Source: a virus | Strand: one strand, 5' to 3' | Length of the DNA: 64,000 nt | IMG/VR virus record: IMGVR_UViG_3300017774_006254 | Span: 1 to 64,000 of that record | The notes under the pieces: generated by a model | Seen by the model: the letters and a program-made list of their open reading frames with translations, nothing else | Databases searched by the model: none | What the model was told of the DNA's origin: nothing | Shown: in pieces, positions 1-64,000 of the stretch | Numbering within the stretch: the first letter of the stretch is position 1 | Layout: every line of letters starts with the position of its first letter | Program-made: the position numbers and the translations under genes

Positions 1-620
1 GGCGTGTAAGTCTTGATGAACTCCAGGAAGTTCTTCAATGCGGCATCGCCACCGACGACATCAGCGTCGATTCCCCTGGCCCCTGCATCGAAGTCGGCCG
101 CCGCGATGAGCAGGTGCGCGAACTCCGCAGTGAGGTTGACCGCATCGTTGAACAGGCTTTCCACAGCGTGGCGCCGGTGCAGTCCGGTTTGCTTGTACCG
201 ATCGAGGTCCGTTGTGAAGCTGCTGGCCACGAAGCGAAGGAGGGACATCCCATGTCCTGCCCTGATGAGCGGGGGCAAAGCGTTCCAGCGCTGGAACAGG
301 TTTACGAAGACCTCCTCGACGGGTTTCGTGTCCATGTGCCCGTGAGGAAGGACCACTTCCAACGGGATGTGCTCGCGGCCGAGCGAAATGCAGTCGCCTG
401 ACCGGATCCTGATGTGGCTTGCCAGGGTCATCCCGTCATTGATGTAGACGTTCGCGCCAGTGGGAAGAAGCTCGACACGGTCGTCAAAGGACATGATGTA
501 CGCATGCCGCTTGGCGGCCTTGGGCACATACACGTCAGCCGTTTCTTCGCTTCCGATGATGACGATCGACTTGTGGAAATCTTGCCAGCGTCCGTCGTTC
601 AGAATTCTGATTGGGATCAT
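1..620 (-). CDS. FHA-like domain protein (runs off the window start; not in the ORF track)
   Basis: Translated by hand from ATG 620: MIPIRILNDGRWQDFHKSIVIIGSEETADVYVPKAAKRHAYI...NVYIN...IRSGDCISLG. This is the FHA pattern with degenerate GR and SxxH motifs. Frame stays open to position 1. Confidence 0.55.
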   Translation of the reverse strand, partial: MIPIRILNDGRWQDFHKSIVIIGSEETADVYVPKAAKRHAYIMSFDDRVELLPTGANVYINDGMTLASHIRIRSGDCISLGREHIPLEVVLPHGHMDTKPVEEVFVNLFQRWNALPPLIRAGHGMSLLRFVASSFTTDLDRYKQTGLHRRHAVESLFNDAVNLTAEFAHLLIAAADFDAGARGIDADVVGGDAALKNFLEFIKTYT

Positions 621-627
621 GTGGTCC

Positions 628-1125
628 TCAGAAGAAGATGTCGTTCTCGAAGCTGGCTGAACGAGCCATCGGTTTGAAAGCTTTGTAGGCTGCCAACGGT
701 AAGCCTTTCATGTGTTCGCGCACGAACGGGCCCCCGGTGACCGCCCACGCAGAGGCGATCTTCCTGATGGCTCCCGCACAGTCTTGGACGCCTGCGTCGT
801 CCAGTTCGATGTTCCAGCTCATCACCGTGTAGACTGGCAATGGGTAGCCGTACCGACCAAGGCACGCGAACACGGCGTTGCGTGCTCGGGCGCCTGGTCG
901 AAGAAGGGCTTGGTCGACAGAGAGGTCGTTAAGTCTGCCTTGCGCTGACCATTCTCTGGAGGCGAGCCAGAGGACGCTGTTGGTACTTTCGGTGCTCTCA
1001 CCAAGCGCTGCCAGAAGCGTTCGCAGGGCGCCGAAGTGCTCCGGGTTCACGCTCTTAAGACGCGCGTCAGGCGTGACGTCTGCGACGACCGTGGAGCGCA
1101 AAAGTTGTGAGAGCGTGTCGGTCAT
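628..1125 (-). CDS. hypothetical protein
   Basis: 165-aa ORF, ATGA-coupled to the upstream gene. Confidence 0.6.
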   Translation of the reverse strand: MTDTLSQLLRSTVVADVTPDARLKSVNPEHFGALRTLLAALGESTESTNSVLWLASREWSAQGRLNDLSVDQALLRPGARARNAVFACLGRYGYPLPVYTVMSWNIELDDAGVQDCAGAIRKIASAWAVTGGPFVREHMKGLPLAAYKAFKPMARSASFENDIFF

Positions 1126-1727
1126 CCGTCGGCCCGAGCGCGGCCGTGAAGCCTCGCGCGCTTGCGGTTCTTCAGGAGCTTCTTGGCGATGCTCGGGATC
1201 AGGTCGTGGCCGCGCTCAAGAGCGATGGTGTGGCACTCGTAGAGCGTGTCCTCCAGGAAGACGTCGACGGCGGGCTTCTTGTCGTCACGCCAGGATTCCA
1301 TCGCTTTCGTCATCAGCGAGATGAACGGCCACACCGTGACCTCGAACGCATCGTGAACGCTCTTGGGAGGCGTCAATTCAGCTGACGTGGTTCGAATCGT
1401 CTTCACCAGTGCGACGAGGTCCGTCCGCGGTTCCCAGTCAGGCCTGAACGACACGACGATGTCGGCTGTGCGGATCCAGACGTCGGCGATCTCCTCCTCG
1501 ACGGGGTCCTTCCCGACGCCCTTGTGACCCTGCACGGCCTCGTCCGCTTCGGTAACGATCAGCATCAGCTTGGTGGGCAACTTCTCCCACGTGGGGGCTT
1601 CCCAGCCGTTCTCGGCGTTGATCGAGCGCACCGTTGCCGCAAGCGTCGCGAGCAGGAAGGGGGCCTTGAATTTGTCGGATCCTTCAGCAATTGCGGTCAG
1701 ATCGTTATCCGTGAAAACGAGCGTCAT
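1122..1727 (-). CDS. MazG-like all-alpha NTP pyrophosphatase
   Basis: KLMLIVTEADEAVQG...VEEEIADVWIR...KKLLKNRKR matches the MazG ExxE/EExxD signature. Confidence 0.75.
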   Translation of the reverse strand: MTLVFTDNDLTAIAEGSDKFKAPFLLATLAATVRSINAENGWEAPTWEKLPTKLMLIVTEADEAVQGHKGVGKDPVEEEIADVWIRTADIVVSFRPDWEPRTDLVALVKTIRTTSAELTPPKSVHDAFEVTVWPFISLMTKAMESWRDDKKPAVDVFLEDTLYECHTIALERGHDLIPSIAKKLLKNRKRARLHGRARADG

Positions 1728-2017
1728 CAGTTCTCTCCTTTAAGGCGCCGAACCTCTTCGACGCGCTGCTTCTTCTCTTCGGCCTCTCGCGCTTGCTTGA
1801 GGCGGTTCATGTCGTTGTTGTGGAGCGTCTCCGAGTGAAGGTTGTCTTCCCATCGGTCACGATCGCTCCCGTCGTCGTCGGGGTAGCCTTGCTGAAGGAG
1901 AATGGGCTTTGGTTCCGGGGCAATTCTCGTCGCAAGGATTGAGGTGCCAGGATCTTCAGAGGAAGCCCACTCAAGGAACCTCTTCCTGAGTTCATCCCGG
2001 GTTGGCTTTTCGGTCAT
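1727..2017 (-). CDS. hypothetical protein
   Basis: ORF in the operon; start refined to MTEKP. Confidence 0.5.
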   Translation of the reverse strand: MTEKPTRDELRKRFLEWASSEDPGTSILATRIAPEPKPILLQQGYPDDDGSDRDRWEDNLHSETLHNNDMNRLKQAREAEEKKQRVEEVRRLKGEN

Positions 2018-2393
2018 CGTTGGCCTTTCTCCAGGCAAGAACGCTCTCGACGACGTGGTCCACAGCTTCTTCTGCTTGGTCGTTGTCGAGCATGTTCAGC
2101 CGCAAGATGCTGTGCTCGGTGTCTCCGAATTTGATTGTCACCGAGTACCCAATTGGGCTGTCGGCCATACGCATTGTCACGCCAGGCGTAGTGCACAGGT
2201 CGCGAAGCTTCATGAATGCTTTCCATCGCGGCCCAGGAACGCTCGGCTTGCCTGACAGCGTTTGGCGTCCTCCGGGCTCATGCGCACGCACGCTCAAGCC
2301 GACGGCCACGTCTGGATGCGATGCGTAAGCCTCATCCCAGTCTTGCCGAGCTTTCGCCCAGTCATCTCGCGTCCACTTGTCCATAGGTATCAT
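1992..2393 (-). CDS. hypothetical protein
   Basis: 133-aa ORF with a GAGG RBS. Confidence 0.55.
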   Translation of the reverse strand: MIPMDKWTRDDWAKARQDWDEAYASHPDVAVGLSVRAHEPGGRQTLSGKPSVPGPRWKAFMKLRDLCTTPGVTMRMADSPIGYSVTIKFGDTEHSILRLNMLDNDQAEEAVDHVVESVLAWRKANDDRKANPG

Positions 2394-2702
2394 TCGTCCT
2401 CGTCTTCCTGGTCATGCAGGTACTTCGCGTACGCGTAGAAAATTTCCACGAGAAGACCCGCGGCCATGACCAGTCCAACCAGCAAGGCCAGGTCTCCCGT
2501 GCTCATCGCCTCTCCCTGATGCTTGGAGCGATCGACCCGTCAGCGCGCATGCGGGCGACGATGCTGTCGTGGTCAATGTAGGCACTGCCGTCCGACTCCG
2601 TGTGATTGGCGTGTGCCTCGCTCTGTCCGCAGCGGGCGCAACAGTCCTCTTCTGGGATCTCGTCGATCCAACGCCCACCAGGCTGGAACTCGTGTTTGTC
2701 GG

Positions 2703-3005
2703 TCATCGGCATGGCTCTACGCGCCTTGGCACTTTCTCCAGGCACTCTTGGACGAATTCCTGGCCAACCGTGCTGCCAAGCCATTGAATTACAGTGGCTG
2801 CGACCACGGCATCTCGCTGTGTGAGCATTTCGTCGAGATCTCCGCGACCTCGCTGACCCTTAGCGTCGCGCATGAGGGTCTCCAGAAGACGACTGCTCTT
2901 CTGAAGCTCCTTCCACTTCTTCGCGAAGGCGACCTCCAGGGCGTTCGACATAGGGCTGCGCAGGCGAAGCTTGTGCTTCCCCTCGTGGCGAATCTTCTTG
3001 GGCAT
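2703..3005 (-). CDS. hypothetical phage protein
   Basis: 100 aa, contains VAATVIQWLGS; translationally coupled. Confidence 0.55.
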   Translation of the reverse strand: MPKKIRHEGKHKLRLRSPMSNALEVAFAKKWKELQKSSRLLETLMRDAKGQRGRGDLDEMLTQRDAVVAATVIQWLGSTVGQEFVQECLEKVPRRVEPCR

Positions 3006-3274
3006 CAGAACTTCGTCCCCTCGGTGATGACGGGTGTCGGCGCTTCCAGGATGGGCTCAGGCGCCATGAACGGGTCCTTCTTCAGGTCATCCGATGACGC
3101 GCCCGCAGCGGCACGGGCGAAGAACACAGCGGCCTCATAGGAACGTGCCTGCACGATGACTTCCATCTTGCGATCGATCCCAGAGGGGCCTTCGACCACT
3201 GCCTGGCACCACGTGGCGTCCGTTGGGGTCTCTTGGACGATATAACTTCCAAACGTCTGGGTTCGAGCTGTCAC
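3005..3274 (-). CDS. hypothetical protein
   Basis: Coupled ORF in the operon. Confidence 0.5.
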   Translation of the reverse strand: MTARTQTFGSYIVQETPTDATWCQAVVEGPSGIDRKMEVIVQARSYEAAVFFARAAAGASSDDLKKDPFMAPEPILEAPTPVITEGTKF

Positions 3275-3678
3275 AGTTTCGTACCTTCCGGGAGTTGAAT
3301 GAAAACCTTGTCGCCGATCATGACCTTCTCTTGGCTGATGTAACCGGCTGGAACTTCGAGGACGAAGTTAGACTCTGACGAGCCGAGGACAGGCGTCGTT
3401 CCTCCAGGCTGAACGTTCTTCGCCAAGTCCACGACACGGCCAACGCCTCCCCCAGCTTGGATGAAGATGAAGTCGATAGGGAACTTCATCTTGTCCACCG
3501 CCATCGCGATGGGCCGCTTGCGGGTGCGAAGGTTCTCGAAGTGAAACAACATGCCTTCGCCGTTGGCGAGACTGGGACTGCCATTGAGGCCCTGGACCTT
3601 TTCGCTCTCCGTGATAGCAAGGCGGGCGACCACCTTCGCGGTCACTCTGGGGAAGCGAACTTCCGCGATGGTGGTCAT
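3271..3678 (-). CDS. DUF192 family protein
   Basis: A.T..E...GL...GEGMLFHF...MKFPIDFIFI...VLEVPAGY...IGDKV signature. Confidence 0.85.
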   Translation of the reverse strand: MTTIAEVRFPRVTAKVVARLAITESEKVQGLNGSPSLANGEGMLFHFENLRTRKRPIAMAVDKMKFPIDFIFIQAGGGVGRVVDLAKNVQPGGTTPVLGSSESNFVLEVPAGYISQEKVMIGDKVFIQLPEGTKL

Positions 3679-3977
3679 TACTCCACTTCCAATTCTTCGA
3701 GCTGGTCCAGAAGCTTACGAATGCTGGGAATCGCCGCCGTCTTGAAAGCAGCGGCGCTGACAGGAACACCGTCCCCACCGCTCGTCATCGTCAGCTGGTT
3801 GCTCGTGAGTTCGAACGTGGCGTGTGGCACGTGCACGTGCACAAGCCACTCGCCCTCTGCGAGTTCTGGCTCCTTGACGAGTTCGCGCAGCTTGTCTGCG
3901 ACGTCGCGTCCTCTGGCGCCGTTGTCCGCCAGCTTGATGATATCGACGAGGTGCTGCTTGGTCCTGAGATCGATCAC
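3678..3977 (-). CDS. hypothetical protein
   Basis: Coupled ORF. Confidence 0.5.
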   Translation of the reverse strand: MIDLRTKQHLVDIIKLADNGARGRDVADKLRELVKEPELAEGEWLVHVHVPHATFELTSNQLTMTSGGDGVPVSAAAFKTAAIPSIRKLLDQLEELEVE

Positions 3978-5137
3978 TCTTGATTCTCCCGCAGTCCAGC
4001 AGCGACCGCCCCGGTCAAGGGGGCAACGCCCGCCACTGCGGCGGCGGCGCCGAACTGCTCACCGTGCTTGACGAGGAAGGCGATCTCGTCCCGGCAGGAC
4101 GTGAAGAACTTGGTGCTGAGCGCGGAGGTGCTGAAGGTGAGCTGAAGCTTGGCGACGTCTTCGAGCGTCTTCGAGCCTGCCACCTCGGGAGCGGATGCGG
4201 CGATGGTGTGGATCGCGCTCGCCATCGCCATCTTGACCAGTTCTCGCCCGGACTCCGAGCTGAGCAGATAGGCGGTGAGCGGGCTGTCGCCGAACATCTT
4301 CTCGGCCATCGCGAGGATGACTTCTCCTCCCTGGTTCACAGACGCGAGCTTCACGCCGTTGCCGATGGCGGAGAGCAGACTTGCGCCCTGTTCTTTGATG
4401 GGAGTCATCTCGGTGCGACGTGCGGGAGCGGCGGTTGCCTTGTCGATGGCCATTGGTTCTTCCTTCTTTGGTGGTTGTTGAGAAACGGTGAGCGGTTGAG
4501 AGCAGATGTTGGCTGCTGTGTCGAAGAGGGACTTGCCGGACAGGCTGTTTTGGAGGTCGAAAAGCATCACGACTCTTTCCCACATGGCCTTGGATTTGGC
4601 GGAGGAGGAGTAGCGTTTGCCAAGACCAGCTACGTCAGAAAGCAGAGCTGTGTCGCCGTACGTGTTGTACAAAACGACCTCGTCGTGAGCCGACGCGGAT
4701 CTGATTCGGAAGGTGTTTCCTTTGACAACAAGAACCAAGCCGTCGTCGTGCGAGGAATTGTCTTGGTAGTCGTTGATAGTCTTGGCAATAAGCCTCAGGT
4801 AGTCACCACGCGAAGCTGTCTGAATCCCGAACAGATTCTTGATATCTGTCACAGGGTCACGGCTCGCACCCAGTGTGTAGATGGCGCCTCGAACCCTGTC
4901 GTACGAGTCGTTGAACGAGTAGGGGCGTTGGGCTTTGCCTATGAAGTCTTCGATCTTCATAGCGCTGACGCACTGCGTTTTCCGATTGAACACGAAGACG
5001 TTGATGTTGGCGCCATCACCGAGAAGATCATGCTCTTCCTCGGCTCTGTTAACAGAGATGTCTTGGAAGTCCCAAGAGCGGCAGTGCTTGTTCACGTACT
5101 CGATGACAAGGTCACGGGCTTCGCGCTTGCTCATCAC
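3974..5137 (-). CDS. hypothetical protein
   Basis: 387-aa ORF, coupled at both ends. Confidence 0.65.
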   Translation of the reverse strand: MMSKREARDLVIEYVNKHCRSWDFQDISVNRAEEEHDLLGDGANINVFVFNRKTQCVSAMKIEDFIGKAQRPYSFNDSYDRVRGAIYTLGASRDPVTDIKNLFGIQTASRGDYLRLIAKTINDYQDNSSHDDGLVLVVKGNTFRIRSASAHDEVVLYNTYGDTALLSDVAGLGKRYSSSAKSKAMWERVVMLFDLQNSLSGKSLFDTAANICSQPLTVSQQPPKKEEPMAIDKATAAPARRTEMTPIKEQGASLLSAIGNGVKLASVNQGGEVILAMAEKMFGDSPLTAYLLSSESGRELVKMAMASAIHTIAASAPEVAGSKTLEDVAKLQLTFSTSALSTKFFTSCRDEIAFLVKHGEQFGAAAAVAGVAPLTGAVAAGLRENQE

Positions 5138-5820
5138 TCGTCTCCAGAAAGACGGTCGAGGGCTTCAAGGTTGGCAAGCTCTGGGTACCGCTCGAACAGC
5201 GCCTTGTTCAAGGCAACATTCAACACATCCTCGCGGATGTTTTTCACCATGGCCTCTGCGAGATCTGCGGCCCTCTTTCGAAGCAGAGCGTCCACTTCTT
5301 GCGCTACGCGCCCCTCGAACATACGCAGGTCTTCCTTGCTTGGACCTTCGGAAGTCAGTCTGTCGACGACCTTCTTCAAGCTTCCTTGAGAAAGCCAACC
5401 CGCTAGGACGGTCTTTGCCTCTTCCTTAGCAATGGACAGAAGCTCAGCGGCAATGACAGAGCCGTCCTTGATGCGACTCTCTCCGAATCTCTGCTCAAAG
5501 CCGATGGCAGCCATCATCATCTCGTCGAGCTTGTTCGCGAGCTTGACCCGGAGACGATTGCCCAGCTCTCCTCTCGAAAGAGGAAGCGATGGTGGCGCCA
5601 GCGCAGCCCTGAGCGAGGCCGCATCCTCAACGGTAAGAGGTACACCCGCTCGGATCGACTCCGTCGCCCGAAGACGATCAAGCGCGACGTTCTCGGCTTC
5701 CAGCTCTTCACGCGACTTTCCAAATTGCGTCCTGAGCGCATCGTTCACAAGCCTGTCCAGCTGAGTGAAGGCTCTTCCGCTAGGCTCTGGAACGAAACTG
5801 TACTCGTAGCCGGTCTTCAT
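5134..5820 (-). CDS. hypothetical helical protein
   Basis: 228 aa, AGGAG RBS; first gene of the leftward operon. Confidence 0.65.
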   Translation of the reverse strand: MKTGYEYSFVPEPSGRAFTQLDRLVNDALRTQFGKSREELEAENVALDRLRATESIRAGVPLTVEDAASLRAALAPPSLPLSRGELGNRLRVKLANKLDEMMMAAIGFEQRFGESRIKDGSVIAAELLSIAKEEAKTVLAGWLSQGSLKKVVDRLTSEGPSKEDLRMFEGRVAQEVDALLRKRAADLAEAMVKNIREDVLNVALNKALFERYPELANLEALDRLSGDE

Positions 5821-5822
5821 TG

Positions 5823-5851
5823 TTGCTCCTGTCTGACAGCCGGACTATAAA
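5823..5851 (+). promoter_or_regulatory. sigma70-like promoter with a TGTCTGACA palindrome in the spacer
   Basis: TTGCTC-17 bp-TATAAA; the spacer contains CTGTCTGACAG. Confidence 0.55.
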
Positions 5852-5879
5852 CAGTGTGTCGAAAGAATCAAGAGAAAAG

Positions 5880-6554
5880 ATGCCGACGTACCAATGCGTG
5901 AAGATCGCCGAGTTCTGGCATCTGACTCAAGAGCAGATGAACCCGCCGCCCATTCTGAGAGTAGGCAGCTACACCTCGTGCGCGAGGTGGGGGGAATTCA
6001 AGGTTGGCTACGAAAAGCGGATCCCGACGTGCCCAGAGTGCATGCGCCACGTGGCCGACTGGGAAAAGCGCTGCGCTGCACGTGCGCCCGCCGTCGTCGT
6101 GAAAGCCGAAGTAGTTGTCACCGTGTCTGACAAGCCTGCTATCGTACTACCCATGGAGAAGAAGATGCCCGAGAAGAAGCCAGAAACCGTTGCGAAGCCC
6201 GAGTCCCAGAACTTCCTGTGGGTGTGGTGCTGCACGTTCGACCCCGCCCACACGATCGATCGCGTCAAGCGTGTTGAGCAGGCCATCTCGGACGGCACGG
6301 TCGCCAAGTTGCTCAAGTTGCATGGCAAGGACGGCATCAACGCCGAACTCATGCGCTTGAAGATGTTGTCCAGCCTGAAGAAGGGGACCGACGTTGTCTG
6401 TGCGGAGTGTCAGATGCCGATGGAGAGGCTTGCAGGGCCCGAGGGTGTCTCAAGCAAGCTGGAGGCTACGCGAGCCGTGACCTCGGACTTCGGCAAGTAC
6501 ATCGAGCGCACGCGCTGCTTGCTTCGCGGGATGAACGAGGGGAACGATGAGTAA
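5880..6554 (+). CDS. Cys-containing hypothetical protein
   Basis: Start refined to MPTYQC; contains CPEC and CAEC motifs. Confidence 0.6.
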   Translation: MPTYQCVKIAEFWHLTQEQMNPPPILRVGSYTSCARWGEFKVGYEKRIPTCPECMRHVADWEKRCAARAPAVVVKAEVVVTVSDKPAIVLPMEKKMPEKKPETVAKPESQNFLWVWCCTFDPAHTIDRVKRVEQAISDGTVAKLLKLHGKDGINAELMRLKMLSSLKKGTDVVCAECQMPMERLAGPEGVSSKLEATRAVTSDFGKYIERTRCLLRGMNEGNDE

Positions 6555-6957
6555 GGCGAAGCTCATGCCAGCCAGGGGTCAGATTTGGATATCAAAGCCA
6601 AGGACTGGCGAGCGGATGAAGACCATCTACATCATCGGAACGCTTCGAGAGCACGGCTTTTTGAAGTCGGTCTGGGTTCACACTGCTGGCCTCTTGCGTG
6701 AGAAGCGAGTGTTGAAGGAGAAGACTCTGCTGGCTGGTTACACGTTCTTGAGGGAAGGCAGCGCTCTAGAAGAGCGAGTGATCTACGTCTCGAAGGACGC
6801 CTTGTTCGCAGTTGAGCAGACCGTTGTTGGTAATTCCGTGGAGACAGATCGTTTCCAGTACAAGGTCGTTGGCTTGAGCTTTCCGAAGAACTGCGGCGTG
6901 TTTGAGTCGAAATCGGCCGCCGTTGCTGCTGCGGAGAACGCTTCGCACGCGTGCTAG
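6547..6957 (+). CDS. hypothetical protein
   Basis: 136 aa, overlapping start with RBS. Confidence 0.55.
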   Translation: MSKAKLMPARGQIWISKPRTGERMKTIYIIGTLREHGFLKSVWVHTAGLLREKRVLKEKTLLAGYTFLREGSALEERVIYVSKDALFAVEQTVVGNSVETDRFQYKVVGLSFPKNCGVFESKSAAVAAAENASHAC

Positions 6958-6994
6958 GTTCCTGGGGTGTGAAGGGCCAGCGCGATGCTGTCTT

Positions 6995-7104
6995 AGCTCT
7001 GGCTTCGTGAGCGCCCATGTCCTTCATACCTGCGCCCAGCGAAAGCGACCCCACGCTAGACTGACGGAGTGGAATCGTCAGGCGCCACGCCCCCAGCCAG
7101 AGCT
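6995..7104 (-). ncRNA. candidate structured RNA between convergent genes
   Basis: 10-bp closing inverted repeat AGCTCTGGCT/AGCCAGAGCT enclosing CTGACG/CGTCAG and CTAGCG/CGCTGG hairpins. Confidence 0.3.
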
Positions 7105-7120
7105 GGTGAGGGCGGAGGTG

Positions 7121-10015
7121 CTACTTGCGCCAGTGCCCTTTGCGAAGCTCGGCGATCTTGTCCATGGCTGCGATCTGAGCTTCAGATACTGAGGAGTAGT
7201 GCTGCTGCTGCGAGTCAGCGTCGATGCCCGCAGGCCAGTCGACTATGTACTCATCGTAACTGGGAAGTATGTATACCTGAGCCGAAGAGTCGTCGTTGGA
7301 CCACTCAAGCCCCTTGAGCGACTTCGTGTCTTGCAGTGGCAAGAAGAGCGAGTTCTTGACCGAAGCTGGGTACCAAACGTACGTGTTCTCCCCCAGAGGG
7401 ATAGGACGCGTCTCATGGTTCCCGCCTTCGCTGTCTCTCTTCTTTTTGAAGTACGTGTTGATCAGCGCCGAGGTGATCTCTCGCTTGGCCCAAGCACTGC
7501 CGTCTTGAACGCCAACGAAGTCGCCCTCACCGAATCCGGCGTGCAGCGCTTCACCAACCCACGTGAACAGATTCAACTGCGGACCAGTGGGGGCACCCTT
7601 CGTTTCCGCTCTCGGGCGTGGGTCCGCTGGCATCTCCTCCACCTGTGAAACGAGGGACACAGCCTGCTTGTCATCTACCTCGTCAAAAAGGCCAGCTTTG
7701 TTCGCCTCATCGTAGAGCTGCATGATGACCTTCGGATCCAGCTCGATGCTCATTACATACAGAGCCTTTTGCGCCTGCTCCTTGAGTTCATCCTTATAGT
7801 TCTTTGCGCTCTGGACAATTACCGATGGTGCAACATCGAGAGTCTTACGGTGGAGCTGCCTGAAGCTGTCCCACCATCCCAGAAGCACGGCGACGCGGCC
7901 GACGATTACTTTCCACGGCGTTGCCTCTGGCTTCTTCTTGGCGGCGGTCTTCTCCTTCTTGATCTCCGCGAACCGCGCTCGCGTCTCGGAGCGAATCGTC
8001 TTCACCTGCTTCTGCATGAACGTGGCCATGCCTCGGTGAGCGGCCTTCATGTTGACGGTCAACTGACTTGCGTACCCCTGGTCATGGTCCTTGAAGCCCT
8101 GCATGTGGGTAATCTCGTGGATGGCCGTAGAGCACAGCTCCTCAATGTCGCTGTCCAAGCTCATATCGAGACGGTCGCCTTCCAACGTCCACTCGTACTC
8201 ACCGGCGTCGTAGTCGTAGCGCCCACGCTTGAACTTCACCGGGTTGATCATCAACCAGTCGGTGTCCTCCTTACGGGTGTAAGCGCCGAGCGCGGGCTGC
8301 TGGTTCATGCCGTCGAGCAGCATGACGAATCCGACGCCGAACGGCCTGAAGTCGCCCAAAGCGTTGAGACCGAACTTGCACGCCTCTGTCCATGCCCGGA
8401 GAAGCACTACGTACTTCTGCTCCATCGTCTCTGGCTCAAGGCCTTTGGGCATCTTCCAGAACGGCATCTGGTTCGCGACGTACAAGTCCGGCTGCCACAT
8501 CGCGAAACGCACAGCCGCCGCGACCTGCTCTGTTGACGTCGCGTGCCCGAGGAAGTTCTGTACGAGGCTGACCACTGTCTCTCGGGAGGACTGAATGCGC
8601 TGAGCGGTTTGCTCTTCCAGCGTCACGGGTTCCGGCGCCCTAGCCTCGTCTTCTTCGAACGCGATCTCGATGTACTTGGAAAGGCTGTCCACGTCAGCTT
8701 TCGACGTCTTCTTCTTCGTGATTTGACCGGCGATCTTCGCGACGGCCTTGGCAGCGACTTCAGCGGCGCGACCCTCACGCACTTCGATTTCGCCAGTGCC
8801 TCGGTAGATCTTCTCCGCCTTCCACTTCTTGGAACGGAGGACCGACTCGGGCTCCTTTGCGAGGCTGGCTTTGAGCTTCTCAACGAACTGGCGAGCGGGA
8901 CCGATGAGAGAGTTACGACTTGCATCGAACACGTACTTCGCTGGTGCGTTCACGTCGACGTAGACGACGCCTGGGATGTTCGGAGCGTACTCCTCGAACA
9001 TGAACACGCCGCGGGCGCGCACATAGAGCCCCTTGTTCGCGCGAGCGTTGCGCTGATGGTGCGCGACAATTTCTCCGACGATCTTCCCGTCTTCGTCCTT
9101 GATCTGCGCGGTCGAGACCTCTTCGCCGCCGATCAGGTCCGCTGGAATCGTCTTGCCGTTCACACGCACTGTGACTCCGGGCAGGTGCGATCGTCCAAGT
9201 AGCTGAAGCGCGTACGTCTCGCTCGTGGTCTGCGTCAGAGGCATCCATGTGGTGATTCGAGTGCCCTGGATGCCCGAGGGCACCTGATGCACTCCAGGCG
9301 GCTCCAGGACGCTCTCGTGCTGCCCCACAGCGACGAGGTCTCGCGTCTCAACCTTCCAGCCGTACCAGGGGAACAGAATGAGGTTCTTGGCGTCGCCAAA
9401 GCCGCCCACGGCCGACTCAGGCTTCACAGACCCTCCGCGGGTCAGCAGAGCGCGCCGCAGGATGTCGGCGTCCATCCCTACGCCGTTGTCGTAAGCGACC
9501 ACGACCATCGCCTCCACGGAGTCGCCAGTTTCAACATCCCTGTACGTGCCAGGCGTGACCGAGAATTCCATCCGAGTCGCTTGGGCGTCGCGCGAGTTCT
9601 GCGCGACCTCACGCCACCAGGCGAGTTCCCAATTGCGGTAGCGCTGAAGAAGCTTGCTCCAGAAGTCCGGGGACACTCCCATGGCCACGAGAGCGTTCCG
9701 ACGAAGCGAGGTGTCGCTAAGGATCTCTCCCTCGGGCACAACGCCCGGTAGCGCCTCGCGCTCTGGAGTCTCCAGCACCTGGAAGAAGAAGACGTCCCCT
9801 TCGACGAAGGGCATCGTCATCCCGCCCTTGAAGAGTGGATGCCACCCATCAAGCGCCTTCACGACTGGATAGGCGGGAAACGTGCTGGTCGTCTGGTAAT
9901 GACCAGGGGAACCCAGGAACGCATCGACGTCGGAGATGCTCTCGATGACGACGGGGTTCTCTCGGGTTCCGGTTTCAGGGTTTCTGGTCGGACGGCGACT
10001 TGAGCGGCGAGTCAT
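7121..10015 (-). CDS. GHKL (HSP90/MutL-like) ATPase fused to an HExxH zincin-like domain, with an Arg-rich N-terminal leader
   Basis: Bergerat motifs REVAQNSRDA, DNGVGMD and GGFGDAK; AIHEITH...H motif; N-terminus MTRRSSRRPTRNP. Confidence 0.75.
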   Translation of the reverse strand: MTRRSSRRPTRNPETGTRENPVVIESISDVDAFLGSPGHYQTTSTFPAYPVVKALDGWHPLFKGGMTMPFVEGDVFFFQVLETPEREALPGVVPEGEILSDTSLRRNALVAMGVSPDFWSKLLQRYRNWELAWWREVAQNSRDAQATRMEFSVTPGTYRDVETGDSVEAMVVVAYDNGVGMDADILRRALLTRGGSVKPESAVGGFGDAKNLILFPWYGWKVETRDLVAVGQHESVLEPPGVHQVPSGIQGTRITTWMPLTQTTSETYALQLLGRSHLPGVTVRVNGKTIPADLIGGEEVSTAQIKDEDGKIVGEIVAHHQRNARANKGLYVRARGVFMFEEYAPNIPGVVYVDVNAPAKYVFDASRNSLIGPARQFVEKLKASLAKEPESVLRSKKWKAEKIYRGTGEIEVREGRAAEVAAKAVAKIAGQITKKKTSKADVDSLSKYIEIAFEEDEARAPEPVTLEEQTAQRIQSSRETVVSLVQNFLGHATSTEQVAAAVRFAMWQPDLYVANQMPFWKMPKGLEPETMEQKYVVLLRAWTEACKFGLNALGDFRPFGVGFVMLLDGMNQQPALGAYTRKEDTDWLMINPVKFKRGRYDYDAGEYEWTLEGDRLDMSLDSDIEELCSTAIHEITHMQGFKDHDQGYASQLTVNMKAAHRGMATFMQKQVKTIRSETRARFAEIKKEKTAAKKKPEATPWKVIVGRVAVLLGWWDSFRQLHRKTLDVAPSVIVQSAKNYKDELKEQAQKALYVMSIELDPKVIMQLYDEANKAGLFDEVDDKQAVSLVSQVEEMPADPRPRAETKGAPTGPQLNLFTWVGEALHAGFGEGDFVGVQDGSAWAKREITSALINTYFKKKRDSEGGNHETRPIPLGENTYVWYPASVKNSLFLPLQDTKSLKGLEWSNDDSSAQVYILPSYDEYIVDWPAGIDADSQQQHYSSVSEAQIAAMDKIAELRKGHWRK

Positions 10016-10286
10016 GCGCAATGCTAGCGCAGCTCGCGCTGGCGAGGAATCTCTGGTCGAACGTCTTCAGGTAGTCGAGGATGCCGGGGCCGACATCGAT
10101 CTTCATCTCCACGGGCGTGTCCTTCGGAACCGTGAGGAACATCTGGGACGGGACAGGTTTCATCTCTGCGAGCCTGACTCGCGGCGTGAGCCTCGAAAGG
10201 GCTTCGGCTCTCCGGTTTTGCTCGTCGATCGAATCCTGAGCGCAGTGCACGAGGTCCGCGATGTCTGCGTCTGGGTGCGTAGTCAC
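9975..10286 (-). CDS. hypothetical protein
   Basis: 103-aa coupled ORF. Confidence 0.45.
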   Translation of the reverse strand: MTTHPDADIADLVHCAQDSIDEQNRRAEALSRLTPRVRLAEMKPVPSQMFLTVPKDTPVEMKIDVGPGILDYLKTFDQRFLASASCASIAHDSPLKSPSDQKP

Positions 10287-10612
10287 CGGCGAGTGCTCCG
10301 TCTGCCAAGGCGATTGGACGTTCTCCTGTTTGGAGTAGGCGCTTCCCTAGGAGGCCATTCCCATCGAGGTTCACCGCTGGCCGCTGGAGTGCTCGATACC
10401 TCTTCCACGATCTCCCCTAGGCACGTCCAGGTTCCACGATCGTCAGCGTGAATTGCTGACGGGTACATGACGTTCAGGTTCACCGTGCCGTCATGGTTCA
10501 CTGCTACGACAGTGGCCGCGAACGGACCGCTCCAAGTGGCACCCCTTCGCTCTCGGTGCCATCTCAGTCGTGAGCTGTAGAAGTGAACGATGCGACCGAC
10601 TGTTGGGTTCAT
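10283..10612 (-). CDS. small phage beta protein (PTVGRIVH...WPPR type) with an Arg-rich tail
   Basis: MNPTVGRIVHFY...AATVVAV...VNLNV...WEWPPR followed by TPNRRTSNRLGRRSTRR. Confidence 0.65.
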   Translation of the reverse strand: MNPTVGRIVHFYSSRLRWHRERRGATWSGPFAATVVAVNHDGTVNLNVMYPSAIHADDRGTWTCLGEIVEEVSSTPAASGEPRWEWPPREAPTPNRRTSNRLGRRSTRR

Positions 10613-10904
10613 CGGCCTGTTATACTTCGATGAGCTTCCTTTCGCATCCGCATGTGAATCAGGCGCAGTTCCGCGTTCAGTAATTCGACTCGCTCTGACA
10701 GTTCTGGAGTTTCAAGGCCGAGGAGGCGAAGGCAGCGAATGCACCGCGGAGTCTTTTCTGGGGCGTCTCGTGAAGGGCGGGACGCGTAGCGCGCCGCTCC
10801 ACAAATGGTCCGCTCTCGCGTGTCTCCCTCGTACCTCAGTTGCCATGCGTGCGCGACAGGCCCGCACTCGTAGCGCCACGAAGGGCTCAAAGGCAATCGC
10901 CTCC

Positions 10905-11807
10905 TCATCGCCTCACGACTCGCATCGTAGCGGGATCGAGCTTCTCCATGTCGGGGTTGAGTCCAGCCGCCTTCCTCATGTCGTAGAGACTGCGTCCCGC
11001 AAGATGCTTGTAGAGGTCTTGGGCTAGTTTGTAAGCCTCGTCCTCATAGAGGTTCTTGGTGAGCCACTCAAGGTCGTGCGCCTTGAACAGTTCACCCTCG
11101 CGCATGCGCCAGTACATCTGGGCGCTCTCAAGCTGTTCTTTCAAGGAGCGGCCGGAGTCCTCGACGGGTCCGAAGCGTCGCAGTTGCCCCCGGTAGAACT
11201 CGTTCAGGGTCTGCCTGGCCTCGATGTTTTCTAGCTCAGCCACTCGTAACGCTTCGAGGGCTGGGCTCTTCTTGAGCTTGGAGACCGAGTGCTTCTTCAG
11301 CAGGGGCGCGCCATGTGCCCTCTGCGCCGCTCTGATCACCCTGTAGAGCTTGTCGTTCAGGCCCTGGTCGATGTCCTGCTTGGTGCTGTCTGAAATCATC
11401 ACCCACGACATCGACGCCCCGGCAGCGATTGCCGCGAACGTCCTGTGATTGCCGTCGCGTACCTGCGCTGTCAGCTCGCCGTTCTCAACGAGCAAGTCTG
11501 CGTACCCGGGCTCAAGCACGACTTCGCCGTGCCGGATCGCATCGACGAGAGTGCTGAATTTGACGGCGTCGAAAGAGTTGCCTTCGATCTCTTCAAGGTT
11601 CTCAGCTTCGATGGGGACCATCGTGCCATCGGTACTCCCGACGTAGCAGACTCCACGCATCGGACAGAAGAGGTCTTCGCCCTTTCGAGGCTTGAGAGTT
11701 CCCGCCGCGGTTTCAGGGAAGAAGTCGCTCAGGTCACCTGGCGGCGCGGTGAGGAGATCCTCCAGGAATCGCAAGTGCCGCGGAAGACTCACAGCGGCTG
11801 GTCCCAC
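10905..11807 (-). CDS. ParB/Srx N-terminal-like domain protein
   Basis: VRDGNHRTFAA motif. Confidence 0.55.
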   Translation of the reverse strand: MGPAAVSLPRHLRFLEDLLTAPPGDLSDFFPETAAGTLKPRKGEDLFCPMRGVCYVGSTDGTMVPIEAENLEEIEGNSFDAVKFSTLVDAIRHGEVVLEPGYADLLVENGELTAQVRDGNHRTFAAIAAGASMSWVMISDSTKQDIDQGLNDKLYRVIRAAQRAHGAPLLKKHSVSKLKKSPALEALRVAELENIEARQTLNEFYRGQLRRFGPVEDSGRSLKEQLESAQMYWRMREGELFKAHDLEWLTKNLYEDEAYKLAQDLYKHLAGRSLYDMRKAAGLNPDMEKLDPATMRVVRR

Positions 11808-14650
11808 GAGTCGATGACCATCGAGTCCAGCATGTCGTCAAACCCTGCCTGTTCTCGCTTCGCCTTCTCGTAATACAAGTGGTCCGCCGCATGACCCGGG
11901 TACATTTCAGCAGGCTGTTCATACCGATTCGGCGTCATCTTCTTGCGCAGCTTCGCCGCGAAGTCTTCGATGTCGTCGTCGATCTCCGCCTCTGCCTCAG
12001 CAGTGGCCTGATCGAAGGAGACGCCCTTGGCGATTTTGGCGTCGCGGAACTGCTCTTTCTGCCGCTCCATTTCTTTGCGAGCCTTCACCAGCTCGTCGAG
12101 GCTTTGCGCCATGTCGATAGCTTCCATCTCGGCCTCGTCGATGAGTTCTGCGAGTGACTCGACCGCCTTCAATTTCGACGAGTCGATCTTGCGACCGTCC
12201 TTGCCAACCATGTCTCCGAAGACGCGGAAGAACGACTGATCGCGCGTCAGGTCTTGTCCGTCGATGATCGCGGCGGCGGTGTCCGTCTTGTTCATGAGCA
12301 TGAGCCCGAGCTTCTGATCGATCGTGCCAACACCGTCGAGGTACGTGATCTGCGCGGTGTTCACCTGGCCAATTCGGTGAATGCGGTCTTCAGCCTGAAC
12401 CTGGTCGGCTGGACGCCAGAGTCGCTCAAGAAACAGCATGTCCTGCGAGCGCGTCAGCGTGAGCCCGGTGGCCAGTGGAATCGAGAACAGCAGCACGTCG
12501 ATGTCCCCGTCCTTCTGAAAGCTCTCGGTGATCTTTGCGCGCTTCGACATTGGCGTAGATCCAACAACAGCTGCCCAGCGGACCTTGCGACTGATGCTTG
12601 GCATCTCGCCCTTGGCCACGTCCTTGTCGAACTGGACGTTCATCTCGTCCAAGCCAGCTCCGATGGCCGTAAGCGCGTCCGCGTGTACACCCATAACAAT
12701 CAGAGGCCGGAAGCCGGTGCTCTCCAAGTGGTTCTCGATTCGATCGAGCGCTGCTTCCACCTTCCCGTTTGCGCTGACTCGACGCATGGCCGTCAGCCGC
12801 GTCAAGGCTTCGGCACGTGACGCCTTCATGACTCGTTCGGGGCCGCCGTGCGCGTACACCCAGGCAAGGAAGTCTCGGGTGAGCTGGACATAGGCGCGAC
12901 GCCACTTCTCGCTGAGGCTCACGAGAATCGACTGCCTGGACTTCGGCGGAAGCTCAGTGAGCACCATGTCCTTGGTGTGGCGCACCATGTACCGCTTCGC
13001 GCGAATGTGGAGTTCCTCCGAGTTGGTGCGACCGTTGGCATTGATGATCTTGCCGCGAGGGGTGTCCTGCTCGAACGCGCCACAGTAGCGTCTGTGGTAC
13101 TCGGCCTGGCTGTTCCACTCTTGCTTGTTGCAGAGGTGCAGGAGCGGGAACAGTTCCTTGGTTCGGTTCATCACCGGTGTTCCCGTGAGGAGCAAGAGCT
13201 TCGGAATGCCGAGGTGCAGGTCGTAGAAGGCGTTCGCTCGTCGCGGCGACTTCTCGGTTGGCACGTGCCTCTTCAGCTTCGGGTCCCAGTAGACGGATAA
13301 GTTCTTGAGGTACTGAGCTTCGTCAGCCAAGAGCGTTACGGCGCCAAGGGGAATGAGCCACGAGAGATGGTTCTGGATGATGTCGTAGTTGATGATGAAC
13401 ACGTCAGCGCGTTTTCGGTCCGCGATGGACGGTTCCTCGCTTCCGACTACGACGTAAACGGCAAGCTCTGGTCGCCACTTCGAGAGTTCGCTGACCCAGT
13501 TGTGCTTCAGGGTGGCGGGGCAGACGATGATGGCGGGCTGGTCGATGCAGGTGATGCCCACGAGCGACTTACCCAAGCCTTGCTCGTCAGCGAGAATCGC
13601 GCGGCGATGTTTCTCGATGAAGGCGACGCTTTCGATCTGGTACGGCTTCATCCCAGCCGGGATGACGCGGTCGATGACGATGTCTTCAGCTGCCTGGCCA
13701 ACCTCGGCAGCGGCCTTCTTTCTCTCTTTGGACGCTTGGCCAGCGATGACCTTTCCGTTGACGGTCTCGATGACCTCGAACGAGTGGAAGGTGTACTTGC
13801 CTCCCTTGGTCTCTCCGACGCCGATGTTCTTCTTGCGGGGGTCGATGAACTGAACGATCGACGTGCCGCCTCCGGGGATTTGGATCGTGTCGCCGAGGCG
13901 GATGCCGGAGGTGTCATCGGTCGATGTCTCGTTGGTCGACTTGAGACTTGGCTTCGAAGGGGCCTTGCCGAAGTCGTCCTCCTTGGGCAACGGCATCGAT
14001 GGCAGCGAGAACAGCATGTCGTCCGTCCCAAACGCCAGCTGGTCGCCGTAGGCCCCCTGAAGCATGTTCACTACCTTCCGCAGTTCTGAGCCATGGAACG
14101 TCCTCCACCAGAACTCCCCCTCCTTCATGGGTGGGGCGAAGAAAATGTGCTTGGACTCGCGAGCAATGCGGTTCCACTCCTCGTTGTAGGGCGTGTGGAC
14201 TTGGAGCGTGCCGCGCTCGGTGGCTCGAAAACGGATGAACTCTTTCGGCGAGTTCAGTCGGAACTTGAGGAGCCTAGCTGCAACGTCTTTGTAGCCGAGG
14301 ACGAGCGCTAGGTTGTAGGCAGAGGCGACAGTGTGCTTCCCCTCGTCGATGCGATTGGCGACGGTGTCGATGGCGCTGTCCCCGAATTCCATCGCCAGAG
14401 CAACGTGCAGGAGGCTGACCACAATGGCATGGAAGGCATGCTCTGGAACAGTGAGCGCGCCCTGCTCCTCGACGTCAGCTCGAAGGACGGGAGGAATCTT
14501 GCTGACGACAGCGTCAATCTCAGCTGCGGACGCTTTGATAACCGTCAGCGGACGGCGAATTGCCTTCCAGCACTCGGGGCAGATGCCGTTGTCCTCGGGC
14601 GTCAAAGGCTTGTCGTCAAAGGCGCATTTTGTGGGTTCTTGAGTGCTCAC
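11789..14650 (-). CDS. SNF2-family (SMARCAL1-like) helicase/translocase
   Basis: ILADEQGLGKS, IINYDI, ADEAQYLKN, LLTGTPVMN, GLTLT, QAEDRIHRIGQ. Confidence 0.92.
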   Translation of the reverse strand: MSTQEPTKCAFDDKPLTPEDNGICPECWKAIRRPLTVIKASAAEIDAVVSKIPPVLRADVEEQGALTVPEHAFHAIVVSLLHVALAMEFGDSAIDTVANRIDEGKHTVASAYNLALVLGYKDVAARLLKFRLNSPKEFIRFRATERGTLQVHTPYNEEWNRIARESKHIFFAPPMKEGEFWWRTFHGSELRKVVNMLQGAYGDQLAFGTDDMLFSLPSMPLPKEDDFGKAPSKPSLKSTNETSTDDTSGIRLGDTIQIPGGGTSIVQFIDPRKKNIGVGETKGGKYTFHSFEVIETVNGKVIAGQASKERKKAAAEVGQAAEDIVIDRVIPAGMKPYQIESVAFIEKHRRAILADEQGLGKSLVGITCIDQPAIIVCPATLKHNWVSELSKWRPELAVYVVVGSEEPSIADRKRADVFIINYDIIQNHLSWLIPLGAVTLLADEAQYLKNLSVYWDPKLKRHVPTEKSPRRANAFYDLHLGIPKLLLLTGTPVMNRTKELFPLLHLCNKQEWNSQAEYHRRYCGAFEQDTPRGKIINANGRTNSEELHIRAKRYMVRHTKDMVLTELPPKSRQSILVSLSEKWRRAYVQLTRDFLAWVYAHGGPERVMKASRAEALTRLTAMRRVSANGKVEAALDRIENHLESTGFRPLIVMGVHADALTAIGAGLDEMNVQFDKDVAKGEMPSISRKVRWAAVVGSTPMSKRAKITESFQKDGDIDVLLFSIPLATGLTLTRSQDMLFLERLWRPADQVQAEDRIHRIGQVNTAQITYLDGVGTIDQKLGLMLMNKTDTAAAIIDGQDLTRDQSFFRVFGDMVGKDGRKIDSSKLKAVESLAELIDEAEMEAIDMAQSLDELVKARKEMERQKEQFRDAKIAKGVSFDQATAEAEAEIDDDIEDFAAKLRKKMTPNRYEQPAEMYPGHAADHLYYEKAKREQAGFDDMLDSMVIDSWDQPL

Positions 14651-14691
14651 ACGTGGATTCTACACGGTCACGAATACGTCGCCCACCTGGC

Positions 14692-14720
14692 TTGACGCTG
14701 CGAGTAGGCACGTGTACTTT
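14692..14720 (+). promoter_or_regulatory. sigma70-like promoter giving a leaderless transcript
   Basis: TTGACG-17-TACTTT-CGACAC-ATG. Confidence 0.7.
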
Positions 14721-14726
14721 CGACAC

Positions 14727-15101
14727 ATGCCTACGTACCAGTACAAGTGTGACACCTGCGGCTCTGAATTCGAAGTGGAGCAGCGCATCTCCGATGCCCC
14801 GTTGACCGAGTGCAAAATGATCGACGCGCGTCTCACGGAACGTTCGCAGATGTTCAAGCACTCTGTCGGCGTTTTCTCGTGGCACGGGAAGTCCGCCGAG
14901 GGGCACCCGCACCGCTGCTCATGTCAGGCGGGCGATTCGACTCCGCACAAGCACAGCGAGGATGAGCCGCATGCGTGCCACCGGTGCTCGTGTAGTGCGT
15001 ACTCTCCTGCGGAGCCACGCTGCGCTGGCAAGGTGACTCGGCTCATCAGCTCGACGAGCTTCGTCCTGAAGGGCCCTGGCTGGTTCAAAGACGGGTACTA
15101 G
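14727..15101 (+). CDS. FmdB-family zinc-ribbon protein with a His/Cys-rich insertion
   Basis: MPTYQYKCDTCG..FEV.Q.ISD.PLTEC...C.GKVTRLISSTSFVLKGPGWF..GY. Confidence 0.8.
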   Translation: MPTYQYKCDTCGSEFEVEQRISDAPLTECKMIDARLTERSQMFKHSVGVFSWHGKSAEGHPHRCSCQAGDSTPHKHSEDEPHACHRCSCSAYSPAEPRCAGKVTRLISSTSFVLKGPGWFKDGY

Positions 15102-15106
15102 GCAGC

Positions 15107-15523
15107 ATGTCAACCGACGAGGCTATCGCCGCCGCGCAGAAGCTGGGCGCACGCGTTCCGACCAATCGAGCGATGACTGCCGGGATCGATTCCAGAGGGC
15201 ACGCGTTCTGCCCTACCTGCTCCTTTGGCGTGGATCGCTACTCGTCATGTGAATACTGCGGTCAAATGCTGGAGTGGGGATGGCTGCACGGTCACATCGA
15301 ACATCTGATTGAAACCGACAAGAGCCCAGAAACCACTGATCCGTTCATGGCCGTCCTGTCGCACTGGCCAAGCACGCTGCTAGTCCGGCTCTCGTTCATC
15401 ACTCGACGTGAACTGTGCGCGGTCCTCCTAGCCGAGAACAACCGTAGGCACTGCGTCGAGGTGCGCCGAAGATGCGCCGAAGAATTGGACCGCCGATCAG
15501 CTCGCGGGATCGAAGATGACTGA
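15107..15523 (+). CDS. double zinc-ribbon paralog 1
   Basis: CPTC...CEYCGQ; C-terminus ELDRRSARGIEDD. Confidence 0.7.
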   Translation: MSTDEAIAAAQKLGARVPTNRAMTAGIDSRGHAFCPTCSFGVDRYSSCEYCGQMLEWGWLHGHIEHLIETDKSPETTDPFMAVLSHWPSTLLVRLSFITRRELCAVLLAENNRRHCVEVRRRCAEELDRRSARGIEDD

Positions 15524-15953
15524 CGATGACGTCACGGCGATCAATAGGCTTGGAGTAACCGTTCCCTATGGGCGAGCCGTGATGCCCTTCGTGGGTGTCA
15601 CATCAGGAAGGCCATACTGCCGTACTTGCAAGAACCCCCTACGCATGTACCGCACATGTGCTGAGTGCGGGCAGATGCACCACTGGGAGTACGTGCACCG
15701 CGTCTCCGCCGCGAACCGAACTTGGTGTCCGCCTGTGCCGAAAGAAGAGATCGAGTACCTGGACAAGTGGAACTGGGAGGCTACCCCAACAAGGCACCTG
15801 GTGGGCTGGGCCCTAGTCATCACCGAACTTGAACTGAAGAAAGTGACCAAGGCCGAGGAGTTAGATGTGACTCGGCCTCACACAGCGCTAGTTCGAGAGC
15901 TGGCAACGAAAGAACTGGACCGCCGATCCAGAAGAGGCATCGAAGATGAGTGA
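15516..15953 (+). CDS. double zinc-ribbon paralog 2
   Basis: CRTC...CAECGQ; C-terminus ELDRRSRRGIEDE. Confidence 0.7.
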   Translation: MTDDDVTAINRLGVTVPYGRAVMPFVGVTSGRPYCRTCKNPLRMYRTCAECGQMHHWEYVHRVSAANRTWCPPVPKEEIEYLDKWNWEATPTRHLVGWALVITELELKKVTKAEELDVTRPHTALVRELATKELDRRSRRGIEDE

Positions 15954-16404
15954 CAAGTCGGCGACAGAGGCTTTGCATCGGCTCGGCGTGCCCATTCCGT
16001 TCCCACATCCCATTCACCCTCCGATGCGCGAGAGTGGTGGAACGGATGACTGTCCAATCTGCGGCGCACCCATCGAGCCTATGCGCTGCTGTCAAGAATG
16101 CTCTCAAGTGTTTGGCTGGGGATGGGTCGAAGTGTGGATAGGCGCGTGGATGGACGACGAATACTGCTGGCCACCACTGCCACAAGCAGACGTCGATTCC
16201 ATGAGAAACCAAGCTGCCACGGCAACCTCCGAGCACTTGGTCAAATACTCCAACTACTGGAAAGACTCATTCACCTTCGTATGCCTCATGCGCTCGACTT
16301 GGACAGCCGAAGAGCAAAAGAACCAGCGAGCTGTCTGCACCTGGAAACGCATCATGGAGGCAGAACTCGACCGCAGGGCCGCGCGAGGGATTGAAGATGA
16401 GTGA
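15946..16404 (+). CDS. double zinc-ribbon paralog 3
   Basis: CPIC...CQECSQ; C-terminus ELDRRAARGIEDE. Confidence 0.7.
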   Translation: MSDKSATEALHRLGVPIPFPHPIHPPMRESGGTDDCPICGAPIEPMRCCQECSQVFGWGWVEVWIGAWMDDEYCWPPLPQADVDSMRNQAATATSEHLVKYSNYWKDSFTFVCLMRSTWTAEEQKNQRAVCTWKRIMEAELDRRAARGIEDE

Positions 16405-16615
16405 GGATTGGCGCGAGCGTCACAGGAACGACAACGCGATCGAAGCTCTCAACAAGCTTAGCGGCGAAGATGTCCCGTTCGACCATCCTGTTCCTCCGCG
16501 GCTCGACCAGTACAAGAACCACTGGTGCCCAGTGTGCCGATACGGCCTACTTCGAGACGACAGCAAGTGCCACAACTGCGGGCAGGAGATTTCACTCGAA
16601 GTCTCAGAACGTTGA
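16397..16615 (+). CDS. double zinc-ribbon paralog 4 (short)
   Basis: AIEALNKL..PF.HPV.P...CPVC...CHNCGQ; lacks the C-terminal helix. Confidence 0.6.
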   Translation: MSEDWRERHRNDNAIEALNKLSGEDVPFDHPVPPRLDQYKNHWCPVCRYGLLRDDSKCHNCGQEISLEVSER

Positions 16616-16644
16616 ACCAGCTGACCAGAGCGCTACGCTTCCCT

Positions 16645-17436
16645 ATGCGCACGAGCCGAAGACGAACAAGTAGAAGGCGTACGAGCCGAAGGCCAGAGAG
16701 CAGGCGGTCCGTGCGGCCGAACCCTATGCGCGGCTACCATGTCGACGCGGGCGTACTACATGGTGTCGCCGAGGTTCTTCGAGCCGCTGGCCTGGAGAAG
16801 AAAGCCGCCCTTCTACGCGCCGCCCAGGCTCGCGCGACAGCCGCATACGACCGGGGGAACCTTGATGAAGGTGACCGACAGGCTGCGCGGGCAGATGTTC
16901 TTGTCGACGACATCGAGAACGCACTCCTTGCCCTCGAAGAAGAAGGCGAGGCGCAGGAAGAGCCGATTAATCAGAGCCTTACGCGCCAGATGGCCGAGGC
17001 GTGGCAAGAGTGCATGCGTGACGACCAATGGGGGGCCGCATGTCGAGCTGGTGTTGAGGAGTATCGCCGAACAGGACAAGGGCGATGGGTGCCACCGAGC
17101 CAAACGTTTTTAGGGCCGCCAAGTCGATGGATTGGTCTCCCCAAGACGAGTCCCGAAGCCGTGCGCCAGGTGGCAGAGCATCCAGAGTGGTACCGAAATG
17201 AGCCTGGCTACTTCGAGGAGCCGGGAGTGCTGCGCCGACTGCGGGATCTGCTCGGCTACCCAGACGGCCCCAACGCTGACGGCAGGCAGCTTCTGGACGC
17301 CGCCGAGGACGCCTGGCAGGCAAGCCTTGCTACCGCTTCACGCATCCGCGCTGGGGCGGCCAAACGGCGCGCTGCTGGTGTGGATCCCCTGAGGGAGGCG
17401 AAGCGGTTCGTCCGCCGAGTTTCGAGGCGACGATAG
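16645..17436 (+). CDS. hypothetical protein with an Arg-rich N-terminal leader
   Basis: MRTSRRRTSRRRTSRRPESRRSVRPNP; preceded by TTGAAC-16-TACGCT-5-ATG. Confidence 0.65.
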   Translation: MRTSRRRTSRRRTSRRPESRRSVRPNPMRGYHVDAGVLHGVAEVLRAAGLEKKAALLRAAQARATAAYDRGNLDEGDRQAARADVLVDDIENALLALEEEGEAQEEPINQSLTRQMAEAWQECMRDDQWGAACRAGVEEYRRTGQGRWVPPSQTFLGPPSRWIGLPKTSPEAVRQVAEHPEWYRNEPGYFEEPGVLRRLRDLLGYPDGPNADGRQLLDAAEDAWQASLATASRIRAGAAKRRAAGVDPLREAKRFVRRVSRRR

Positions 17437-17642
17437 GCACGCCAAGAGCAGGCCGAAAAAGAGGAACACGAGGACGGCAAACAGAAAGAGCGGGGGCGTA
17501 GGCGGGGCGAGGGCGACGTAGCTCGTGCACGCGTTGCAGTGGGCCAGGCCCTTCTCATCAGGATGAACGTTCTTTGGCTTCAGAATCACGCCGACACCCG
17601 CATAGAACGGACAGCGCGGATTGCGGCACTCGTACCCTTCGC

Positions 17643-17909
17643 TCATTGGCCTGCCGGACAGAAGGCGCCGCCAACGAAGTGTCCGACAGTCTCTTCTCCG
17701 TTCAACACGCGCACCAGGCGCCCCGCTACTTCAGGGTCAGAGTGATAGCGAGCTACGGACGGTGGCAGGTCGAGCACTACGCCTGGCGTGGCGAGGGCTC
17801 TGGCCGCGCGTCTGAGAGCTGCGACTCCCTCTGCAATGTTGCGCTTCCGCTCGGCTCCTGATGCTCGTTCGGTCTCGATGGTGACGGAGCCAAAGGTAAT
17901 GGTTGCCAT
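17643..17909 (-). CDS. hypothetical protein
   Basis: Start refined to MATITFGSV. Confidence 0.55.
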   Translation of the reverse strand: MATITFGSVTIETERASGAERKRNIAEGVAALRRAARALATPGVVLDLPPSVARYHSDPEVAGRLVRVLNGEETVGHFVGGAFCPAGQ

Positions 17910-17911
17910 GA

Positions 17912-18169
17912 TCAGCGAGCGCCTTCGCACGTTGAGATGGGAGTTGAGACGGGAGTCGGATACCCACTGTTCAAAACGTACGTCGTGCGCACTGTTCCAC
18001 CCCGACTCGCACACGTCCGCAGGGCTGCGGCGTTCCGCGACGCGACCACCATGTTCAACACGGCGAGCCCTGTTGTTACGGCGAAGAACGAAACGAAGCC
18101 GACGAAGCCCCAGTCGACTTCCTTCGGCTTTTTCCTGCGCACTTCTGGCTTCGACTGAGTTCGGTACAT
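17912..18169 (-). CDS. small membrane protein
   Basis: Hydrophobic segment WGFVGFVSFFAVTTGLAVL. Confidence 0.5.
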   Translation of the reverse strand: MYRTQSKPEVRRKKPKEVDWGFVGFVSFFAVTTGLAVLNMVVASRNAAALRTCASRGGTVRTTYVLNSGYPTPVSTPISTCEGAR

Positions 18170-18182
18170 GGTCCCTCGTTTG

Positions 18183-19616
18183 TCAGATATCCATCGGCTT
18201 GCCAAGCTTCTTGATCACGTCAGCAACAAGACAAGCCCACTGGTACCCAATGTAGTCGGACACGCCGTCCGCTATGCCTACTGGATCGTCGATGGTGACG
18301 ATGCTGCCTCGGTACCCAACGCCATTCGCAAAAGCTTCCATCTCGGCGCGCTGCTGCTTTGGTCCGATGAAGAACGGGAACTCGTCGAGGGAGATGACGC
18401 GGCGCCCCTTGGCTTCCCCGTAGGCGTACTTGTCGAGCGTCCCAGCCACTCTGGTGTTCGCCGCGTCGAACTCTTGCTCCGACATGTTCCGGTTGAAGAT
18501 CTGACCGCGTCTCCTGGCCACTGCGGCAAGTTGCGCCGCTGTCTTGATCGGACGACTTCCTCCCGCCGGTCCGCTGAATATCTCGGCTGGTGGCCCGAGT
18601 GTCCAGAAGTTGTGCCCGTACAGGTAGTCCTCATGCCCGTGCATCTCGCCAAAGAGGCGGATGGCAACGTCGGTCATCAGTTCCCGCGTTTTGATTGTCC
18701 AGGCGTCATGCTCGTAGACCCAGCACGCAGGGTCGACGCCGCGCTTTTTGTATGGCTTGAGACCGTCGAGTACGAGGCCCATGTGTCCCACCAGAGTGAA
18801 CGCGCCGAAGTTCGCTGCCGGTGTGGGGCCGTATGAGATCGAGGGAAAGAGAAGCCCGCCGCACGTGCGTACGCCCTCGATGGCGTAGTTCAGTTCTTGG
18901 TACCTGTACGAGGCAGGCAGATTTGCTCCGTGGCTCACTGGCAGCGACATCGAGTGAGCGACGACGATGTCTGTGCCTTTTGCTCGGGCCCAGAGAGGCC
19001 ATTCTTGCCTCTGTGGCTCTGCTGGGAACACCAGGCACGGGTTTATCCCAAGGGCGGTCTTTGGCGGGTTCTCAGAGTCATCCTCAACCTGAATGAGCCA
19101 TGCTGGACGCTCAGGGGAAATCATCCTCGCCTTCTTGGCTGACCAATAAGAGAACGGTTGCCTGTCGTTCTCTGGCCACGGGTAGCCAGGGTCCAAGATC
19201 CACGCGCCGTGCACCTCGTCAAACGGCATCTCGTCGTTGGCGAACTCGTAGATGGCTTGCCCGCACAGTCGTCCGAAGAAATCGGGAATGCCAACCTGGC
19301 GGTCGTGTCCGAAGCCTTCAGCGGTGCTCTTGGCTCGTAGGTGCTGACGCGTTGCTGAAGCAATTGGGCCCGTGCGAGCACCAGCCATGATGTCCTCGTC
19401 GGACTCGTCTCCCGTGAGCGAGTAGCCAAAGACAGCGGCGAGCTTGGCCGCATCGCCCACTAGGGCAAAATGAAACGAGCTGTACTTCATCGTCGTTTCA
19501 CCCTCCCAGGCGACAACGTCCGTGACGGTTCCGCGTGGGAATGCGGCCTTGCCGAATGCGAGAAGGGCTTCTGTCCAAGCGTGGACGAATGCCGTTTGTT
19601 CTTCGGACCAAGTCAT
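18183..19616 (-). CDS. hypothetical protein (477 aa)
   Basis: Long coupled ORF with globular composition. Confidence 0.7.
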   Translation of the reverse strand: MTWSEEQTAFVHAWTEALLAFGKAAFPRGTVTDVVAWEGETTMKYSSFHFALVGDAAKLAAVFGYSLTGDESDEDIMAGARTGPIASATRQHLRAKSTAEGFGHDRQVGIPDFFGRLCGQAIYEFANDEMPFDEVHGAWILDPGYPWPENDRQPFSYWSAKKARMISPERPAWLIQVEDDSENPPKTALGINPCLVFPAEPQRQEWPLWARAKGTDIVVAHSMSLPVSHGANLPASYRYQELNYAIEGVRTCGGLLFPSISYGPTPAANFGAFTLVGHMGLVLDGLKPYKKRGVDPACWVYEHDAWTIKTRELMTDVAIRLFGEMHGHEDYLYGHNFWTLGPPAEIFSGPAGGSRPIKTAAQLAAVARRRGQIFNRNMSEQEFDAANTRVAGTLDKYAYGEAKGRRVISLDEFPFFIGPKQQRAEMEAFANGVGYRGSIVTIDDPVGIADGVSDYIGYQWACLVADVIKKLGKPMDI

Positions 19617-21085
19617 CGCTGCCTAGGGGCGGAGCGCAGTGTGCTGTTGATCCTTCGGGTCATGGCTCCATGGTCCAAGATCATCTTGATGTCCTCTTCG
19701 GTCATGTCTTCGTCAGGGGTCGCGCCGTATGACTCTATGCGAGCAGCTGCGGATGGGTCGTAGACGCCCTTGGCTAGCCACTTCTTGGCTCGGACTGCGC
19801 TGTCGGCTCCGAGTCCTTTCGCCCAGCGACTGATGAGGTTGAAGTCATCTGAAAACTCAAGCCAGTCTTCTTTTTCGTCAACGTGAAACACGCCGATGCT
19901 GAACCACCGCTCGGGTACGAACCGTGAGGGGTCGTCGTGGAGGCCGTGGGCTCGGCCTTTGTGCTTTGGATCGTTCCAGTCCTCAGCAAGTTCCATGGCT
20001 TCGCTGGGGTCGACGCCATGCTTGACCATGGCCTCTGCGATTCTAATGAGGCTCGGCGGCTTGCCATCGGTCAGCGCAGCCCGGAACTCTGAATTCTTGA
20101 CATCGGTCGGGGAGTAATCAGCTCCCGCCAATTCACGAGCGATGTCTCCGTTCTTCACTCCTGCCTTGATCCAGCGGTAGGGACTACCCTCGCTCCAATC
20201 CCACTGTGCGGCAAGTTCCTCTTGCCCATTTATGTCTGTGGGTACGTCCAAGAGGTCGTCGAGTGTCCCAAGTAGCTCCACGTTGTCTTCCGACAGCTCT
20301 CTCGTGCCTAGGTGCTCTCTGAGGAACTCGTCGACCATCTTCTGGTACTTGGCAATGGGTGCTTCGTTTTGCTTTCCCTTCACCTGCATGACGCGGTTCT
20401 TCGGGATGTTCCACTCAATCGTCGCATGTGGCCGACCAGCCTTGTCACGCAACGAGTAGATCTTCGTCGTCCCGCTCTCCACAGCTTCGTCGTAACCGCC
20501 CTCTCCGACGCAGTGCTGCATCACCGTGGTCTCATCCAGAAGGCATGACTGCGGAAGATCTTGCATGGTGTAACCGTCCGCGAACTTGTAGACGACGGTG
20601 CCAGCGGACACACCACCCTTGTCGCGCTGCCAGTCGGCCACGGCGGCGAACGCTTGAGCCAGCGTGACCTTCCCGAGGTCGACTCGCTCGTGCTTGGCCC
20701 ACTGAGCAATCACGGGCCCTTTCTTGATCAGCAGGCTCACAGCTCCGCTGTACGTTTCGAGATCGGGGCGCGGTCGCTCAAGCGTCGCCTTCCGAAGAAG
20801 AGACAGCTGCTGCGCAATCCACGGAATCAGAAAGTCCGACACGTGATGCGCTGGCAGTAGATCGAGAGCCCTTTCGATGGCTTCGAGCGGGTCCACAGCG
20901 TTAGGGTCGCCAGCGTCTTCATACGAATTGTTGGCCGCGTTGATGAGGCGCTTCCACTCGCTATTGTTCTCTTGGCCGAGCAGAGATGTGAGTAAGTACG
21001 CCGTAGTGACGACGACTCCTGGGTCCTTCTTCCAGAATCGGTCGATCACAAACCTCATCCGCGGCTTGGGCGCATTCGGCTGCAT
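19613..21085 (-). CDS. PcfJ-like domain protein
   Basis: E...MQHCVG..Y...IYSLRD..GRPHATIE...QVKGKQNEAP. Confidence 0.75.
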   Translation of the reverse strand: MQPNAPKPRMRFVIDRFWKKDPGVVVTTAYLLTSLLGQENNSEWKRLINAANNSYEDAGDPNAVDPLEAIERALDLLPAHHVSDFLIPWIAQQLSLLRKATLERPRPDLETYSGAVSLLIKKGPVIAQWAKHERVDLGKVTLAQAFAAVADWQRDKGGVSAGTVVYKFADGYTMQDLPQSCLLDETTVMQHCVGEGGYDEAVESGTTKIYSLRDKAGRPHATIEWNIPKNRVMQVKGKQNEAPIAKYQKMVDEFLREHLGTRELSEDNVELLGTLDDLLDVPTDINGQEELAAQWDWSEGSPYRWIKAGVKNGDIARELAGADYSPTDVKNSEFRAALTDGKPPSLIRIAEAMVKHGVDPSEAMELAEDWNDPKHKGRAHGLHDDPSRFVPERWFSIGVFHVDEKEDWLEFSDDFNLISRWAKGLGADSAVRAKKWLAKGVYDPSAAARIESYGATPDEDMTEEDIKMILDHGAMTRRINSTLRSAPRQR

Positions 21086-21088
21086 GGT

Positions 21089-21700
21089 TCATCCCCGCGC
21101 GAGCGACATGACCGTGTATCCCGCGACCAGTCCCAATCCCGCAGCGCCACCGACGACAGCGCCGAATACCGGATGCTTCGTCTTGTTGCCGACATAGGCG
21201 CCAGCAACCAGCCCTCCCACGATCGGGGTCAACCCCATCAGCAGTCTCACGCTGCCTGGGAGCGACCCGATCGTCCTGGCCACCGTAGTGGGAGCCTGTC
21301 GGGGTGCCTGCGCAAACATTGGAGCGAGGTCGTTCGAGTACGACGCAGATGCTGGCGCGGCGGCCTGCCCCAGCGACCTCGGCCGCTCAATCTGTGGCAC
21401 GTCGAGCCGTGGCGCCCAAGATGGTCTTCCAAGAACACGTTGAGCTGCGGCGTTGAAGATAGACGGAGCGCTCACGCGCCCTGCGGGAGGAGGCGCCATC
21501 TCCGTACGTGTGTAGCGCGGTTCTCGGTTCCCGGAGACCACGCCAGGGGCTCTTGGAGCCATCTGAGTCTGCGTGTACGAAACCGGCACGTAGGCCGTCG
21601 TCGCAGGTGGTGCCATGGGCGCCAAAGAGACCGTCGGCTGCGACGATGGCGTTTGGTATGACGAGGGAGGGCGAAGTTGACCAAGGCCGCTGTAACTCAT
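21089..21700 (-). CDS. Pro-rich membrane protein of the MSY/GLG type
   Basis: Starts MSYSGLGQ; two C-terminal hydrophobic helices. Confidence 0.65.
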   Translation of the reverse strand: MSYSGLGQLRPPSSYQTPSSQPTVSLAPMAPPATTAYVPVSYTQTQMAPRAPGVVSGNREPRYTRTEMAPPPAGRVSAPSIFNAAAQRVLGRPSWAPRLDVPQIERPRSLGQAAAPASASYSNDLAPMFAQAPRQAPTTVARTIGSLPGSVRLLMGLTPIVGGLVAGAYVGNKTKHPVFGAVVGGAAGLGLVAGYTVMSLARG

Positions 21701-21740
21701 CCCCAATCGTCGCTTGAAATCGACGACGGCGCAATCCAGC

Positions 21741-22004
21741 TCAGGTCGCCTTGATGCAGTCGATCGCGGGCCAAACGTCAGGCACCCCGGGCCTGCCTTT
21801 TACAGCAACCACAAGCCACGTCTGCTTGGCGAGCTGCTGAACCCTAAGAACCGTGCGTGGGTGTTTCAGTTTTGAGAAGTAGACCTTGTCACCGCAACGG
21901 ACCGTCTTGCGGTCCGCTACTCGCGCTCGGTCTCGAACGAGACCAAACCCAAACCGCACAAAGTCCGCACCTTCGAGGTTCCGCTTCACGCGTAGCGCGG
22001 TCAC
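21741..22004 (-). CDS. hypothetical protein
   Basis: MTALRVKRNL start; coupled ORF. Confidence 0.45.
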   Translation of the reverse strand: MTALRVKRNLEGADFVRFGFGLVRDRARVADRKTVRCGDKVYFSKLKHPRTVLRVQQLAKQTWLVVAVKGRPGVPDVWPAIDCIKAT

Positions 22005-22269
22005 GAATGTCTCACGAGAAAATCGTCAATCCATACTGTACTGTTGAGCTTGTGAGCTTTGGCTCCAGCACGTGATTCGGCTTCGAGCTTGATGGCGCAT
22101 TCGTGTGTGCACGCATGCCCCATGACCTTGCTCCCCTTTGACTCCTCATCTAGGTCAAGCCACAGGCGACGCAGAAGAATCGCCTGAACTTCAAAGAGCC
22201 ACGTGCGGCAACATCCACACTGGACCGCAGGTGGCCCTCCAAGTCGAGAAAGCGAGTCGATCGCTACGC

Positions 22270-22755
22270 TCATGGGCACTTGATGCACTTCGCTGCGGGA
22301 TAGGTGTCCGTCAAGGTTGAGTTGCGACTGCGGTACACCACGAGGTCTCGTGTCGTCTTACCGGTGACATGAATCTCCGCGATGCTACGCCCAGAGAGTC
22401 CTCGTCCGCCTTCTGCTGGAACAAGAACCTTGTCGCCGACATGAACGATGCGCCCAGCCGAATCCTTCGCGGAAGTAGCAAGGCCTACGAGCGGTGGTCT
22501 GGATGCAGGCTTCTGGGGTGAGCGCTCTGTAAGCTTGCTGGCCTTCAAAAGAATCTCAGCTGTGCGGATGAGTCTCTTCTTGAAGAACGTAGCATTCCTC
22601 TCATTCAGGCGACCCATGAGCGAAGACGCGAAGCCTCTAAAAAGCTCAAGCTCTTCGGAGTCTGTGCGAGAAGAACGCTTTGACTTTCGAAGCCTGTCGA
22701 CGAACTCGTCGTCGACAAAGCCGAAGATTGATTCAAGAACTTCTCTCTTGTTCAC
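22270..22755 (-). CDS. hypothetical protein, possible SH3/KOW-like C-terminus
   Basis: DSAGRIVHVGDKVLV motif. Confidence 0.5.
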   Translation of the reverse strand: MNKREVLESIFGFVDDEFVDRLRKSKRSSRTDSEELELFRGFASSLMGRLNERNATFFKKRLIRTAEILLKASKLTERSPQKPASRPPLVGLATSAKDSAGRIVHVGDKVLVPAEGGRGLSGRSIAEIHVTGKTTRDLVVYRSRNSTLTDTYPAAKCIKCP

Positions 22756-23147
22756 GACAGCAGTCTCCCCTCCGGCATGAGCGCGAACGGGGCCACACCT
22801 TCGATCTTCACGTACTCAGGACCAAGAGCGTTCATGCATGCGTCACTGTCACATGTGTTTGGGCGCTCGTAGATGGTGAACATGCTCGACTCCGGGGGCC
22901 TGCTTGCCGTCCGGTAGCAGTAGTAGGTGGAGTCAGGATCGTCTTCCACCGCGCGCTTCTGCGGCTCTTGGAACTTGCCCAAGTCCACTGATGTCTCAGC
23001 GGTGGTGATGAGCTTTCGTCTGTTCACGAGCCTGGCTGGGCCATCCACCCACAACCAGCCATCACGCGTGCACGTTCCAAGTTTCCGGTGACAGGCGGCG
23101 CACTTGACAACTACTACGCGAGCGGGCTCGTTAGGCTCGTCGCTCAT
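22752..23147 (-). CDS. Cys-containing hypothetical protein
   Basis: CAACHRKLG...CDSDAC. Confidence 0.55.
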   Translation of the reverse strand: MSDEPNEPARVVVVKCAACHRKLGTCTRDGWLWVDGPARLVNRRKLITTAETSVDLGKFQEPQKRAVEDDPDSTYYCYRTASRPPESSMFTIYERPNTCDSDACMNALGPEYVKIEGVAPFALMPEGRLLS

Positions 23148-23779
23148 GGAAGAAGCTTCCCTGCGTCGAACTCAGCGAACGCAGCGCGCATGCGCGTGCA
23201 GTACCCCGGGTTCGGCCCTCCATTGTATCGACGAACGAACTCCTCGACGTTGCCTTCCTTCGCGGCTGCGAGCGCTTTTGGGTTGTCCAACAGCCACGCC
23301 GCGAGAAGCTGGTCAGACACTTTGACCGGGTTCGATTTGAAAGCCTGGATGGCTGTCACGGCAGCGTACGAAGTTGTGATTGGCTGCCCGATCACGTGAG
23401 AGAACGAACTGCCGAGCTGTTGGTACGCGCCCCACGATGTCGAGATGACCGCGTTCGCCGCGTGAATCTTCTCGGCGAACTCAAACGCGGCCTTGTCGGT
23501 CTCGCTCGCAATGGAGGACGCTGACCGGTTGGCTCCGCTTCTTGTTCTTCCGGGGGTATAGGGAACCTTCCCTCCGGCACGGATAGCTTCCCTCATCTTC
23601 ACAGCAGATGCCGGAACCATGTTGCGTGGAATCGTCACGACCATGTCCGGCATGTGCCGCTTGAAGAGGTGCGGCTCGAAGCGAATTGCCTTTGGGTCGC
23701 CTCCGCTCTCGACAGCGCGAACGCCAACGAGGAAACGAATCGGACATCCTGTTCTCTTGGCGACGTCTGCAAGGCTCAT
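23144..23779 (-). CDS. N-acetylmuramidase (DUF3380-like) endolysin or virion lysin
   Basis: AVESGG, IRFEPHLF, STSWGAYQQLG, FVRRYNG; start refined to MSLADVAK. Confidence 0.85.
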   Translation of the reverse strand: MSLADVAKRTGCPIRFLVGVRAVESGGDPKAIRFEPHLFKRHMPDMVVTIPRNMVPASAVKMREAIRAGGKVPYTPGRTRSGANRSASSIASETDKAAFEFAEKIHAANAVISTSWGAYQQLGSSFSHVIGQPITTSYAAVTAIQAFKSNPVKVSDQLLAAWLLDNPKALAAAKEGNVEEFVRRYNGGPNPGYCTRMRAAFAEFDAGKLLP

Positions 23780-24393
23780 GGCTTCTCCTCGAAGTCGACG
23801 ATGGTTGATTTTCCAGACATCTCTTCGAAGCGCAGTCCGCTCTTGAAACGGACCGTGTGTCTCGGGCCTCGAAGCATGATGTGGTCGATTGGATCTTCTT
23901 CCGAAGACCCCGGGGCGAACGACTTGGCGCACTGCCAATTGGCGCGGATCACCTGCCAAAGATCTTCTTCAGCTGCGACGCGGGTTCCGCGGACGCTTGA
24001 GATCTGAGACATCTCACCGAAGACGCGCTCTTTGGTTGTCGGAATGACGAAAGAGACACAGGCGTGGTATCGCGCCTGCCAGCCTTGGTCGCCAGCCCAG
24101 GCCTCGACGCGGTGCCGGAGTCCAGCGTTCTCCAAGAAGTCGTCAAGCGACTTGGCCGTGTCCGGCGTCACATCCAGCGGCACCAGATCCTTCTCCAGCT
24201 TTCTAGCCGAGTCATGATAGTCACGACCAGCTTCTGGACGGCCTTTGTCAAACTCCGCATCTCCCTCGCGACGAAGCCAAAGAATCCGCTCCATAGTACG
24301 GATGTTCCCCAGCGCTCGGACCTTTCGAGCGCCCTCGCTCATCTTGATGTGCTGCTCTCGAAGTTCATCGAGCTTCTTCTGGTCGTAGTTCAT
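23776..24393 (-). CDS. hypothetical protein
   Basis: 205 aa, GGAG RBS. Confidence 0.6.
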   Translation of the reverse strand: MNYDQKKLDELREQHIKMSEGARKVRALGNIRTMERILWLRREGDAEFDKGRPEAGRDYHDSARKLEKDLVPLDVTPDTAKSLDDFLENAGLRHRVEAWAGDQGWQARYHACVSFVIPTTKERVFGEMSQISSVRGTRVAAEEDLWQVIRANWQCAKSFAPGSSEEDPIDHIMLRGPRHTVRFKSGLRFEEMSGKSTIVDFEEKP

Positions 24394-24400
24394 CGGACTC

Positions 24401-24982
24401 CTATGTTGTGACGTTGCGAAGCCTGAGCATCACATCGCGGGCTCGCGTTACCTCTTCGAACTTCAGAACCATGGCTTCCTTCTGCGCTGTCGAATCAGGC
24501 CCCGGCGGAACACGGTCTGGGTGGTACGTTGCGGCAAGTCCCTTCCACGCCTTCTTGATTTCGTCGGCGGACGCGTTCTTGTCGATTCCGAGAATTGTCC
24601 ACGGGGGCGTGACCGCTGCGGCAGGTGCAGTAGCGCCGGGGGCGACGGCTCCTTGTGCCCTTTTCTTGAGGTAAGCGATCTTTTCTGCTGCGGCCTGAAA
24701 ACCGAAAGCGAAGCAAGGCTTGCAGAGCCCGAACTCGCGGTCTGGGTGGACCAGTTCCATGCCAGGAAGATGGACGCCTTTTCGGCAGTACAGGCAGATG
24801 TAGACCGCTGGACGAGTGCCCGGGGGAGAGGCTGCTGCTGGGCTCGCGGGCGGGGCCGCCGCTGCCTTCTCCTGCAAGCCGTTGAACCAATTCGCTCCCT
24901 TGTCGAATGCAGTCTCTACCGCCTTCTCGACGATATCGTCGAGTACATCCAATGGGTTCGGGCGGCGTGGCTGTCGAGGCAT
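24401..24982 (-). CDS. J-domain (DnaJ-like) protein with CxxC pairs
   Basis: PWTILGI...ADEIKKAWKGLAATYHPDR...FEEVTRARD; CLYC and CKPC; leaderless start at MPRQPRRPNP. Confidence 0.85.
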   Translation of the reverse strand: MPRQPRRPNPLDVLDDIVEKAVETAFDKGANWFNGLQEKAAAAPPASPAAASPPGTRPAVYICLYCRKGVHLPGMELVHPDREFGLCKPCFAFGFQAAAEKIAYLKKRAQGAVAPGATAPAAAVTPPWTILGIDKNASADEIKKAWKGLAATYHPDRVPPGPDSTAQKEAMVLKFEEVTRARDVMLRLRNVTT

Positions 24983-25037
24983 GCCCCATCTTACACACTC
25001 TCGGGTGTCTGACAATGGCGCGTGATACGCTCTGTAG

Positions 25038-25598
25038 ATGAACTCGTACTCGGCTACATGGTTTCTTTTTGCCCCTGGCACTCCAGTTTCGGAAGCGGGG
25101 ATTTCCGCGGCTCAGAGCCTCCTGGCGGGACGCGGTTTTTCTGTTGGGCGCGTGATACGCACGCTGGGCACTGCGGCGGTCTCGTCGATCGTCCATGAGG
25201 CTCCCGATGGGATTCCGGACCAGGGTCTCACCGTGCAGATCGCTTCTTCGCTCTCTGACGCGAGAGGTGGCGGAGCATGGCCTGTCGGCGACCCAAATCA
25301 GCCGCCGTTGGAAGGTGCAGCGCTCGCCAGCGCGCTCGACGCGCTCAGAGACAGGCTGAAGCGAATCAACTCGGTCATGAAGATCGAGGTAGCCTTCGCC
25401 TCCGCTCGCGCGCTCTCAGCGGCCGAGACGAGGGCGCTGGGTTCGAGCTTGACGGCTGCCGCCCGAGCAGGTCTCCCCACTTCGCAGATCCTTGGCAGTT
25501 CTGGCGTTCGCGTTCGCGCTGTCTCGGCTCCCAACTACTGGGCCTGGGGCCTCGGCATTGCGGCGGTGCTTGGCGCTGGCTACTACTTTTCCAAATAG
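25038..25598 (+). CDS. C-terminally anchored membrane protein
   Basis: C-terminus YWAWGLGIAAVLGAGYYFSK; TGnTACGCT-6-ATG upstream. Confidence 0.6.
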   Translation: MNSYSATWFLFAPGTPVSEAGISAAQSLLAGRGFSVGRVIRTLGTAAVSSIVHEAPDGIPDQGLTVQIASSLSDARGGGAWPVGDPNQPPLEGAALASALDALRDRLKRINSVMKIEVAFASARALSAAETRALGSSLTAAARAGLPTSQILGSSGVRVRAVSAPNYWAWGLGIAAVLGAGYYFSK

Positions 25599-25680
25599 AG
25601 AAGGCCGCCCAGCAAGAAAGACTGAGCGGCCTTTGGTTTTAGTTCCCAACAACGAAGGAAGAACGAGACTCGTGATCTTA

Positions 25681-25878
25681 CTACATCACGGCGAGGATGC
25701 CACTGAGGCCGCTCAGAGACGGGGCCTGCTCCTGGCGAAGACGAGACTGAGCCTGACGACGGGCTGCCTCTTGCTGAGCCGCCATGCGCGCCAAGAATGC
25801 ATGTTGCGAGGGTAGCGCCCGACGCCCTTGCGAGGTTGGGGGCTGCTGGTTCGAGGGGACGGTACGGTGGTAGCTCAT
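25681..25878 (-). CDS. small MSY-type protein
   Basis: MSYHRTVPSN...LSGLSG; extended -10 TGATACAAT lies 6 nt before the ATG. Confidence 0.5.
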   Translation of the reverse strand: MSYHRTVPSNQQPPTSQGRRALPSQHAFLARMAAQQEAARRQAQSRLRQEQAPSLSGLSGILAVM

Positions 25879-25913
25879 GCCAGTATTGTATCAGGCCAGC
25901 CGAAGCCGTCGAC

Positions 25914-26672
25914 CTAGTACCCGAACACGGCGCGAAGTTCGACGTTGACCATGTCTGCATCTGCCACGATAAGGTCGGCGTCCTGGCCGCCTGCAAGGTT
26001 CGTAAGCGTTGCCGGGGTGAGCCCTGGGACGCTCCCAGCGTCGAACCGGTCCTGCGTCTTTCCGGCGATCGGCTGGGCAGCGAGAGCTTGCCGCGTGGCC
26101 GTAAACCATGCTCGAACCTCAGCATCGGTTGGCAGCGCGTTCCCGCCAGCCATGCTGTTGACGAAACCATCTTGCGGCGAGATCTGAAGCGACGTGGTGC
26201 CTGGCACGTAAGCAAGCGTCTCTACTTGCTCAGCGACCCTACTGCCGTCAACCCAAAGCACGTACCGGAAGCCTGCATTGACAGGCTCGACCGTGACCAA
26301 CTGAACGACAACTCGAACCTGAAAGTCTGACAGCGGAGCGTTGTACGTAGGAACAACAACGCTGAGAGCATCGAGCGTTGGCTCTACCTCGGCAGAAGAC
26401 TGAACCACGAGCCCATCCCACCGAAGCCTGGACCTCCAGGCCGATGCTCGTTCGACATCCGAGATGAGTGGAAGAGCTGGAGCGCTCGTCGCCTGAACGG
26501 AGCCGAACCAGAACGGAGGAGCGGTGCCGCCTGTCGATGGCGACGGATCTGGCTGCAAGTAGAAGTCCCCAGAAGAACTGGAAAAGAACCACATCAATTG
26601 CGTACCGGCACCCAGCGCGGGCTTCTGTCTGCGCCACGACGTCTTCCACTCAGAACCGCGCCTTGCTGTCAT
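25914..26672 (-). CDS. beta-rich protein, possible ConA/LamG-like spike
   Basis: Beta-strand pattern including YVLWVDGSRVA; lies at the end of the structural module. Confidence 0.45.
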   Translation of the reverse strand: MTARRGSEWKTSWRRQKPALGAGTQLMWFFSSSSGDFYLQPDPSPSTGGTAPPFWFGSVQATSAPALPLISDVERASAWRSRLRWDGLVVQSSAEVEPTLDALSVVVPTYNAPLSDFQVRVVVQLVTVEPVNAGFRYVLWVDGSRVAEQVETLAYVPGTTSLQISPQDGFVNSMAGGNALPTDAEVRAWFTATRQALAAQPIAGKTQDRFDAGSVPGLTPATLTNLAGGQDADLIVADADMVNVELRAVFGY

Positions 26673-27571
26673 GACGACCTCTCTCCGCGCTTCAGCGCAT
26701 CTTCGACTCGATACACAATCCGCCCGTCATCTCCGTACCGGCGAACAACGACTGGCCATTCTCCGTCCCAGTCAATAACCGTTACCTCAACTTCGCCCAC
26801 GTCTGCGACTCGCGCTGCGGCTTCCGCAAACTGCATAGCCGTCGCCAGGTCACTCTGTGCGACGGGGGCGCTCGCTTCATGAACCACGTAGAGTGCTCTT
26901 GCGAGCTTCTGGAGAGCGCGACGCGCTCCGCTCGGGAGACGCTGAGGGAGCCGTTTTGCGCGAGCCTGCGTTGCGGCCTCTTGAATGCGAGATGTCGTCG
27001 TGTCGTCTGGTAGGGGCAGTGGCGGGGCAGGAGGGACAACTGCCACCTGGGGCTCGGGTTCAGGAACCATCGCCACGGCCACGGCCAAGGTCGGCGCACG
27101 GGCTGGGGAGGCGAAGATCTTCGAGGATGCCGCTCGGAGCCTTAACTCGCTCTCCGCGAGAGCTTCCAGCTCAGTCAGTCTGGACATGGCGATGACGTGC
27201 TTCTTCTCCAGGTCGCGCAAGTCCCAGCTCTGCCATCTGGTTTCTGGTTCGGACATCTCCAGAAGAAGCTCAGGCGCGTTGACCATGGCCTCTGCGATGA
27301 TGGCTTCAATGGCCGCTTCCTTGAGCGCGGGAGCTGCCTGTAGAACATCCAGCGGCACGCTGAGTTCCGCACTTAGGTCCACGAGCCTCGGTGGATACGG
27401 AAGCTCTGCCTTCGAGACGACCAAGAAGGCCTTCTCTGGGAAGCCATACAAGCGCTCATGGAACTTCAAGGTCCGCCCGATGTACTCCAGGACAACGCTG
27501 TTCGTCGGCTTGTCAAAGCCGCGCTTGATGTGCGTTCTGGAGAGGACAGGGGTTCGAGCGTGGTCCGGCAT
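26669..27571 (-). CDS. hypothetical protein
   Basis: 300-aa ORF. Confidence 0.6.
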   Translation of the reverse strand: MPDHARTPVLSRTHIKRGFDKPTNSVVLEYIGRTLKFHERLYGFPEKAFLVVSKAELPYPPRLVDLSAELSVPLDVLQAAPALKEAAIEAIIAEAMVNAPELLLEMSEPETRWQSWDLRDLEKKHVIAMSRLTELEALAESELRLRAASSKIFASPARAPTLAVAVAMVPEPEPQVAVVPPAPPLPLPDDTTTSRIQEAATQARAKRLPQRLPSGARRALQKLARALYVVHEASAPVAQSDLATAMQFAEAAARVADVGEVEVTVIDWDGEWPVVVRRYGDDGRIVYRVEDALKRGERSS

Positions 27572-27589
27572 CTTCTTCTCAAGTGACAG

Positions 27590-27703
27590 TAGGCTCGTGA
27601 AAGCGAGATCGGTACCTCCTGCTACGGGCTGGGCGCCTGGTGCAATAGAGATCCTTGGGTGGAGTCGAGCACCAAAGGCACCGACCCCGCTTTCACGAGC
27701 CTA
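27590..27703 (-). ncRNA. candidate structured RNA with a 28-bp stem
   Basis: 16-bp perfect inverted repeat extended by 12 bp whose mismatches become G-U pairs only on the minus strand; inner hairpin UUGGUGC/GCACCAG. Confidence 0.5.
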
Positions 27704-27708
27704 ACCTA

Positions 27709-28335
27709 TCACACGATCAGAGACCGAAGTAGAGCCGCTGCATTGCTCTCGTTCACCAGCCACCCGGTAAGCTCTACGCTGAAGAACCGCAGATCGATGT
27801 TCGGCTCTCGAAAGATCGCGACCTTAGCTATGATTTCGCTATTCGGCGATGCGTAAGCCGCAAAGTTCTGTCCGACAGGAGGCAGGATCGAACCCGAGAA
27901 CGGATAGATTCTACCCTCTCCCGGGCTGACGCCAACCGTACCAGCGGCTCCGCTGTTGCCCAGTGAAGCAAGCACAGCACCCTGCGGGACCGGAGCGGAG
28001 TTTGTATTGAAATTCGTGAGCCCTTGGTTTCCAATCAACAGACTGAATCCCAGGGTCCCCGTAGTACGCGAAGGTGCCACCATCTCGAAGTCGTCGACGC
28101 CAACTCCAGAGTGCTGGAACGCTTTGAATTCGGCCGAACGAAGGACAATGACCTGGTTCCTTTCGACGACCAATTTCATAATCGTCAGCTCGGTAGGGAA
28201 CACTGCTCCGATACCTGGCTGAATTGGATTCGGCATCTCCTTGAAGTAGACGCGCTGGTAGAACGTGGTCTCTTTCTGCGGAAGCAGAGACGAGAATCCG
28301 CCTACTTGTCGAAAGGGAGGGGGCGCCATCATCAC
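27709..28335 (-). CDS. putative beta-sandwich (jelly-roll-like) minor capsid protein
   Basis: Alternating beta strands (KLVVERNQVIVL), terminal strand VELTGWLV; lies near the capsid candidate. Confidence 0.45.
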   Translation of the reverse strand: MMMAPPPFRQVGGFSSLLPQKETTFYQRVYFKEMPNPIQPGIGAVFPTELTIMKLVVERNQVIVLRSAEFKAFQHSGVGVDDFEMVAPSRTTGTLGFSLLIGNQGLTNFNTNSAPVPQGAVLASLGNSGAAGTVGVSPGEGRIYPFSGSILPPVGQNFAAYASPNSEIIAKVAIFREPNIDLRFFSVELTGWLVNESNAAALLRSLIV

Positions 28336-29342
28336 ATCGCAGGCGACTGCGCCTGGAGAATCTTGTAGCCAACGAGCGTGATGTAGAGCGTGCCACCGAG
28401 TGCAACGATCATACGGCCGCTCTGAGCGGGATCGTTCGCGATCGGGTCAGGCGGCGGCGAGACGCCACCTTCCTGGAATCCGTTCGGCAGTGCTGCGTAG
28501 TTGATCTCGGCGAAGCCCAGGTCGCGCGTGAGCGTTGCGGCCACCTTCACCGACGAGCCGCGTTCGTAGAAGTCCGAGACGGGCAAGTAGAGTGGCCGAT
28601 CGAACTCGGAGAACATGAAGCGGCTAGGAATCGGGATCTGGTTCTGACGTTGACGGTCAACGCCGTCGTCGGAGAACTCAAACAGGAAGTCGATCGTTCC
28701 AGGGCGAAACGTCTGAACTGCTTGGGCAGCTGCTGTGTTCGCTGCCGCAGCTGGGATTCCACCAAGGCCGACGCCCAGGTACGCGCCAGAGAAGGGGTCT
28801 GCGGTCGACGCGGTCGGACGGAACCTGCCCGAGAGAGGCGTGATGACTTCCGTGCCAGCGGGCTGGTCGTTCGGACGACCAGGAGCGTCACCAGTGCCTG
28901 CGTACGGGCCAATGGAGTACGTCTTGAGAAGGAACGCGCTCATCAAGGTCGTGCAGACGAACGGGCCGTCCTGGCTGATCTGCTTGCTGTCGACGAGACG
29001 CGACCCAGCGAGAGAGACCGACGGCGAACTCTGGCCAGGAACGTTGATCTGCGTACCAAGAAAGTAAGGCACCCTCTTCCCTGGGATGTCCTCGATGTAC
29101 CTGATACGATCTGCGGCCTTCTTGAGCGCGATGCCCAGGCGCTTGATCTCCATCTTGTCGTCAGCGGCGGCGGCGGCCAGCTCCTGATAGCGCTGCTGCA
29201 CAGCCTCCATCTGTGCTTCCGTGCGCCTCTGCTTTGAGGCCAGTTGACGGGCGAACGCTTCCAATTCCTGTGACATCTGCTCTCCAGAGTTCGGGCCAGC
29301 CGCTGGACTCCTTGTCCTTGGCCAACCGGAAGAACTACTCAC
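28332..29342 (-). CDS. putative jelly-roll-like capsid/penton protein with an N-terminal coiled coil
   Basis: Coiled coil, then QISQDGPFVCTTL...PLYLP...ITLVGYKI; alternative ATG at 29276 has an RBS. Confidence 0.5.
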   Translation of the reverse strand: MSSSSGWPRTRSPAAGPNSGEQMSQELEAFARQLASKQRRTEAQMEAVQQRYQELAAAAADDKMEIKRLGIALKKAADRIRYIEDIPGKRVPYFLGTQINVPGQSSPSVSLAGSRLVDSKQISQDGPFVCTTLMSAFLLKTYSIGPYAGTGDAPGRPNDQPAGTEVITPLSGRFRPTASTADPFSGAYLGVGLGGIPAAAANTAAAQAVQTFRPGTIDFLFEFSDDGVDRQRQNQIPIPSRFMFSEFDRPLYLPVSDFYERGSSVKVAATLTRDLGFAEINYAALPNGFQEGGVSPPPDPIANDPAQSGRMIVALGGTLYITLVGYKILQAQSPAM

Positions 29343-29361
29343 CTTGAGGTGGTGAAGTACC

Positions 29362-29379
29362 TGTCTGACATGTCAGACA
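29362..29379. promoter_or_regulatory. 18-bp perfect palindrome (double TGTCWGACA), candidate operator
   Basis: TGTCTGACATGTCAGACA, intergenic, upstream of the 29342 gene. Confidence 0.6.
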
Positions 29380-29469
29380 AATACCGCTTGACTTCAGAAG
29401 AGTAGCGTATGGAGAGCGCGCGAGCACGTCAAGACGACATGCCGTGTCAAAACAGCCACGGCTGGCGAC

Positions 29470-30120
29470 TCAGCGTCTTCGGCTGGAGCGGCGTCGCGAA
29501 GAACGCTTGCGACGATTCGCTTGAATTGTTGGGGCTTTTGGGAGATTGGTGTGCGTCAGGGAGGCCTTCCCTGGCGCGCCAGTCCGATCGACTTTGACCT
29601 CAACGTTCACTTCTCCATGCCCCAGACGAGAGAGAAGGTCTCGGCCTGCCTGCGGAATGGCCGTTCCCTGTCCGACCCAGCCCATGCCTAGTTGCCATCC
29701 AAATTCTTCGGCATTGCCTGGGGCGTCGTACCTGTCTTTACGGGCCAAGTCGTAAGCCAGTTCGACAGGGACCTGCCAGCCTCCAGCGGAGTCAAGCTTG
29801 CTGTCGAAGAGAAGCGTGACGCGGTCGACGAGTTCACCGGGCACCGATGGGACGTACTCGGAGACGTCGTCTCCGCCACGCCATGGAACATCTTCTAGCT
29901 CGCCAGACTCGACCATTTCTTCTACGGCCTGAGCGTAGGCTTGAGCCCAGATCGACTTCGCGAAACCGTTGACAACATCGTGATGCATGGTGCCGATTCT
30001 AGCACCGATGCCGGTCACGGCTCGGCTGTGGTTACGAGTGGTCCTCCTCTTCCCACCGTTCTTTTTGAAGTTCGAGAAGCTCAAGCTCGGCCTGCGAATG
30101 CGCTGCCCGTAAGACAGCAA
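29470..30120 (-). CDS. hypothetical protein with basic termini
   Basis: Acidic core; C-terminus IQANRRKRSSRRRSSRRR. Confidence 0.6.
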   Translation of the reverse strand: MLSYGQRIRRPSLSFSNFKKNGGKRRTTRNHSRAVTGIGARIGTMHHDVVNGFAKSIWAQAYAQAVEEMVESGELEDVPWRGGDDVSEYVPSVPGELVDRVTLLFDSKLDSAGGWQVPVELAYDLARKDRYDAPGNAEEFGWQLGMGWVGQGTAIPQAGRDLLSRLGHGEVNVEVKVDRTGAPGKASLTHTNLPKAPTIQANRRKRSSRRRSSRRR

Positions 30121-30415
30121 GTTCCTCCGTCTCCTTGTCAGTGGGAGACGACAGTGCCTTCAGGACATCAAGACGCTCGCTGAGCCCGAGCGACAAAGTA
30201 CCAAGGCTGTCGATCCTCGCGTTGCGAGCCTTCTTCTTGTCCATGGCCATCTTCAGGTCGTAGTCTCCCCAGTATTGATCGAGAGCATTACCAACGCGTG
30301 CATTCAGCATCTCGACGACGTGCAATAGGCGCACGACCTTCGCATGAAGGTGCCAGAAGATGATGAAGATGAACAACGCGAGAAAGATGACGGACGTGAC
30401 TTCGAGCATGTTCAT
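30032..30415 (-). CDS. N-terminally anchored membrane protein
   Basis: VIFLALFIFIIFW hydrophobic helix; GGAG RBS. Confidence 0.55.
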   Translation of the reverse strand: MNMLEVTSVIFLALFIFIIFWHLHAKVVRLLHVVEMLNARVGNALDQYWGDYDLKMAMDKKKARNARIDSLGTLSLGLSERLDVLKALSSPTDKETEELAVLRAAHSQAELELLELQKERWEEEDHS

Positions 30416-30557
30416 GATTCATCTCCAAATGGTGGAGGGTCTACTTGCTCGTCGACCCAAGCTTGCGCGTCCGAAACGTCGCAGAACCATGCTCGCGCAA
30501 GTGCGTCCTGAAGTGCCTTGGCAATCTTCCGCGAAGCTCTTCTGATCGCTTTTCTGA

Positions 30558-30971
30558 TCATGCCTGTTCTCCGAATCCGACGAGACCATCCTTAGCCGCA
30601 GCGGCGCGGATGGCATCTCTTTCGATCAGGTACTGCGACTCGGCCTTGATCGCTTCGCTGCGAACCGAGATGACCTTCTCTGTCGCTTCTTGAAGCCGAA
30701 ACTCGTACTCCCTCTTCGGCGTCCATGGCCCCTTCGTTCGCTGTACCAGTCGCATCCATGACACAAACCACTTCTCCGCTTTTTGAAGGCAGAGTTCTTG
30801 TGTGGATTCGGTGAACCACGCCGTATGGTTTCCCACGGAGCACCTGTAACCTTTACCGTACCGGTGAAGTTCCACGTCGGTACCTGCGATGCTTCCCGAG
30901 AAGTAAGACCGTTTTCGAACTAAAGAGACCCCAAAAATACGAGGGGCTGACACTGCTTCCTTCTTCTTCAT
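30558..30971 (-). CDS. hypothetical protein
   Basis: Coupled ORF. Confidence 0.5.
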   Translation of the reverse strand: MKKKEAVSAPRIFGVSLVRKRSYFSGSIAGTDVELHRYGKGYRCSVGNHTAWFTESTQELCLQKAEKWFVSWMRLVQRTKGPWTPKREYEFRLQEATEKVISVRSEAIKAESQYLIERDAIRAAAAKDGLVGFGEQA

Positions 30972-31291
30972 GAAATCTTCCTCTTCGCCACGGCCGCGTT
31001 GATGTGATCGATGAGCGCCGTAAGAACGTCTCGCTCAGCGGTGATGGCCGCGATCATCGCCGCCTCAAGTTCGTCAAAAGTATCCGCCTCGACATCGAAT
31101 TCGACTTCATCACCAGCGCTGTCTGAAAGGACTTTGCAGCACGCGTTCATGGCTTTGGTGCCCCATCCGCTGACGCGAGCGTCTGGCCAGACACGAATCC
31201 AGACGAGAGCCCCGAGAAGCTTCACGGACCCTGCCGTTCTGTACGACTCGTCGTCCGGGCTCCAGTCCAACGCAATGCCCATGAAGTTCAT
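30968..31291 (-). CDS. hypothetical protein
   Basis: Coupled ORF. Confidence 0.5.
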   Translation of the reverse strand: MNFMGIALDWSPDDESYRTAGSVKLLGALVWIRVWPDARVSGWGTKAMNACCKVLSDSAGDEVEFDVEADTFDELEAAMIAAITAERDVLTALIDHINAAVAKRKIS

Positions 31292-31953
31292 GTGCTTGCC
31301 TCTGCGTCGAGGAGGATGTTGAGCGCGTACTCGTCAGAGCATCGTTTGATGGTCGAGAGCTTGCTCAGAACGGCCGAGATCTCTTCAGGGCGCATGAGTT
31401 CCCGTAGTCGCCGTGTTGCCTGCTTGGGCGTGGCCAGAGCCGCCAGCTTCTTCTTCAGATGCTTCACGGCGTCTTGGTTGCTGCTGTGCGCGCCAAGCGC
31501 TTGGCGGATCGGAGCGTTCACGCGGTCGAAGTGTGCCTGAGCTAACGAGAACTCCTCTTTGAGCGCCCTCATCTCTTCCTTGAGCGCCATCACTTCGGGA
31601 TGCTTGCCAGCCGCCAAAGAAGCAATACGGGTCACTGCGGCGTCTACGGCAGAGGCAATGTGCGGCCCCAGATCGGCGGCGGTTGCGTCGCGCGAGATGC
31701 CGCACCAATCCGTGACGGCAATTCGTACGCGCGTATCGACACGCAATTGTATCGCTGTTTTCCCGAGCGTCTTCGCGTACTGGTCCTTCTTGTCGAAGTA
31801 CCGTCGAGTCGCTTCAGACTGAGATGTCATCGCAGCGGAGATTTCGTCCTTGAGTAGCTCCTTGGTATCGATCAGTCGCGCATAGGACTCTTTCTGCGCC
31901 TGCTGAGCGATCTTCAGTTGAGCTTGGAGAGCCGCTGTCTCGATGTCATCCAT
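31288..31953 (-). CDS. coiled-coil hypothetical protein
   Basis: Start refined to MDDIETA. Confidence 0.55.
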   Translation of the reverse strand: MDDIETAALQAQLKIAQQAQKESYARLIDTKELLKDEISAAMTSQSEATRRYFDKKDQYAKTLGKTAIQLRVDTRVRIAVTDWCGISRDATAADLGPHIASAVDAAVTRIASLAAGKHPEVMALKEEMRALKEEFSLAQAHFDRVNAPIRQALGAHSSNQDAVKHLKKKLAALATPKQATRRLRELMRPEEISAVLSKLSTIKRCSDEYALNILLDAEAST

Positions 31954-32065
31954 GGCCCCGAGGGTGTGTCGAATCTTCTTTGTCGTCAAGAAGAAGATCG
32001 AGTACCCCAAACGACATTACGCCCACCTCAGCTCCGTAGAGCCAAGATGGGCGCAGTGTCATGTG

Positions 32066-32087
32066 TGAGCGGAGAAGGCTCCGCTCA
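32066..32087 (-). terminator. hairpin just after the capsid-candidate gene
   Basis: TGAGCGGAG-AAGG-CTCCGCTCA; no U-tract. Confidence 0.5.
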
Positions 32088-32092
32088 TGTCC

Positions 32093-32905
32093 TCAGAGGA
32101 CGTCGCGGGAGTGGATGCCGTCGATGAGGTACTTGACGTCCTTCTCGATGTCATCGCGACCCGCCGTCGACAGGCCGGTGCCCGAGGCGCCCGACGCGAC
32201 GATCGTTCCGCCAGGACCGTTGCCCCACGCGTCGTTGTTCGGCACGAGGCCGTTCAACTGATCCACAACCGACGCGCCCGAAGCCTGGCCGATCGGCGAT
32301 GCGATCGCGATGACGACGAAGCCCTGACGAGGCGGAATGAGGATCGGACGCGCAAGACGCATGAGCGCCGAGCTGGTGGGCACGCCGTTGTTCGCGCGGG
32401 GAAGGCGCGAATCAGCGAAGAAACCATCGAGACCACCAGCAAACGGCGTGTACGCCGTGTACGTGGTGAGCTGGGGCTTGTCACCAGCTTGGAACTGCCA
32501 GAACAGCTGGTTCTGGGTCTGGTGGTAGAGCTTGTGCACGCGGTTGATGCGGTCTCCGGAGACCGTGCCAACTGCGCCAACCGGCGTCGCGTTGCCCGCG
32601 TTGATCGCAGGGAAAGTCTGGTCCGCGCCGGTCGTCGAACGCGGCGACTCGGTATTGAACCTGAAGTACGTCCAAACGCGGACCGCGAGGGTCACGAACG
32701 TCTGGTCGGAGGGGAAGAAACCACCGGTCGTCAGGTTGCTGACGGCGATGTCCGCACCCTGCTTGGTGAAGAGCTGCGAGCGGCTCTGCACGGCCCCGAA
32801 CACGCCCACGTTCGCCTGACGGAGGTCGCCCTGACCGTCTACGCGAAGGAGGGAATCGTAGAACGGCTGATGGATGCGTTCCCTGGTACCAACAATTTTC
32901 GGCAT
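32093..32905 (-). CDS. putative major capsid protein (single jelly-roll-like)
   Basis: 270 aa from MPKIVG; QPFYDS...LF...SNLTTGGFFPSDQTFVTLAVRV...PILIPPRQGFVV...YLIDG. Strong codon bias, structured leader and downstream hairpin. The fold is inferred, not shown. Confidence 0.55.
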   Translation of the reverse strand: MPKIVGTRERIHQPFYDSLLRVDGQGDLRQANVGVFGAVQSRSQLFTKQGADIAVSNLTTGGFFPSDQTFVTLAVRVWTYFRFNTESPRSTTGADQTFPAINAGNATPVGAVGTVSGDRINRVHKLYHQTQNQLFWQFQAGDKPQLTTYTAYTPFAGGLDGFFADSRLPRANNGVPTSSALMRLARPILIPPRQGFVVIAIASPIGQASGASVVDQLNGLVPNNDAWGNGPGGTIVASGASGTGLSTAGRDDIEKDVKYLIDGIHSRDVL

Positions 32906-33067
32906 CTTGACTTGCTTTCCAAGTGTGTTGAATGTACTACTCAACACCGGTCCCGCTGATTGAGGATTCCACGGTCCATCCATGGAGCCCACGACCCAAA
33001 ACTTCGCAGTGGTACGGAGCTTTTGCCTTGCGGCTACTGGGTCGCATGATTTGCGCTTGGCTGACTA

Positions 33068-33883
33068 TCAGCCGAGCATTCCGGAGAAGATGTGACGAGC
33101 GAACACGCCGCCCGCGTAGCCCTGATCGCCCGAAGCGAAAGACTTCGAGACGCGGCGGACCTGAGGCCTGGACTGCATGGGAATCGCGCCGTCCGTAGGC
33201 GTGATGGTGGTGACCGCTTCCATGCGGTTCATCGAGCTGTCGACTGCACCTTGGTCACCGGGCTCGCCAAGGTCGCCGATGCCAGAGATGCCGTCGCCAG
33301 AGTCGCCGAGGCCGCTCATCGGCTGATCGACGTACTCACCGATGCCAGCCGCGGCGTACATCGTGCCGAGACCAAGCATTCCCTTGTAAGGCGCGCCCGC
33401 GTGGGAGATGTCGTATCCACGACCCATCCCAGAGAGCATGCCTTCGTTGTAGTAGCCCGCCGTAGCCGTTGGAGCCGCAGTCGCCGGAGCGCTTGCGACA
33501 GCCGGAAGGATGGCAGCTGCTGGTGAGCCGCCGAGCATCGGCATGTTGCGAATGAACGATTCCGATGCAGCAAGCCCCGCTCCGATCACCGCCGCATTGG
33601 CCATTGGGCCGCTGACGAGGGAAGGAAGCGAACGCTGGGCAGCGAAGTAGGCCGGGATGAGAACGGCCGCAGCGGCAACCTTGCCATACCGTGGGTCGGC
33701 AAGCAAGCTGATTTTGCTGGAGGCGATGTTTCCAGCGACACGGGTGGCGACAAAGCCAACCGTGCCACTGAGAACCGGACTTACGACGTCCCGCACGATG
33801 TCAGAGTCCAAGAAATTCTTGAGAATCCGACGGACTCCCCGCTTCGAGCGGGCATTTTTGCGACTGGTACGGCGACGTGCCAT
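33068..33883 (-). CDS. core/membrane-associated structural protein, paralog of the C-terminus of 33931-36696
   Basis: Basic N-terminus, hydrophobic helices, GEYVDQPMSGLG, C-terminus GYAGGVFARHIFSGMLG. Confidence 0.65.
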   Translation of the reverse strand: MARRRTSRKNARSKRGVRRILKNFLDSDIVRDVVSPVLSGTVGFVATRVAGNIASSKISLLADPRYGKVAAAAVLIPAYFAAQRSLPSLVSGPMANAAVIGAGLAASESFIRNMPMLGGSPAAAILPAVASAPATAAPTATAGYYNEGMLSGMGRGYDISHAGAPYKGMLGLGTMYAAAGIGEYVDQPMSGLGDSGDGISGIGDLGEPGDQGAVDSSMNRMEAVTTITPTDGAIPMQSRPQVRRVSKSFASGDQGYAGGVFARHIFSGMLG

Positions 33884-33930
33884 GAGGAACTCCTTGAGAG
33901 ATGTTGCTGCTGAAGCTCAAGAGCCTAGGC

Positions 33931-36696
33931 TCAGAGCATTCCGCCGAAGAGATGACGTGCGAACACGCCGCCTGCGTAGCCCTTGCCCTCTGGCGTGACG
34001 AGCGATGCGTTGATCTCGCGATCAAGCGGCATCTGGCCCGTGACCGGAAGCGCTCCGGAGACTGGCATCTCGATCGACGCCCACGGCGGCTGGCGCTTGG
34101 AGTACATGGCGGCCAGGTCTGCATCCGCTTCGCCCGAGCCCATTTCATCGGACCCGAAGCCAGCTGCGGCCTCCATGACGCCGCCTTCCATGGCGTTCAT
34201 GGCGCCATCAATTCCGGCCATGTTGCCCGGATCGATGCCCTCGGCGTACGAGCCGACGCCCGCTGCCGCGTACATCATGCCCATGCCGCTCATCGGCTGA
34301 TCGACGTACTCGCCGGTGCCTGCTGCGGCATAGAACGCGCCCATGCCGTTCATCGGCTGGCTGACGTACTCGCCGATGCCGTTGACGTACTCACCGAGGT
34401 ACGCAGCAGCGCTTGTTCCCGCCGACACGCGCTGAATGACGCGGTCAGCGAGGGCCAGGCCCATGCCGGTGACGAGTGCGCCACGATGACGCCTCACGAT
34501 GCCCACCTTGGTCGCGAGACCAAGCGTTGCAGCGATGCCGAGGATGTTCGCGGCGATCTTGGTGTTCGAGGCGCCCGAAGCGTCCGAAGCGCCCGAGTCA
34601 AGCATGCCTCGGACCGCGCCGATGTTCGCGACACCGTTCGAGAGCAAGCGTGCTGCGATGAAACCAGCGGTGCCGCCAAGAACTGGCGTTGCGACATCAA
34701 GGATCGCGCCCATGCCGTTGCGACGAACGCCACGACGCGAACCACGACGACGACGTGAGCTGCGACGATTCATGACCACGTACTTCTGATTCCTGCGCAT
34801 CGACGACCTCTTTCTCGACGAACGACGCCTTTTGTTCGCCGTCATCTTCCTGCTTGACTTCCTGGACTTGCGCCGCCCGTACCATGCGGGGGGCTTGCGC
34901 CAACGGCTGTAGCGCCTGCGCTCCGCGTATCCACCAGTGGTGGCGCGTGCGTGCGCGTCCTTCGCAGCTCCGCCGAAGCGGAATTTGCGCACGTACGAGT
35001 GCTGCGAGACGTGCGGCGGAACGAGGACCGGATAGCCCGCGTTGCGGAACTTCCTGCCGGACTTCGGGCCGTACTCGACGAGCTGGTAGTAGCGGCCCTT
35101 GGGCGTGCCGACTCGGCTGGAGCCTGAGCCTCGGTACTTGACCTTCGAGACGGCCAGCATGTTGCGCGTCAAGCGCGAGCCACGACGGCGCGAACCACGG
35201 CGTGATCCGCGACGCGAACCGCGACGCGAACTGCGGCGCCTGTTCATGACCACGTACTTCTGGTTGGCCGTCACACGACGACGCGAACCACGACGACGGC
35301 GTGAGCCTCGACGCGATGAACGACGACCATTGGCCGTGGCGTACATCACATTCTTGCTCATGCGACGGCGCGAGTTCCGGCGAACCGAACCCCGACGCGA
35401 CCTGCGACGACGGCGACCGTTGGCTGTTGCGTACATGGTGTTCTTGCTCATCCTGCGACGTGAGTTGCGACGAACCGCTCGGCGCGAACCTCGGCGCGAC
35501 GAACGACGTGACGATCGGCGCGACGCGCGACGCGACCGGCGACGACCATTGGCCGTCATGCGGCGCTTCCTGCGACCACGGTACGTGGCGCCAACCGCGT
35601 AGCCACGCTTCGAGGAACCACGGGGCTTGCCACGCCTGCTGGTGAGACGACCAGCCGAACGCGGGATCGGGTAGGTGAGAATGCTCGGGCGTCCAGAACG
35701 GCTGAGCGGAAGTCGACCAACCCTCGTGATCGTGGGCATCAGCCCGCGCGTGAGGTACTTGTCGATGTACTCGCGGCCCGTCGTGCGAACACGCTTGCCA
35801 TGAAAGTAGCGCTTCTTGCTGGCGCGCCTGCGGGACGAACGGCGACTGCGCTTGCGCCCATTCGCCTGCATGCGGCTGTTGCGGCGACGGCGCGCTGCTG
35901 CACGCGAAGCCCTCGTCGAGTGGCGCTTGCTTCCGCGAGCGACGGCCACACGGCGACTGCCCCTGCGCGAAGACTTCTTCGAGGTCTTGCGTGACGTCTT
36001 GCGGGCCCTCTTCTTTGGACCAGTGCCAGCCTTGCGCGTGAGCGCGGCCTTGCGACCAGCCCGACGACGCGACGTGCGACGCGCTGATGTCTCGCGAATC
36101 GAAGCTCGGCGACGAGCCTTTCCGCGAGGGGTCTGCCTCGATGCGCGACGGCGACGACCACGCGACGAAATGGACATGCCACCCGCCGAACGCGTCTCAG
36201 TCACAGCCTCATGATCTTGACCACCACGAGCAGCTGCGCCCATTCCTGCGTACATCTCGTCTTCGTCGAACCCGTAGTTGCGACGAAGCCCATTGGACTT
36301 CATTGCCTTCCTCAGGGCGCTGATGTTGTATGCCATTCCACTTCTCCTCTTAGGGTTCCTGAGCATCGAGCCAGGGATCGCTTTGGTTAGGACCGTTCCG
36401 TACTCATCGGTCGCGTAGAGACGAGCTTTGCCTCGGCCCTTTCCGGTCTTGTCCGGATGACGCTCCGCCCAAGACTTCGCACCTTGCAGCGTCCTGTACT
36501 GCGGGCTTTCATGGATCTGCTTCCTACGACCAGAGATCCATTGAAATGGATTTTGCTGCGGAGGACGGCCTGTGTTCACGACAGTCAGCGCATTGACCCC
36601 AGGGTTCGAACGAAGACCACGATTCGGCTCCATGCCAGGCGATCTCTCGTACTGGCGCGCCGACTGCTTGGTGCTTCGTTTGTAGACTAGGGCCAT
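33931..36696 (-). CDS. giant Arg/Ser-rich protamine-like core protein with a hydrophobic C-terminal domain
   Basis: 921 aa; SRRGSRR repeats punctuated by xxN motifs; C-terminus GYAGGVFARHLFGGML. Confidence 0.75.
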   Translation of the reverse strand: MALVYKRSTKQSARQYERSPGMEPNRGLRSNPGVNALTVVNTGRPPQQNPFQWISGRRKQIHESPQYRTLQGAKSWAERHPDKTGKGRGKARLYATDEYGTVLTKAIPGSMLRNPKRRSGMAYNISALRKAMKSNGLRRNYGFDEDEMYAGMGAAARGGQDHEAVTETRSAGGMSISSRGRRRRASRQTPRGKARRRASIRETSARRTSRRRAGRKAALTRKAGTGPKKRARKTSRKTSKKSSRRGSRRVAVARGSKRHSTRASRAAARRRRNSRMQANGRKRSRRSSRRRASKKRYFHGKRVRTTGREYIDKYLTRGLMPTITRVGRLPLSRSGRPSILTYPIPRSAGRLTSRRGKPRGSSKRGYAVGATYRGRRKRRMTANGRRRSRRASRRSSRRSSRRGSRRAVRRNSRRRMSKNTMYATANGRRRRRSRRGSVRRNSRRRMSKNVMYATANGRRSSRRGSRRRRGSRRRVTANQKYVVMNRRRSSRRGSRRGSRRGSRRRGSRLTRNMLAVSKVKYRGSGSSRVGTPKGRYYQLVEYGPKSGRKFRNAGYPVLVPPHVSQHSYVRKFRFGGAAKDAHARATTGGYAERRRYSRWRKPPAWYGRRKSRKSSRKMTANKRRRSSRKRSSMRRNQKYVVMNRRSSRRRRGSRRGVRRNGMGAILDVATPVLGGTAGFIAARLLSNGVANIGAVRGMLDSGASDASGASNTKIAANILGIAATLGLATKVGIVRRHRGALVTGMGLALADRVIQRVSAGTSAAAYLGEYVNGIGEYVSQPMNGMGAFYAAAGTGEYVDQPMSGMGMMYAAAGVGSYAEGIDPGNMAGIDGAMNAMEGGVMEAAAGFGSDEMGSGEADADLAAMYSKRQPPWASIEMPVSGALPVTGQMPLDREINASLVTPEGKGYAGGVFARHLFGGML

Positions 36697-36765
36697 TTGG
36701 ACACACGTTCGCCTCTCGACCCGCCGTAGCAGGGAGGGACACGCCCTAGGTCTTCGATGGTTAAG

Positions 36766-37044
36766 CTACTGTGTCGGGGTACTCAAGTCCAACTTTTTCG
36801 ATGTCTGACAGTTATTTTGCGAGATCAGCGCTGCGAATGGCGACGTTTTCGCTTCGGCGAACCGTTGACGCACATGACGCATGTATCCACCGCGAAAGAT
36901 CCGCTCAGCACGAAGCAAGCTGTCGCCACACCAGACGCCCTCGAACCAGATATCAGCGGCTTCTTCGGCACGTTCCGCTAGGGCGTCCGACGTGTCTTCG
37001 CGCACCGCGACGCGCAGCTGCACCCGTGGGCCGTTGGCACGCAT
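36766..37044 (-). CDS. hypothetical protein
   Basis: MRANG start, coupled. Confidence 0.4.
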   Translation of the reverse strand: MRANGPRVQLRVAVREDTSDALAERAEEAADIWFEGVWCGDSLLRAERIFRGGYMRHVRQRFAEAKTSPFAALISQNNCQTSKKLDLSTPTQ

Positions 37045-37358
37045 CAGTCGTCCTCCGGCTCTCGCCGAGGATCTATGGTGGGTTTCTTGAGAATTCTTTC
37101 CAAGCGCTGATGTGACTGCTTGATGGTCGACTGCACGTTCCGAAGAATCGCCGCATCCGTCTGCTGAGCCGGAGGCTTTTCTTTCGTGATCGTTGTCAGT
37201 CCGAGCGCAAGCTCGCAGTCCTGAACGCGCTGTCTTGTCCTAGCCAAGTCTGACTGAAGCTTGGCGACCGCGTTCACAGCGCCTTTGACCAGCTCGTCCG
37301 ACTCTTTGATATGGGCTTGGAGTCGAATAATGAGCTTTTGCGTGGCGTCGTCAGACAT
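37044..37358 (-). CDS. coiled-coil protein
   Basis: Heptad pattern. Confidence 0.55.
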   Translation of the reverse strand: MSDDATQKLIIRLQAHIKESDELVKGAVNAVAKLQSDLARTRQRVQDCELALGLTTITKEKPPAQQTDAAILRNVQSTIKQSHQRLERILKKPTIDPRREPEDD

Positions 37359-37360
37359 GG

Positions 37361-37690
37361 TCAGTCTTGGTGCGCTCCACGCGACAGGAGCTGATCGATT
37401 GACTTCATCACATGCCGCATGTCCGCTTGGACCGTCGCAATGTCCTCGCGCTTGGCCAAAGTGCCAAGCTGAACCTCCATCGAATTGAAGCGCTTGTCCA
37501 CCTGAGCTTCCAACGCAACGACGGTTTTCGACGAGGCGAAAGCGACCTCAAATTCCTTGCGGATTTTCGCGTTCTCTTCGTCCAGCATGGACTTGACGTC
37601 GTTCTTGATCTTCATCCCGAGCGCCCACAGGAAGAACGGGACGATGATGGTTAGGCCTGTTTGGATATGAGTCCACTCGATAGTCATCAT
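37361..37690 (-). CDS. membrane protein with a coiled coil (holin-like architecture)
   Basis: N-terminal TM GLTIIVPFFLWALG followed by a coiled coil. Confidence 0.55.
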   Translation of the reverse strand: MMTIEWTHIQTGLTIIVPFFLWALGMKIKNDVKSMLDEENAKIRKEFEVAFASSKTVVALEAQVDKRFNSMEVQLGTLAKREDIATVQADMRHVMKSIDQLLSRGAHQD

Positions 37691-38355
37691 CCGTCGATCC
37701 CGTCCTTGAGAACACACAGTCCGCCGCCAGCCATAACCATCAGGAAACCATCCTTCGGCGAGTAAAGGGCGAGCATGTCTCCCTTCGGCGTGCAGTAGAG
37801 GTAACAGCCGCGAGGGTTGATCTCGTAGACCTCGTTGTCGTCGAAACGCTCGACGAAAACACCGAGGCAGTATCCAAGAAGCGTCAAAGCTCCTGGGGCG
37901 CGGACAGGGAGCTTCTCAGCTTTAGCTGGCGCTGCCCTGCGTTTGCCACCGATGGTGCTCTTTGACGCCTCACGTGCAGGCTCGTACGCAATGACGCCCT
38001 TGCCAAACTCGTACTCCTTGTCGGAGCCGCCACTGCTGTCGTCGTGAACGTGCTTGTAATCTTCGTCGTCGCCGTCTTCATGCCACTTGTCAGTGCGGTA
38101 CATCGTGGATACAACTTGTCCAACGGGTACCACTGACGTGGGCAGGTCGTGATTCAGCTCGACGGTCCTGAGCGGGCGCTTTGCATGAAAGGTCTCGTAT
38201 CGACCCATGGCCCCGTCAAGATCTTTCCCGTGCCGTCCCGAGACTTCATCGGGGTCGATGTCGCGACCAACGTGACTCGTGTCCATCGAAGCGCGGCCAT
38301 TCAGTGTGGACCCGTTGGGCGCAAGGCCCGTGTCTGCTTTGCGTAGGAATCGCAT
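37687..38355 (-). CDS. hypothetical virion-module protein
   Basis: MRFLRKADTGLAPNG leader; RYETFHAKRP...YRTDKW...YKHVH. Confidence 0.6.
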   Translation of the reverse strand: MRFLRKADTGLAPNGSTLNGRASMDTSHVGRDIDPDEVSGRHGKDLDGAMGRYETFHAKRPLRTVELNHDLPTSVVPVGQVVSTMYRTDKWHEDGDDEDYKHVHDDSSGGSDKEYEFGKGVIAYEPAREASKSTIGGKRRAAPAKAEKLPVRAPGALTLLGYCLGVFVERFDDNEVYEINPRGCYLYCTPKGDMLALYSPKDGFLMVMAGGGLCVLKDGIDG

Positions 38356-38356
38356 A

Positions 38357-38698
38357 TCACTTCTTCTTCCGAAAATGATAGTACAGCGCAACCACGCTTG
38401 CACCAGCTGCGAACATGAGCCAGGGCGATCCTGTCACGCCGCTGATCGCGCCAGCATCGTCGCCCAGGTCCATCATGCTGTTTGGTAAGCGCCGGATTTC
38501 TCCATGCGGCAAATGGTCCCATCCCATGAATGCAGCGCCTCCAGGCAACGGCTTCACATCCGTGTCCGGATTGGCGCCGATAGGGCTGTCTACGATAGGT
38601 TTCGGCGGAAGAGCATCATCGCCGACGGAGACATGAGCCGGAGTCGTGTAGATTCCGTACGCGTTTCTGTCCCAGTTCCATACGGAGTAGAGCGCCAT
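38357..38698 (-). CDS. tail-anchored membrane protein
   Basis: C-terminal TM followed by RKKK. Confidence 0.65.
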   Translation of the reverse strand: MALYSVWNWDRNAYGIYTTPAHVSVGDDALPPKPIVDSPIGANPDTDVKPLPGGAAFMGWDHLPHGEIRRLPNSMMDLGDDAGAISGVTGSPWLMFAAGASVVALYYHFRKKK

Positions 38699-38752
38699 TT
38701 TGACTCGCTGTTGTGCACCAAGGCGCCCACCGTCAAGGTAGCACGGTCTCGC

Positions 38753-39142
38753 TTATCCACGCACTTGGATTCGAAGCATAGCTTTCAGTAGTGCGCGCAG
38801 GCCCGGAACCAAATCGAGCTTCAGCGCGTCTTCGGCATCGGCCCAGCGCATGTCGCTCGATTCCCAGTTGGGTTTGGGAGTGCCAGTCCACGCTGTGCAC
38901 ATGTACGTCGTCAGAGTGCCCCATTTACCTCTGGACTCGGCCACTTTTAAGAGCCCTTTTACTCGCAAATTAGCTTCTTCGAGGGTCTCGCGGATGACTG
39001 CCTGTCGCGGTGTTTCTCCGGGATCGACCTTCCCCATGGGGGTATTCCACCGGTCCGGCATCCATGGGGCTGTCGAGCCTCGACGCAGGAGAAGGATGCG
39101 CCCTTGCTTGTCCACAAGGATGCAAGCTGCGGCGTCCGTCAC
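38753..39142 (-). CDS. NUDIX hydrolase
   Basis: ILLLRR...W..PMGKVDPGETPRQAVIRETLEEANL NUDIX box; GTG start at 39142. Confidence 0.9.
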   Translation of the reverse strand: MTDAAACILVDKQGRILLLRRGSTAPWMPDRWNTPMGKVDPGETPRQAVIRETLEEANLRVKGLLKVAESRGKWGTLTTYMCTAWTGTPKPNWESSDMRWADAEDALKLDLVPGLRALLKAMLRIQVRG

Positions 39143-39423
39143 CTGACCGCTCGTCGTGAGTTCTTCTTCATGTTCGACGCGCCGAAAAAGACAGCGGCTG
39201 CGACGCCCACAAGGCCTGCCCAGCCAAGCACCACTGGCCACCCAATAGCCTGCCGAGGAGGTGGCGTTGGGTCTGAAGCTTGCCCAAGAGCCCGAGCTTG
39301 AGCAATCTCCATTGGGGAGTGGCGACAAGGTGCCGTTGAGATCCGCAACTCGTGGGGTCCCATACAGCGACACCTCGACGTCACGACACCGCACCGGCAT
39401 CTCTCGATGTAGTGGCCCATCAC
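39139..39423 (-). CDS. tail-anchored membrane protein, Cys-rich N-terminus
   Basis: CRC..CRC, ALGQ, TM, MKKNSRR. Confidence 0.6.
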   Translation of the reverse strand: MMGHYIERCRCGVVTSRCRCMGPHELRISTAPCRHSPMEIAQARALGQASDPTPPPRQAIGWPVVLGWAGLVGVAAAVFFGASNMKKNSRRAVR

Positions 39424-39719
39424 TTCCTTCGGAAAGCGAAGAAAGCTCCAACGCCAAGCAGGAGCGCTCCACCGATGAGGTACGGGGTGTACGAGACCTC
39501 AGGCGCCTGTCCGTATGGGAGTCCGGTCGCGGGGTTGATCGCGCCGTACGGCATGCCTGTCGCCGGGTTCATTGGAACCTGGCCTGCGGTTGCGGAAGGA
39601 TCGGCAGCTGGAGGGGTTCGCCCCGCTGCGATGAGCTGCGCCGCAGCGGTACCCACTGCGGTCGTAATTGCCGCGACATCCTCAGCTGTGGTTCCCATCG
39701 ATCTTGCGTACGACATCAT
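39420..39719 (-). CDS. tail-anchored membrane protein (MSY type)
   Basis: MSYARSMG; NPATG(M/L)PYG twice; TM followed by RRK. Confidence 0.65.
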   Translation of the reverse strand: MMSYARSMGTTAEDVAAITTAVGTAAAQLIAAGRTPPAADPSATAGQVPMNPATGMPYGAINPATGLPYGQAPEVSYTPYLIGGALLLGVGAFFAFRRK

Positions 39720-39910
39720 CTACTCCTTCGGTTGCGTTTGACACGACGACGAGCAACTGCGTATGCCGCCCAGCTCAAGGCAACCGCTGCGACTCCAAGT
39801 GCGATTGTACCGCCGATGACAGTGTTCGCCACAGACGTGACGGTCTGCTGAATGGCATGCTCAACAGCTGGCGTGGACTGCCCAAGAGCGCGAATGTGTT
39901 GGTAGCTCAT
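39716..39910 (-). CDS. small membrane protein (MSY type)
   Basis: MSYQHIRALGQ; TM; VKRNRRSR. Confidence 0.6.
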   Translation of the reverse strand: MSYQHIRALGQSTPAVEHAIQQTVTSVANTVIGGTIALGVAAVALSWAAYAVARRRVKRNRRSR

Positions 39911-40539
39911 TTTCGCCTGTTCCTTCGCACTCGTCCACGAGGGCTGTAAGCAAGAGACCGCGCCGTCCGCTGCGACACGTAAACGGCCGCCCCAACAAGA
40001 CCAATGGCTACCACAGCCGCAGAGCCGATGATGAGAGGCGAGGTGGGAGGTGTCAGACCAACCGTGTCTGGTGGATCTTGCGGAGATGTGCGCGGCGGAG
40101 GATCGGGGACCGGACCGACCGGATACACGTAAACGTCATCCCGAAGGGGAGGCATGATGATCCTGTATCTGCGCAGAATGATTTGTGATCGCGGGCTGAT
40201 CTCCAACGAGGCCCGAAGCAAAGCATCTCGAATGGAGGTCGCATAAGCCACAGCGGGACGCTCACTCGTCGGCCTCCAGCGCGCATACAAAAAACCACCC
40301 GTGACCCACCTGACATCAAGAACAGTCCCCATAGAAGACAGCGTAGACCGAACGATCGCTTTTGCCGTCTCAGCCTGCTCTGGGGTGATGTTCCTGACGA
40401 CCAAGTTTGCGTCGAGAGCTGGGACAAACCCATAAAGCCCAACGCCAAGCCTCGTGACGCCAACAGAGAGACCTTGGACCTCAGTTGTGTTTGCTGTCGG
40501 AATGGAAACCGGAGTTTCGCCAGAAAGTGCGTAGCTCAT
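39907..40539 (-). CDS. tail-anchored membrane protein (MSY type)
   Basis: Start refined to MSYALSG; TM; VRRNRRK. Confidence 0.65.
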   Translation of the reverse strand: MSYALSGETPVSIPTANTTEVQGLSVGVTRLGVGLYGFVPALDANLVVRNITPEQAETAKAIVRSTLSSMGTVLDVRWVTGGFLYARWRPTSERPAVAYATSIRDALLRASLEISPRSQIILRRYRIIMPPLRDDVYVYPVGPVPDPPPRTSPQDPPDTVGLTPPTSPLIIGSAAVVAIGLVGAAVYVSQRTARSLAYSPRGRVRRNRRK

Positions 40540-41102
40540 CGAAGCCTCCTGCGGCGGTTGAACGTGAGCTTGGACAGCGTCTTGATTCTCGCGTAGTTGT
40601 TCAACAAGTACCCCGCACTCACAGCGCCTGCGATACCGATGACAGCCCAAGCCATGAGCGTGTAGTTCGCCGAACGAACAAGATTTGGTTGCTCATCCTC
40701 AGAGAGCCGAGCGTACTGCGTAGGACTTGATCCCGTCAGCGCTCTGTATCGATCTTCGAGCAGGTTGTACCTGTTGACGTACTCCTGGGCCGGAGAGATC
40801 GATCCTTGCGCCCACCATGTAGAAGCCGTGTGGTTGAACGCGAGCCACTGATTTCGCAGCTCGTCCCAGTCAGCGAGAAACCGCGTGCCGACAGCGTTGG
40901 CTCGAAGCGCAGCTCGCCGTGGGATGATGTCACGGTCAAGAGACGTGATCTGCCCGTTGATCTGGTTCAACCACGCCCTGACTTCGCCAGGAAGCCAAGC
41001 CAGCCGACTCGGAGTCACCAGTTCGCCAAGAGACGAACGATTCGAGCGCATCGAGCACCCGCAACCGAGCCCATGCACGTGCGGGCGCAGTGCGTAGCTC
41101 AT
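40536..41102 (-). CDS. tail-anchored membrane protein (MSY type)
   Basis: MSYALRPHVHGLGCGCSMRSN; TM; LTFNRRRRLR. Confidence 0.65.
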   Translation of the reverse strand: MSYALRPHVHGLGCGCSMRSNRSSLGELVTPSRLAWLPGEVRAWLNQINGQITSLDRDIIPRRAALRANAVGTRFLADWDELRNQWLAFNHTASTWWAQGSISPAQEYVNRYNLLEDRYRALTGSSPTQYARLSEDEQPNLVRSANYTLMAWAVIGIAGAVSAGYLLNNYARIKTLSKLTFNRRRRLR

Positions 41103-41644
41103 GACCGCCTCCGCCTCCTGCGGTTCGCGCGCACCGGTGCTCCTGCAAGCATGAAGTACGCACCCAAGCCAACGAGAGCCGTGCCACCAAGGATCCACGG
41201 AAGGAGGCTCCTTCGACTCACCTCGACCTCAGCAGGCTTCTCCTCCAAAGCTGACTCTGAGGTCGCCGAAGTGTTCCCTTGGGGCCGTGGCGTGACCGTT
41301 GGATCGGCGACCCGCTGGAGAGCCTCAAGACGGGTCGCCAGAGTCTTGGAAACGAGAACACGCGGCGTAACTGCGATGTTCGTTGGGAACGTGGACGGCA
41401 CTGGCAGTCCTGGTCCCGCTTCCGTCAGACCAGCAATCGTTAGGGGGCCTGCACGACCGTCGACCGCGATGGAAGCCTGCCCCCGAGAAGCGCGGAAGGC
41501 GTTGACGGCACGTTGAGCCCAGGTGGCCGTGGTGTCCCAGTACCGAGCGTCAGGTGCGTATGCGCGCCGTTCCCGATCGGGGCCCAAGGCCGTCGATGCG
41601 GTAGGCACGAACGAGTAGTCGATTGCTTGACCCAGATACGACAT
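41099..41644 (-). CDS. tail-anchored membrane protein with a peptidoglycan-binding-like motif
   Basis: MSYLGQ; WAQRAVN...IAVDGRAGPLT resembles PG_binding_1; TM; VRANRRRRRRS. Confidence 0.6.
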   Translation of the reverse strand: MSYLGQAIDYSFVPTASTALGPDRERRAYAPDARYWDTTATWAQRAVNAFRASRGQASIAVDGRAGPLTIAGLTEAGPGLPVPSTFPTNIAVTPRVLVSKTLATRLEALQRVADPTVTPRPQGNTSATSESALEEKPAEVEVSRRSLLPWILGGTALVGLGAYFMLAGAPVRANRRRRRRS

Positions 41645-41683
41645 CACACCCTCTTCTCGCAGCGATCACCTCGCGGCGTTTCT

Positions 41684-42355
41684 TCAGATCTCTTGCCCGT
41701 CGTCACGCAACGCGTCGACGTAATCTTCCCACTGCTTTCCACGTTTTCCAGTGGTAGCTGGGTACAGGCCAACCGTGCCATCGCTGTGCACGATCGCCGA
41801 AAGGCCTTCCTTCTTGCACAGCTTCTCGAAGCCCTTGTCCACCTTGTAGGCGGGCTCGAACTTGATGTTGATCAAAGGAGAGATCTCCTTGAACTTCGCG
41901 CGCTTTGCATCGTCAGCATCGCTGAAGACCTTTGCTCCCGCGACACCGGCCTTTGCGAAGTAGCGAGTCACCTGGTCAGCGAAAGCACTACGACTCGGAC
42001 TCCACCCTCCCGCGCTCTCGCCCTCATCCGGAAGTGCATACGAGGCAGACCCCTCGTCCTCATCATCACGGCTGTTCTTCGTAGGAGCCTTGATGTTTTG
42101 AAGCAAGAAGTACCCGCCGATTCCAGTGCCGACGGCGGTAACCAGCCAGCCCCAAATTGGGAGCGGGCCCATCTTGCGCTGCAAGAACCCCGTCTCCTGG
42201 ATTGGAGCGGGAGCTTGCGCGAGAGACAAGGGGTAAACCGGCATCCCGTTCACGTTCATCATGGGCGCAGGCTGCGCCGCCATGACCGGAGTTGGAGCTG
42301 GAGCCGCTTGCCCGCCGCCGTAGATTTCATCGAGATCGAATTGTTGTTCAGTCAT
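41684..42355 (-). CDS. membrane protein
   Basis: Internal TM GPLPIWGWLVTAVGTGIGGYFLL. Confidence 0.65.
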   Translation of the reverse strand: MTEQQFDLDEIYGGGQAAPAPTPVMAAQPAPMMNVNGMPVYPLSLAQAPAPIQETGFLQRKMGPLPIWGWLVTAVGTGIGGYFLLQNIKAPTKNSRDDEDEGSASYALPDEGESAGGWSPSRSAFADQVTRYFAKAGVAGAKVFSDADDAKRAKFKEISPLINIKFEPAYKVDKGFEKLCKKEGLSAIVHSDGTVGLYPATTGKRGKQWEDYVDALRDDGQEI

Positions 42356-42415
42356 GCCCAGCCTTCAATTGTGAGTTCGAGATCCACCCAAAGATCTCGT
42401 CAGGTTCAGAACAGC

Positions 42416-43492
42416 TCAGTCCCATCCCATGTCGAGGCTTCGGACTTCCCCGGGCTTCGCGATGCGCACGTTCTTTGGCTTCAACGTGACGGTCATCCCG
42501 CCGCCCCTGTGGGTATTCGGCTTGCCCATCTCAGTGGCCAGTCGCGTCGCTTCAGTTTTGCTCGAAGCCAAGGCAGTGTTGTATCCGCCGCCGACCCAGT
42601 TCCACACCCACAGCTTCTTGGTGCTCTTGGGACGCGGGTTCCGAGTGACACGTCGCGAACTGGACTTTCGCTTCCGCTTTGGAATCGAGAAGGTCGTCTC
42701 TTGGGTTTTGATCTTGCAGCCAGGCCCGTGGCCGCGCTTGCCCAAGTCGGGCTTGCCACATGACGGACACGGAAAACTGCCAGCGTTCATGCGCATGCGT
42801 GATCGGCGCCTCGACCCGCGCCGACGCCTATTTGGCGTAACCACCCTCTTCGGCTTCAGGGCGAAGAATGCAAGCGCCCCCACAGCGAGCGTGCCTCCCG
42901 CGAGAACACCCCACATCGGGATGCCTCCAACGGTCTGCGTGAGGAAGGTTGGTTCAGCACTGCCGTCGTAGTACGGCTGCGCTCCAGGCATAGCGCCGGG
43001 AATGGTCGCTGGAGTGGTCGCTGGGGCCGGAAACAAGCTCGTCAGCAAGCCCGTCACCGCCGAGGTCGCAGCTGCCCCCGCATTCGCACCGCTGGAAGCA
43101 CCAGGGCTACTGGATGCGCCAGGAGACGAGGGAGGCGACCCGTACGTCCAGGCGTGCGTGTTTGTGACGCGCGATCCTGAAAGCAGAGCTTGAATCTGCG
43201 CGCCCATGCGAGCGAAGGCCTGATTCACAGCTTCGCCAGTCAGCGCACCCGACGCACGGACGGTCACCCAGAGACTGCCCGCGGGGACGCCACCAGGCGC
43301 AGAAGGGCCGCCCCAACCACTGCCGACGATCGTCCCTGGGAACGAAGCTGCGGCGGTACGCAAGGCCTGAAGCTTCTGCTCAGCCGTGCCGTTGGCTTGA
43401 ACAAGGAATCCGCCGACGAATTGCTGACCTGGCACGTAGCTCGCGCCCGTCGCCAAACCACCAAGACCACTGAACCCTCTTGTGTAACTCAT
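42416..43492 (-). CDS. membrane protein (MSY type) with a basic, Zn-knuckle-containing tail
   Basis: MSYTRGFSGLG; TM; VTPNRRRR, MRMNAG, CPSC..H..C, VTRNP. Confidence 0.65.
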   Translation of the reverse strand: MSYTRGFSGLGGLATGASYVPGQQFVGGFLVQANGTAEQKLQALRTAAASFPGTIVGSGWGGPSAPGGVPAGSLWVTVRASGALTGEAVNQAFARMGAQIQALLSGSRVTNTHAWTYGSPPSSPGASSSPGASSGANAGAAATSAVTGLLTSLFPAPATTPATIPGAMPGAQPYYDGSAEPTFLTQTVGGIPMWGVLAGGTLAVGALAFFALKPKRVVTPNRRRRGSRRRSRMRMNAGSFPCPSCGKPDLGKRGHGPGCKIKTQETTFSIPKRKRKSSSRRVTRNPRPKSTKKLWVWNWVGGGYNTALASSKTEATRLATEMGKPNTHRGGGMTVTLKPKNVRIAKPGEVRSLDMGWD

Positions 43493-43848
43493 CGCCTGCT
43501 CCTTGGGCGCCTGTTGGCGCGAACTTGCCTCGACGGCTTCAGGGTGTTCCATGCGAACAGCCCAAAGCTGCCAATCGACAACGCGAGTCCAATCAGCGAG
43601 TAACGCTCCATCCGCTGGGCTCGCTGCTCTTCCTTCGACAACTCCGTGACTTGGCCAAGGTGCGACGACTGAAGGTACGGACGACGCGGTCCGAGATGCT
43701 CAGACCGAAGACGAGGCGGCTGCGTGGTGTAGATGAATTGCGACACCGAGCCCCGCTGACGCTGCGGCTGACTGAGGTCCGCAAATACCCACGGGTTCGT
43801 AACTCCCCATGGCTGATAGCCAAGGGCTCTGTTCACTCGGTAGGTCAT
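43489..43848 (-). CDS. tail-anchored membrane protein
   Basis: MTYRVNRALG; HLGQ; TM; VRANRRPRSRR. Confidence 0.6.
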   Translation of the reverse strand: MTYRVNRALGYQPWGVTNPWVFADLSQPQRQRGSVSQFIYTTQPPRLRSEHLGPRRPYLQSSHLGQVTELSKEEQRAQRMERYSLIGLALSIGSFGLFAWNTLKPSRQVRANRRPRSRR

Positions 43849-44117
43849 CACTCCTCCTGACCGCGGCGAATGCTCTTCGCGACGTTCTTCTTGATACGAG
43901 GCATGAGCCAACCCCAGACCGCGTAGCCAATTCCAATTCCCGTGGCAACTCCCAATGGAATCGTGAACGCAGGGCGCTTGTACCAAGCAAGGGCGCTGGT
44001 ATCGACTTGCCCAACGCCGTACAAGGGGACAACGCCTGCTGCCGCTGTGCGGACGCCGGTCATGTTCTGTGCGTAAGCCTCACGAGCTTGAGGCGTGACG
44101 AAGTCCTGTGCGTTCAT
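43848..44117 (-). CDS. tail-anchored membrane protein
   Basis: LYGVGQ; TM; IKKNV. Confidence 0.6.
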   Translation of the reverse strand: MNAQDFVTPQAREAYAQNMTGVRTAAAGVVPLYGVGQVDTSALAWYKRPAFTIPLGVATGIGIGYAVWGWLMPRIKKNVAKSIRRGQEE

Positions 44118-45541
44118 CGAAGTCCAGCCTTCCTCGCAAGCTTCTTGGCGTTGCGCGTGATCGACTTGCGGTTGCTCCAGGCGAAGTAGCCACCAATGCC
44201 GATCGCTGCTCCGATCAGCAAGCGTGTCGGCGTGATGAACGAAGGCGAGGCGGGAGCCACGGGCTCTGCTGTGACCTGGCCCATGCCAGCGACAGCCGCC
44301 GAGCTGAAGAGTGCCCCGAGGTCACCCTTCATTGCATTCTGGTCGCGCACCAGCGGACCAAGATGCGCCGCCGCCGCCGCCTGCATCGGAGCGCGAGTGC
44401 GCCTTACGCTCGTCGACAGACGATCGAGGTTCGGAAGCGATCCTTTTGACCGAGCGACCCCCTGAAGGTCTTTGACCGTTGCGTGCATGATGGCATGCGC
44501 GAGCGTGTCTTCGAGCGCCGACTCGGGCTGCTGCCCAAGGTCCACGAGCCGCTTGGCTGTGCTGCCAGTGCGAGCCGCTGTTCCAGCCCCGAGAGAGTCA
44601 GCTGCCTGAGCGACGAACCTCGACCGCTCCTTGGGAGCCAAAGACCTCGCCTCCGTCATGATGAGACGAGCGGCCTTCCGTCCGAAAGCTTCGACGTGGC
44701 TGCGTGGACCAGACTCGCTCTGACGCATCTCTGGCACAGGCTTGGAGACGAAGGGCGAGTACCCAGGCTTGTACGAGTTGACGTTCGTGGCCAGCGTCAC
44801 GCCGCCAGCCGAAGGCTGAACGACACGCCACTCATTCGCGGTTGTGTCCCACATCTCACTCTGTTGGACGCCAAGATCGTCTTCATCCGCGAGGTAGGCA
44901 GGTAGCGCGTACTGGTTTGCGAAGGAGCCGTCACGCGGACGCCACGTAACCCCTTCTTCCATGTCAAACACGCCGCTTCCGATCGTGCTCTGTGTCGAGT
45001 CGTTGAACTCGTAGCTCTCGCGATCGTACAGCATGTCAGAGGGGATTCCCTCGTTCGATGGCTGCTGGTTGCGGTTGCCATGCCAGGACGCTGGGGGAAC
45101 CTGAACGTCATCGTGGACTTCGAGAACTTCTGGCTCGTTGTGCATATCGTCTCGCGCGAACTTTCTGGGCGGGCTCATGTCAACATCGCCGAGGTTTGAG
45201 TCTCGGAGTGCCATGTCCGTCCGTTGCATCGAATGAGGGCGGTAGCCTACCGCGCTTCCTGGGCCCCAAGGATACGAGCCGTAGGTGGTCGCAGCCGCGT
45301 CCGGACTGTCCACGTCGTCTGCGATCTTGAATCGAGACATGCCTTCGACATCTGGAGCTGGAGCTGCGCCGGGGTTCCTTCCTGGAGTCGACAGTGTGTC
45401 TTCCTGAAGGTCGTCATCGAGGAACGATGAACCTTGCCCATTGGGACCACGGGCGTAGTCCTGCGCGTCAAGGTTCGCGTTGCCTCGCATGGTCGGAATG
45501 GCCATGTCGCCATCATCGTCAAACCCGTAATCGTTACTCAT
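44114..45541 (-). CDS. acidic, tail-anchored structural protein
   Basis: Acidic disordered N-half; helical domain shared with the 46252 and 46902 proteins; VAGMGQ; TM; ITRNAKK. Confidence 0.7.
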   Translation of the reverse strand: MSNDYGFDDDGDMAIPTMRGNANLDAQDYARGPNGQGSSFLDDDLQEDTLSTPGRNPGAAPAPDVEGMSRFKIADDVDSPDAAATTYGSYPWGPGSAVGYRPHSMQRTDMALRDSNLGDVDMSPPRKFARDDMHNEPEVLEVHDDVQVPPASWHGNRNQQPSNEGIPSDMLYDRESYEFNDSTQSTIGSGVFDMEEGVTWRPRDGSFANQYALPAYLADEDDLGVQQSEMWDTTANEWRVVQPSAGGVTLATNVNSYKPGYSPFVSKPVPEMRQSESGPRSHVEAFGRKAARLIMTEARSLAPKERSRFVAQAADSLGAGTAARTGSTAKRLVDLGQQPESALEDTLAHAIMHATVKDLQGVARSKGSLPNLDRLSTSVRRTRAPMQAAAAAHLGPLVRDQNAMKGDLGALFSSAAVAGMGQVTAEPVAPASPSFITPTRLLIGAAIGIGGYFAWSNRKSITRNAKKLARKAGLR

Positions 45542-45553
45542 GTCTCTCCTCAC

Positions 45554-46252
45554 TCACTTCAACAGGAAGTATCCGACGCCGAGGGTGGCCACAACTGCGC
45601 TTCCGCCCATCAAATAGAGGCGAATCTGCGCACTGCGCGCGTTGGCCTGGTTGGCTGATGCCTGAGCCGCTGCCGCTGCCTGAGCCATCTGAAGGTTCGC
45701 CTGAGCTTGCGCCGCCGCCGCCGCTGCCTCGCGACTCTCGCGCCCACAGTCAAGCTCTCCTCCAGCAATAGCCGATCCGATGCTTAGTACACCGCCTACG
45801 ATTTGACCGTACACGGGAATGACACTGGCCACGCCACCGACCGTCGACGCGCCGCTCGCAATGCTACATGCGGTAGCTCGGTCATTCGCGGAGAACGCGC
45901 CTAGCGCCTCTGCTCCGTGGATACGTGCCGCATCCATCCGAAGCGACTCGATACCTTCGCCACGCTTGAAGTTCGCGATGGCAAGTCGGATCGCGTCGAA
46001 CAAAGACTGGTCGTTGCCTTTTCCAGACGATACGATCTCCTGGTACATCCGATTGACATGGCGAGCCATGCCAGGAGCGATAGCGTCCAGGCTATTGCTG
46101 ATGAATCTGCGGCGTACATCAACTGGCTTCCGTGCCGCTTTGAGTAGTAGCTGCGAAGCGCGCAGTGATGCGTTCGCAAGTACCGCGTCGTGTTGCGCCG
46201 CGGAACCTACCGTCATGGCCCTTGACGGGCGAGCTGCTAGTGAGTACGTCAT
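45554..46252 (-). CDS. tail-anchored membrane protein, paralog A
   Basis: ASLRASQLL...DQSLFDAIRLAIAN; C-terminal TM. Confidence 0.7.
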   Translation of the reverse strand: MTYSLAARPSRAMTVGSAAQHDAVLANASLRASQLLLKAARKPVDVRRRFISNSLDAIAPGMARHVNRMYQEIVSSGKGNDQSLFDAIRLAIANFKRGEGIESLRMDAARIHGAEALGAFSANDRATACSIASGASTVGGVASVIPVYGQIVGGVLSIGSAIAGGELDCGRESREAAAAAAQAQANLQMAQAAAAAQASANQANARSAQIRLYLMGGSAVVATLGVGYFLLK

Positions 46253-46902
46253 TACTTCAGAGCGATCTTGGCTGCGACAGCTAGCGCCAAAATCCCAGCG
46301 ATTCCGACGCCCGCATAGAGTACCGTGCGATTCGTCTGCGCGCCCGTGTTTAGCCTTGCCATCTCTAGGGCGGCGGCGGCCTGCTGCGCGGCCACTTCAG
46401 CTTGTAGGCGAAGGGTCGGGAGGTTGCAATTCCCAATCGCCGCTCCAGCATTCGCTCCTCCGACGATGGAGGTGTCTGCTCCAGATCGAAACGCTCCAAC
46501 CCAGCCGCCCGTGCTCGCTGAGAGCGAGGCACCTGTGCAGGCAAACGTGTTCGCATCCGCGGCGAAGTCGCCAAGCCCCGACATGCCACGAGCCGCCTGA
46601 CTTCCAGCCCATTCCTGTAGGCGATTGGCGAGCACGAGCCGAATCGCGTCGAACACCGCTTGATCCGGAGTGCGCGTGCGAGAGATGATGCCGATCTTTG
46701 CGATCGCTTCGTCTCCCATCTTTGGCCACAGGTTGTTCAGGCGGTTGCGAAGCCAAGCCATTCTGGATGAAGCGTCAACCTTGGCCATGTGGAGCATGAC
46801 TTCGCTCGCCATGAGCGAAGCTTTGCTCACGAACGGATCTGTCTGAGCAAGCTGCCCCGAGACGACTTGCCCGAGCCCAGCCATTGCTTGTGCGTAGCTC
46901 AT
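46252..46902 (-). CDS. tail-anchored membrane protein, paralog B
   Basis: MSYAQAMAGLGQ; ASLMASEVM...DQAVFDAIRLVLAN; MSGLGD; C-terminal TM. Confidence 0.7.
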   Translation of the reverse strand: MSYAQAMAGLGQVVSGQLAQTDPFVSKASLMASEVMLHMAKVDASSRMAWLRNRLNNLWPKMGDEAIAKIGIISRTRTPDQAVFDAIRLVLANRLQEWAGSQAARGMSGLGDFAADANTFACTGASLSASTGGWVGAFRSGADTSIVGGANAGAAIGNCNLPTLRLQAEVAAQQAAAALEMARLNTGAQTNRTVLYAGVGIAGILALAVAAKIALK

Positions 46903-47234
46903 CGACTTCTCCGACGCGACTTTCGGCCGCTTCTGTTCTTGGTGACACCAGGACGCGCAAAGCCTTGCGTGAACGCAATCACCGGGACAACAACAGGGAG
47001 CATCGCGCCCCCAAGAAACCACGCGAGCGTCCACCCGAGGTCGCCGCGATTCCGCTTGTACCCATGGTACGCAGAAACCGCTGCGCTGATAGTCGAGAGT
47101 CCCCAACCAGCAACCACCATCGCTCCTGTCGGTCGGAACGTGACGGTGATCGGAGACGGAACTGAATCGATCGCCTGTCCGAACGCTGAGAGGCCGATTC
47201 CGGGACCGTCGTAGTAGTTCGTCTTGGTGGTCAT
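46899..47234 (-). CDS. two-TM membrane protein
   Basis: AYHGYKRN between two hydrophobic helices; VTKNRSGRKSRRRSR tail. Confidence 0.65.
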   Translation of the reverse strand: MTTKTNYYDGPGIGLSAFGQAIDSVPSPITVTFRPTGAMVVAGWGLSTISAAVSAYHGYKRNRGDLGWTLAWFLGGAMLPVVVPVIAFTQGFARPGVTKNRSGRKSRRRSR

Positions 47235-47235
47235 A

Positions 47236-47832
47236 TCAGTCAATCTCGAAAATGGTGTATTGCTTGATCCGACGAAGCATATTCCCTGTCCGGCGCCCCG
47301 CAACAGGATCGAGGACCCACCACTGCTTCGTGCGGGGATCTTGAGCACGCGCAAAGACGTGCGTATGAATTTTCGGCTCGCCAGCCAACTGCGGCTTGAA
47401 GCCACAAGTGACAAACTGACCTCGGGCCCCGATTGTCAGACAAGATGTAGCAATCGCGAGAGCGATGTCGTCACAGTCGCAAGCGGCACGCCCCGCAAGG
47501 GCATCAGCCAGAATACGGTCGGGACTGCGAATCAGCTCAACGTGCAGAGGATCGCGCGTGTACCTGGTTGCGTTTCCCCACCAGCGGGAGATCGCGATGC
47601 ACTCGCTCGAATAGTCCTTCGGCCGCACGTTGTTGATGATCTGTTCCGTGTGTCTGCGGAAACTGATACTGCGCTCCCCCTGCAACGCATTCTGCACCAT
47701 CACTCGCGGGTCGACGAGACCCTTTGCGAGGTTGATCATCACGGCAACAGTGTGATCAGTACCTCGGTATGGTTCCGTGGTACCAACTGCGTTGTTGTAG
47801 GTCGGTGAGTATGAGTTTGCTCTGAGCTGCAT
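47236..47832 (-). CDS. transglutaminase-like (papain-fold) cysteine enzyme, putative maturation protease
   Basis: RYTRDP..VELI.SP, CDCDDIA (Cys), HTHVF (His), WWVLDP (Asp). Confidence 0.8.
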   Translation of the reverse strand: MQLRANSYSPTYNNAVGTTEPYRGTDHTVAVMINLAKGLVDPRVMVQNALQGERSISFRRHTEQIINNVRPKDYSSECIAISRWWGNATRYTRDPLHVELIRSPDRILADALAGRAACDCDDIALAIATSCLTIGARGQFVTCGFKPQLAGEPKIHTHVFARAQDPRTKQWWVLDPVAGRRTGNMLRRIKQYTIFEID

Positions 47833-47881
47833 GCAGATACCTGTGCCCAGGCGCCCACATGAAGTCTCGCACGATCTCTAC

Positions 47882-48058
47882 TCAGCGCGCAAGGAAACGA
47901 CTCGACCTTGCCTTGTCCCTGTCACCTGGCCCTGGACGCTCCATCCGCTCGAAGCGAGCCTCAAGTTCTCGTCCAATTGCCTCGCCTTGTCGCATAAGCT
48001 CTGCCACTTCCGCTCTCGTGAGAGTGCGCGGTTTTGAGACTGGCGAGCCTTGCGTCAT
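47882..48058 (-). CDS. small hypothetical protein (below the ORF-track cutoff)
   Basis: 58 aa, MTQGSPVSK..., ATGA-coupled to the upstream ORF. Confidence 0.4.
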   Translation of the reverse strand: MTQGSPVSKPRTLTRAEVAELMRQGEAIGRELEARFERMERPGPGDRDKARSSRFLAR

Positions 48059-48393
48059 CTGGTCGACATCTTCTTGCCGTCACGCTTCAGGAATTTCGGA
48101 GTCTCTGTCTTTCGTTCCATGATGGGACGCGCTTGCGCAATCAACTCCGCACGCACCGAGATCGGTCGCTCGCCCTGCCACGTAGTCACAAGGGTGAACT
48201 GGCCGCCTTCCGGTATCTCGATCGACCGCATCAGCTTCGACGGTATCGTGTAGGTACTACCGTCGTGAAAGCGAACGTGCGCCCGCTCCCCTTGGTACTT
48301 GACAACCATTGCTGGTTTTCGTTCCTCACGCGGGGGAGCGGGCGTCGCATAGCTGCCAAGCCCTCGAAGACCCTTGGAAGTCGGGGCAGACAT
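48055..48393 (-). CDS. hypothetical protein (small beta barrel)
   Basis: LRGLGS near the N-terminus. Confidence 0.55.
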   Translation of the reverse strand: MSAPTSKGLRGLGSYATPAPPREERKPAMVVKYQGERAHVRFHDGSTYTIPSKLMRSIEIPEGGQFTLVTTWQGERPISVRAELIAQARPIMERKTETPKFLKRDGKKMSTR

Positions 48394-48665
48394 TAGGCCT
48401 GCTCGGTCTCCTTCGACTGCACGAAGCCCCAGAGGCGCATCATCTTCATGGGGTCTTGCATGATGGATCGGAATGCCTCCTTGGCCCCAGATGCATTGTC
48501 GCCGACGAGTTCGCCAAGTTCAGCAACGACTGCATCCATCTCCTGCATTTTTTCACGCAGGAGTGAGTCCGGAGCTTCCAAGTTCAAAGCCACGAGAAGC
48601 TCCTCGCCGATGGCGATTGCCCTCATCGCTTTCTCTCCGACGCCCTTCAGCTCTTCTTCGGTCAT
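48393..48665 (-). CDS. hypothetical helical protein
   Basis: Coupled ORF. Confidence 0.55.
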   Translation of the reverse strand: MTEEELKGVGEKAMRAIAIGEELLVALNLEAPDSLLREKMQEMDAVVAELGELVGDNASGAKEAFRSIMQDPMKMMRLWGFVQSKETEQA

Positions 48666-51082
48666 TGTTGCAATCCTGCGGAAATACGAGCAAAAGCTTC
48701 GAGTACGAACTTCTGTCCAGCGGGCGTTGCGCCTGCCGAATTGGGTGCGGTCTCCATGATACCACGAGCGATATCCTCAGGCTTGTAGACGCTCACGACT
48801 TGGCGCAAGGTCGCCGCGGGCCAGTCTCGCAGAACCGCCTCTGCGAACTCTTCTGGTTCGTCCGCATTGGAGACCGCCTTGTGGACCAGCGTGGAGAGGA
48901 GGGTGAGCCCTTGCCGCTCTTGTGAAGTCATCGTGCGCGCGACTCGGGCTGGCGGCTCTGGTGGCGGCGCAGGTGGCTGATCGAAGATCGTCGGTTCTTG
49001 ACGCCGCTCTGGGCGCCTCTCAGGGCGACGCGGTTCTTCTTCTCCGCCGCCTTCCCACGGTGGCCTGCGCCGCGTTGGAAGCGGTTCGGAGCCGTACTGA
49101 CTGGGCTCCGCGAAGTTCTGCGTTGCCGACACGGTCTTCCGGCGCGGTGGCTGTGCGAGGTCGTCCGCGTCAGGAATTCCTTGGCGTCTCGGCGCTACAA
49201 CTGACTGTCTGCGCGGGGGAAGCATGCGTCCTTGCGGCGGCGCTTGCATCGCCGCTTTCGGAACAAGCCCCAGTCCTCCTTGCGGAGTCTCGATCACAAC
49301 CATCTCTCCGTTCGGAGTGTTGACGATCTGGCCGACGGTGTACTGCGGCGCTTGCTGCGGCGCTTGTTGCTGGGGTGCCATCATGGCGCCGATTACCTGC
49401 ATCAGCTGTGGCAGTCTGTCTGTCACACCTTCGGCAAGTTGCGTCTTCCAGTCGTCGCCCGTTGGAGGAGAGATTCCGCCGCCACTGCTTCCGCCGCTGT
49501 TCGACGGCACGCCGAAAGCGTCCCGAAGCTCGTTCGTCTTGTGGAGCAGGGCGATCGGATCGCTGTTGTCAACCATGCGACTCTTCATGTCGGCGCCTTC
49601 ACTTCGAAGGCGATCGATCTCCTGCTGAAGCCATCCAGCGCGGTTCTCCATGCTCGCGACGACTGTCTGGTGACGGCTCTCCCAGTTCTGGTTTGTCGTG
49701 GAAAGCTGCATTTCCATGCGGTCCTTCCACGCGCGGTCTGACGCCTCGTTCAATTCTCGATGACGCTCTTGGTCGCGGCGACGCTCTTCGCGTTCGTTCT
49801 TGAGCAGGTCTTCGATGCGTTCTTCACGGCGCTTCGCCTCGGTCCTGTCTGCTGCAAGCTCTCGTTGATGGCTCTCACGCATCGAAGAGAGTTCTTGCGC
49901 GTGCGACTGCCGCATCGAGTTGACCAGGTTGTCGTGCTGCTTCGACTGCGTTTCCAGCAGTTGCTGTGTCTGCGCGCGAACAGCTTCGAGATCGGTCTGG
50001 TGCTTTGACAGCACGCTTTCCAGCATGCGCTCGGCGGACTTACCGCTCTCCCCCTTGTCACCGCTGCCTTGCATCAGCGCGAAGATGTTTTTGATTGTTT
50101 CAGAGGGCGATTCGCGCTGACGGTCCATTTCTTCCTGTCTCTCTCGGATGATTTTCATCTCCGCTGCCTGAACGCTCAGCTGTTCCTGGAGATACCGACG
50201 CTCCAGTTCAGAGCGCTCTTTTTCCGCCCTCACCAGATCGTCCGCGCGTTGCCGTTCCATGTCGATCAGGGGGCGCATGTTTGCTGTCGCGATCTCAGCC
50301 ATCTTCGACGCGCGCTCCTCAGAGCGAATGCGTTCCTGACGTTCGTCCTTGGCCAACTCAGTTGCCATTTTCATGGCCACTTCTGTCGACTTCGGATTCT
50401 CGGCTGCGGGATAGTGCATCTGTGGGATGGATGCTGCTGCCGCCGACTCGCGAGCGGCCACGGCTGCTGCGCCGTTCTGAATCGCCCTCGGCTGACGATT
50501 AGAATTCGGGTCTCCAGCCAAAGAGATCGTGATCGAGTCGTAGTGCTTGAGCACTTGCGGCTTGTCTGGGGTCGGGCCCATCACGACGATGCGATACACG
50601 CCGCCGCCGTACTCGGACATCAGGAACTCTTCAGTGAGAACCTGCTGCCACGTGTCGTAGTACCCATCTGCCTTGATCCCGCCAGGAAAAATCTTTGGCC
50701 AATTCCTGTAGAGGTAGAGGCAATACTCGGTTGTCTGCCCGATGTTGTACTTGGACATCAAGTCGCCGAGAGACTTCTCTTTCTCGACAACTTTCATCAC
50801 TTTCTGCGGAGGAAGGATGGCATCCAGAACTTCGGAAGAAACCGTCTCCTTGGGCTCTCTCACCCTCGGCGCACGCCTTGGCTTCGGTGCTTCCTCGGCG
50901 TCGATGTCCTGCACCTTCTCCTCTTCGTCATCCTCTTCCTCCTCGTCGTCGTCCTCTTCGCGAGCGCGTACTCGCGAAGGCGGAAGACTTTGAGGTGCCG
51001 TGACAACACGTCGTGTTCCAGCTCCAGAAGCGCGAGACGCGATGTCTGCAACTTCGTCGTCGATATCAAACATCGTCGACAT
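48662..51082 (-). CDS. large coiled-coil protein
   Basis: About 806 aa: acidic N-terminus, small globular domain, long E/R/Q-rich coiled coil, Pro-rich C-terminal part. Confidence 0.8.
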   Translation of the reverse strand: MSTMFDIDDEVADIASRASGAGTRRVVTAPQSLPPSRVRAREEDDDEEEEDDEEEKVQDIDAEEAPKPRRAPRVREPKETVSSEVLDAILPPQKVMKVVEKEKSLGDLMSKYNIGQTTEYCLYLYRNWPKIFPGGIKADGYYDTWQQVLTEEFLMSEYGGGVYRIVVMGPTPDKPQVLKHYDSITISLAGDPNSNRQPRAIQNGAAAVAARESAAAASIPQMHYPAAENPKSTEVAMKMATELAKDERQERIRSEERASKMAEIATANMRPLIDMERQRADDLVRAEKERSELERRYLQEQLSVQAAEMKIIRERQEEMDRQRESPSETIKNIFALMQGSGDKGESGKSAERMLESVLSKHQTDLEAVRAQTQQLLETQSKQHDNLVNSMRQSHAQELSSMRESHQRELAADRTEAKRREERIEDLLKNEREERRRDQERHRELNEASDRAWKDRMEMQLSTTNQNWESRHQTVVASMENRAGWLQQEIDRLRSEGADMKSRMVDNSDPIALLHKTNELRDAFGVPSNSGGSSGGGISPPTGDDWKTQLAEGVTDRLPQLMQVIGAMMAPQQQAPQQAPQYTVGQIVNTPNGEMVVIETPQGGLGLVPKAAMQAPPQGRMLPPRRQSVVAPRRQGIPDADDLAQPPRRKTVSATQNFAEPSQYGSEPLPTRRRPPWEGGGEEEPRRPERRPERRQEPTIFDQPPAPPPEPPARVARTMTSQERQGLTLLSTLVHKAVSNADEPEEFAEAVLRDWPAATLRQVVSVYKPEDIARGIMETAPNSAGATPAGQKFVLEAFARISAGLQQ

Positions 51083-51632
51083 TTTCACTCACTTCTGACG
51101 AGTCCGCGGCGGCATCGCCTGAGGCAGCTTCCGGCTCCGCATCGCCCTCAGTGGGCTTCTCGTCGTCTCGCGTGCCCATCAGATCTTCTGCAAGATCCTC
51201 GATGCTCTCGCTGCAACGGTTGAAGGCCGCCTGAAGCTCCTCGTCGTCAGGGTACTTCTTCTGAAGAAGAGAGCCTAGCGCGAAGAAGTCTTCCTCAAGC
51301 GCTTCCAGAGCTTCAGCACCGGGGACAATCAGCTCGCCGTTGGCCCCCTCGACAGGAGTGCCGAGCTTCGCCAGTGCGCCGCCGTACACCTGGCGCATGC
51401 TCAAGACCTGCTCTTCGGTGCTCACCGCGAGGGTGTAGATGTCGAAGAGGCCCTGGCCCATGAGCGTGACGATGTCTTGCAGGCGCGGGTAGAGGAACTG
51501 CGCGAGGAACGCCTTGAGCTGCTCCGGCTTGGCGAACTCCTTGTCGCGGACAAGCTTCTGACGATCTTCCTTGAGCTTGCCGATCAGGTTGACGAATTCT
51601 GGAGCGAGGGGGACTTCGTTTTCTTGCGCCAT
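51066..51632 (-). CDS. acidic helical protein
   Basis: Start refined to MAQENEV. Confidence 0.65.
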   Translation of the reverse strand: MAQENEVPLAPEFVNLIGKLKEDRQKLVRDKEFAKPEQLKAFLAQFLYPRLQDIVTLMGQGLFDIYTLAVSTEEQVLSMRQVYGGALAKLGTPVEGANGELIVPGAEALEALEEDFFALGSLLQKKYPDDEELQAAFNRCSESIEDLAEDLMGTRDDEKPTEGDAEPEAASGDAAADSSEVSENVDDV

Positions 51633-51664
51633 TTTGGACTCTTCTTTCTGATGGATCTGGTGGA

Positions 51665-52189
51665 CTAAAAATCGAGCTTTCCGCTCTTTTCTGAGGTTTC
51701 GGCCGCCAGGTCTTTCTGACGCTGGCGGAAGTCTCGAACGATGCGAATCGAGACGAGATCTTGCGGGCTCCGAGCGTTGCACGCGTAGACGTTTCCGCGG
51801 TGCTCCCACTGTTCGGATCCAGTGGCGAGCCAGCGGCAAAACTGCCGAATCTGGCGCATCTCGCCAAAGCCTTTTGCGACGCCATCAGCTGGCAACACGA
51901 GCGTGACCAAGTGCACGCACTCGGGGCGCGTTCCGTCGGATGACTCTGCGCAGATGAAATTGGCGTCCGTAAGGCCGTCTTCTTGTTCTGGAGGGCCATC
52001 TCCACCGACAGCAGGCATGCCGTCCGCTGCCATGCTGACTCCGACGAATCCGGTCTTGTAGTATTTTGACGAGTCGACCTCCATGCGCTGCTGGCCGTGG
52101 TGTCCGACCTCGGTTTCGCTCAGATCTCCTGGCTGATCTCCGCTTTCAGGCGAGTTGGGGTCGAAGATGCCGTTCTCGTTGGGATTCAT
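51665..52189 (-). CDS. Cys-containing hypothetical protein; first gene of the leftward module
   Basis: Start refined to MNPNENG; four spaced Cys residues. Confidence 0.6.
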   Translation of the reverse strand: MNPNENGIFDPNSPESGDQPGDLSETEVGHHGQQRMEVDSSKYYKTGFVGVSMAADGMPAVGGDGPPEQEDGLTDANFICAESSDGTRPECVHLVTLVLPADGVAKGFGEMRQIRQFCRWLATGSEQWEHRGNVYACNARSPQDLVSIRIVRDFRQRQKDLAAETSEKSGKLDF

Positions 52190-52196
52190 CTGGCCG

Positions 52197-52225
52197 ACCT
52201 TAGGGAGTGGGCCTTGACAAGGCAA
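52197..52225 (-). promoter_or_regulatory. leftward sigma70-like promoter
   Basis: TTGCCT-17-TAAGGT-7-ATG. Confidence 0.5.
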
Positions 52226-52463
52226 CGCGTTAGTTTTTATCGGCACTGCTCGCCGACTGAAGAGCCTAGAAAACGTGTACAGAACGGCTAGGCGATGCCC
52301 GGGCTTTTGAGGGGAGGGTGCCTGGGCCCCGAGGTTTAGTACCTGGGCGCCCAGGTCGAGCTGCCCCCCGCTGGCTGCGCCAGCTCGGCGGAGAGACGGG
52401 CCGCTCGGGCGGATCGAGGGGCGCGGGCGCGGGGCGCAGCGCACCCGCACGCATACACCGCAC

Positions 52464-52500
52464 GCGCGAGGGCGCGCGAGGGCGCGCGAGGGCGCGCGAG
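52464..52500. repeat. tandem 10-bp repeat GGCGCGCGAG (about 3.7 copies) in the GC-rich strand-switch region
   Basis: gcgcgag ggcgcgcgag ggcgcgcgag ggcgcgcgag. Confidence 0.85.
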
Positions 52501-52706
52501 CGATGGCGAGCCTAGCCTTCACGCGTCAAGGTCGCGCGAGGGACGCGCGAAGTGTCGGGAAAGGTCGCGCGGCGGCGAAACAGCCCCCAGGGGGGCGCCC
52601 GGAAGGGGCGCCCGAAGGCCTCCGAAGGCCGAAAGCGGCGGCCTATGGGCCAGCGGCGGCCAAAAGTCGGGGGATAGTGCCCCCGAAAATAATCGTTTGG
52701 CATCGC

Positions 52707-52734
52707 TTGACACCGCGTGAGCCGTGGTTAAGAT
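52707..52734 (+). promoter_or_regulatory. rightward sigma70-like promoter
   Basis: TTGACA-16-TAAGAT with an AT-rich element upstream. Confidence 0.65.
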
Positions 52735-53171
52735 AGCGATGTGCCCGGGCCATTGCCCGGACGCCTCGCCCGGTTCGCCGGGTGAGTGATAGGGCGCCTC
52801 GCACTGTAGGTGGCGCTTTTGGGCGTGTAATCTCTCCCATAAGAGAGACTAACGCAGCGGATCTACCGCGCAACGTTCGGCGTGTGTCGACGGTGCAACC
52901 TAGGCGGATTGACTCTAACGCGCTTGCCTTCGGGCGAGGTGTTGGGGCGGTACCGGCCGCACTAGGGCGGATTGGATCGCGGCGACCCCTAAGAGCGACG
53001 CCACATCCCAGCGAGCGACGGAAAGTGTCCTAGGCGCTTTTCGTCAAGCTCTACCTATGCCCGGTGAGCCGGGTTCACCCTAGCGGGTGACGCTTAGCGA
53101 GTGCGACGAGCACGCGAGAGGACTCTTGCGCGCTGGTCCTGCTCTCTAATCGAGCGGGAAAGGTTGACCGT

Positions 53172-53519
53172 ATGCGCCTTTGTTCTTTGTGCGGCGAAGA
53201 TCTGGATCACGCGCCGCAAATTTTCATCCACGAGTGCAATCGCTGGGCGTTAGGTGCGCCTCGCCGATTGCGTCCGCCCGCCCCATCGCTAGGGGTTCAC
53301 CGTTACGGGCGTGGCGTGCTCCACGTTCTTTCGCTGGAACGCAGAATTGCGGGCGGTTCCGTGGTGCGGGTTGCCCGTTGCCAGGATAACCCCGCGCAAC
53401 GCTTGGCCGATGGCTCGATCCATCCGGCGCACCGTGCGGGGTTTGCGTGGGATGAACCAGCGCAAAACGTGATCGCGCTAGTCGATCTTTCGGTTCTGCG
53501 CTTTGTGATGAGCCGATAA
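53172..53519 (+). CDS. hypothetical protein
   Basis: AAGG RBS; CSLC...H.C. Confidence 0.5.
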   Translation: MRLCSLCGEDLDHAPQIFIHECNRWALGAPRRLRPPAPSLGVHRYGRGVLHVLSLERRIAGGSVVRVARCQDNPAQRLADGSIHPAHRAGFAWDEPAQNVIALVDLSVLRFVMSR

Positions 53520-53523
53520 CGGC

Positions 53524-53628
53524 CCGGGCAAGCTCCGCGCTTGCCTTTCGGCGAACGTCTCAGATCTCCCGATCTGGCGTGTTCGCCGGGAGATAACCCG
53601 GCCCAGAAAGGTCAGATAATGACATCCA
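53524..53628 (+). repeat. 105-bp structured direct repeat, copy 1
   Basis: 102/105 identical to 54308-54412; three hairpins plus RBS and ATG. Confidence 0.95.
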
Positions 53629-54302
53629 TCGAATCCGCCGAAACGCTTGAGCGTCCGCCCACGGTGCGCCGCGCATCGCGCGAAACCGAGGTTCCCACCA
53701 TCGCAGAAGCGCCCGCACCCGTGCGCATGATGGGCGAGCGTGGTTTGCTCCTCACGCGTGAGGACCAAGAGCGCTATATTCTCGCCGGAACGGTCGACGC
53801 GGCGGGGCATGCCCACGGCGGGCGAATAACGGTCGTGTCGCGTGCGACCTCCAAGCGGTTCACCTTTCAGATCAAGCCCCCTTCTTCTGGTCGACGCGGC
53901 GACCGTTGCCAAAAGTGCGTCGGCGGTTACTTACGCGGCGACAGTCGTTATCCGTGCTTCGCTTGTGGCTCGACGGGGATCGTCGGATCTGCACCCCCGG
54001 AGCGCTTTTTCGTCTCGGTTTTGACCGGGTGCGACAATACGCGGGACTACACCTTTATCGGACAGATCGTAACGAGCGGATCGCGCCGCTACGACCACGG
54101 AAAGCGGGCTCATATCAGCCCGGACGCGCCCAGCGGCAAGGCTGCAACGTGGTACTTCTCTCGTGTCATCGGTCGCGGGGATGTGTCATCGGTCGAAGTC
54201 TGGCATGACTCGACGTGCGGGCGCTGCGGGAGAGACCTCACCGACCCCGATTCGATCTCGCGCGGCATCGGCCCCGATTGCTGGGAGAAAATGGGGTTCT
54301 AA
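53619..54302 (+). CDS. DUF6011 family protein
   Basis: FFVSVLTG.DN..DY..IG...CGRCGRDLTDPDSISRGIGPDC. Confidence 0.8.
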   Translation: MTSIESAETLERPPTVRRASRETEVPTIAEAPAPVRMMGERGLLLTREDQERYILAGTVDAAGHAHGGRITVVSRATSKRFTFQIKPPSSGRRGDRCQKCVGGYLRGDSRYPCFACGSTGIVGSAPPERFFVSVLTGCDNTRDYTFIGQIVTSGSRRYDHGKRAHISPDAPSGKAATWYFSRVIGRGDVSSVEVWHDSTCGRCGRDLTDPDSISRGIGPDCWEKMGF

Positions 54303-54307
54303 GGCCA

Positions 54308-54412
54308 CCGGGCAAGCTCCGCGCTTGCCTTTCGGCGAACGTCTCAGATCTCCCGATCTGGCGTGTTCGCCGGGAGATAACCCGGCCTAGAAAGGTCAGA
54401 CTATGACATCCA
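54308..54412 (+). repeat. 105-bp structured direct repeat, copy 2
   Basis: Matches 53524-53628. Confidence 0.95.
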
Positions 54413-54675
54413 AGAAAAAGCGCCCTAGCGGCTCCCTTGTGGACGCATTCGGCGCAGCATTCGGCAAGTACATCGAGGCCAGCAGTACCTCGCACCTTGC
54501 AGCGGCAAAAGCCGCGCACGCTAAGGCGGTCGAAGGCGGGGAAAGCCTCGCAACGCTTCACGATTGGGCGAACAAGATCGGCGATCGCGTGATGCAAGAC
54601 ACGTGGCCAGACGAACGCGCCAATTTCTGGATGCCACCCATGCGAGCGGGAGCGGGAAAGAAGGCTTCGCGATGA
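54403..54675 (+). CDS. hypothetical protein
   Basis: Start lies inside the repeat, with RBS. Confidence 0.6.
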   Translation: MTSKKKRPSGSLVDAFGAAFGKYIEASSTSHLAAAKAAHAKAVEGGESLATLHDWANKIGDRVMQDTWPDERANFWMPPMRAGAGKKASR

Positions 54676-55514
54676 CGGCCCCCGAATTCAAGGCTGGCGA
54701 TAGGGTGCGCAAGTCCTACGGCGCCGCCGTGCCGGGATCGACGGTTTACACCGTGGTCAGCGTTGATACAGTTTTCGACTGGAAATCCGCAAAGCATGTT
54801 CCACGGGTCAACGTCGAGTGCCCCAAAGGGAAGGCTTACGCGCGGTATCCACACACGCTCGTCAAGGTTCCAGACGAAGACAACGGCTCCAGCCAGAAGA
54901 AAGAAGGTTTCGCGATGATTATCCCCGAATTCAAGCACACGACCTCCCCGCGACGACTCGGCCGTGACTACGTCACGGCGTCAATCAAGTGGGAGACCTA
55001 CGGCGGAAACAAGCACCCGCACTTTTCGATCTGCGGGACCGTTTACGGGCCGGAACGGATCAGCGGCGAAACGCCGATCACGATCGACGGAAAAAGCTAC
55101 TGGCCACATTCGGGCGGCCAGGTCAGAGAAGCGATCAGCCTTGCCTTCCCCGCGCTCGTGCCCTTCCTCCGCTGGCACTTGTGCGATCCTGATGGCCCCA
55201 TGCATTACCGTGAAAACGGGCTTTACCAGGCCGAATTTGTGTTCGGCGTATCCAAGTGGGAAGCGCCAAACTACGACACACGGAAGGCGTTCGCGGAAAC
55301 AGTCGTGCTCGGGGCAGTTGAGGGCGATGCATTCCCCGCCGTCATCCTCTCCGACGATGAGCTTTCCCCGGCCGCGCACAAGGCGGAGGTGCATCGGCAG
55401 GTGGGCGCATGGCTCGACGCACGGCGGCCCGCCCTGCTGGCCCAGTTCGCCAGCGATATGCGCAAGGTGATCGATCTCTGCGCGAAAGGGGAGCTTCGCA
55501 ATGCGCAAACTTGA
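54672..55514 (+). CDS. hypothetical protein with an in-frame second start at 54915
   Basis: Duplicated RBS/start block; PHFSICG...GGQ...LRWHLC...GPMHYRENGLY. Confidence 0.65.
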   Translation: MTAPEFKAGDRVRKSYGAAVPGSTVYTVVSVDTVFDWKSAKHVPRVNVECPKGKAYARYPHTLVKVPDEDNGSSQKKEGFAMIIPEFKHTTSPRRLGRDYVTASIKWETYGGNKHPHFSICGTVYGPERISGETPITIDGKSYWPHSGGQVREAISLAFPALVPFLRWHLCDPDGPMHYRENGLYQAEFVFGVSKWEAPNYDTRKAFAETVVLGAVEGDAFPAVILSDDELSPAAHKAEVHRQVGAWLDARRPALLAQFASDMRKVIDLCAKGELRNAQT

Positions 55515-56004
55515 AGCGACCGACGTGGAATTCACGATCTCAGTCGAGCCTGAAGATACGCCCGTGCGCGGTAGCTTCGCCTCCGGCGACGCCGATGCGG
55601 ATCGCGCGCTTGAGGATGATATCCTCGCTCGTCTCGCCTCGGGTGACGTGTGGGCGTGGTGTCACATCACGGTCACCGCAAAATGGGAGAGCCCAGACGG
55701 TACCGTTTACGGGGGGCGGGACACCTTGGGCGCGTGCTCCTACGCGAGCGAAAAGGACTTCATCGCGTGCGATGACTATTACCCCGACATGAGGGGGCGT
55801 GCCCTTGAAGAACTTAACGAGCAGATCCCCGCTACCCCGCTCGACGGCGCTTTGAGGGCGCTCGACTTGACGGAAGCTAGGCAACTTCTGCGCGACATCG
55901 CCATGCGCCTTTCTGGCCGCGCGTACGACTCCGACGCGTGCACGGATGTTGCGCGCCTGCTGGCAGCTGCTGGCCTCCCAGTTGAAAGCGAGCTTACGCC
56001 ATGA
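55501..56004 (+). CDS. acidic hypothetical phage protein
   Basis: EPEDTPVRGSF...WAWC...DTLGACSY...YYPDM. Confidence 0.65.
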   Translation: MRKLEATDVEFTISVEPEDTPVRGSFASGDADADRALEDDILARLASGDVWAWCHITVTAKWESPDGTVYGGRDTLGACSYASEKDFIACDDYYPDMRGRALEELNEQIPATPLDGALRALDLTEARQLLRDIAMRLSGRAYDSDACTDVARLLAAAGLPVESELTP

Positions 56005-56237
56005 ACAAGCCATGGCGCGGCGTTCGTCGCGACGGCCAACGTGAAGCGTTGCGAGTCCGAGCGGCGGCAGTGGTCCAGGCGTTGACCGGATCGGAGCGCT
56101 TTGACGTGGTTCGTTGCGGTACCGCATTCACGACGTATGAGGAGCACGGATCTCGCGCGTGTGAATGGATCCGGGAGATGTGCGCGGCGTGGCTCCGCGA
56201 CAATCGTGACATGCCCCGATCCTGCCCCTGGTAGGGG

Positions 56238-56266
56238 TTGACGCTCCCTCTAATCGTTATTACTTT
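56238..56266 (+). promoter_or_regulatory. sigma70-like early promoter
   Basis: TTGACG-17-TACTTT-CGACAC. Confidence 0.75.
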
Positions 56267-56294
56267 CGACACACCCCACCCCAGGAGAACGACC

Positions 56295-56888
56295 ATGTTT
56301 GAAGAGAATCAGAAGTTGATCGACGATGCGAAAGAGCTTGAAACCCTTCGCGCAGATAAGGCAGCACTCATCGCCGAGCTTCAGGCGATTCGCCAAGAGC
56401 GCGAGAACGAGATCAACGACGATGCACTCGAAACCGAGTGCAAAGAGATCGCGCAAAGCGCTTTCGATGAGATCACCGGGCTTCATGAAGACGACGCGCC
56501 CGAAGACCTGCGCGACGAGTTCGATCAGTACATCCACGAGACGATCGACGGCCACGATTGGCTTATTCACCCGAAGAAGACGCACCAACTGTGCGCCAAT
56601 TGCGACGTGTCAGACGGTGAAGCATTCCTCGCTGACGTCGGCGCGGGCGATTCGCCTGATTACGACAAGTTTGCCGTGACGCTCGCCTATGGCGAGATGA
56701 AGGCTCGTGCAATGAGCGCGCTCGACGACTTGATCGAAGAGTGGAACGACGCACACGAGAACGACGAGGATGAAGAAGAGGACGGCGGCAACGAGAGCGA
56801 GGAGCCCGAAGCGACTGACGCGGATCTGACAGACGTGGAGATTGACGAGCGTGCTCAACGGATCAAGGACGGCGAAGAGGACGCGTAG
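56295..56888 (+). CDS. highly acidic Ocr-like putative DNA mimic
   Basis: D/E-rich; DQYIHETIDGHDWLIH...TLAYGEM resembles the T7 Ocr core; AGGAG RBS. Confidence 0.5.
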   Translation: MFEENQKLIDDAKELETLRADKAALIAELQAIRQERENEINDDALETECKEIAQSAFDEITGLHEDDAPEDLRDEFDQYIHETIDGHDWLIHPKKTHQLCANCDVSDGEAFLADVGAGDSPDYDKFAVTLAYGEMKARAMSALDDLIEEWNDAHENDEDEEEDGGNESEEPEATDADLTDVEIDERAQRIKDGEEDA

Positions 56889-57158
56889 CCCGCTGATGAT
56901 GGCCCCCTGGTTAGGGGCCGAAACTCGCCGCCGCGAGTCCGGGAAACCAAACGAACGAGGGAACATGCTTGATAACGATCTGAAAGCGTCCGAAGAGCCG
57001 CTCGATTACCACTATTCAAATTTGCTGGATCAGATGGCCAAAATGATCGGGTGGGAACGACTGGCAAGAGAAGTCGAGCGCAAGGCTTGCATTGATATGC
57101 GCTTCACGCGCGAGGAATTTCGGGCGAGCTGCAAGGCTGTCGCGGAGCGCTCAAAGCC

Positions 57159-57398
57159 ATGAGCAGGCCGCACGCGAAGTCGCGCCACGAGCGCAGGAAA
57201 CACAACGCCCCGAGGTGCCCAAAGTGCAACGACCAAGGCGCACGCCCCGTGGTTGTCCCCGGCGGCCCGTATCAGTCCAAGCTCGCCCCGTGCCCCTACT
57301 GCCAAGCGGGGAAAGCGATGAAAGCGCACATCGCGAAGCTTTCACCGAAGGAAGCAACGACGGCGCTCGTCACTGGCGTACCAGGAGAAAAGCGATGA
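57159..57398 (+). CDS. small zinc-finger protein
   Basis: CPKC...CPYC. Confidence 0.55.
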   Translation: MSRPHAKSRHERRKHNAPRCPKCNDQGARPVVVPGGPYQSKLAPCPYCQAGKAMKAHIAKLSPKEATTALVTGVPGEKR

Positions 57399-57805
57399 CG
57401 GGCCTCCTTTGCTTGTGGTGTGACGATCGCCTTCCCGGCCCCCTTGCGGCTCAGGTATGCCTTCGATGCGCGCCGCTCGGAAACATCGTGCACCACTGCT
57501 GCGCGGGACGTAACCACCTTCCGACGTTCTCTTCGCTCTCATGCGCCACGTGCGACGAAAGCGCGACACGGCTCGCGAGGGTGCGAGCAGAGATTGCGCC
57601 CCAGATCGCCGATCTGGAGAAGATGATTAGCGACCATATCCGAGACTGGCACAAGCCGTGGCCGGGAATGAACTTCGCGAAAGCGATCGTAGGCCGCATG
57701 TTCACCGGCGCGCTCGACGATCTCAACCGCAGGTTGCAGGAAGAAGAGCGGTGGGCCACGCGAATCGAGCCTGTTCTCAACTACTACCAAACGGAAACGC
57801 CATGA
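57395..57805 (+). CDS. Cys-rich hypothetical protein
   Basis: Start refined to MTGLLC; AGGAG RBS. Confidence 0.5.
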   Translation: MTGLLCLWCDDRLPGPLAAQVCLRCAPLGNIVHHCCAGRNHLPTFSSLSCATCDESATRLARVRAEIAPQIADLEKMISDHIRDWHKPWPGMNFAKAIVGRMFTGALDDLNRRLQEEERWATRIEPVLNYYQTETP

Positions 57806-58272
57806 CAGACCTCGACGCTCTAAGCGACTCCTCGCCAGCGCTGCGCAAGCTACTCGCCGAAGCAAACGCCGCCGCTCACGAAGTTGGGCGCGCGATCGTA
57901 ACGCTGGAGAAGGCCCAAGCCCGCCAGACGAAGGCCAACGCAGCGGTACAAAGCTACATCGAGCACTTGCGGAAGATCCACAAGCCTCAGATCCCTCGCG
58001 CGGGCATCGCTTGTTGCGGCGGCATGGGGGACGGCTCCGACTGCGCGCCCAGTTGCGCCGCGTACTGGACCAAGCAAACAACCTCGCCCTTCAAGGTTGG
58101 CGACCTTGTAACCCTGAACTACGACTCGCCTGACATTGTGAATGCTCGCGTGAAAAGCATACAACCGTCGTTCTTCGACATCACGAAGAGAAGCGTCACC
58201 GTCAAGTGCACACGCACGGGCTCGACGCAGACTTACGCGGAGGATGAACTCGTCGTCGTAGTCGAGCCTTAG
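57802..58272 (+). CDS. hypothetical protein with a C-terminal SH3-like domain
   Basis: FKVGDLVTL...Y.EDEL. Confidence 0.55.
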   Translation: MTDLDALSDSSPALRKLLAEANAAAHEVGRAIVTLEKAQARQTKANAAVQSYIEHLRKIHKPQIPRAGIACCGGMGDGSDCAPSCAAYWTKQTTSPFKVGDLVTLNYDSPDIVNARVKSIQPSFFDITKRSVTVKCTRTGSTQTYAEDELVVVVEP

Positions 58273-58278
58273 TCACCA

Positions 58279-58351
58279 GTCCCCATAGCTCAGCGGATAG
58301 AGCAGGTGCTTTCTAAGCACTTGGCCGGGGGTTCGAATCCCTCTGGGGACG
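58279..58351 (+). tRNA. tRNA-Arg (anticodon TCT)
   Basis: Acceptor GTCCCCA/TGGGGAC; D-arm GCTC/GAGC; anticodon loop TTTCTAA; T-loop GTTCGAATC; CCA not encoded. Confidence 0.93.
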
Positions 58352-58724
58352 TACTTACAACGCGAGGATACATGCGAACCAAGCGCAAGCAGAGAGCCCG
58401 GAACCGTCACGCCACAGTGCAGTTGCCCGAGGAGCCAAACGAGTTCCCTGGACTCCGGCCCACCTGGCTTCGCAGGTGACAGCGTGACGAAGACGATTCT
58501 TTTTGAAACCGCGATGTACCATGAAGCGTTGCGACGCATATCAACGGCCTGGGATCTCCCACATGTTGCCGCTCGCATGCGCGAAGTAGAGGACGGCCGC
58601 CCGCTATCGGGGATCGATGCTGCGCAAGTGCTAGCAGAACGCGCGTCATGCAGACTGGAACTGTGCGCATCGCTCGACTACTGGGAGAGCTTCGGCGGGC
58701 AACAACAAAATAACGATTAGGCCA

Positions 58725-58752
58725 TTGACACCGAAGCTCTAATCGTTATCTT
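58725..58752 (+). promoter_or_regulatory. sigma70-like promoter overlapped by an 11-bp inverted repeat
   Basis: TTGACA-16-TATCTT; ATAACGATTAG (58710) and CTAATCGTTAT (58739). Confidence 0.65.
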
Positions 58753-58793
58753 TCTACACACCAGGGCGCCCCCTACGGCGCCGGAAAGCAAAC

Positions 58794-59165
58794 ATGCCGA
58801 AGAAGAAAGAAAAAGATCCCGTGGTCACGCGCCTGGAAGGCGAGGTGCGCATGCTGTCCGAGTTCGTGAAGGTGCTTGAATCCGGAGCGAATCACGAGAC
58901 ATTCGTACACCATCGCCTGACCGCTCACCTGTATGCGATCAAGAACGGCGATCCTCTCGTTCGCCTCATCGCGTTTGACACTGACGGAAGCGTCATGTCG
59001 CGCGAACTTCGCTGGGCCCCCGAGTTCTTGGAGAACCCGTGCAAGGGCCTTCTCACCATCACAACCATGACAGACGGCAAGACCACGCCGCACGATCCCG
59101 AGCTTTGGGCGGCCTACTTGGAGTGCGCGACGGCATTCGGGCACGGATGCGGGACAGTGTCATGA
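58794..59165 (+). CDS. hypothetical protein
   Basis: First gene after the promoter. Confidence 0.6.
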   Translation: MPKKKEKDPVVTRLEGEVRMLSEFVKVLESGANHETFVHHRLTAHLYAIKNGDPLVRLIAFDTDGSVMSRELRWAPEFLENPCKGLLTITTMTDGKTTPHDPELWAAYLECATAFGHGCGTVS

Positions 59166-59401
59166 CACCGTTTGAAAAGGCATTCGATGTAGTTGCGGCC
59201 AAGAAGCAGGGTCAGTTGACTCTCGCCACGGTCTCATGCGCCATCGAACTCATCAGCGAAATGCTGGAGGAGAGAGCCGATGACGACGAGGCACATCGCC
59301 AAGAGGTGGAGCTTCTTCGAGACGAGAACAAGCTCCTTCATGCGCGGCTGGATCTGATCAAGCGATACGCCGACCTCTCAAATGAACAGGGGAGAGTATG
59401 A
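59162..59401 (+). CDS. hypothetical protein
   Basis: Coupled ORF; start refined. Confidence 0.5.
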   Translation: MTPFEKAFDVVAAKKQGQLTLATVSCAIELISEMLEERADDDEAHRQEVELLRDENKLLHARLDLIKRYADLSNEQGRV

Positions 59402-59649
59402 GCCAGTCCATCGATCCAGAAACGCTCGACGTTCTTCGCAAGCGAGCACGAGAAAAAACGATCTGGGCGGCCTACCAGAACGTGGCGCTCGACTCTTCGA
59501 ACGCTGGCCACATCCAACTTCTCATGGTGGGAGAAGGATGTACCTACAGCACGCCCCCCGCCCAGTACCCTGCCGATACCGCCCACGGGGCCGGGTGGCG
59601 CTACAAGTTGGCAGGCACCGTCAACCTTGAAACAGGAGTCGTCTCGTGA
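59398..59649 (+). CDS. hypothetical protein
   Basis: Coupled ORF with GGAG RBS. Confidence 0.55.
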   Translation: MSQSIDPETLDVLRKRAREKTIWAAYQNVALDSSNAGHIQLLMVGEGCTYSTPPAQYPADTAHGAGWRYKLAGTVNLETGVVS

Positions 59650-60030
59650 CTGACAAGGTCAAAACACGGCCCAGGCCAGTTCACTTCCAGCTGTACCAGA
59701 AGGCGTCCGTGATCGCGTGTTCGAGCACATCGTTGCTCAGCACGCGCGACAAGTCACAAGTCACCTGCAAGCGGTGCAAAAACTCCACGTCCTTCAAAGC
59801 GAACATCGCATGCACCTAGCACCATGGCACCGCTGCGTGCTCATCGTCAAAGAGCTGAAGTCCGAAGCGCAAGCGCGGGCCGAGTACGACCGAGCCGTGA
59901 GAGCGCATATCGCCGCTGGGATCCTCCGAAGCTCAAGTCTCGATCGCGAGGTTCAAGTACGTATCACCCGCCCCAAAGGATGGGGTCACGACGGAAGAGC
60001 ACGCTACGGCGTGTGGACAAGGGAGAAGTC

Positions 60031-60681
60031 ATGTTGACCACCGATGAAGCGAAGAAGGTCGTTCACCCTACAACCGAAGAGTTGACGGCCAAGCTCGTGA
60101 AGTTCTCCGGGAGCGGACAGATCGACGACTTCGAGGACGATTACGGCACGTGGAAGCTGCGCGAGCCGATCCTTTGCGAGGGGCCAGTTTTCCTATTCAT
60201 CCGCACGCTCGACGTGCGGGAGGCGGGACTCGCCCACGGCCACAAGTGGGGCGCTGAAGTAATCGCCGTGAGCCCGTTCCTCGCGACTGACGCGGCTATT
60301 TGCGACGCTCTTCGTTCGTCCGGCGACTACATGTCGGAACGTTGGAGCGATAGCGATGGCGAGGCCAGGATCGCCATGCTCTGCGATGCGCTCATGTCGT
60401 ACGGAGTCCAAGCCGTTCTTTTCAGCAAGACAAGCACCCGCGCGATCGGCCCCTTCCGAGCTTGCTTCAACGAGCTTGCCAAGATGAGCATCGTGTTTGG
60501 CTTCTACGCCGACCAAACGCTGAACGCCATCGGGGACACCGGGTGGGAATTCATGAAGGGGACCTACGGCTTCCAGAAGAAGGAACCCTTCCGAAAGCCC
60601 GCTGGCTTCCAAGCCAAAGTCATCCGGTGGCTGAACACCCACTACCCAAAACGCGTTGCGTTCCACAACGAAGAGAGCTGA
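60031..60681 (+). CDS. hypothetical protein
   Basis: Start refined to MLTTDEA; GGAG RBS. Confidence 0.6.
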   Translation: MLTTDEAKKVVHPTTEELTAKLVKFSGSGQIDDFEDDYGTWKLREPILCEGPVFLFIRTLDVREAGLAHGHKWGAEVIAVSPFLATDAAICDALRSSGDYMSERWSDSDGEARIAMLCDALMSYGVQAVLFSKTSTRAIGPFRACFNELAKMSIVFGFYADQTLNAIGDTGWEFMKGTYGFQKKEPFRKPAGFQAKVIRWLNTHYPKRVAFHNEES

Positions 60682-60984
60682 CATGAAGCCTGCCGCTGAA
60701 AAATGGGCCGTCGTGAAGCCAGTGCGAGTGTTCGAAGAGATGGTCGTTTCGACTCATCGGACAGAAACGGCCGCGCAGAAGAAGCGCGATGCGCTGAATA
60801 ACGACTCTGCGAAGATCGTGCGCGTCGATTCTGGTTACTACGAATTGATCGATCTTCCATGGGGCTTGTCGATTCGCCCCCGATCGAAGTAGCTACGACC
60901 CGGCGAACACCGTTCGCCGCTTGGTCCAGACGGCTCCACGCGAGACTTCTGGACCAGGCGCAACCCCCTGGACTGGAGAACCCC

Positions 60985-61359
60985 ATGAACCGACTCTTTT
61001 TCGCCCTCGTTGCCATCCTCGCCATCCCTGCGTGCTGTCCCCCAGTCGACTGCCCCAAGCTGGAGCCCGCAGATCTCATCACCGCGACCACCATCGAAGG
61101 CCGCTTCGGCACTTGCGGCGCCATTGCCCCCGATGGACTCGCGTACTGCGGCGCGTACAACCCTGACGCGGATGCCAGCGCGCCCGCTTGCTACGTGGAC
61201 GGGTGGGCGTGCCAGGGCGTGATGATGGCTGACGGCTCGCTCCTCTCGCGACTGGACCTGCATGGTCCGATCAACGGGCGGACGATTACCGCGACCGGCA
61301 TCGGCTACCTGCGCGACGGCACGACTTGCGCTGCGAGTTACACCATCACACTCGACTGA
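60985..61359 (+). CDS. Cys-rich lipoprotein
   Basis: MNRLFFALVAILAIPAC signal peptide with a lipobox-like Cys. Confidence 0.65.
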   Translation: MNRLFFALVAILAIPACCPPVDCPKLEPADLITATTIEGRFGTCGAIAPDGLAYCGAYNPDADASAPACYVDGWACQGVMMADGSLLSRLDLHGPINGRTITATGIGYLRDGTTCAASYTITLD

Positions 61360-61389
61360 GCGCAAAAGCGACAAGCCAAGCGTGTTTAC

Positions 61390-61773
61390 GTGAAGAAAAC
61401 GAAAGCAAAGCCCTGGAACGAGAAGACGTTCGACCCAACAAGCACATACGAGTTCACGCTGAACGGCATGCTGTTCGTGCGCTCGACCACGCTAAACGTA
61501 GACGAGGTCAACTACTTCACCATCCTCGCGGAAACGTCATGGCGGAAAGGGCACCTCGTCACCCTTTGGTTCCGCAAGAGCGCCAACAGCCAGAGGAGAT
61601 GGACGGCGTACCTTTGGGACGCGAAACCAGGACGCGGCAAAACCCCCGATTTGGCAATCGCGGATGCGATGGTGCTGGCGTATCGCAAGCTTCGCAAGGA
61701 AGAGCTGGAACTGAAACGGGTACGCGACGATCTCGTGCATGCGGGCCTTGCGCTGCGTGAGAACGCGCTATGA
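61390..61773 (+). CDS. hypothetical protein
   Basis: 127-aa ORF. Confidence 0.5.
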   Translation: MKKTKAKPWNEKTFDPTSTYEFTLNGMLFVRSTTLNVDEVNYFTILAETSWRKGHLVTLWFRKSANSQRRWTAYLWDAKPGRGKTPDLAIADAMVLAYRKLRKEELELKRVRDDLVHAGLALRENAL

Positions 61774-61870
61774 CCGATCGCAACCGTTACTCTACGATCC
61801 TGCCGAGCCCGCTCATTCGCATCGAGAACGGCCACCCAATTTCTACTTGAGCACCCAGGTCGTTTCGCCC

Positions 61871-61899
61871 TTGACGCTGTCAGACATAATCATTACTTT
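61871..61899 (+). promoter_or_regulatory. sigma70-like promoter with TGTCAGACA in the spacer
   Basis: TTGACG-17-TACTTT-CTACAC. Confidence 0.75.
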
Positions 61900-61917
61900 C
61901 TACACACGGGAGACGAC

Positions 61918-62319
61918 ATGAACAAGCTTTCGAAAGAGCAAGAGAGGCGGGTATCTGACCTGCGCGCACGGTGGCTCACGGCAAAGGCGGAGCTTCGCGC
62001 TCAAGAAGAACTCGCGAACGAAGAGATCTCGGTGATGGAAGCGGCGCTAGGCGAGAGGATTGACGGTCTGAACGCTTTGGTCGAAGAGGCCAATGCTCTG
62101 CGCGAAGAGATTGCCAGTGCCGCGCAAGAGTCACACGACGCGAAGTCGGAGAAGTGGCAGGAGTCTGATCGCGGATCGAACTTCAGCGACTGGATCTCTT
62201 CGTGGAACGAAGAAGTCGAAGAAGTCGAGCCGATTTTGCTCGACCGCATCGAGCGCGCCATCGATCTCCCGGAAGATCTTCTGTCAGAAGACGAGTACCC
62301 AAGCGAGCCAAGATCCTGA
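61918..62319 (+). CDS. acidic coiled-coil phage protein
   Basis: SEKWQESDRG..F.DWI motif. Confidence 0.65.
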   Translation: MNKLSKEQERRVSDLRARWLTAKAELRAQEELANEEISVMEAALGERIDGLNALVEEANALREEIASAAQESHDAKSEKWQESDRGSNFSDWISSWNEEVEEVEPILLDRIERAIDLPEDLLSEDEYPSEPRS

Positions 62320-62593
62320 ACGGAGAAAAGATGACTTGTCCATCATGCTCGCGCGAGACGTTCCGTGGTTTTGGCCTTTGTGAGTCGTGCGCTGCGCGAA
62401 AAGCAAAGCAGCCAGAGAGACGCTCGCTCTCCCGGTCAGAAATGCGGGCAGAGTGCAGTGACGCAGAATTTAGCGACTTGTGCGCCGCCGTGGCCGACAG
62501 TGGTGGTGCCCTCTACTGGGTTGCCTGACCGCATCCCCCAGATACTACTTACGACACACGAAGGCGCCCCTTACGGCGCCCAGGAGAGAGACA

Positions 62594-64000
62594 ATGACGC
62601 AGGTTTATTCGATGAGCATCATGGGCGTTACTGGCCGCCTCGCCGCCGTAGCGCACAACCATGATGACAAGGCGCTCCGCGTTAGTGGCGTGTCAGACGT
62701 GGTGGCACGAGACCTCCTCGTCCGTGCCAAGGCTGCCCTGCACAGCTATCAGCTTCAGGCAAAGCCGACGGGTGTCGTGACAATCGAGCATCGCGGCGGG
62801 CCCGCAACGCAGTACGACTTGGCGGTGGCCATCGCTTCCGCCGTCCACGGGGCGCCCGTTCCCGACGACACCGTGTTCCTCGGAGAACTCTCGTTCAGCG
62901 GAGAATTGCGCCCGATTCGCGGTCTCATTCCGATGCTCTTGGAGGCCCGGGAGACGGGATTCTTGAAGCGCGCAGTGGTCCCGATGTCGCAACTTCACGA
63001 AGCTTCCATCGTGACCGGCATCGACATCCGTGGCGCTCGCTCACTCGCCGAAGTTATGGCGAATATGCGAACCAACGACTTGCCAAGCGCTCCCGAGTGG
63101 AAGCATCCGCCGTCCATCTTCACGCCTGACCTCGAAGAGATGGTCGTGAACCCGCTCGTCATCCGCGCGATGGAGATATCCGCTGCCAGTGGCCTCGGGT
63201 TGCTCCTCATGGGAACCAATCGGAAGACCACGGCGCTTGCCCGGTGCATGCCTGGGATCTTGCCAGCGCTAACACCCGAGGAAGCGCTCGACATCGCCGC
63301 CATTCAGAGCGCAGCTGGCATTCGAGTTGAGCGTTTCACAAGTCGCATGCGTCCTTTTCGAGCGCCTCATCACACCGTGTCGGCCCCTGGTCTCACTGGC
63401 GGAGGCAAGCCCGTGCACGTTGGAGAAGCGAGCCTTGCAGACGAAGGCGTGCTCTTTCTCGACGAGCTTCCAGAGTTCCGCCGACAAGTGCTTAGCAGCC
63501 TGTCCGATGTGATCGGCAATGGAAGCGCGACGTTCCTCGAAGGCGAGACCAAAGTTCGTCTGCCAGCAACCACGCTGCTCATCGCCGCGATGTCACCGTG
63601 CCCTCGCAGGTGCTTTGCAGTGAACTACCCCCTCATCGACGCTGACGGGAAAATGGGCAGCAAGCCCCCTTGCCGGTGTCCCCTTGACCGCGTGAACGCC
63701 TGGATGTCACGCATCACGCCGATCGTGCAACACCTCCCGCTTTGCGTAGACGTCGACTCGCCCGGAGAGGTGCGATCGCAACCGTCCAGCGTCATCCGTG
63801 AACGAGTGGCCGCCGCGCAAGAGCGATGGCAGGCGCAGGACGAAAGCCCTTCCAAGATGCCGATCTCCGATGATGCACAGCGTGAGCTTGCGGCGCTATT
63901 CGGGCGCAATCAGTCGATAGGGCGACAGATCGCAACCGCCATCGCGCACCTTGCTGGTTGGCCGATCATCGCAGAGAAGCACGTGCGCGAAGCCCGTGAG
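62594..64000 (+). CDS. comM: ComM/YifB-family Mg-chelatase-like protein with degenerate ATPase motifs (runs off the window end; not in the ORF track)
   Basis: Translated by hand: YDLAVAIA, FLGELSFSGELRPIRG, PGILP, RPFRAPHHT, GEASLADEGVLFLDELPEF; Walker A position reads GTNRKTT. Confidence 0.85.
   Translation, partial: MTQVYSMSIMGVTGRLAAVAHNHDDKALRVSGVSDVVARDLLVRAKAALHSYQLQAKPTGVVTIEHRGGPATQYDLAVAIASAVHGAPVPDDTVFLGELSFSGELRPIRGLIPMLLEARETGFLKRAVVPMSQLHEASIVTGIDIRGARSLAEVMANMRTNDLPSAPEWKHPPSIFTPDLEEMVVNPLVIRAMEISAASGLGLLLMGTNRKTTALARCMPGILPALTPEEALDIAAIQSAAGIRVERFTSRMRPFRAPHHTVSAPGLTGGGKPVHVGEASLADEGVLFLDELPEFRRQVLSSLSDVIGNGSATFLEGETKVRLPATTLLIAAMSPCPRRCFAVNYPLIDADGKMGSKPPCRCPLDRVNAWMSRITPIVQHLPLCVDVDSPGEVRSQPSSVIRERVAAAQERWQAQDESPSKMPISDDAQRELAALFGRNQSIGRQIATAIAHLAGWPIIAEKHVREARE

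Follow-up and report, generated by a model that had tools for sequence, protein, structure and literature searches.

A hydrophobic-x-x-Asn signal beside arginine runs is shared by otherwise unrelated proteins of a bacterial virus and may mark sites of processing

The studied DNA stretch (the window, 64,000 nucleotides) belongs to an uncultured bacterial virus with a genome of 161.5 kb and terminal repeats. About 20-25 otherwise unrelated proteins of this virus carry one signal, composed of a hydrophobic residue, two free residues and an asparagine, located beside an arginine run. We called genes across the entire genome (243 proteins, also the basis of the motif statistics); in this set, tags clustered at 7-52 kb and 96-125 kb, with seven further clear ones identified beyond the window, at 96.6, 108.3, 111.8, 114.8, 116.9, 117.2 and 154.8 kb. 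Transmembrane (TM) proteins were enriched for tags (odds ratio of 5.5, p = 4e-4). No convincing tag was found in the plus-strand genes after 52.7 kb within the window, in line with the original prediction, which had described these early proteins as untagged. The proteomes of the tagged gene blocks were basic (median pI of 9.2 and 8.7 versus 6.1 and 6.3 elsewhere). The blocks were rich in basic and membrane proteins and adjoined genes whose products resemble a jelly-roll capsid protein and a protamine, which makes a virion or core role of the tagged proteins plausible. The best structural match of a conserved 270-aa protein encoded beside the tagged genes was the capsid protein of Sulfolobus polyhedral virus 1 (SPV1), with a Z-score of 8.6 that was only moderately above background, and no tailed-phage hallmark genes were detected among the proteins tested. 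Many tagged proteins were built alike, starting with MSY and having a TM segment at the C-terminal end, and the same membrane proteins bore a second, Gln-containing motif (xLGQ) at the N-terminus.

The C-terminal tags described here were all encoded on the minus strand. Directly downstream of the gene for a 198-aa Cys-His-Asp enzyme with a transglutaminase-like fold (47236..47832, minus strand), a 111-aa membrane protein (46899-47234) ended in VTKN (46935..46946) followed by RSGRKSRRRSR; its orthologs had VSKN, MTRN, VTRN, ISAN, VKSN or MRSN, and then an Arg run of variable length. The 475-aa protein 44114-45541 ended in ITRN (44150..44161) and AKKLARKAGLR, with ITRN, IQRN, LMRN, IAKN or MKRN in relatives, and the 89-aa protein 43848-44117 ended in IKKN (43884..43895) and VAKSIRRGQEE, with MKKN at the same place in L012. 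In the 119-aa TM protein 43489-43848, VRAN (43513..43524) preceded a final RRPRSRR (MAAN and RKRSRRSR in the related virus G001). The neighbouring protein 42416-43492 contained three internal sites (VTPN-RRRRGSRRRSR, MRMN-AGSF and VTRN-PRPK, 42638..42841), which divide a TM body, a Zn-ribbon module and a C-terminal domain. Further TM proteins ended in VRAN (41123..41134) and RRRRRRS (181 aa, 41099-41644), LTFN (40557..40568) and RRRRLR (188 aa, 40536-41102; LAFN and GRRSRRRKRSR in L010), VRRN (39919..39930) and RRK (210 aa, 39907-40539), VKRN (39731..39742) and RRSR (64 aa, 39716-39910), and MKKN (39160..39171) and SRRAVR (57 aa, 39139-39312). The soluble 216-aa protein 29470-30120 ended in IQAN (29515..29526) followed by RRKRSSRRRSSRRR, and the 109-aa protein 10283-10612 ended in PTPN-R-RTSN-RLGRRSTRR (10328..10339), with P and R at -3. 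All the C-terminal examples named in the original prediction, among them MTPN of the helicase (see below), were thus present.

Among the tags of N-termini and linkers, several of the N-terminal ones were weak. LAPN followed by G (38314..38325, minus strand) was located near the N-terminus of 37687-38355, and G001 keeps LKPN and P behind an unrelated leader. In the SNF2 helicase 11789-14650, MTPN followed by R (11927..11938, minus strand) lies in the linker before the last 45 residues, and G001 has MKPN and R there. The 964-aa HExxH protein 7121-10015 has PTRN and P (9980..9991, minus strand) after the leader MTRRSSRR, and its G001 counterpart has TRRSSKRRSSRRS-MTRN and F. The protein 16645-17436 has VRPN and P (16711..16722, plus strand) after the leader MRTSRRRTSRRRTSRRPESRRS; its G001 ortholog is without this site and has a C-terminal PVPN-RRRKTSRRRSSRMRS tag instead. 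RRPN in the N-terminal MPRQPRRPNP of the J-domain protein 24401-24982 (24956..24967, minus strand) is a weak example, with R at -3 and no ortholog found; PTRN and PTPN likewise have P, not a hydrophobic residue, at -3. Of the N-terminal examples originally listed, MQPNA (19613), VKRNL (21741) and MRANG (36766) depend on the choice of start codon and are without ortholog support.

An array of sites was found in the 921-aa protamine-like protein (33931..36696, minus strand), whose Arg/Ser-rich region of approximately 560 aa is punctuated by 17 [VILM]xxN sites and whose hydrophobic C-terminal domain starts right after VRRN-G. V, I, L or M occupied position -3 in 17 of the 21 Asn residues of the basic region (shuffle mean of 2.5, maximum of 10 in 20,000), which bears out the repeated motif previously reported for this protein. 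The G001 ortholog had such a residue at 14 of 20 Asn, with the site positions kept and the lengths of the Arg blocks varying. The paralog of the C-terminal domain (33068-33883) has ILKN and F (33815..33826, minus strand) after the leader MARRRTSRKNARSKRGVRR, and its G001 counterpart has VHRN-ARK-VLRN and then L.

The preference was evident across the genome. Among the 113 Asn residues of basic context, 52 (46%) had V/I/L/M at -3, compared with 9-19% at offsets from -6 to +6 and with 24% at -3 of the other 1,248 Asn of the genome (binomial p = 6e-8, or 5e-4 without the 921-aa protein). Basic C-termini, defined by at least five R/K in the last 10 residues, were present in 25 proteins; 13 of these had [VILM]xxN within the last 22 residues (2.5 ± 1.4 in shuffles, maximum of 8 in 5,000), and 10 had no Asn in the last 18 residues. 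The strict form, in which the motif directly precedes at least three R/K, was found in 11 of the 25, as compared to 0.55 ± 0.72 (maximum of 5) in composition-preserving shuffles; G001 gave the same outcome (11 versus 1.0). A BLAST comparison of 26 tagged proteins with their termini removed returned 33068-33883 and 33931-36696 as the sole mutual match, in agreement with the claim that the tagged proteins are unrelated. The synonymous codons of the tags differed between genes, which argues against a DNA repeat and for selection on the peptide. Pro was common just before Asn (VRPN, VTPN, VSPN, MQPN, LRPN, MTPN, LAPN), which favours an extended conformation like that of protease substrates and speaks against a helix. 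The Arg run follows the motif at C-termini and precedes it at N-termini, and the direction of the motif is unchanged; thus, the recognised element is the motif itself and not Asn followed by Arg.

The tag is a module of the peptide level that the virus family conserves on proteins with no other kinship. Relatives with a Cys enzyme of 51-85% identity retained the hydrophobic residue and Asn, whereas free variation was seen in the two middle residues, in the position after Asn and in the sequence and length of the tail. Orthologs differed in having gained, lost, doubled or shifted a tag from one terminus to the other, and some tails of distant relatives were without Asn. The Zn-ribbon module follows MRMN in 42416-43492 here and MRRN of a different membrane protein in G001, where the body of the 42416-43492 counterpart ends soon after VTAN-R. 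The G001 ortholog of the 57-aa protein 39139-39312 is extended by a soluble domain after VKAN-Rn-LRRN-P, and VARN-PYYH here corresponds to LVMN-PYYH in G001, with unrelated upstream parts. The MTPN/MKPN and LAPN/LKPN pairs were retained in indel-rich linkers. The location of the motif between protein bodies and Arg runs, as well as at fusion junctions, fits a processing site.

The gene at 47236-47832 encodes the most conserved candidate for a putative cutting enzyme and stands first in the operon of tagged membrane proteins in all relatives examined. The cysteine enzyme mentioned in the original prediction has a triad (C120, H158, D175) that was invariant in 70 homologs, a pI of 9.4 and a predicted structure with a mean pLDDT of 80. 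Its top Foldseek matches were the putative cysteine proteases 3kd4 and 3isr, PNGase, TGM2, LapG and TgpA, and the fold is compatible with a protease. LRANS was formerly taken as a tag on the enzyme itself, but LRAN was not conserved in the 70 homologs. Identity with legumain or adenain was ruled out by the transglutaminase-like fold and the Cys-His-Asp triad. No C13 or C14 family match was present in the genome, no Ulp1/adenain family match was found, and an insensitive search detected no chymotrypsin-like protease. A SprT-like DNA-dependent zincin (genome positions 154755-155798) is a second candidate enzyme.

[V/I/L/M]-x-x-Asn is probably a short linear recognition site that bounds folded or membrane bodies and Arg-rich nucleic-acid-binding segments. 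From sequence, we infer that virus-encoded cleavage after the Asn is the best reading, with a probability of roughly 40%. The Arg runs would hold approximately 25 virion-associated proteins, along with the 921-aa protein, on the packaged DNA or core, and a virus-encoded endopeptidase would then cut after Asn, with a hydrophobic P4, Asn at P1 and free P3, P2 and P1'. Such cuts would free short oligo-Arg peptides, chop the 921-aa precursor into protamine-like pieces and separate fused modules. A two-residue signature with free middle positions is typical of viral protease sites, e.g., (M/I/L)XGX-G of adenain (PMC3386624), and adenovirus processes its basic precursors on DNA with a DNA-sliding protease, releasing a basic C-terminal peptide (PMC4246237). 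Several observations count against cleavage. Several membrane proteins have no more than 3-4 residues behind Asn (VRRN-RRK, VKRN-RRSR) and further basic residues ahead of the motif, so a cut there would remove little and leave the basic patch in place. Papain- or transglutaminase-fold peptidases usually read P2, not P4 plus P1, and many endopeptidases refuse Pro after the cut site, whereas Pro directly follows Asn in a few tags. The Asn-less basic C-termini and distant tails, and the lack of motif depletion in folded protein parts of the tagged modules (22% against 26%), point the same way.

The short tails, the basic residues on both sides of the motif in many TM proteins and the 10 of 25 Asn-less C-termini would suit a patch that is never cut. 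The whole basic patch, with its hydrophobic residue and Asn, would then be a permanent nucleic-acid-, acidic-lipid- or capsid-binding element by which membrane proteins, enzymes and also the 921-aa protein are tied to the genome, and Asn would contact bases or phosphates in the manner of the one Asn of ARRNRRRR, the arginine-rich motif of HIV Rev. The frequent VRRN-RRR(R) and tandem 7-residue units such as VAKN-RRR-VRRN-RRR resemble repeated binding modules, and a single-TM protein with a cytoplasmic basic tail is ordinary membrane topology. We regard such an anchor as the main rival, somewhat less probable than cleavage; it leaves unexplained the motifs retained without a following Arg run (MTPN-RYEQPAEM, LAPN-GSTL, ILKN-FLDSD, VARN-PYYH), those at fusion junctions and the hydrophobic -3 residue at nearly every Asn of the 921-aa basic region, and Pro right before Asn speaks against a helical arginine-rich motif. 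A docking peptide, by which an assembly factor (e.g., a scaffold, membrane-vesicle coat or packaging complex) recruits tagged proteins into the particle with no covalent change, would agree with the mobility of the tag between termini and its confinement to a pair of gene blocks that contain basic and membrane proteins; it is unlikely, since docking hardly accounts for about 17 copies within a single protamine-like protein and no candidate receptor was identified.

Slightly less probable still is an attack of the transglutaminase-fold enzyme on the Asn carboxamide, either stapling the tails to capsid, core or membrane proteins by Asn-Lys isopeptide cross-links or deamidating Asn to Asp and loosening DNA binding. 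To the fold family belong transglutaminases and peptide:N-glycanase, whose targets are side chains of Gln or modified Asn, and no polar non-basic residue of the tag other than the invariant Asn is constant. However, the use of Asn as acyl donor is not known for any transglutaminase, a cross-link does not require the junction placement or the reversal of the Arg side, and the co-occurring xLGQ supplies a conventional Gln donor. Indeed, xLGQ would suit a transglutaminase at least as well as the Asn tag, and the enzyme could equally be a true transglutaminase or an amidase acting on that Gln. Least probable, and disfavoured by us, is a functionless by-product of slippage-made low-complexity Arg tails, Shine-Dalgarno overlap or hidden paralogy of small membrane proteins. 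The Arg codons of the tails are AGG-rich (33% against 11% genome-wide), many tails abut the start of the next gene, the tandem VRRN-RRR units suggest slippage, and many tagged proteins share the MSY and TM plan; against this stand the shuffled strict counts, the codon variation between tags, the retention of the hydrophobic residue and Asn amid changing neighbours in relatives, and tags on a helicase, zincins, a J-domain protein and soluble proteins without mutual similarity.

The proposed processing at Asn has partial likenesses in several systems. Sortase, exosortase and archaeosortase signals are likewise borne by many unrelated proteins of a single genome and pair a short C-terminal motif with a TM helix and a basic cluster, but in the order motif, TM, basic cluster, whereas the order here is TM, motif, basic cluster; moreover, many tagged proteins are without a TM segment, and N-terminal and internal copies exist. 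Legumains (C13 asparaginyl endopeptidases) require Asn at P1 with loose neighbours, and some also ligate, but the sole identified Cys enzyme here has a different fold. Picornavirus-type 3C/3CL proteases cut polyprotein linkers with a small or hydrophobic P4 and Gln at P1 (AxxQ-G); the formal grammar (hydrophobic, two free residues, amide residue, cut) is alike, with Asn instead of Gln in a DNA virus of prokaryotes. Adenain (AVP) cleaves pVII, pre-mu, pVI, pIIIa, pVIII and pTP at (M/I/L)XGX-G or (M/I/L)XGG-X on DNA (PMC3386624, PMC4246237). The likeness comprises a hydrophobic residue four places before the cut with one fixed residue beside it, DNA-bound, Arg-rich core and membrane-lytic precursors as substrates, the release of a basic C-terminal peptide (pVIc, which contains KRRR) able to slide along DNA, and jelly-roll capsids in the lineage. 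In contrast, the fixed residue of adenovirus is Gly and its enzyme belongs to clan CE with the order His-Glu-Cys, whereas here the host is prokaryotic, the residue is Asn, the candidate has the order Cys-His-Asp in a transglutaminase-like fold, and cleavage is hypothetical. Phage T4 carries a capsid-targeting sequence on internal proteins that is removed by the prohead protease gp21 (PMC9958956). The parallel drawn originally with this short transferable terminal peptide, found on otherwise unrelated packaged proteins and removed after assembly, holds formally; motif, protease class and virus type differ, as the T4 signal is N-terminal only, not Arg-rich and cleaved by a tailed phage's serine protease, and the tag here is mostly C-terminal, Arg-rich and also present at internal junctions. 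SPV1 (Portogloboviridae) has a single jelly-roll shell, a lipid layer inside it and a core of nucleoprotein (PMC8459092); its genome is 20 kb and archaeal, compared with 161 kb here, and a [VILM]xxN tag is not described there. As in the virus studied here, membrane proteins are combined in SPV1 with a DNA-condensing basic protein.

The motif [VILM]xxN (V, I, L or M three residues before an Asn, usually beside an Arg run) was evaluated across the full 161,502-bp record, which has direct terminal repeats and ~60% G+C, and of which the window is the first 64 kb. For the whole genome, 243 genes were called with a codon-usage model, with a few starts adjusted by hand. With these gene calls, V/I/L/M occupied position −3 in 46% of 113 Asn residues in a basic context, in comparison to 9–19% at the other offsets from −6 to +6 and 24% for the other 1,248 Asn. 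The enrichment at −3 was significant (binomial p = 6e-8), also when the protamine-like, Arg/Ser-rich 921-aa protein (33931-36696, minus strand) was left out (p = 5e-4). The motif was further compared with shuffles preserving the composition of each individual tail. It was present within the last 22 residues of 13 of the 25 strongly basic C-termini versus 2.5 ± 1.4 in the shuffles (maximum 8 in 5,000), and the strict form, placed directly before an Arg/Lys run, was observed 11 times versus 0.55 ± 0.72. In G001, a related virus, the strict form was likewise observed 11 times, with 1.0 expected. Within the basic region of the 921-aa protein, 17 of 21 Asn had V/I/L/M at −3, in comparison to 2.5 in the shuffles (maximum 10 in 20,000). 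The recurrence of a shared tag, as described in the original prediction, is thus confirmed and statistically strong. Aligning the tails where the Arg run begins, rather than at the Asn, blurred the profile, because basic residues precede the motif as well, and the shuffle tests were used instead. Depletion of the motif in the folded parts of structural-module proteins was not informative (22% versus 26%). An origin of the tag as a DNA repeat was rejected, since the codons for the hydrophobic residue, Asn and Arg vary from tag to tag. The Arg codons of the C-terminal tails were rich in AGG throughout (33% versus 11% genome-wide; e.g., window 41099-41134), often just upstream of the next gene start, so that part of the Arg run doubles as a Shine-Dalgarno-like sequence.

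All the C-terminal examples listed in the original prediction were found in the sequence, and the tagged proteins were indeed unrelated, with no BLAST similarity except for the pair 33068-33883 and 33931-36696. Some of the listed sites have P or R at −3. The N-terminal examples MQPNA, VKRNL and MRANG depend on the choice of start codon and find no support in orthologs. The "LRAN" tag assigned to the Cys enzyme itself (198 aa, 47236-47832, minus strand) is not conserved, its homologs reading LRAA, LRAH, LRSA etc. Seven more clear tags were located beyond the window, at genome positions 96.6-117.6 kb and 154.8 kb. The tags are concentrated at 7-52 kb and 96-125 kb, two blocks of genes that are enriched in membrane proteins (odds ratio 5.5) and encode basic proteomes (median pI 9.2 and 8.7 versus ~6.1-6.3 elsewhere). 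As had been noted, the replication-type plus-strand genes after 52.7 kb carry no tags.

Conservation was assessed by comparing the complete 171-kb G001 genome gene by gene, together with partial loci of ten further relatives. In orthologous tails, the hydrophobic residue and the Asn were kept while all else drifted. The tag of the 111-aa membrane protein (46899-47234), encoded just downstream of the Cys enzyme, reads VTKN here and VSKN, MTRN, VTRN, ISAN, VKSN or MRSN in its orthologs, followed by an Arg run of 8–15 residues with insertions. Between orthologs, tags were gained, lost, doubled (VAKN-RRR-VRRN-RRR...) or shifted from the N- to the C-terminus. The motif was also kept in indel-rich linkers lacking a following Arg run, such as those of the helicase (MTPN/MKPN) and of 37687-38355 (LAPN/LKPN). 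Among the most distant relatives examined (51-54% enzyme identity), some basic tails had no Asn. A Zn-ribbon module (PCPxCGxPxLGKxGHGxGC) follows MRMN in 42416-43492 (minus strand) and, in G001, MRRN of a different membrane protein. The 57-aa protein 39139-39312 has a G001 counterpart that is extended by a soluble domain after VKAN-Rn-LRRN|P (the bar marks the putative cut), and the VARN|PYYH found here behind an Arg leader corresponds in G001 to LVMN|PYYH behind an unrelated 250-aa domain. Modules were shuffled exactly at the motif between 42416-43492 and G001 positions 151725-152492 and 153487-154326, the Zn-ribbon module and a soluble domain having different carriers in the two viruses. The 271-aa protein (33068-33883, minus strand) is paralogous to the hydrophobic domain at the C-terminus of the 921-aa protein, with the common end GYAGGVFARH(L/I)F(G/S)GML; the paralogous domains begin immediately after the motif (ILKN|F and VRRN|G), and the two genes also share short stretches of DNA similarity.

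The enzyme encoded next to the tagged 111-aa protein was characterised by structure prediction. The AlphaFold model (mean pLDDT 80, pTM 0.81) gave Foldseek matches, all with probability 0.9–1.0, to the putative cysteine proteases 3kd4 (E 1.6e-4) and 3isr, as well as to PNGase 2f4m, TglA, LapG, TGM2/3 and TgpA. Cys120, His158 and Asp175, in that order, were invariant in 70 homologs (58-85% identity). The model, the structural matches and the homologs bear out the proposed cysteine enzyme, with a transglutaminase-core fold and a Cys-His-Asp triad. No Pfam hit was obtained for this basic protein (pI 9.4), and PF01841 (Transglut_core) was not matched in the six-frame genome search, although one homolog (P0108) has a precomputed PF01841 label. 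Because no PF01841 match was above threshold, the enzyme is assigned to the transglutaminase-like (papain-like) cysteine superfamily by its predicted fold and triad; it is not legumain-like or adenain-like. Six-frame scans for the legumain (PF01650), caspase (PF00656), trypsin-like, Ulp1-like (PF02902) and Transglut_core families were all empty, but such scans are insensitive in this genome and, as they miss even the transglutaminase core known to be present, carry little weight. Comparison of the enzyme profile with PDB sequences returned only repeated matches to designed Kelch-like 'SAKe' proteins, which were discarded as spurious. The predicted complex of the enzyme (alignment A1) with the last 36 residues of 29470-30120 scored 0.03, which is no evidence on binding either way.

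The same tail-anchored membrane proteins have a second motif in common, an N-terminal MSY-x(2-20)-[G/A/S]-[L/M]-G-Q. Motifs of this type were located at window positions 21089-21700, 39139-39312, 39716-39910, 41099-41644, 46252-46902 and 46899-47234, and at genome positions 104522, 109775 and 124337. Seven proteins have LGQ among their first 30 residues, in comparison to ~1.4 expected by a rough estimate from residue frequencies, and the orthologs of the 111-aa protein keep it as ...ALGQAADS. As it contains a Gln, the motif is a plausible substrate of a true transglutaminase and hence a rival to the Asn tag as the target of the Cys enzyme. A second candidate processing enzyme is the SprT-like zincin at genome 154755-155798 (minus strand; L009:4755-5798 in a locus beyond the window; Pfam E 1.1e-11), since the SprT-like family comprises proteases that depend on DNA. 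Its Arg-rich leader is followed by VARN|P, and a further site, MLWN|G, lies inside the protein ahead of a linker rich in Lys and Arg; in G001 its first domain is fused to different partners. Several other proteins with a zincin-like HExxH were noted, at window 7121-10015 (minus strand) and genome 68499, 100662 and 126508; the 964-aa protein at 7121-10015 begins with an Arg leader and PTRN (MTRN in G001).

The reading that we favour, with a probability of about 0.4, is that Arg runs would tether the proteins to the genome, a viral endopeptidase would then cut after the Asn, and the 921-aa protein would be chopped into protamine-like peptides. A pair of fixed residues, three positions apart and with free neighbours, is the pattern of a protease site with a hydrophobic P4 and Asn at P1. 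The same pattern is suggested by the constant direction of the motif while the Arg run switches sides, by its presence in linkers and fusion junctions and by the frequent Pro just before the Asn; together with the adenovirus precedent, it is why cleavage is favoured. Against it, some tails have only 3–4 residues after the Asn, the motif is flanked by basic residues on both sides, and some basic tails have no Asn. Somewhat less probable, but a serious alternative, is an uncleaved DNA or membrane anchor. The VRRN-RRRR units resemble the helical arginine-rich motif of the Rev/N-peptide type, a contiguous helix-forming peptide in which a polar residue gives specificity, yet Pro is frequent before the Asn, and some copies of the motif have no Arg run behind them. 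That the Cys enzyme is the one acting on the motif is weaker still than cleavage itself, its role being less sure because the tagged membrane proteins also carry the N-terminal Gln motif suited to a true transglutaminase.

A non-catalytic sorting signal appears unlikely, and cross-linking or deamidation of the Asn side chain seems slightly less likely again. Among known systems, the C-terminal signals of sortases and exosortases run in the order motif, TM helix, basic cluster; in this virus the helix comes before the motif and is missing from many tagged proteins. Pro after the Asn, considered as a hint of self-cleavage, was not significant under the strict motif definition (4 of 52 sites, no enrichment). 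In asparagine peptide lyases, the Asn sits in a structured active site that promotes formation of a succinimide; the tags lie in low-complexity, probably disordered segments. A by-product without function is highly improbable, being largely excluded by the shuffles, the codon heterogeneity and the conservation.

In adenovirus, a protease that slides along DNA cleaves Arg-rich precursors bound to the DNA at (M/I/L)XGX-G, and a basic C-terminal peptide is set free (PMC3386624, PMC4246237). This maturation is the closest working precedent for the motif. The adenain consensus, (M/I/L)XGX-G or (M/I/L)XGG-X, has a similar hydrophobic P4, but Gly instead of Asn stands beside the cut. Adenain (clan CE) has the order His-Glu/Asp-Cys and the Ulp1/adenain fold, whereas the only Cys enzyme identified here has the order Cys-His-Asp and a transglutaminase fold. 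The adenain substrates are DNA-bound basic core and capsid precursors; their counterparts here would be the Arg-rich tails and the protamine-like 921-aa protein, with presumed DNA binding and virion location. The interpretation of the tag in the original prediction as a loading and Asn-processing system is partly supported: the motif and the fold of the neighbouring enzyme agree with it, but the parallel drawn with T4 is only formal, as the T4 capsid targeting sequence is N-terminal, ~10 residues long, enough by itself to load foreign proteins and removed by the prohead protease, and differs in motif, position and composition (PMC9958956). The motif would work like adenain sites, 3C-type sites and the T4 sequence, but it fails the defining features of each (fixed residue, protease clan, signal position, virus type). 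In its fullest form, which we regard as speculative and rather improbable, the adenovirus analogy would mean that the virus family matures its core by independent invention: a transglutaminase-fold Asn endopeptidase (P4 hydrophobic, P1 Asn) acting on DNA-tethered substrates would turn the 921-aa polyprotein into a set of protamine-like peptides and remove oligo-Arg 'sled' tails from ~25 proteins, both membrane proteins and packaged enzymes, with the tag as a portable handle by which any protein could be loaded into the particle. The family consists of widespread, uncultured, large (~150–300 kb) prokaryotic viruses that are probably non-tailed and membrane-containing.

Should the motif serve in processing or loading, prokaryotic viruses would have their first Asn-based maturation grammar; it would also be a second, independent instance of "one-dimensional" processing of DNA-bound basic precursors, and cargo could be loaded into a large viral particle with a simple portable tag made up of four residues and an Arg run. 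If it is never cut, the conserved hydrophobic-x-x-Asn in Arg tails would represent a new short motif for anchoring to nucleic acids or membranes, and would merit structural study. The motif also allows probable virion and core proteins to be listed from sequence alone, in a family without a cultured member and with hardly any database annotation.

Very few proteins of the genome had Pfam or PHROGs matches. They included the SNF2 helicase, PcfJ-like domain, DnaJ domain and muramidase, as well as two more helicases, a glycosyltransferase, an HNH-endonuclease-like family, a tyrosine integrase and the SprT-like zincin. The Cys enzyme, the 921-aa, 808-aa, 475-aa, 284-aa and 314-aa proteins and most others had no match in Pfam or PHROGs. 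A tblastn search with the 921-aa protein against the phage collection gave no match, the ESM Atlas search returned only unnamed viral clusters, and literature searches found no description of the motif or of the virus family. Homologs of the Cys enzyme were found more than 150 times in metagenomes (57-85% identity, contigs up to ~298 kb); the family is essentially unannotated and widespread. Tailed-phage hallmarks (terminase, portal, capsid) were absent among ~30 proteins tested, except for a weak terminase-labelled PHROG match within a helicase-like protein. The 270-aa protein adjoining the 921-aa protein (32093-32905, minus strand; 82% identical in G001; true start 14 codons within the longest ORF) has a predicted jelly-roll structure. 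Its best structural matches were capsid proteins with a single jelly roll from membrane-containing viruses (SPV1, Z 8.6; P23-77 VP17, Z 7.6; also HCIV-1 and HHIV-2), with scores only moderately above background. The predicted fold supports a non-tailed, membrane-containing particle with an unusually large genome.

Contigs of the family (loci L026-L032) were binned in MAGs labelled Acidobacteriota, Clostridia, Nannocystaceae, Planctomycetota, Phycisphaeraceae, Patescibacteria and Saccharibacteria. This scatter over so many groups is probably due to mis-binning, and the bins, spread over six different phyla, point to no one host. The tyrosine integrase/recombinase gene (genome 105618-106661, minus strand; L006:9618-10661; Pfam Phage_integrase E 5.5e-22; 74% identical in G001) neighbours the tagged membrane proteins of the second block. 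A Nudix-like hydrolase motif (GETPRQAVIRETLEEANL) was read by eye at window 38753-39142 (minus strand), inside the membrane-protein cluster. In a 298-kb relative, a Fic/MazE-like pair is inserted directly upstream of the Cys-enzyme gene (L014:9154-9857).

Follow-up and report, generated by a model that had tools for sequence, protein, structure and literature searches.

A short tag, G-[LM]-G, marks the virion-module proteins of a virus group, and it is a genuine, non-random, conserved and lineage-wide short linear signal. The window in which it was followed up is the whole stretch of DNA analysed, 64,000 nucleotides long (positions 1 to 64,000 of the IMG/VR record IMGVR_UViG_3300017774_006254), and the source virus, which belongs to an undescribed group, has a genome of 161.5 kb. 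Judged from the sequences compared, the real core of the motif is G-[LM]-G, often with Gln as the next residue, and some 12 membrane and core proteins that are unrelated to one another carry it as Gly-Leu/Met-Gly(-Gln). We propose, at a little under an even chance, that the tag has two roles, as an addressing signal and as the place that a 198-aa Cys-His-Asp enzyme of the virus recognizes or cuts. The sites, the capsid candidate and the candidate enzyme described below all lie on the minus strand.

In the first-pass annotation the motif was written as hydrophobic-x-G-[LMIV]-G, and all 16 pentapeptides given there, together with the variants ALGQ, YLGQ, HLGQ and SLGE, were found at the genes named. 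Between 21 and 48.7 kb, 39 proteins (7,964 aa) are encoded, and they contain 23 occurrences of this pattern (h-x-G-[LMIV]-G). Shuffling of whole proteins gives 3.5 ± 1.8 occurrences, and shuffling within blocks of 12 or 20 residues, which keeps the local composition, gives 5.0-5.3; the observed count was reached in 0 of 300 and 0 of 400 shuffles, respectively, and the enrichment over global and local shuffles is four- to six-fold. Nine of the 23 sites are not independent, since they lie in tandem repeats of two paralogues, and the reversed pattern is equally enriched because of these repeat units. When both paralogues are left out, 14 occurrences are observed against 3.6-4.1 in local shuffles (0/400 reach it). 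The remainder of the genome holds seven occurrences, where 12.7 are expected. The control pattern G-[AST]-G is not enriched (12 observed, 17.5 expected), so Gly richness is not the cause of the enrichment, and the motif is indeed more than a product of Gly-rich composition. As to TM helices, the subject of a check proposed with the original observation, 20 of the 23 sites lie outside predicted helices and three inside. In related viruses, the core, taken as G[LM]G or [LM]GQ, is enriched 2-3.4 times in seven of nine loci.

The tag is usually placed after an M-[ST]-Y start or in a linker ahead of a TM helix. This agrees with the earlier remark that the motif sits near N-termini or before TM anchors; the places concerned are flexible N-terminal or pre-TM segments of structural-module proteins. 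The genome and related loci have 96 ORFs of at least 50 aa that start with M-[ST]-Y, and in 44 of them G-h-G or h-G-Q is present within 32 residues. The middle residue is L or M in 32 of 37, and the commonest next residue is Q. A hydrophobic first position is a preference only, being present in about 60% of N-terminal tags, with Ala in most homologues of the 479-aa protein described below; the residue two before the first Gly is usually hydrophobic or aromatic. Most motif sites are conserved in orthologues, in up to 14 related contigs, and the conserved sites stand as islands within variable, low-complexity linkers (3 to more than 30 homologues). The Ser/Thr codons of the M-S-Y start vary (AGC, AGT, TCG, ACC and ACG), which indicates that selection acts on the protein; a nucleotide-level cause of these starts was rejected, as the codons vary and the DNA upstream is not conserved. 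Several of the proteins are ordered as motif, TM helix and Arg-rich tail; the motif is separated from the helix by 15-25 residues or else lies at the far N-terminus.

Many of the individual sites are N-terminal tags. The 216-aa membrane protein at 46252-46902 begins with M-S-Y..MAGLG-Q (46870..46884), with like tags on its orthologues and paralogues in relatives, and contains an internal MSGLG-D in a linker (46570..46584), of which S-G-L-G is kept in three of four genomes. The 203-aa membrane protein at 21089-21700 starts with M-S-Y-S-G-L-G-Q, containing YSGLG (21680..21694); the identical tag starts proteins in other genomes, and an orthologue of the protein itself is absent from the related loci compared. 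M-S-Y..FSGLG (43460..43474) opens the 358-aa protein at 42416-43492, the orthologues of which read M-[ST]-Y..G-L-G, and M-S-Y..VHGLG-C-G-C (41064..41078) opens the 188-aa protein at 40536-41102, whose orthologue in locus L006 has H-G-M-G-C-G-C with a longer spacer ahead. The 181-aa protein at 41099-41644 starts with M-S-Y-L-G-Q (41627..41638; M-S-Y-A-G-L-G-Q or M-S-Y-H-G-L-G-Q in orthologues), and the 64-aa protein at 39716-39910 has the A-L-G-Q variant in its N-terminal tag (39878..39889). The soluble 112-aa protein at 48055-48393 carries LRGLG near its N-terminus (48355..48369), conserved as h-[RK]-G-[LI]-G-x-Y in four genomes. Other sites lie ahead of TM helices. In the 479-aa protein at 44114-45553, VAGMG-Q (44279..44293) precedes the helix by about 25 aa, and more than 30 homologues keep G-M/L-G-Q/E there as an island ahead of a variable Ala/Pro/Ser/Thr linker. 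LYGVG-Q (44010..44024) precedes the helix of the 89-aa protein at 43848-44117 (P-L-Y-G-[VL]-G-Q in three genomes), and the H-L-G-Q variant (43651..43662) stands about 20 aa before that of the 119-aa protein at 43489-43848 (L-G-Q in four genomes).

In two Arg-rich core proteins, the motif forms repeats of the type GEYVxQPMxG[LM]G. The 271-aa protein at 33068-33883 has four copies in its repeat region (LSGMG, MLGLG, MSGLG and ISGIG; 33275..33436), and the copy number varies in orthologues. The 921-aa protein at 33931-36696 contains VNGIG, MNGMG, MSGMG and, in addition to the pentapeptides first described, VTGMG, with three repeats in its C-terminal part (34279..34386); its orthologues have two to five copies, every one with M or L two residues before the first Gly. 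Two matches were rejected as chance occurrences. YAGMG in the 921-aa protein (36238..36252) is conserved in no orthologue, and YLGVG (28767..28781) in a conserved 336-aa protein (28332-29342) lies in a conserved folded region where orthologues have I-G-P-G, I-G-G-S or I-G-P-R.

When 30 proteins of the region were scanned against Pfam and PHROG, there were almost no matches, a search of 50,697 deposited phage genomes returned no match to the virus lineage, no described virus group of this kind was found in a literature search, and a protein-atlas search with the 336-aa protein returned unnamed viral clusters only. The 270-aa protein at 32093..32905, which is 61-82% identical in relatives, is likely the major capsid protein. 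The best structural matches of its AF2 model (pLDDT 73) are single jelly-roll capsid proteins (SPV1, Z 7.1; HCIV-1, 5.4; HHIV-2, 5.3; P23-77 VP17, 5.0), and PRD1 P3 and PBCV-1 appear as weak Foldseek rows only. The presence of this jelly-roll protein places the tagged genes in a structural module. Terminase, portal and HK97-type genes were not detected in the lineage, and the group apparently consists of large (about 150-300 kb), undescribed, tailless viruses whose capsid protein is a jelly-roll. The host is probably a bacterium; its assignment from MAG bins fails, as the bins of relatives belong to seven different phyla. Searches for related loci with proteins P0150 and P0128 found nothing, the capsid-protein alignment offers no stretch sufficiently conserved for a genome scan, and the distant capsid-protein homologues, sought for co-variation of tag and enzyme, are encoded on contigs of just 1.4-1.8 kb. 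Among the genomes compared, none has the tags and lacks the enzyme, nor the reverse.

The best candidate for an enzyme acting on the tag is the 198-aa protein encoded at 47236..47832, which, in its AF2 model (pLDDT 80), has a transglutaminase-like fold and may be a cysteine protease. In 25 homologues, the most distant at 59% identity, the D119-C120-D121 signature, H158 and D175 never vary, the putative catalytic triad being C120, H158 and D175. Foldseek matched the model with probability 1.00 to 3isr, 3kd4, LapG, PNGase and TgpA, and VIA-align gave Z scores of 13.1 for 3kd4, about 11 for factor XIII, TG2 and TG3, 10.9 for 3isr, 9.4 for PNGase and 8.2-8.5 for LapG. Since the fold is common to true transglutaminases and PNGase, the chemistry may instead be that of a cross-linking enzyme or an amidase. 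The protein has no Pfam match (none for Peptidase_C93, PF06035, or Transglut_core, PF01841, at E up to 10; hmmscan threshold 0.05), and a precomputed PF01841 match exists on one distant homologue; the family profile retrieved only designed Kelch-repeat proteins from PDB sequences, which we regard as spurious. Its polar N-terminus contains a conserved L-R-A..Y..P..Y-N segment and has neither a hydrophobic stretch nor a signal peptide of the type typical for bacterial transglutaminase-like proteases. In the 10 related contigs with downstream genes listed, the enzyme gene heads the cluster, with tagged or membrane-anchored genes following it, and the coordinates in the window give the same order. 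A predicted complex between the enzyme and a segment (residues 140-210) of the 271-aa repeat-bearing protein scored 0.02, which speaks neither for nor against binding. No other maturation-type protease was detected in our searches: the PHROG 'protease' match, at 157 kb, is to a zinc finger of the ClpX type; the PHROG 'peptidase' match overlaps a 301-aa ORF at 96.5 kb, which probably encodes the M23 peptidase that Pfam reports; neither of them is a maturation protease.

In the mechanism that we propose, the tag would address membrane and core proteins to the virion, where the 198-aa enzyme would recognize and cut it; we infer both its action on the tag and the cleavage. During maturation, the enzyme would trim N-terminal leaders, release TM-anchored ectodomains and cut both Arg-rich core proteins in their repeat region. 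Such a system would be a functional parallel to adenain sites or to the capsid-targeting leaders of T4, with an independent origin and an enzyme of another fold. With more reserve, we extend the proposal to a new maturation system of tailless, jelly-roll, membrane-containing bacterial viruses of 150-300 kb, in which a two-part grammar, consisting of an M-S-Y...G-L-G-Q leader or linker and a TM helix with an Asn/Arg-rich tail, would address at least a dozen unrelated proteins to the virion, and a LapG-like cysteine protease of transglutaminase fold would cut Gly-Leu-Gly.

The same tag could act without any cutting, if a capsid, scaffold or membrane-shaping protein offers a pocket in which the Tyr and G-[LM]-G dock and thereby bring their carriers into the particle, with tandem copies supplying avidity. 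The M-S-Y start is itself conserved, which a disposable propeptide would not need, and this start and the repeat organization fit a pure docking motif equally well; the copy number in the two core proteins is variable (2-5), and the motif lies within disordered linkers, as binding motifs typically do. However, docking leaves unexplained the conserved Cys-His-Asp enzyme whose gene stands first in the tagged cluster of the contigs inspected, and the small-residue flanks resemble known protease sites; we consider it rather unlikely. Less probable again is that the Gln after G-[LM]-G or in GEYVxQPM is an acyl donor for the transglutaminase-fold enzyme and that isopeptides to Lys attach membrane and core proteins covalently to the shell. 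In transglutaminase substrates, the reactive Gln residues are typically found in flexible termini; the motif is followed by Q more often than by any other residue, and this Q is conserved at several sites. In structure, the enzyme resembles factor XIII, TG2 and TG3 as closely as it does putative proteases (Z about 11). On the other hand, many conserved sites have no Gln (G-L-G-D, G-M-G-A, G-L-G-S/N-Y and G-L-G-C-G-C), no acceptor site has been identified, and in its D-C-D signature the enzyme is closer to Ca-dependent proteases than to animal transglutaminases with their G-Q-C-W context.

A literal adenain/Ulp1-type (clan CE) system, sharing its ancestry with those of adenoviruses, polintons and virophages, is highly improbable. 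The pattern fits (M/I/L)-X-G-X|G, and the virus has Arg-rich core proteins as well as a jelly-roll capsid protein, but the capsid model best fits single, not double, jelly-roll proteins, and P1 is fixed as L or M with P4 variable. The clan CE protease that the first-pass annotation suggested seeking in the rest of the genome did not appear in HMM searches, and the sole protease-like enzyme of the module is the transglutaminase-like one. Peptidase_C48 (PF02902) has no match (E up to 1) in the 161.5-kb genome and none in four complete relatives; Peptidase_C5 (PF00770) likewise has none in the genome (E up to 1), although this search is weak, as its control matched nowhere. Nor do we hold, except at a very small probability, that the sites share no function and are a by-product of Gly-rich hydrophobic composition, glycine-zipper TM helices or recent paralogy. 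The nine repeat-borne sites, the three in TM helices and the two unconserved ones would suit such an origin; it is refuted by the local shuffles, which never reach the count even without the repeat proteins, by the unenriched G-[AST]-G control and by the retention of sites where the flanking sequence has diverged.

Cleavage of the tag by the 198-aa enzyme, our preferred reading, would have consequences beyond this virus. Virion processing at consensus sites by a virus-encoded cysteine protease occurs in adenoviruses, virophages, polintons, ASFV and poxviruses; among viruses of prokaryotes, the known cases come chiefly, to our knowledge, from tailed phages with their serine prohead proteases. 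If true, Gly-directed maturation would have evolved convergently with an enzyme of another fold, and a simple sequence rule would list the virion proteome of such viruses. If the enzyme instead cross-links at Gln, it would represent a new mode of capsid stabilization. Whichever of these two readings is true, the pair of tag and enzyme can be tested in vitro without culture of the host.

The comparison with adenovirus maturation, from which the original observation started, holds in part. Adenain (Peptidase_C5, clan CE) has two kinds of site, the type-1 site (M/I/L)-X-G-X|G, e.g., IVGL|G, and (M/I/L)-X-G-G|X (PMC4246237). Many copies here have the identical type-1 pattern, among them the repeats, where P4 is M or L and both P2 and P1' are G. 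In both systems, the sites are found on several unrelated virion and Arg-rich core precursors, here beside a jelly-roll capsid protein. The match to the adenovirus consensus is one of pattern, qualified by a variable P4, by a P1 that is almost always L or M and by the Gln that often comes next, the last two being no adenain features. The candidate enzyme has a Cys-His-Asp triad, opposite in order to that of adenain, and a transglutaminase-like fold, and the host of the virus is probably bacterial. A putative Gly-directed maturation would resemble that of adenoviruses by analogy and not by homology, with no clan CE protease among the HMM search results.

Other systems share single aspects with the one described here. 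ASFV pS273R (GG|X) and poxvirus I7 (AG|X) cut core polyproteins in a Gly-directed way, in large DNA viruses that have internal membranes; those enzymes belong to clan CE, and their hosts are eukaryotic. The order of motif, TM helix and Arg-rich tail in several proteins recalls the motif, TM helix and basic tail of sortase and exosortase signals, but the motif here does not abut the helix, and no sortase-like gene was seen. The capsid-targeting sequences of T4 are short N-terminal leaders on unrelated internal proteins that target them to the particle and end in the consensus of gp21, the serine-type prohead protease of this tailed HK97-fold phage, which cuts after Glu. The short N-terminal tag on otherwise unrelated proteins is common to both, although the tags here are also internal, in repeats and on membrane proteins. 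As an enzyme, the 198-aa protein differs from LapG and DvhG (BTLCP, Peptidase_C93) in lacking HMM-level similarity and a signal peptide, in a Z score to LapG of only 8.2-8.5, and in being virus-encoded with many proposed substrates rather than one or two adhesins. It is nevertheless like them in fold, in the Cys-His-Asp triad and in the acidic residues on either side of the catalytic Cys, with D119-C120-D121 paralleling in sequence the D316-C317-E318 of DvhG, where a Ca site flanks the Cys (PMC13090378). The small-residue motif cut by LapG and DvhG, [T/A/P]-A-A-G (PMC13090378; PMC10990149), and the freeing of a protein from its membrane-side anchor resemble the setting proposed for the tag in these viruses.

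The pentapeptide h-x-G-[LMIV]-G (h, hydrophobic) and its variants, which had been noticed in the first-pass annotation, were all found in the genes to which they had been assigned. Among 39 proteins of the region (7,964 aa), the motif occurs 23 times, compared with an expectation of 3.5 ± 1.8 after whole-protein shuffling (0 of 300 shuffles reached 23) and of 5.0-5.3 after shuffling inside blocks of 12 or 20 residues (0 of 400). Without the two repeat-bearing paralogues, 14 copies are observed against 3.6-4.1 expected from block shuffling, a count reached by none of 400 shuffles. The rest of the genome is not enriched (7 observed, 12.7 expected), and neither is the control G-[AST]-G in the region (12 observed, 17.5 expected). 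As no shuffle reached 23, the control is not enriched, and 20 of the 23 sites fall outside predicted transmembrane (TM) helices, we rejected glycine-rich composition and TM helices, the explanation against which the annotation had wanted its motif checked, as the cause of the pattern. In related viruses, the core G-[LM]-G or [LM]-G-Q reaches 2-3.4 times a local-shuffle null in seven of nine loci, and G-[AST]-G is not enriched in the same nine loci. The motif is real and conserved, and it is located in flexible segments.

Orthologue alignments were used to tell real sites from chance matches. In the 479-aa protein (44114-45553), more than 30 homologues retain G-M/L-G-Q/E before the TM helix, where it forms an island ahead of a variable Ala/Pro/Ser/Thr linker. 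Also conserved in orthologues are P-L-Y-G-[VL]-G-Q in the 89-aa protein (43848-44117), h-[RK]-G-[LI]-G-x-Y in the 112-aa protein (48055-48393), an internal S-G-L-G in the 216-aa protein (46252-46902), H-G-[LM]-G-C-G-C in the 188-aa protein (40536-41102), and L-G-Q in the 119-aa protein (43489-43848). The C-terminal parts of the Arg-rich 921-aa protein (33931-36696) and its 271-aa paralogue (33068-33883) both carry GEYVxQPMxG[LM]G repeats, with two to five copies among orthologues. Besides the repeats, these paralogous C-terminal halves have a hydrophobic segment and a conserved K-G-Y-A-G-G..F-A-R-H-L-F end. The 921-aa protein further contains protamine-like Arg/Ser blocks, about 500 aa in all, which are highly variable in length and sequence among orthologues. 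Two matches are best read as chance: 28767-28781, which is unconserved and lies within a folded conserved protein, and 36238-36252, which is unconserved.

The commonest setting of the motif is an N-terminal tag, in which an M-[ST]-Y start is followed, after 0-25 variable residues, by G-[LM]-G and often by Q. At least 15 proteins in this genome, and many more in relatives, start with M-[ST]-Y, and of 96 ORFs that have this start and are 50 aa or longer, 44 carry the core within 32 residues. The core has L or M in the middle in 32 of 37 cases, the commonest next residue is Q (13 of 37), and a hydrophobic or aromatic residue stands two positions ahead of the first Gly in about 60%. Since the codons for the starting Ser/Thr vary and the DNA upstream of these starts is unconserved, selection is at the protein level. 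Many of the tagged proteins finish with a TM helix and an Asn/Arg-rich tail; among relatives that are more distant, the Arg tails fade and the tags persist. Between 39700 and 47000, part of the coding sequence for the Arg-rich tails is made up of AGG, AGA and GGA-rich codons, and these form the next gene's Shine-Dalgarno sequence (AGGAG), for example ahead of the starts at 41102, 40539, 43848, and 46902. Stop and start codons overlap there by 4 nt (ATGA), and the same bases thus serve both the tails and translational coupling. At 104-118 kb of the genome (in the further stretch L003), well away from the main cluster, there is a second, smaller set of M-S-Y proteins that have TM helices and Asn/Arg tails (starts include 104522, 108279, 115033, and 117175); this set shows no enrichment of the strict pentapeptide.

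The window makes up the initial 64 kb of its parent IMG/VR record, a genome of 161,502 bp with direct terminal repeats and about 60% G+C. Genes run on the minus strand throughout 21-52 kb, frequently with 4-nt start/stop overlaps. Pfam and PHROG scans of 30 region proteins gave almost no matches, the exceptions being a NUDIX hydrolase (38753-39472) and an N-acetylmuramidase (23144-23959). A scan of 114 further genome proteins yielded replication, methylation, glycosyltransferase, integrase, LexA-like, M23, and SprT-like functions. A further stretch of the genome, L001, encodes a P-loop ATPase (Walker A G-A-P-G-I-G-K-T) adjoining a DUF2201 putative metallopeptidase/VWA protein (L001:3363-5911; genome 67363-69911), which resemble a MoxR-VWA pair and lie outside the structural module; a 624-aa protein with a Cas12f1-like TNB domain (E 2e-9; L001:10613-12487; genome 74613-76487); and a ResIII/DEAD helicase split by an intein that carries Hint and LAGLIDADG homing-endonuclease domains (L001:17383-19998; genome 81383-84000).

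The most conserved structural gene, 32093-32905 (61-82% identity to relatives), encodes a protein whose model (pLDDT 73) is a jelly roll. In structural comparison it comes closest to the single jelly-roll capsid proteins of viruses that contain a membrane (SPV1, Z 7.1; HCIV-1, 5.4; HHIV-2, 5.3; P23-77 VP17, 5.0), and as these Z values are modest we regard the predicted fold as likely. The products of 28332-29342 and 27709-28335 are likewise classed as jelly-roll proteins. Terminase, portal, HK97-type capsid and tail families are all absent from the matches listed (best 25 per scan; about 150 proteins, Pfam and PHROG), and tblastn against 50,697 deposited phage genomes found no match for this protein or for the 198-aa enzyme discussed below. 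The virus appears to represent a large tailless lineage, undescribed so far, with relatives among IMG/VR contigs of 72-298 kb. Shine-Dalgarno sites, the muramidase, and the M23 peptidase point to bacterial hosts. Related fragments (L021-L027) sit in metagenome-assembled genomes labelled as seven different phyla (Acidobacteriota, Clostridia, Nannocystaceae, Planctomycetota, Patescibacteria, Lentisphaeraceae, and Saccharibacteria); these conflicting labels probably reflect mis-binning and are thus not usable as host evidence.

Among the module's most conserved genes (62-83% identity) is that of a 198-aa candidate processing enzyme (47236-47832). Tagged or membrane-anchored genes come after it in all ten related contigs with downstream genes listed, and coordinates in the window give the same order, so the enzyme gene is linked to the tagged genes. 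The protein has no Pfam match, and its model (pLDDT 80) matches transglutaminase-like enzymes, with VIA-align Z values of 13.1 for the putative protease 3kd4, about 11 for factor XIII, TG2, and TG3, 10.9 for the putative protease 3isr, 9.4 for PNGase, and 8.2-8.5 for LapG. D119-C120-D121, H158, and D175, which include the triad, are invariant in 25 homologues. Residues 1-24 form a conserved disordered segment (L-R-A..Y..P..Y-N..G; model pLDDT <50) with R4, Y8, and Y12 invariant or nearly so, which may serve as a peptide for self-addressing or regulation. In BFVD, the predicted viral structure nearest to the enzyme is I1ZBG7, a 304-aa viral protein (E 1.6e-8, 21% identity) that may point to a cultured relative.

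In the best-supported model, which we favour tentatively and with somewhat less than even confidence, the tag would serve for addressing and would also be the place where the 198-aa enzyme acts: the enzyme would recognize the tag and cleave there. It is distinctly less probable that the tag is a docking motif without catalysis. More doubtful still is cross-linking directed by the Gln. The enzyme fold alone is compatible with transglutaminase chemistry, and with amidase chemistry too. In DvhG, Ca-binding residues flank the catalytic Cys (D316, C317, E318) (PMC13090378), and DvhG and LapG cut at small residues, [T/A/P]-A-A-G (PMC13090378; PMC10990149). The acid-Cys-acid arrangement of our enzyme parallels that of DvhG, and, together with this small-residue cut site, it tips the balance towards a protease. 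LapG/DvhG-type proteases are the nearest enzymatic relatives.

The annotation had proposed Gly-directed maturation as in adenoviruses, whose adenain recognizes (M/I/L)XGG|X or (M/I/L)XGX|G, e.g., IVGL|G (PMC4246237). This reading is supported in part: many copies, the repeats most clearly, fit (M/I/L)XGX|G exactly. However, no clan CE enzyme was found: searching this genome at E up to 1 gave no match to Peptidase_C5 or C48, and four complete relatives gave none to C48, which makes a homologous adenain system very improbable. In contrast to adenain sites, those described here have a fixed L/M before the last Gly, frequent Gln after it, and a variable first position, and the candidate enzyme is of another fold. 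The resemblance is at most a functional analogy. The capsid-targeting sequence of phage T4 is a shared N-terminal leader, and it provides the nearest logical parallel to the shared leaders of this virus.

Follow-up and report, generated by a model that had tools for sequence, protein, structure and literature searches.

Genome context and host

What kind of virus would carry some 26 kb of apparent virion genes and no recognizable gene for a tailed-phage head, a tail or a packaging motor? The question is raised by the DNA analyzed here, a 64-kb window that forms the first part of a complete 161.5-kb IMG/VR virus record. The first-pass annotation, made from the window alone, had read about 26 kb of co-directional genes as a morphogenesis module, had proposed a large Varidnaviria-like, tailless lineage with an internal membrane, and had placed the genome at over 64 kb. 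The record is 161,502 bases long with a 124-base end overlap, and is classed in IMG/VR as bearing direct terminal repeats and as 100% complete. Five relatives on contigs of 152-298 kb were compared with it, and the virion-type block is conserved and syntenic in all five. A more distant relative, L019, is a 10.8-kb contig encoding a basic protein, the 270-aa protein described below as JR-A, and a helix-plus-beta protein in that order, with membrane proteins and a DnaJ protein further along. Megablast of the DNA from 33 to 52.5 kb against GenBank phages returned no match, and no account of the lineage was found in the literature.

Shine-Dalgarno-like motifs precede 41% of starts as against 18% of random positions, and the genome has genes for ParB, for a tyrosine integrase and for a TnpB-like protein; these features point to a prokaryotic host. 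Both the source and the relatives are from freshwater metagenomes, and the use of Shine-Dalgarno motifs, along with the binning of relatives into bacterial metagenome-assembled genomes (MAGs), speaks for bacteria. A mesophilic freshwater bacterium is inferred, and its identity (Planctomycetota or 'Deltaproteobacteria') comes only from this binning. A 106-kb contig in one Planctomycetota MAG is viral from end to end without host flank, and thus offers no integration site.

Organization of the block

Between 24.4 and 52 kb the window contains about 37 co-directional ORFs on the minus strand, the strand of every feature given below. The run proposed by the first-pass annotation is unbroken from about 25.6 to 51.8 kb and, by ORF calls, extends on to 17.6 kb. 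PHROG and Pfam searches over the 24.4-52 kb block gave no match other than a Nudix domain, which belongs to a hydrolase at 38753..39472 (PF00293, E 7e-20). The strongest minus-strand hairpins lie at 32055-32018, just after the gene for the 270-aa protein, and at 25633-25601, at the 3' end of the block. Flanking the block at 24401..25081 is a J-domain (DnaJ) protein (PF00226, E 5.6e-11) that is present in all relatives and in the distant L019.

Several block proteins could be given no more than candidate roles. An 808-aa acidic coiled-coil protein and a 257-aa acidic protein (48662..51839) are kept in all relatives, have only weak coiled-coil matches in Pfam, and are candidate scaffold or assembly factors. 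At the other end of the block, the 252-aa and 300-aa proteins (25914..27571) are 28-51% identical in relatives, have no significant family match in PHROG or Pfam, and are candidates for vertex or spike proteins. The 238-aa and 113-aa proteins (37687..38698) are better conserved, at 42-73% and 53-66% identity, respectively; the 113-aa protein is C-terminally anchored, and no role was assigned to either.

Jelly-roll shell candidates

The three beta-rich, capsid-like proteins singled out by the first-pass annotation are 270, 314 and 208 aa long, and the first two are modeled as strand-rich jelly rolls. JR-A (270 aa, 32096..32905) is 64-83% identical across the five relatives, and its profile recovered 88 clusters, mostly of proteins of 180-260 aa. 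Its AlphaFold2 model (pLDDT 75, pTM 0.76) is an eight-stranded jelly roll. Among solved structures, chain 6oj0 of the SPV1 capsid ranks first for it, with Z 8.0-8.3 and 134-135 residues aligned, and P23-77 VP17 comes next (Z 7.2). PDB entry 6OJ0 represents the capsid proteins VP4 and VP10 of SPV1 (Sulfolobus polyhedral virus 1), relative to which JR-A has long insertions. The JR-A gene has the highest GC3 in the block, and its stop codon is followed by a 17-bp hairpin.

JR-B (314 aa, 28335..29276) is predicted to consist of a 60-residue N-terminal helix and a jelly-roll domain, and is 55-78% identical in relatives. In those relatives it directly follows JR-A, whereas in the window accessory genes separate the pair. 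Its 266 homologues include none that is named. The AlphaFold2 model is of modest confidence (pLDDT 64, pTM 0.55) and again shows an eight-stranded jelly roll, and the beta domain has as its top solved match 6oj0_T of SPV1 (Z 8.2) and then HCIV-1 (Z 6.9). Each of the two folds is one single jelly roll, some 190-250 residues long, and the solved-structure lists for the two proteins also include HCIV-1 (Z 5.4-6.9), HHIV-2 (Z 5.5) and STIV. The leading matches, to SPV1 and then to P23-77 VP17 and HCIV-1, are all to capsid proteins from tailless viruses that contain a membrane. JR-A is a candidate major capsid protein and JR-B a candidate second capsid or penton protein. They are the best-conserved genes of the lineage, as one would predict if they encode the principal proteins of a shell and not accessory ones.

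How far these matches can be pressed is limited. Models that lack a real match typically attain best Z scores of 7-8, and the scores of about 8 obtained for JR-A and JR-B are borderline by this standard; beta-sandwiches of nucleoplasmin, PHM and cupin type fall only about one Z unit below the SPV1 match. The jelly-roll fold is therefore supported and kinship with SPV1 is not, since a match at this level is insufficient to establish common ancestry. A Foldseek search of the JR-A model against PDB and BFVD yielded nothing at E <= 0.001, and the list of weak matches is made up mostly of viral jelly-roll capsids. Fold searches of the ESM Atlas returned unnamed viral clusters only, and the JR-A, JR-B and 208-aa profiles found nothing among PDB sequences. 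The first-pass annotation had called for structure prediction of every ORF in the block; this was done for JR-A and JR-B, both of which came out as jelly rolls, and for no other protein.

The 208-aa beta-rich protein (27712..28335) occurs in all relatives at 31-48% identity. Its ESM Atlas model, of low confidence (pTM 0.56), is similar to beta-sandwiches that include GH172 and the P-domain (TM 0.5-0.58), and it may possibly be a third beta-sandwich protein of the shell or vertex. Profile-profile comparison detected no similarity between JR-A and JR-B or between the 208-aa protein and either of them, so that paralogy among the three has no support from sequence.

Basic, membrane-anchored and enzymatic proteins

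The basic core proteins of the first-pass annotation are borne out most clearly by a 921-aa protamine-like protein (33931..36696) with a net charge of +188 and a pI of about 12; Arg-rich tails were also found on several further block proteins. The protein has an Arg/Ser-rich middle (29% Arg and 13% Ser over residues 171-690) and a Gly/Ala-rich, hydrophobic C-terminal domain, and every relative preserves its last 400 residues. A neighboring 271-aa protein with a basic N-terminus (33068..33883), likewise conserved in relatives, is a paralogue of this C-terminal domain, as judged by the shared motifs GEYVDQPMSG and GYAGGVFARH. We propose the 921-aa protein as a candidate for a membrane-tethered, DNA-condensing core protein, the condensation being inferred. 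It contains seven copies of the motif [VMLIF]-x-x-N standing directly before a basic run, where 0.55 would be expected, and the motif is enriched in its homologues too.

A crude hydropathy scan flagged 18 of the 37 block ORFs as against 20 of 173 elsewhere. Once three likely beta-strand false positives had been dropped and two missed proteins added, about 15-17 predicted membrane proteins remained, in keeping with the earlier count of about 15. In most of them one anchor lies near the C-terminus, with a basic tail after it. By hydropathy and C-termini, the region 39420..47106 is a mostly tail-anchored membrane cluster that includes conserved proteins of 223, 479, 232 and 284 aa, and many of its proteins start with MSY and end in a transmembrane segment and an Arg-rich tail. 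The stretch from 39.9 to 42.7 kb is the most variable part among freshwater strains.

The cysteine enzyme noticed at first reading is a transglutaminase-like Cys-His-Asp enzyme of 198 aa (47239..47832). It is 62-67% identical in relatives, in which DCDD, HTHVF and LDP are invariant. By language-model features its closest neighbors are viral clusters of the Transglut_core family (PF01841), at a score of 0.97, and Pfam gave no match for the enzyme itself. A profile of the enzyme matched only designed Kelch-type repeat proteins, which we dismissed as a repeat artefact. The enzyme is a candidate maturation protease; processing is inferred from the motif enrichment described above.

Search for tailed-phage and packaging genes

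Of all phage genes, that for the large terminase subunit is as a rule the most readily recognized. The first-pass annotation recognized no terminase, portal, HK97 capsid or tail gene in the 64-kb window, and this holds both there and across the whole 161.5 kb at the level of PHROG and Pfam: among essentially all ORFs of at least 60 aa, no match to these or to FtsK or A32 was found. For two batches of ORFs the PHROG result covers the best 25 families, and the unannotated ORFs were rescanned. PHROG likewise gave no tape-measure or baseplate match in the genome. Six-frame searches with Terminase_6N and Phage_capsid were negative in the window's genome and its relatives (G000 and G001-G005), those with TerL_ATPase, Phage_portal and Capsid_NCLDV were negative in G000, G001, G002, G004 and G005, and that with Pox_A32 was negative in the window's genome, the only one searched. 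The FtsK_SpoIIIE profile gave only a sub-threshold match of 16 bits, inside an SNF2 helicase.

Two apparent positives were artefacts. A 'terminase' match to phrog_19299 comes from an intein (Hint plus LAGLIDADG) carried within a ResIII helicase, and a 'portal' match to phrog_15528 comes from the Nudix domain of the block and was also obtained in 14 of 14 control genomes. We further ruled out a P-loop protein of 1059 aa as the packaging ATPase: four of its Cys residues are invariant, it has weak XPD/Rad3 matches, and it adjoins an AEP primase. A Walker-A survey recovered as P-loop candidates only a MoxR ATPase, a ComM-like ATPase, helicases and an XPD-like Fe-S helicase.

Beyond the window, where the first-pass annotation had proposed to look for an FtsK/A32-type packaging ATPase as opposed to terminase and portal, sequence profiles found neither. 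The tailless reading would have been refuted by an HK97 capsid, portal, terminase or tail gene on another part of the contig; none turned up in the full genome or in the relatives tested. The absence of terminase, portal and HK97 genes rests on sequence profiles only, and an HK97 fold is not excluded in the conserved 300-, 479-, 417- or 418-aa proteins.

Alternative explanations

We consider it probable, without being assured, that the block is the virion module of a non-tailed dsDNA virus of a freshwater bacterium, with a 161-kb genome that is circular or circularly permuted. A challenge to the absence of a tail is that this could be a very divergent member of Caudoviricetes whose head and tail genes escape profiles and whose jelly-roll proteins serve in decoration, cement or receptor binding. 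Tailed phages use jelly-roll proteins too, as decoration, cement and fiber domains, and the KHP40 cement protein, the phage 7-7-1 fiber and Pam1 are among the structural matches obtained here. Jumbo tailed phages typically have genomes of 150-300 kb, a number of conserved proteins 300-480 aa long are unfolded and unannotated, and related Atlas clusters are labeled 'Uroviricota' by automatic taxonomy. We nevertheless find a tailed phage distinctly unlikely: neither PHROG nor Pfam detected a terminase in this genome, Pfam detected none in the relatives, both apparent matches were artefacts, and nothing resembling a tape-measure or baseplate protein was matched. Encoded in the block are, instead, a protamine-like protein and some 15 membrane proteins, which we know of in no tailed phage, and the jelly-roll proteins are the most conserved of the lineage rather than peripheral to it.

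Jelly-roll virions of a different architecture are also conceivable, and we rate them as unlikely. The membrane is deduced from hydropathy alone, and the anchored proteins could instead act in the membrane of the host, whether in entry exclusion, at assembly sites or in lysis; their paralogues are strain-variable, as host-interaction proteins are. The anchored genes, on the other hand, lie between core and shell genes, co-directional with them and syntenic in all relatives. A novel packaging motor could likewise have gone undetected, as there are unassigned conserved proteins as well as ComM-like and MoxR ATPases and helicases, yet these ATPases stand in replication or metabolic contexts and belong to clear non-packaging families. 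Least of all do we favor a large plasmid or other mobile element whose block would specify a protein compartment or some apparatus associated with the membrane, a reading that seems very improbable to us. Plasmids commonly bear ParB, PcfJ-like, integrase and TnpB-like genes, no virus hallmark gene was recognized by sequence, and relatives were binned into bacterial MAGs. PHROG scans, however, revealed no conjugation or secretion ATPase and no relaxase; the MAG contig of 106 kb is homologous to the virus throughout; a related contig reaches about 156x depth in one freshwater sample; and encapsidation best accounts for a +188 protein encoded beside two jelly-roll proteins of such high conservation.

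Proposed assembly of the virion

If the block is a virion module of a non-tailed virus, JR-A, JR-B and possibly the 208-aa protein would form an icosahedral outer shell, and the fifteen or so tail-anchored proteins would populate a lipid layer beneath it. The 921-aa protein would neutralize and condense the genome through its Arg/Ser-rich region, and its hydrophobic C-terminal domain, together with the 271-aa paralogue, may tie the nucleoprotein to the membrane. Shell and membrane would then assemble around the condensed DNA, with no pumping into a preformed head, which would explain the absence of a packaging ATPase. The transglutaminase-like enzyme may process core and membrane proteins at hydrophobic-x-x-Asn sites before Arg runs, and the J-domain protein may recruit host Hsp70 to assembly. 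The particle, its membrane, the condensation of DNA, the processing step and the host are all inferred.

Comparison with known viruses

Of the Varidnaviria-like, internal-membrane virus originally proposed, the jelly-roll shell genes have stood up, while the folds are single rather than the double jelly roll by which most Varidnaviria are defined, and no FtsK/A32 ATPase was found; membrane and particle remain inferences. Because no packaging ATPase was found, membership in Varidnaviria is not shown. Portogloboviridae would seem to be the closest analogue and a better one than Varidnaviria. These viruses have two single-jelly-roll capsid proteins, an inner membrane, a nucleoprotein core and a genome of about 20 kb without an identifiable DNA polymerase, and a packaging ATPase is not among the nine functions assigned in SPV1 (PMC8459092). 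Their capsid proteins form hexamers and pentamers, a dedicated DNA-binding protein builds the core, and the dsDNA genome is circular. Similarly, the present genome has two small single-jelly-roll shell candidates with an SPV1 chain as the top match for both, many small predicted membrane proteins, an inferred dedicated DNA-condensing protein, a circular or terminally overlapping dsDNA genome, and glycosyltransferase and methyltransferase genes; no DNA polymerase or packaging ATPase was found in it. It differs in lacking sequence similarity, in a genome eight times larger (161 versus 20 kb), in a host inferred to be a mesophilic freshwater bacterium rather than a hyperthermophilic archaeon of the Sulfolobales, in a 921-aa Arg/Ser-rich core protein with a membrane-like domain, and in the long insertions of JR-A and the N-terminal helix of JR-B.

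The two single-jelly-roll genes, directly adjacent in the relatives, and the inferred internal membrane also recall Helvetiavirae and sphaerolipovirus-like viruses (P23-77 VP16/VP17, HCIV-1, HHIV-2, SH1), in which two vertical single-jelly-roll major capsid proteins are encoded by neighboring genes. In viruses of this type an FtsK/HerA-type packaging ATPase adjoins the capsid genes, and genomes are 16-31 kb. Here no such ATPase was found, and JR-A and JR-B have no sequence similarity to the proteins of that group. With Tectiviridae, Corticoviridae and Turriviridae (Bamfordvirae) the block shares many small membrane proteins, a co-directional morphogenesis operon and, by inference, a tailless particle with an internal membrane. 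Surveyed prokaryotic viruses with double-jelly-roll major capsid proteins have genomes of roughly 7-18 kb (PMC5894146). No Bamfordvirae double jelly roll has been demonstrated in the present genome: JR-A and JR-B each form one jelly roll in their models, Capsid_NCLDV searches were negative, and no ATPase was found.

A functional analogy, and no more than that, can be drawn with adenovirus, in which the Arg-rich core proteins VII, V and mu condense dsDNA inside a jelly-roll shell and the virion cysteine protease adenain cuts several precursors at a short recurrent motif. The block likewise encodes a candidate Arg-rich core protein and a cysteine enzyme, and has a recurrent motif. Adenain, however, differs in fold and catalytic order, and adenovirus packages its DNA with the IVa2 ATPase and has no membrane.

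More tentatively, and as a proposal that we would not yet expect to hold, the genome may represent an undescribed, widespread lineage of high rank (family to realm) of bacterial viruses of 85 to more than 300 kb, with a membrane-lined single-jelly-roll shell and motor-less, protamine-like encapsidation. To our knowledge, a jelly-roll shell over a membrane and a condensed core has so far been found only in viruses about ten times smaller, and the general assumption is that a prokaryotic virus with a large genome requires an HK97 head, portal and terminase. The known tailless viruses of bacteria and archaea that contain a membrane have small genomes. A widespread freshwater lineage of 150-300 kb with jelly-roll shell genes, a protamine-like core protein and no packaging ATPase would break this size rule, and motor-less assembly around a nucleoprotein core would then scale to genomes of jumbo-phage size. 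The bacterial virosphere would gain a major unclassified branch, and genome condensation by proteins, for which adenoviruses, baculoviruses and sperm chromatin are the other known cases, could be studied in a bacterial system. Such genomes are probably mislabeled as Caudoviricetes in virome surveys. Contigs of 139-158 kb that are near-identical or 91-92% identical occur in several freshwater metagenome studies, one of them at about 156x depth.

Organization of the putative virion module

Genes were called with a self-trained codon model together with plain ORF lists. Minus-strand genes run uninterrupted from ~25.6 to 51.8 kb of the window, comprising about 37 ORFs, and the run extends left to 17.6 kb, in agreement with the co-directional block of about 26 kb described in the first-pass annotation. 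The two strongest minus-strand hairpins of this block lie directly past the stop codon of the gene for JR-A, the candidate major capsid protein (32055-32018; 17 pairs, G+C-rich, the strongest in the block), and at the 3' end of the block (25633-25601). The former may serve as a terminator or stabilise the mRNA of a highly expressed gene. The ten largest block proteins had neither a PHROG match nor a significant Pfam match, and when all 38 ORFs were scanned the only match was a Nudix hydrolase domain at 38753-39472 (-); a second Nudix hydrolase is encoded at 151574-152476 of the genome. The block is flanked by a gene for a J-domain (DnaJ) protein (24401-25081, minus strand), possibly an Hsp70-recruiting assembly factor, which is kept in all relatives, even on the distant 10.8-kb contig L019.

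Predicted folds of the candidate shell proteins

JR-A (270 aa; 32096-32905, minus strand) was modelled with AlphaFold2 from a 53-sequence alignment as an eight-stranded sandwich with one helix (mean pLDDT 75, pTM 0.76; core above 90, three insertions low). In a Foldseek-independent comparison with 48,161 PDB representatives, the top match was the capsid chain 6oj0_T of Sulfolobus polyhedral virus 1 (SPV1; Z 8.0, 135 residues, 3.3 A), followed by P23-77 VP17 (Z 7.2). Below these ranked the STIV turret jelly roll, PR772, HHIV-2, HCIV-1 and coat proteins of small plant viruses, and sandwiches of non-viral origin (nucleoplasmin, PHM, cupins) reached Z 5.5-7.3. Foldseek itself returned no match to JR-A at E <= 0.001, its weak list consisting almost entirely of viral jelly-roll capsids, and rescoring its top 1000 chains gave 6oj0_A at Z 8.3 and VP17 at Z 7.2. 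JR-B, the candidate second shell protein (314 aa; 28335-29276, minus strand), gave a weaker model (pLDDT 64) with a 60-residue N-terminal helix and a beta domain, the latter again best matched by 6oj0_T (Z 8.2, 135 residues), with HCIV-1 at Z 6.9.

Calibration of the search tool showed that best Z values of 7-8 are common in models without a true match. We therefore regard the jelly-roll fold of JR-A and JR-B as supported by the models and their kinship with SPV1 as unproven. The beta-rich, capsid-like proteins proposed from the sequence alone are present; two of them model as jelly rolls, single ones with borderline scores. For the third candidate, a 208-aa protein (27712-28335), a low-confidence Atlas model resembles beta-sandwich domains. 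No profile similarity was found among the three.

Putative core and membrane proteins and a candidate processing enzyme

The basic core proteins, some 15 membrane proteins and cysteine enzyme attributed to the block at first pass are all present, so that each feature of that annotation was confirmed. The first are represented by a protamine-like 921-aa protein (33931-36696, minus strand) with a net charge of +188, whose residues 171-690 form repeats rich in Arg (29%) and Ser (13%), and whose last 230 residues are Gly/Ala-rich, hydrophobic and paralogous to an adjoining 271-aa protein. By arithmetic from the net charge, ~1,700 copies would offset the genome's phosphates (roughly 323,000). A hydropathy scan flagged 18 of 37 block ORFs, compared with 20 of 173 elsewhere, and manual correction left ~15-17 predicted membrane proteins in the block. 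Most are anchored once, near the C-terminus, and end in a short basic tail; several start with MSY.

The cysteine enzyme is a 198-aa protein (47239-47832) in which DCDD, HTHVF and LDP are invariant in four genomes. Its nearest neighbours by language-model features were viral transglutaminase-core clusters (score 0.97), which we treat as a lead to a transglutaminase-like identity and not as proof. The 921-aa protein contains seven occurrences of a hydrophobic-x-x-Asn motif followed by a basic run, where 0.55 would be expected, and the motif is likewise enriched in the three homologues. Written as [VMLIF]-x-[AKPRST]-N and then an Arg/Lys run, it is also found at the C-termini of ~8 proteins genome-wide, several of them anchored membrane proteins, making it a candidate processing or recognition site. 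Motif enrichment together with the conserved cysteine enzyme suggests proteolytic maturation of virion proteins, as in adenovirus, although this is inference by analogy only.

Searches for tailed-phage and packaging genes

Essentially all ORFs of at least 60 aa in the 161.5-kb genome were scanned against PHROG, with unannotated ORFs scanned again, and ~50 larger proteins against Pfam. Two structural-sounding PHROG matches were obtained, and both were artefacts. The match to phrog_19299, "terminase large subunit", was false because its matched residues are the intein (Hint and LAGLIDADG homing endonuclease by Pfam) interrupting a 1040-aa ResIII/SNF2-type helicase outside the window (genome 81383-84505). 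phrog_15528 matched both Nudix hydrolases through their Nudix domain, and the same model was positive in 14 of 14 control genomes, so its "portal protein" label is misleading. Six-frame searches of the genome were negative for Terminase_6N, Phage_capsid and Pox_A32, the first two being negative in the five relatives (G001-G005) as well; TerL_ATPase, Phage_portal and Capsid_NCLDV were negative in the genome and in G001, G002, G004 and G005. For FtsK_SpoIIIE the sole signal was a sub-threshold one of 16 bits, located within the SNF2 helicase.

A Walker-A survey recovered only a MoxR ATPase with a VWA metallopeptidase-like partner, helicases and a conserved 1059-aa P-loop protein (genome 87858-91037). 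The last is probably an Fe-S helicase without a Pfam family, as judged from four invariant cysteines, weak XPD/Rad3 matches and a neighbouring AEP primase gene. The first-pass annotation had recognised no terminase, portal, HK97 capsid or tail gene, and this extends to the full 161.5-kb genome; profiles and the Walker-A survey likewise found neither an FtsK/A32-type ATPase nor terminase and portal genes beyond the window. This entire negative case stands at the level of sequence profiles.

Conservation among relatives

A JR-A search of IMG/VR recovered five contigs, of 171, 160 (also with terminal repeats), 298 and 153 kb and a 62-kb fragment, three of which were used for full-genome comparison. 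In these three, both sequence conservation and synteny extend over the entire block, between the J-domain gene (24401) and a 257-aa gene (51839); a primase, helicases, an integrase, kinases, a phosphatase and glycosyltransferases are also conserved. The best-conserved genes are JR-A (61-82% identity) and JR-B (55-78%), with the cysteine enzyme next. In the relatives JR-B comes immediately after JR-A; in the window the two are separated by genes of lower conservation. An exhaustive profile search with JR-A reached 88 clusters, with proteins mostly of 180-260 aa, and none of 266 JR-B homologues is named. On L019, genes for a basic protein, a JR-A homologue and a helix-plus-beta protein come in the same order, and anchored proteins, a DnaJ protein and glycosyltransferases are encoded further along.

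Other freshwater and sediment metagenomes contain contigs of 139-158 kb with 91-92% identity, one of them at ~156x depth. Differences among these strains (replacements and deletions) concentrate at 30.0-32.1 and 39.9-42.7 kb of the window, in accessory genes between JR-B and JR-A and in MSY-type tail-anchored membrane paralogues, while the shell genes are intact.

Assembly model and alternatives

We propose a tailless virion in which two or three single-jelly-roll proteins would form a shell over a protein-rich membrane. The genome would be condensed by the 921-aa protein, whose hydrophobic domain, with the 271-aa paralogue, may tie the core to the membrane; the cysteine enzyme would cut at hydrophobic-x-x-Asn sites to mature virion proteins, a step resting on inference only. 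The shell would assemble around pre-condensed nucleoprotein without a packaging ATPase, and the failure to find such an ATPase in the genomes examined is consistent with this. We consider this tailless, membrane-containing, protein-condensed virus the probable reading, though far from a settled one. It upholds the tailless internal-membrane virus first proposed, but with single instead of double jelly rolls, no packaging ATPase found and membership in Varidnaviria not shown.

A jelly-roll virus of some different architecture we think unlikely, given the predicted anchored proteins that lie co-directionally within the block and are syntenic in the relatives. A very divergent tailed phage, whose hallmark genes might have escaped sequence profiles, is less likely again, as profile searches gave no terminase, portal, HK97 capsid or tail gene and the best-conserved proteins of the lineage model as jelly rolls. 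That the element is not viral at all seems very improbable: a protein so strongly basic, encoded beside two well-conserved predicted jelly-roll proteins, is most readily accounted for by encapsidation.

Among known viruses, SPV1 is described as having this arrangement: its capsid is built from two single-jelly-roll proteins (VP4 and VP10), its inner lipid layer carries subcapsomer proteins and its core consists of VP1 and DNA (PMC8459092). The likeness to Portogloboviridae is one of predicted overall design; their genomes are eightfold smaller, the host inferred here belongs to a different domain and there is no sequence similarity. Portogloboviruses also carry mini-CRISPR arrays (PMC8459092). 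The lineage resembles Helvetiavirae in its paired genes for predicted single jelly rolls, but their ATPase was not found, and it fails the hallmarks of double-jelly-roll Varidnaviria, with no double-jelly-roll capsid protein or A32/FtsK ATPase found. Surveyed prokaryotic DJR-MCP viruses have genomes of roughly 7-18 kb (PMC5894146). No account of jelly-roll bacterial viruses with such large genomes came up in literature searches.

Genome features and host

The source contig is a single sequence of 161,502 bases (59% G+C) whose first 124 bases are repeated at its end, and its IMG/VR virus entry gives it as class direct terminal repeats and 100% complete; the inferred size of more than 64 kb was therefore correct. 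Shine-Dalgarno-like motifs lie upstream of 41% of called starts versus 18% of random positions, and the genome encodes a TnpB/Cas12f-like gene, a tyrosine integrase and ParB, which together point to a prokaryotic host. Relatives fall in MAG bins labelled Planctomycetota (two), Deltaproteobacteria and Acidobacteriota. A host junction was sought on a 106-kb Planctomycetota-MAG contig and none was obtained because the contig is viral end to end.

One tRNA gene, tRNA-Arg(TCT), was identified, and the remaining functions are replication, repair, methylation, glycosyltransferase, kinase/phosphatase and integration. The TnpB/Cas12-like protein (624 aa; 74613-76487 of the genome) carries a Cas12f1-like TNB domain. 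A ComM-like Mg-chelatase ATPase (window 62480-64042) was identified by Pfam, and the MoxR ATPase and its DUF2201 metallopeptidase/VWA partner are encoded at 67363-69911 of the genome. The strongest Pfam match of the genome by far was that of a 266-aa protein (132079-132879) to DUF7873 (E 1.4e-84).
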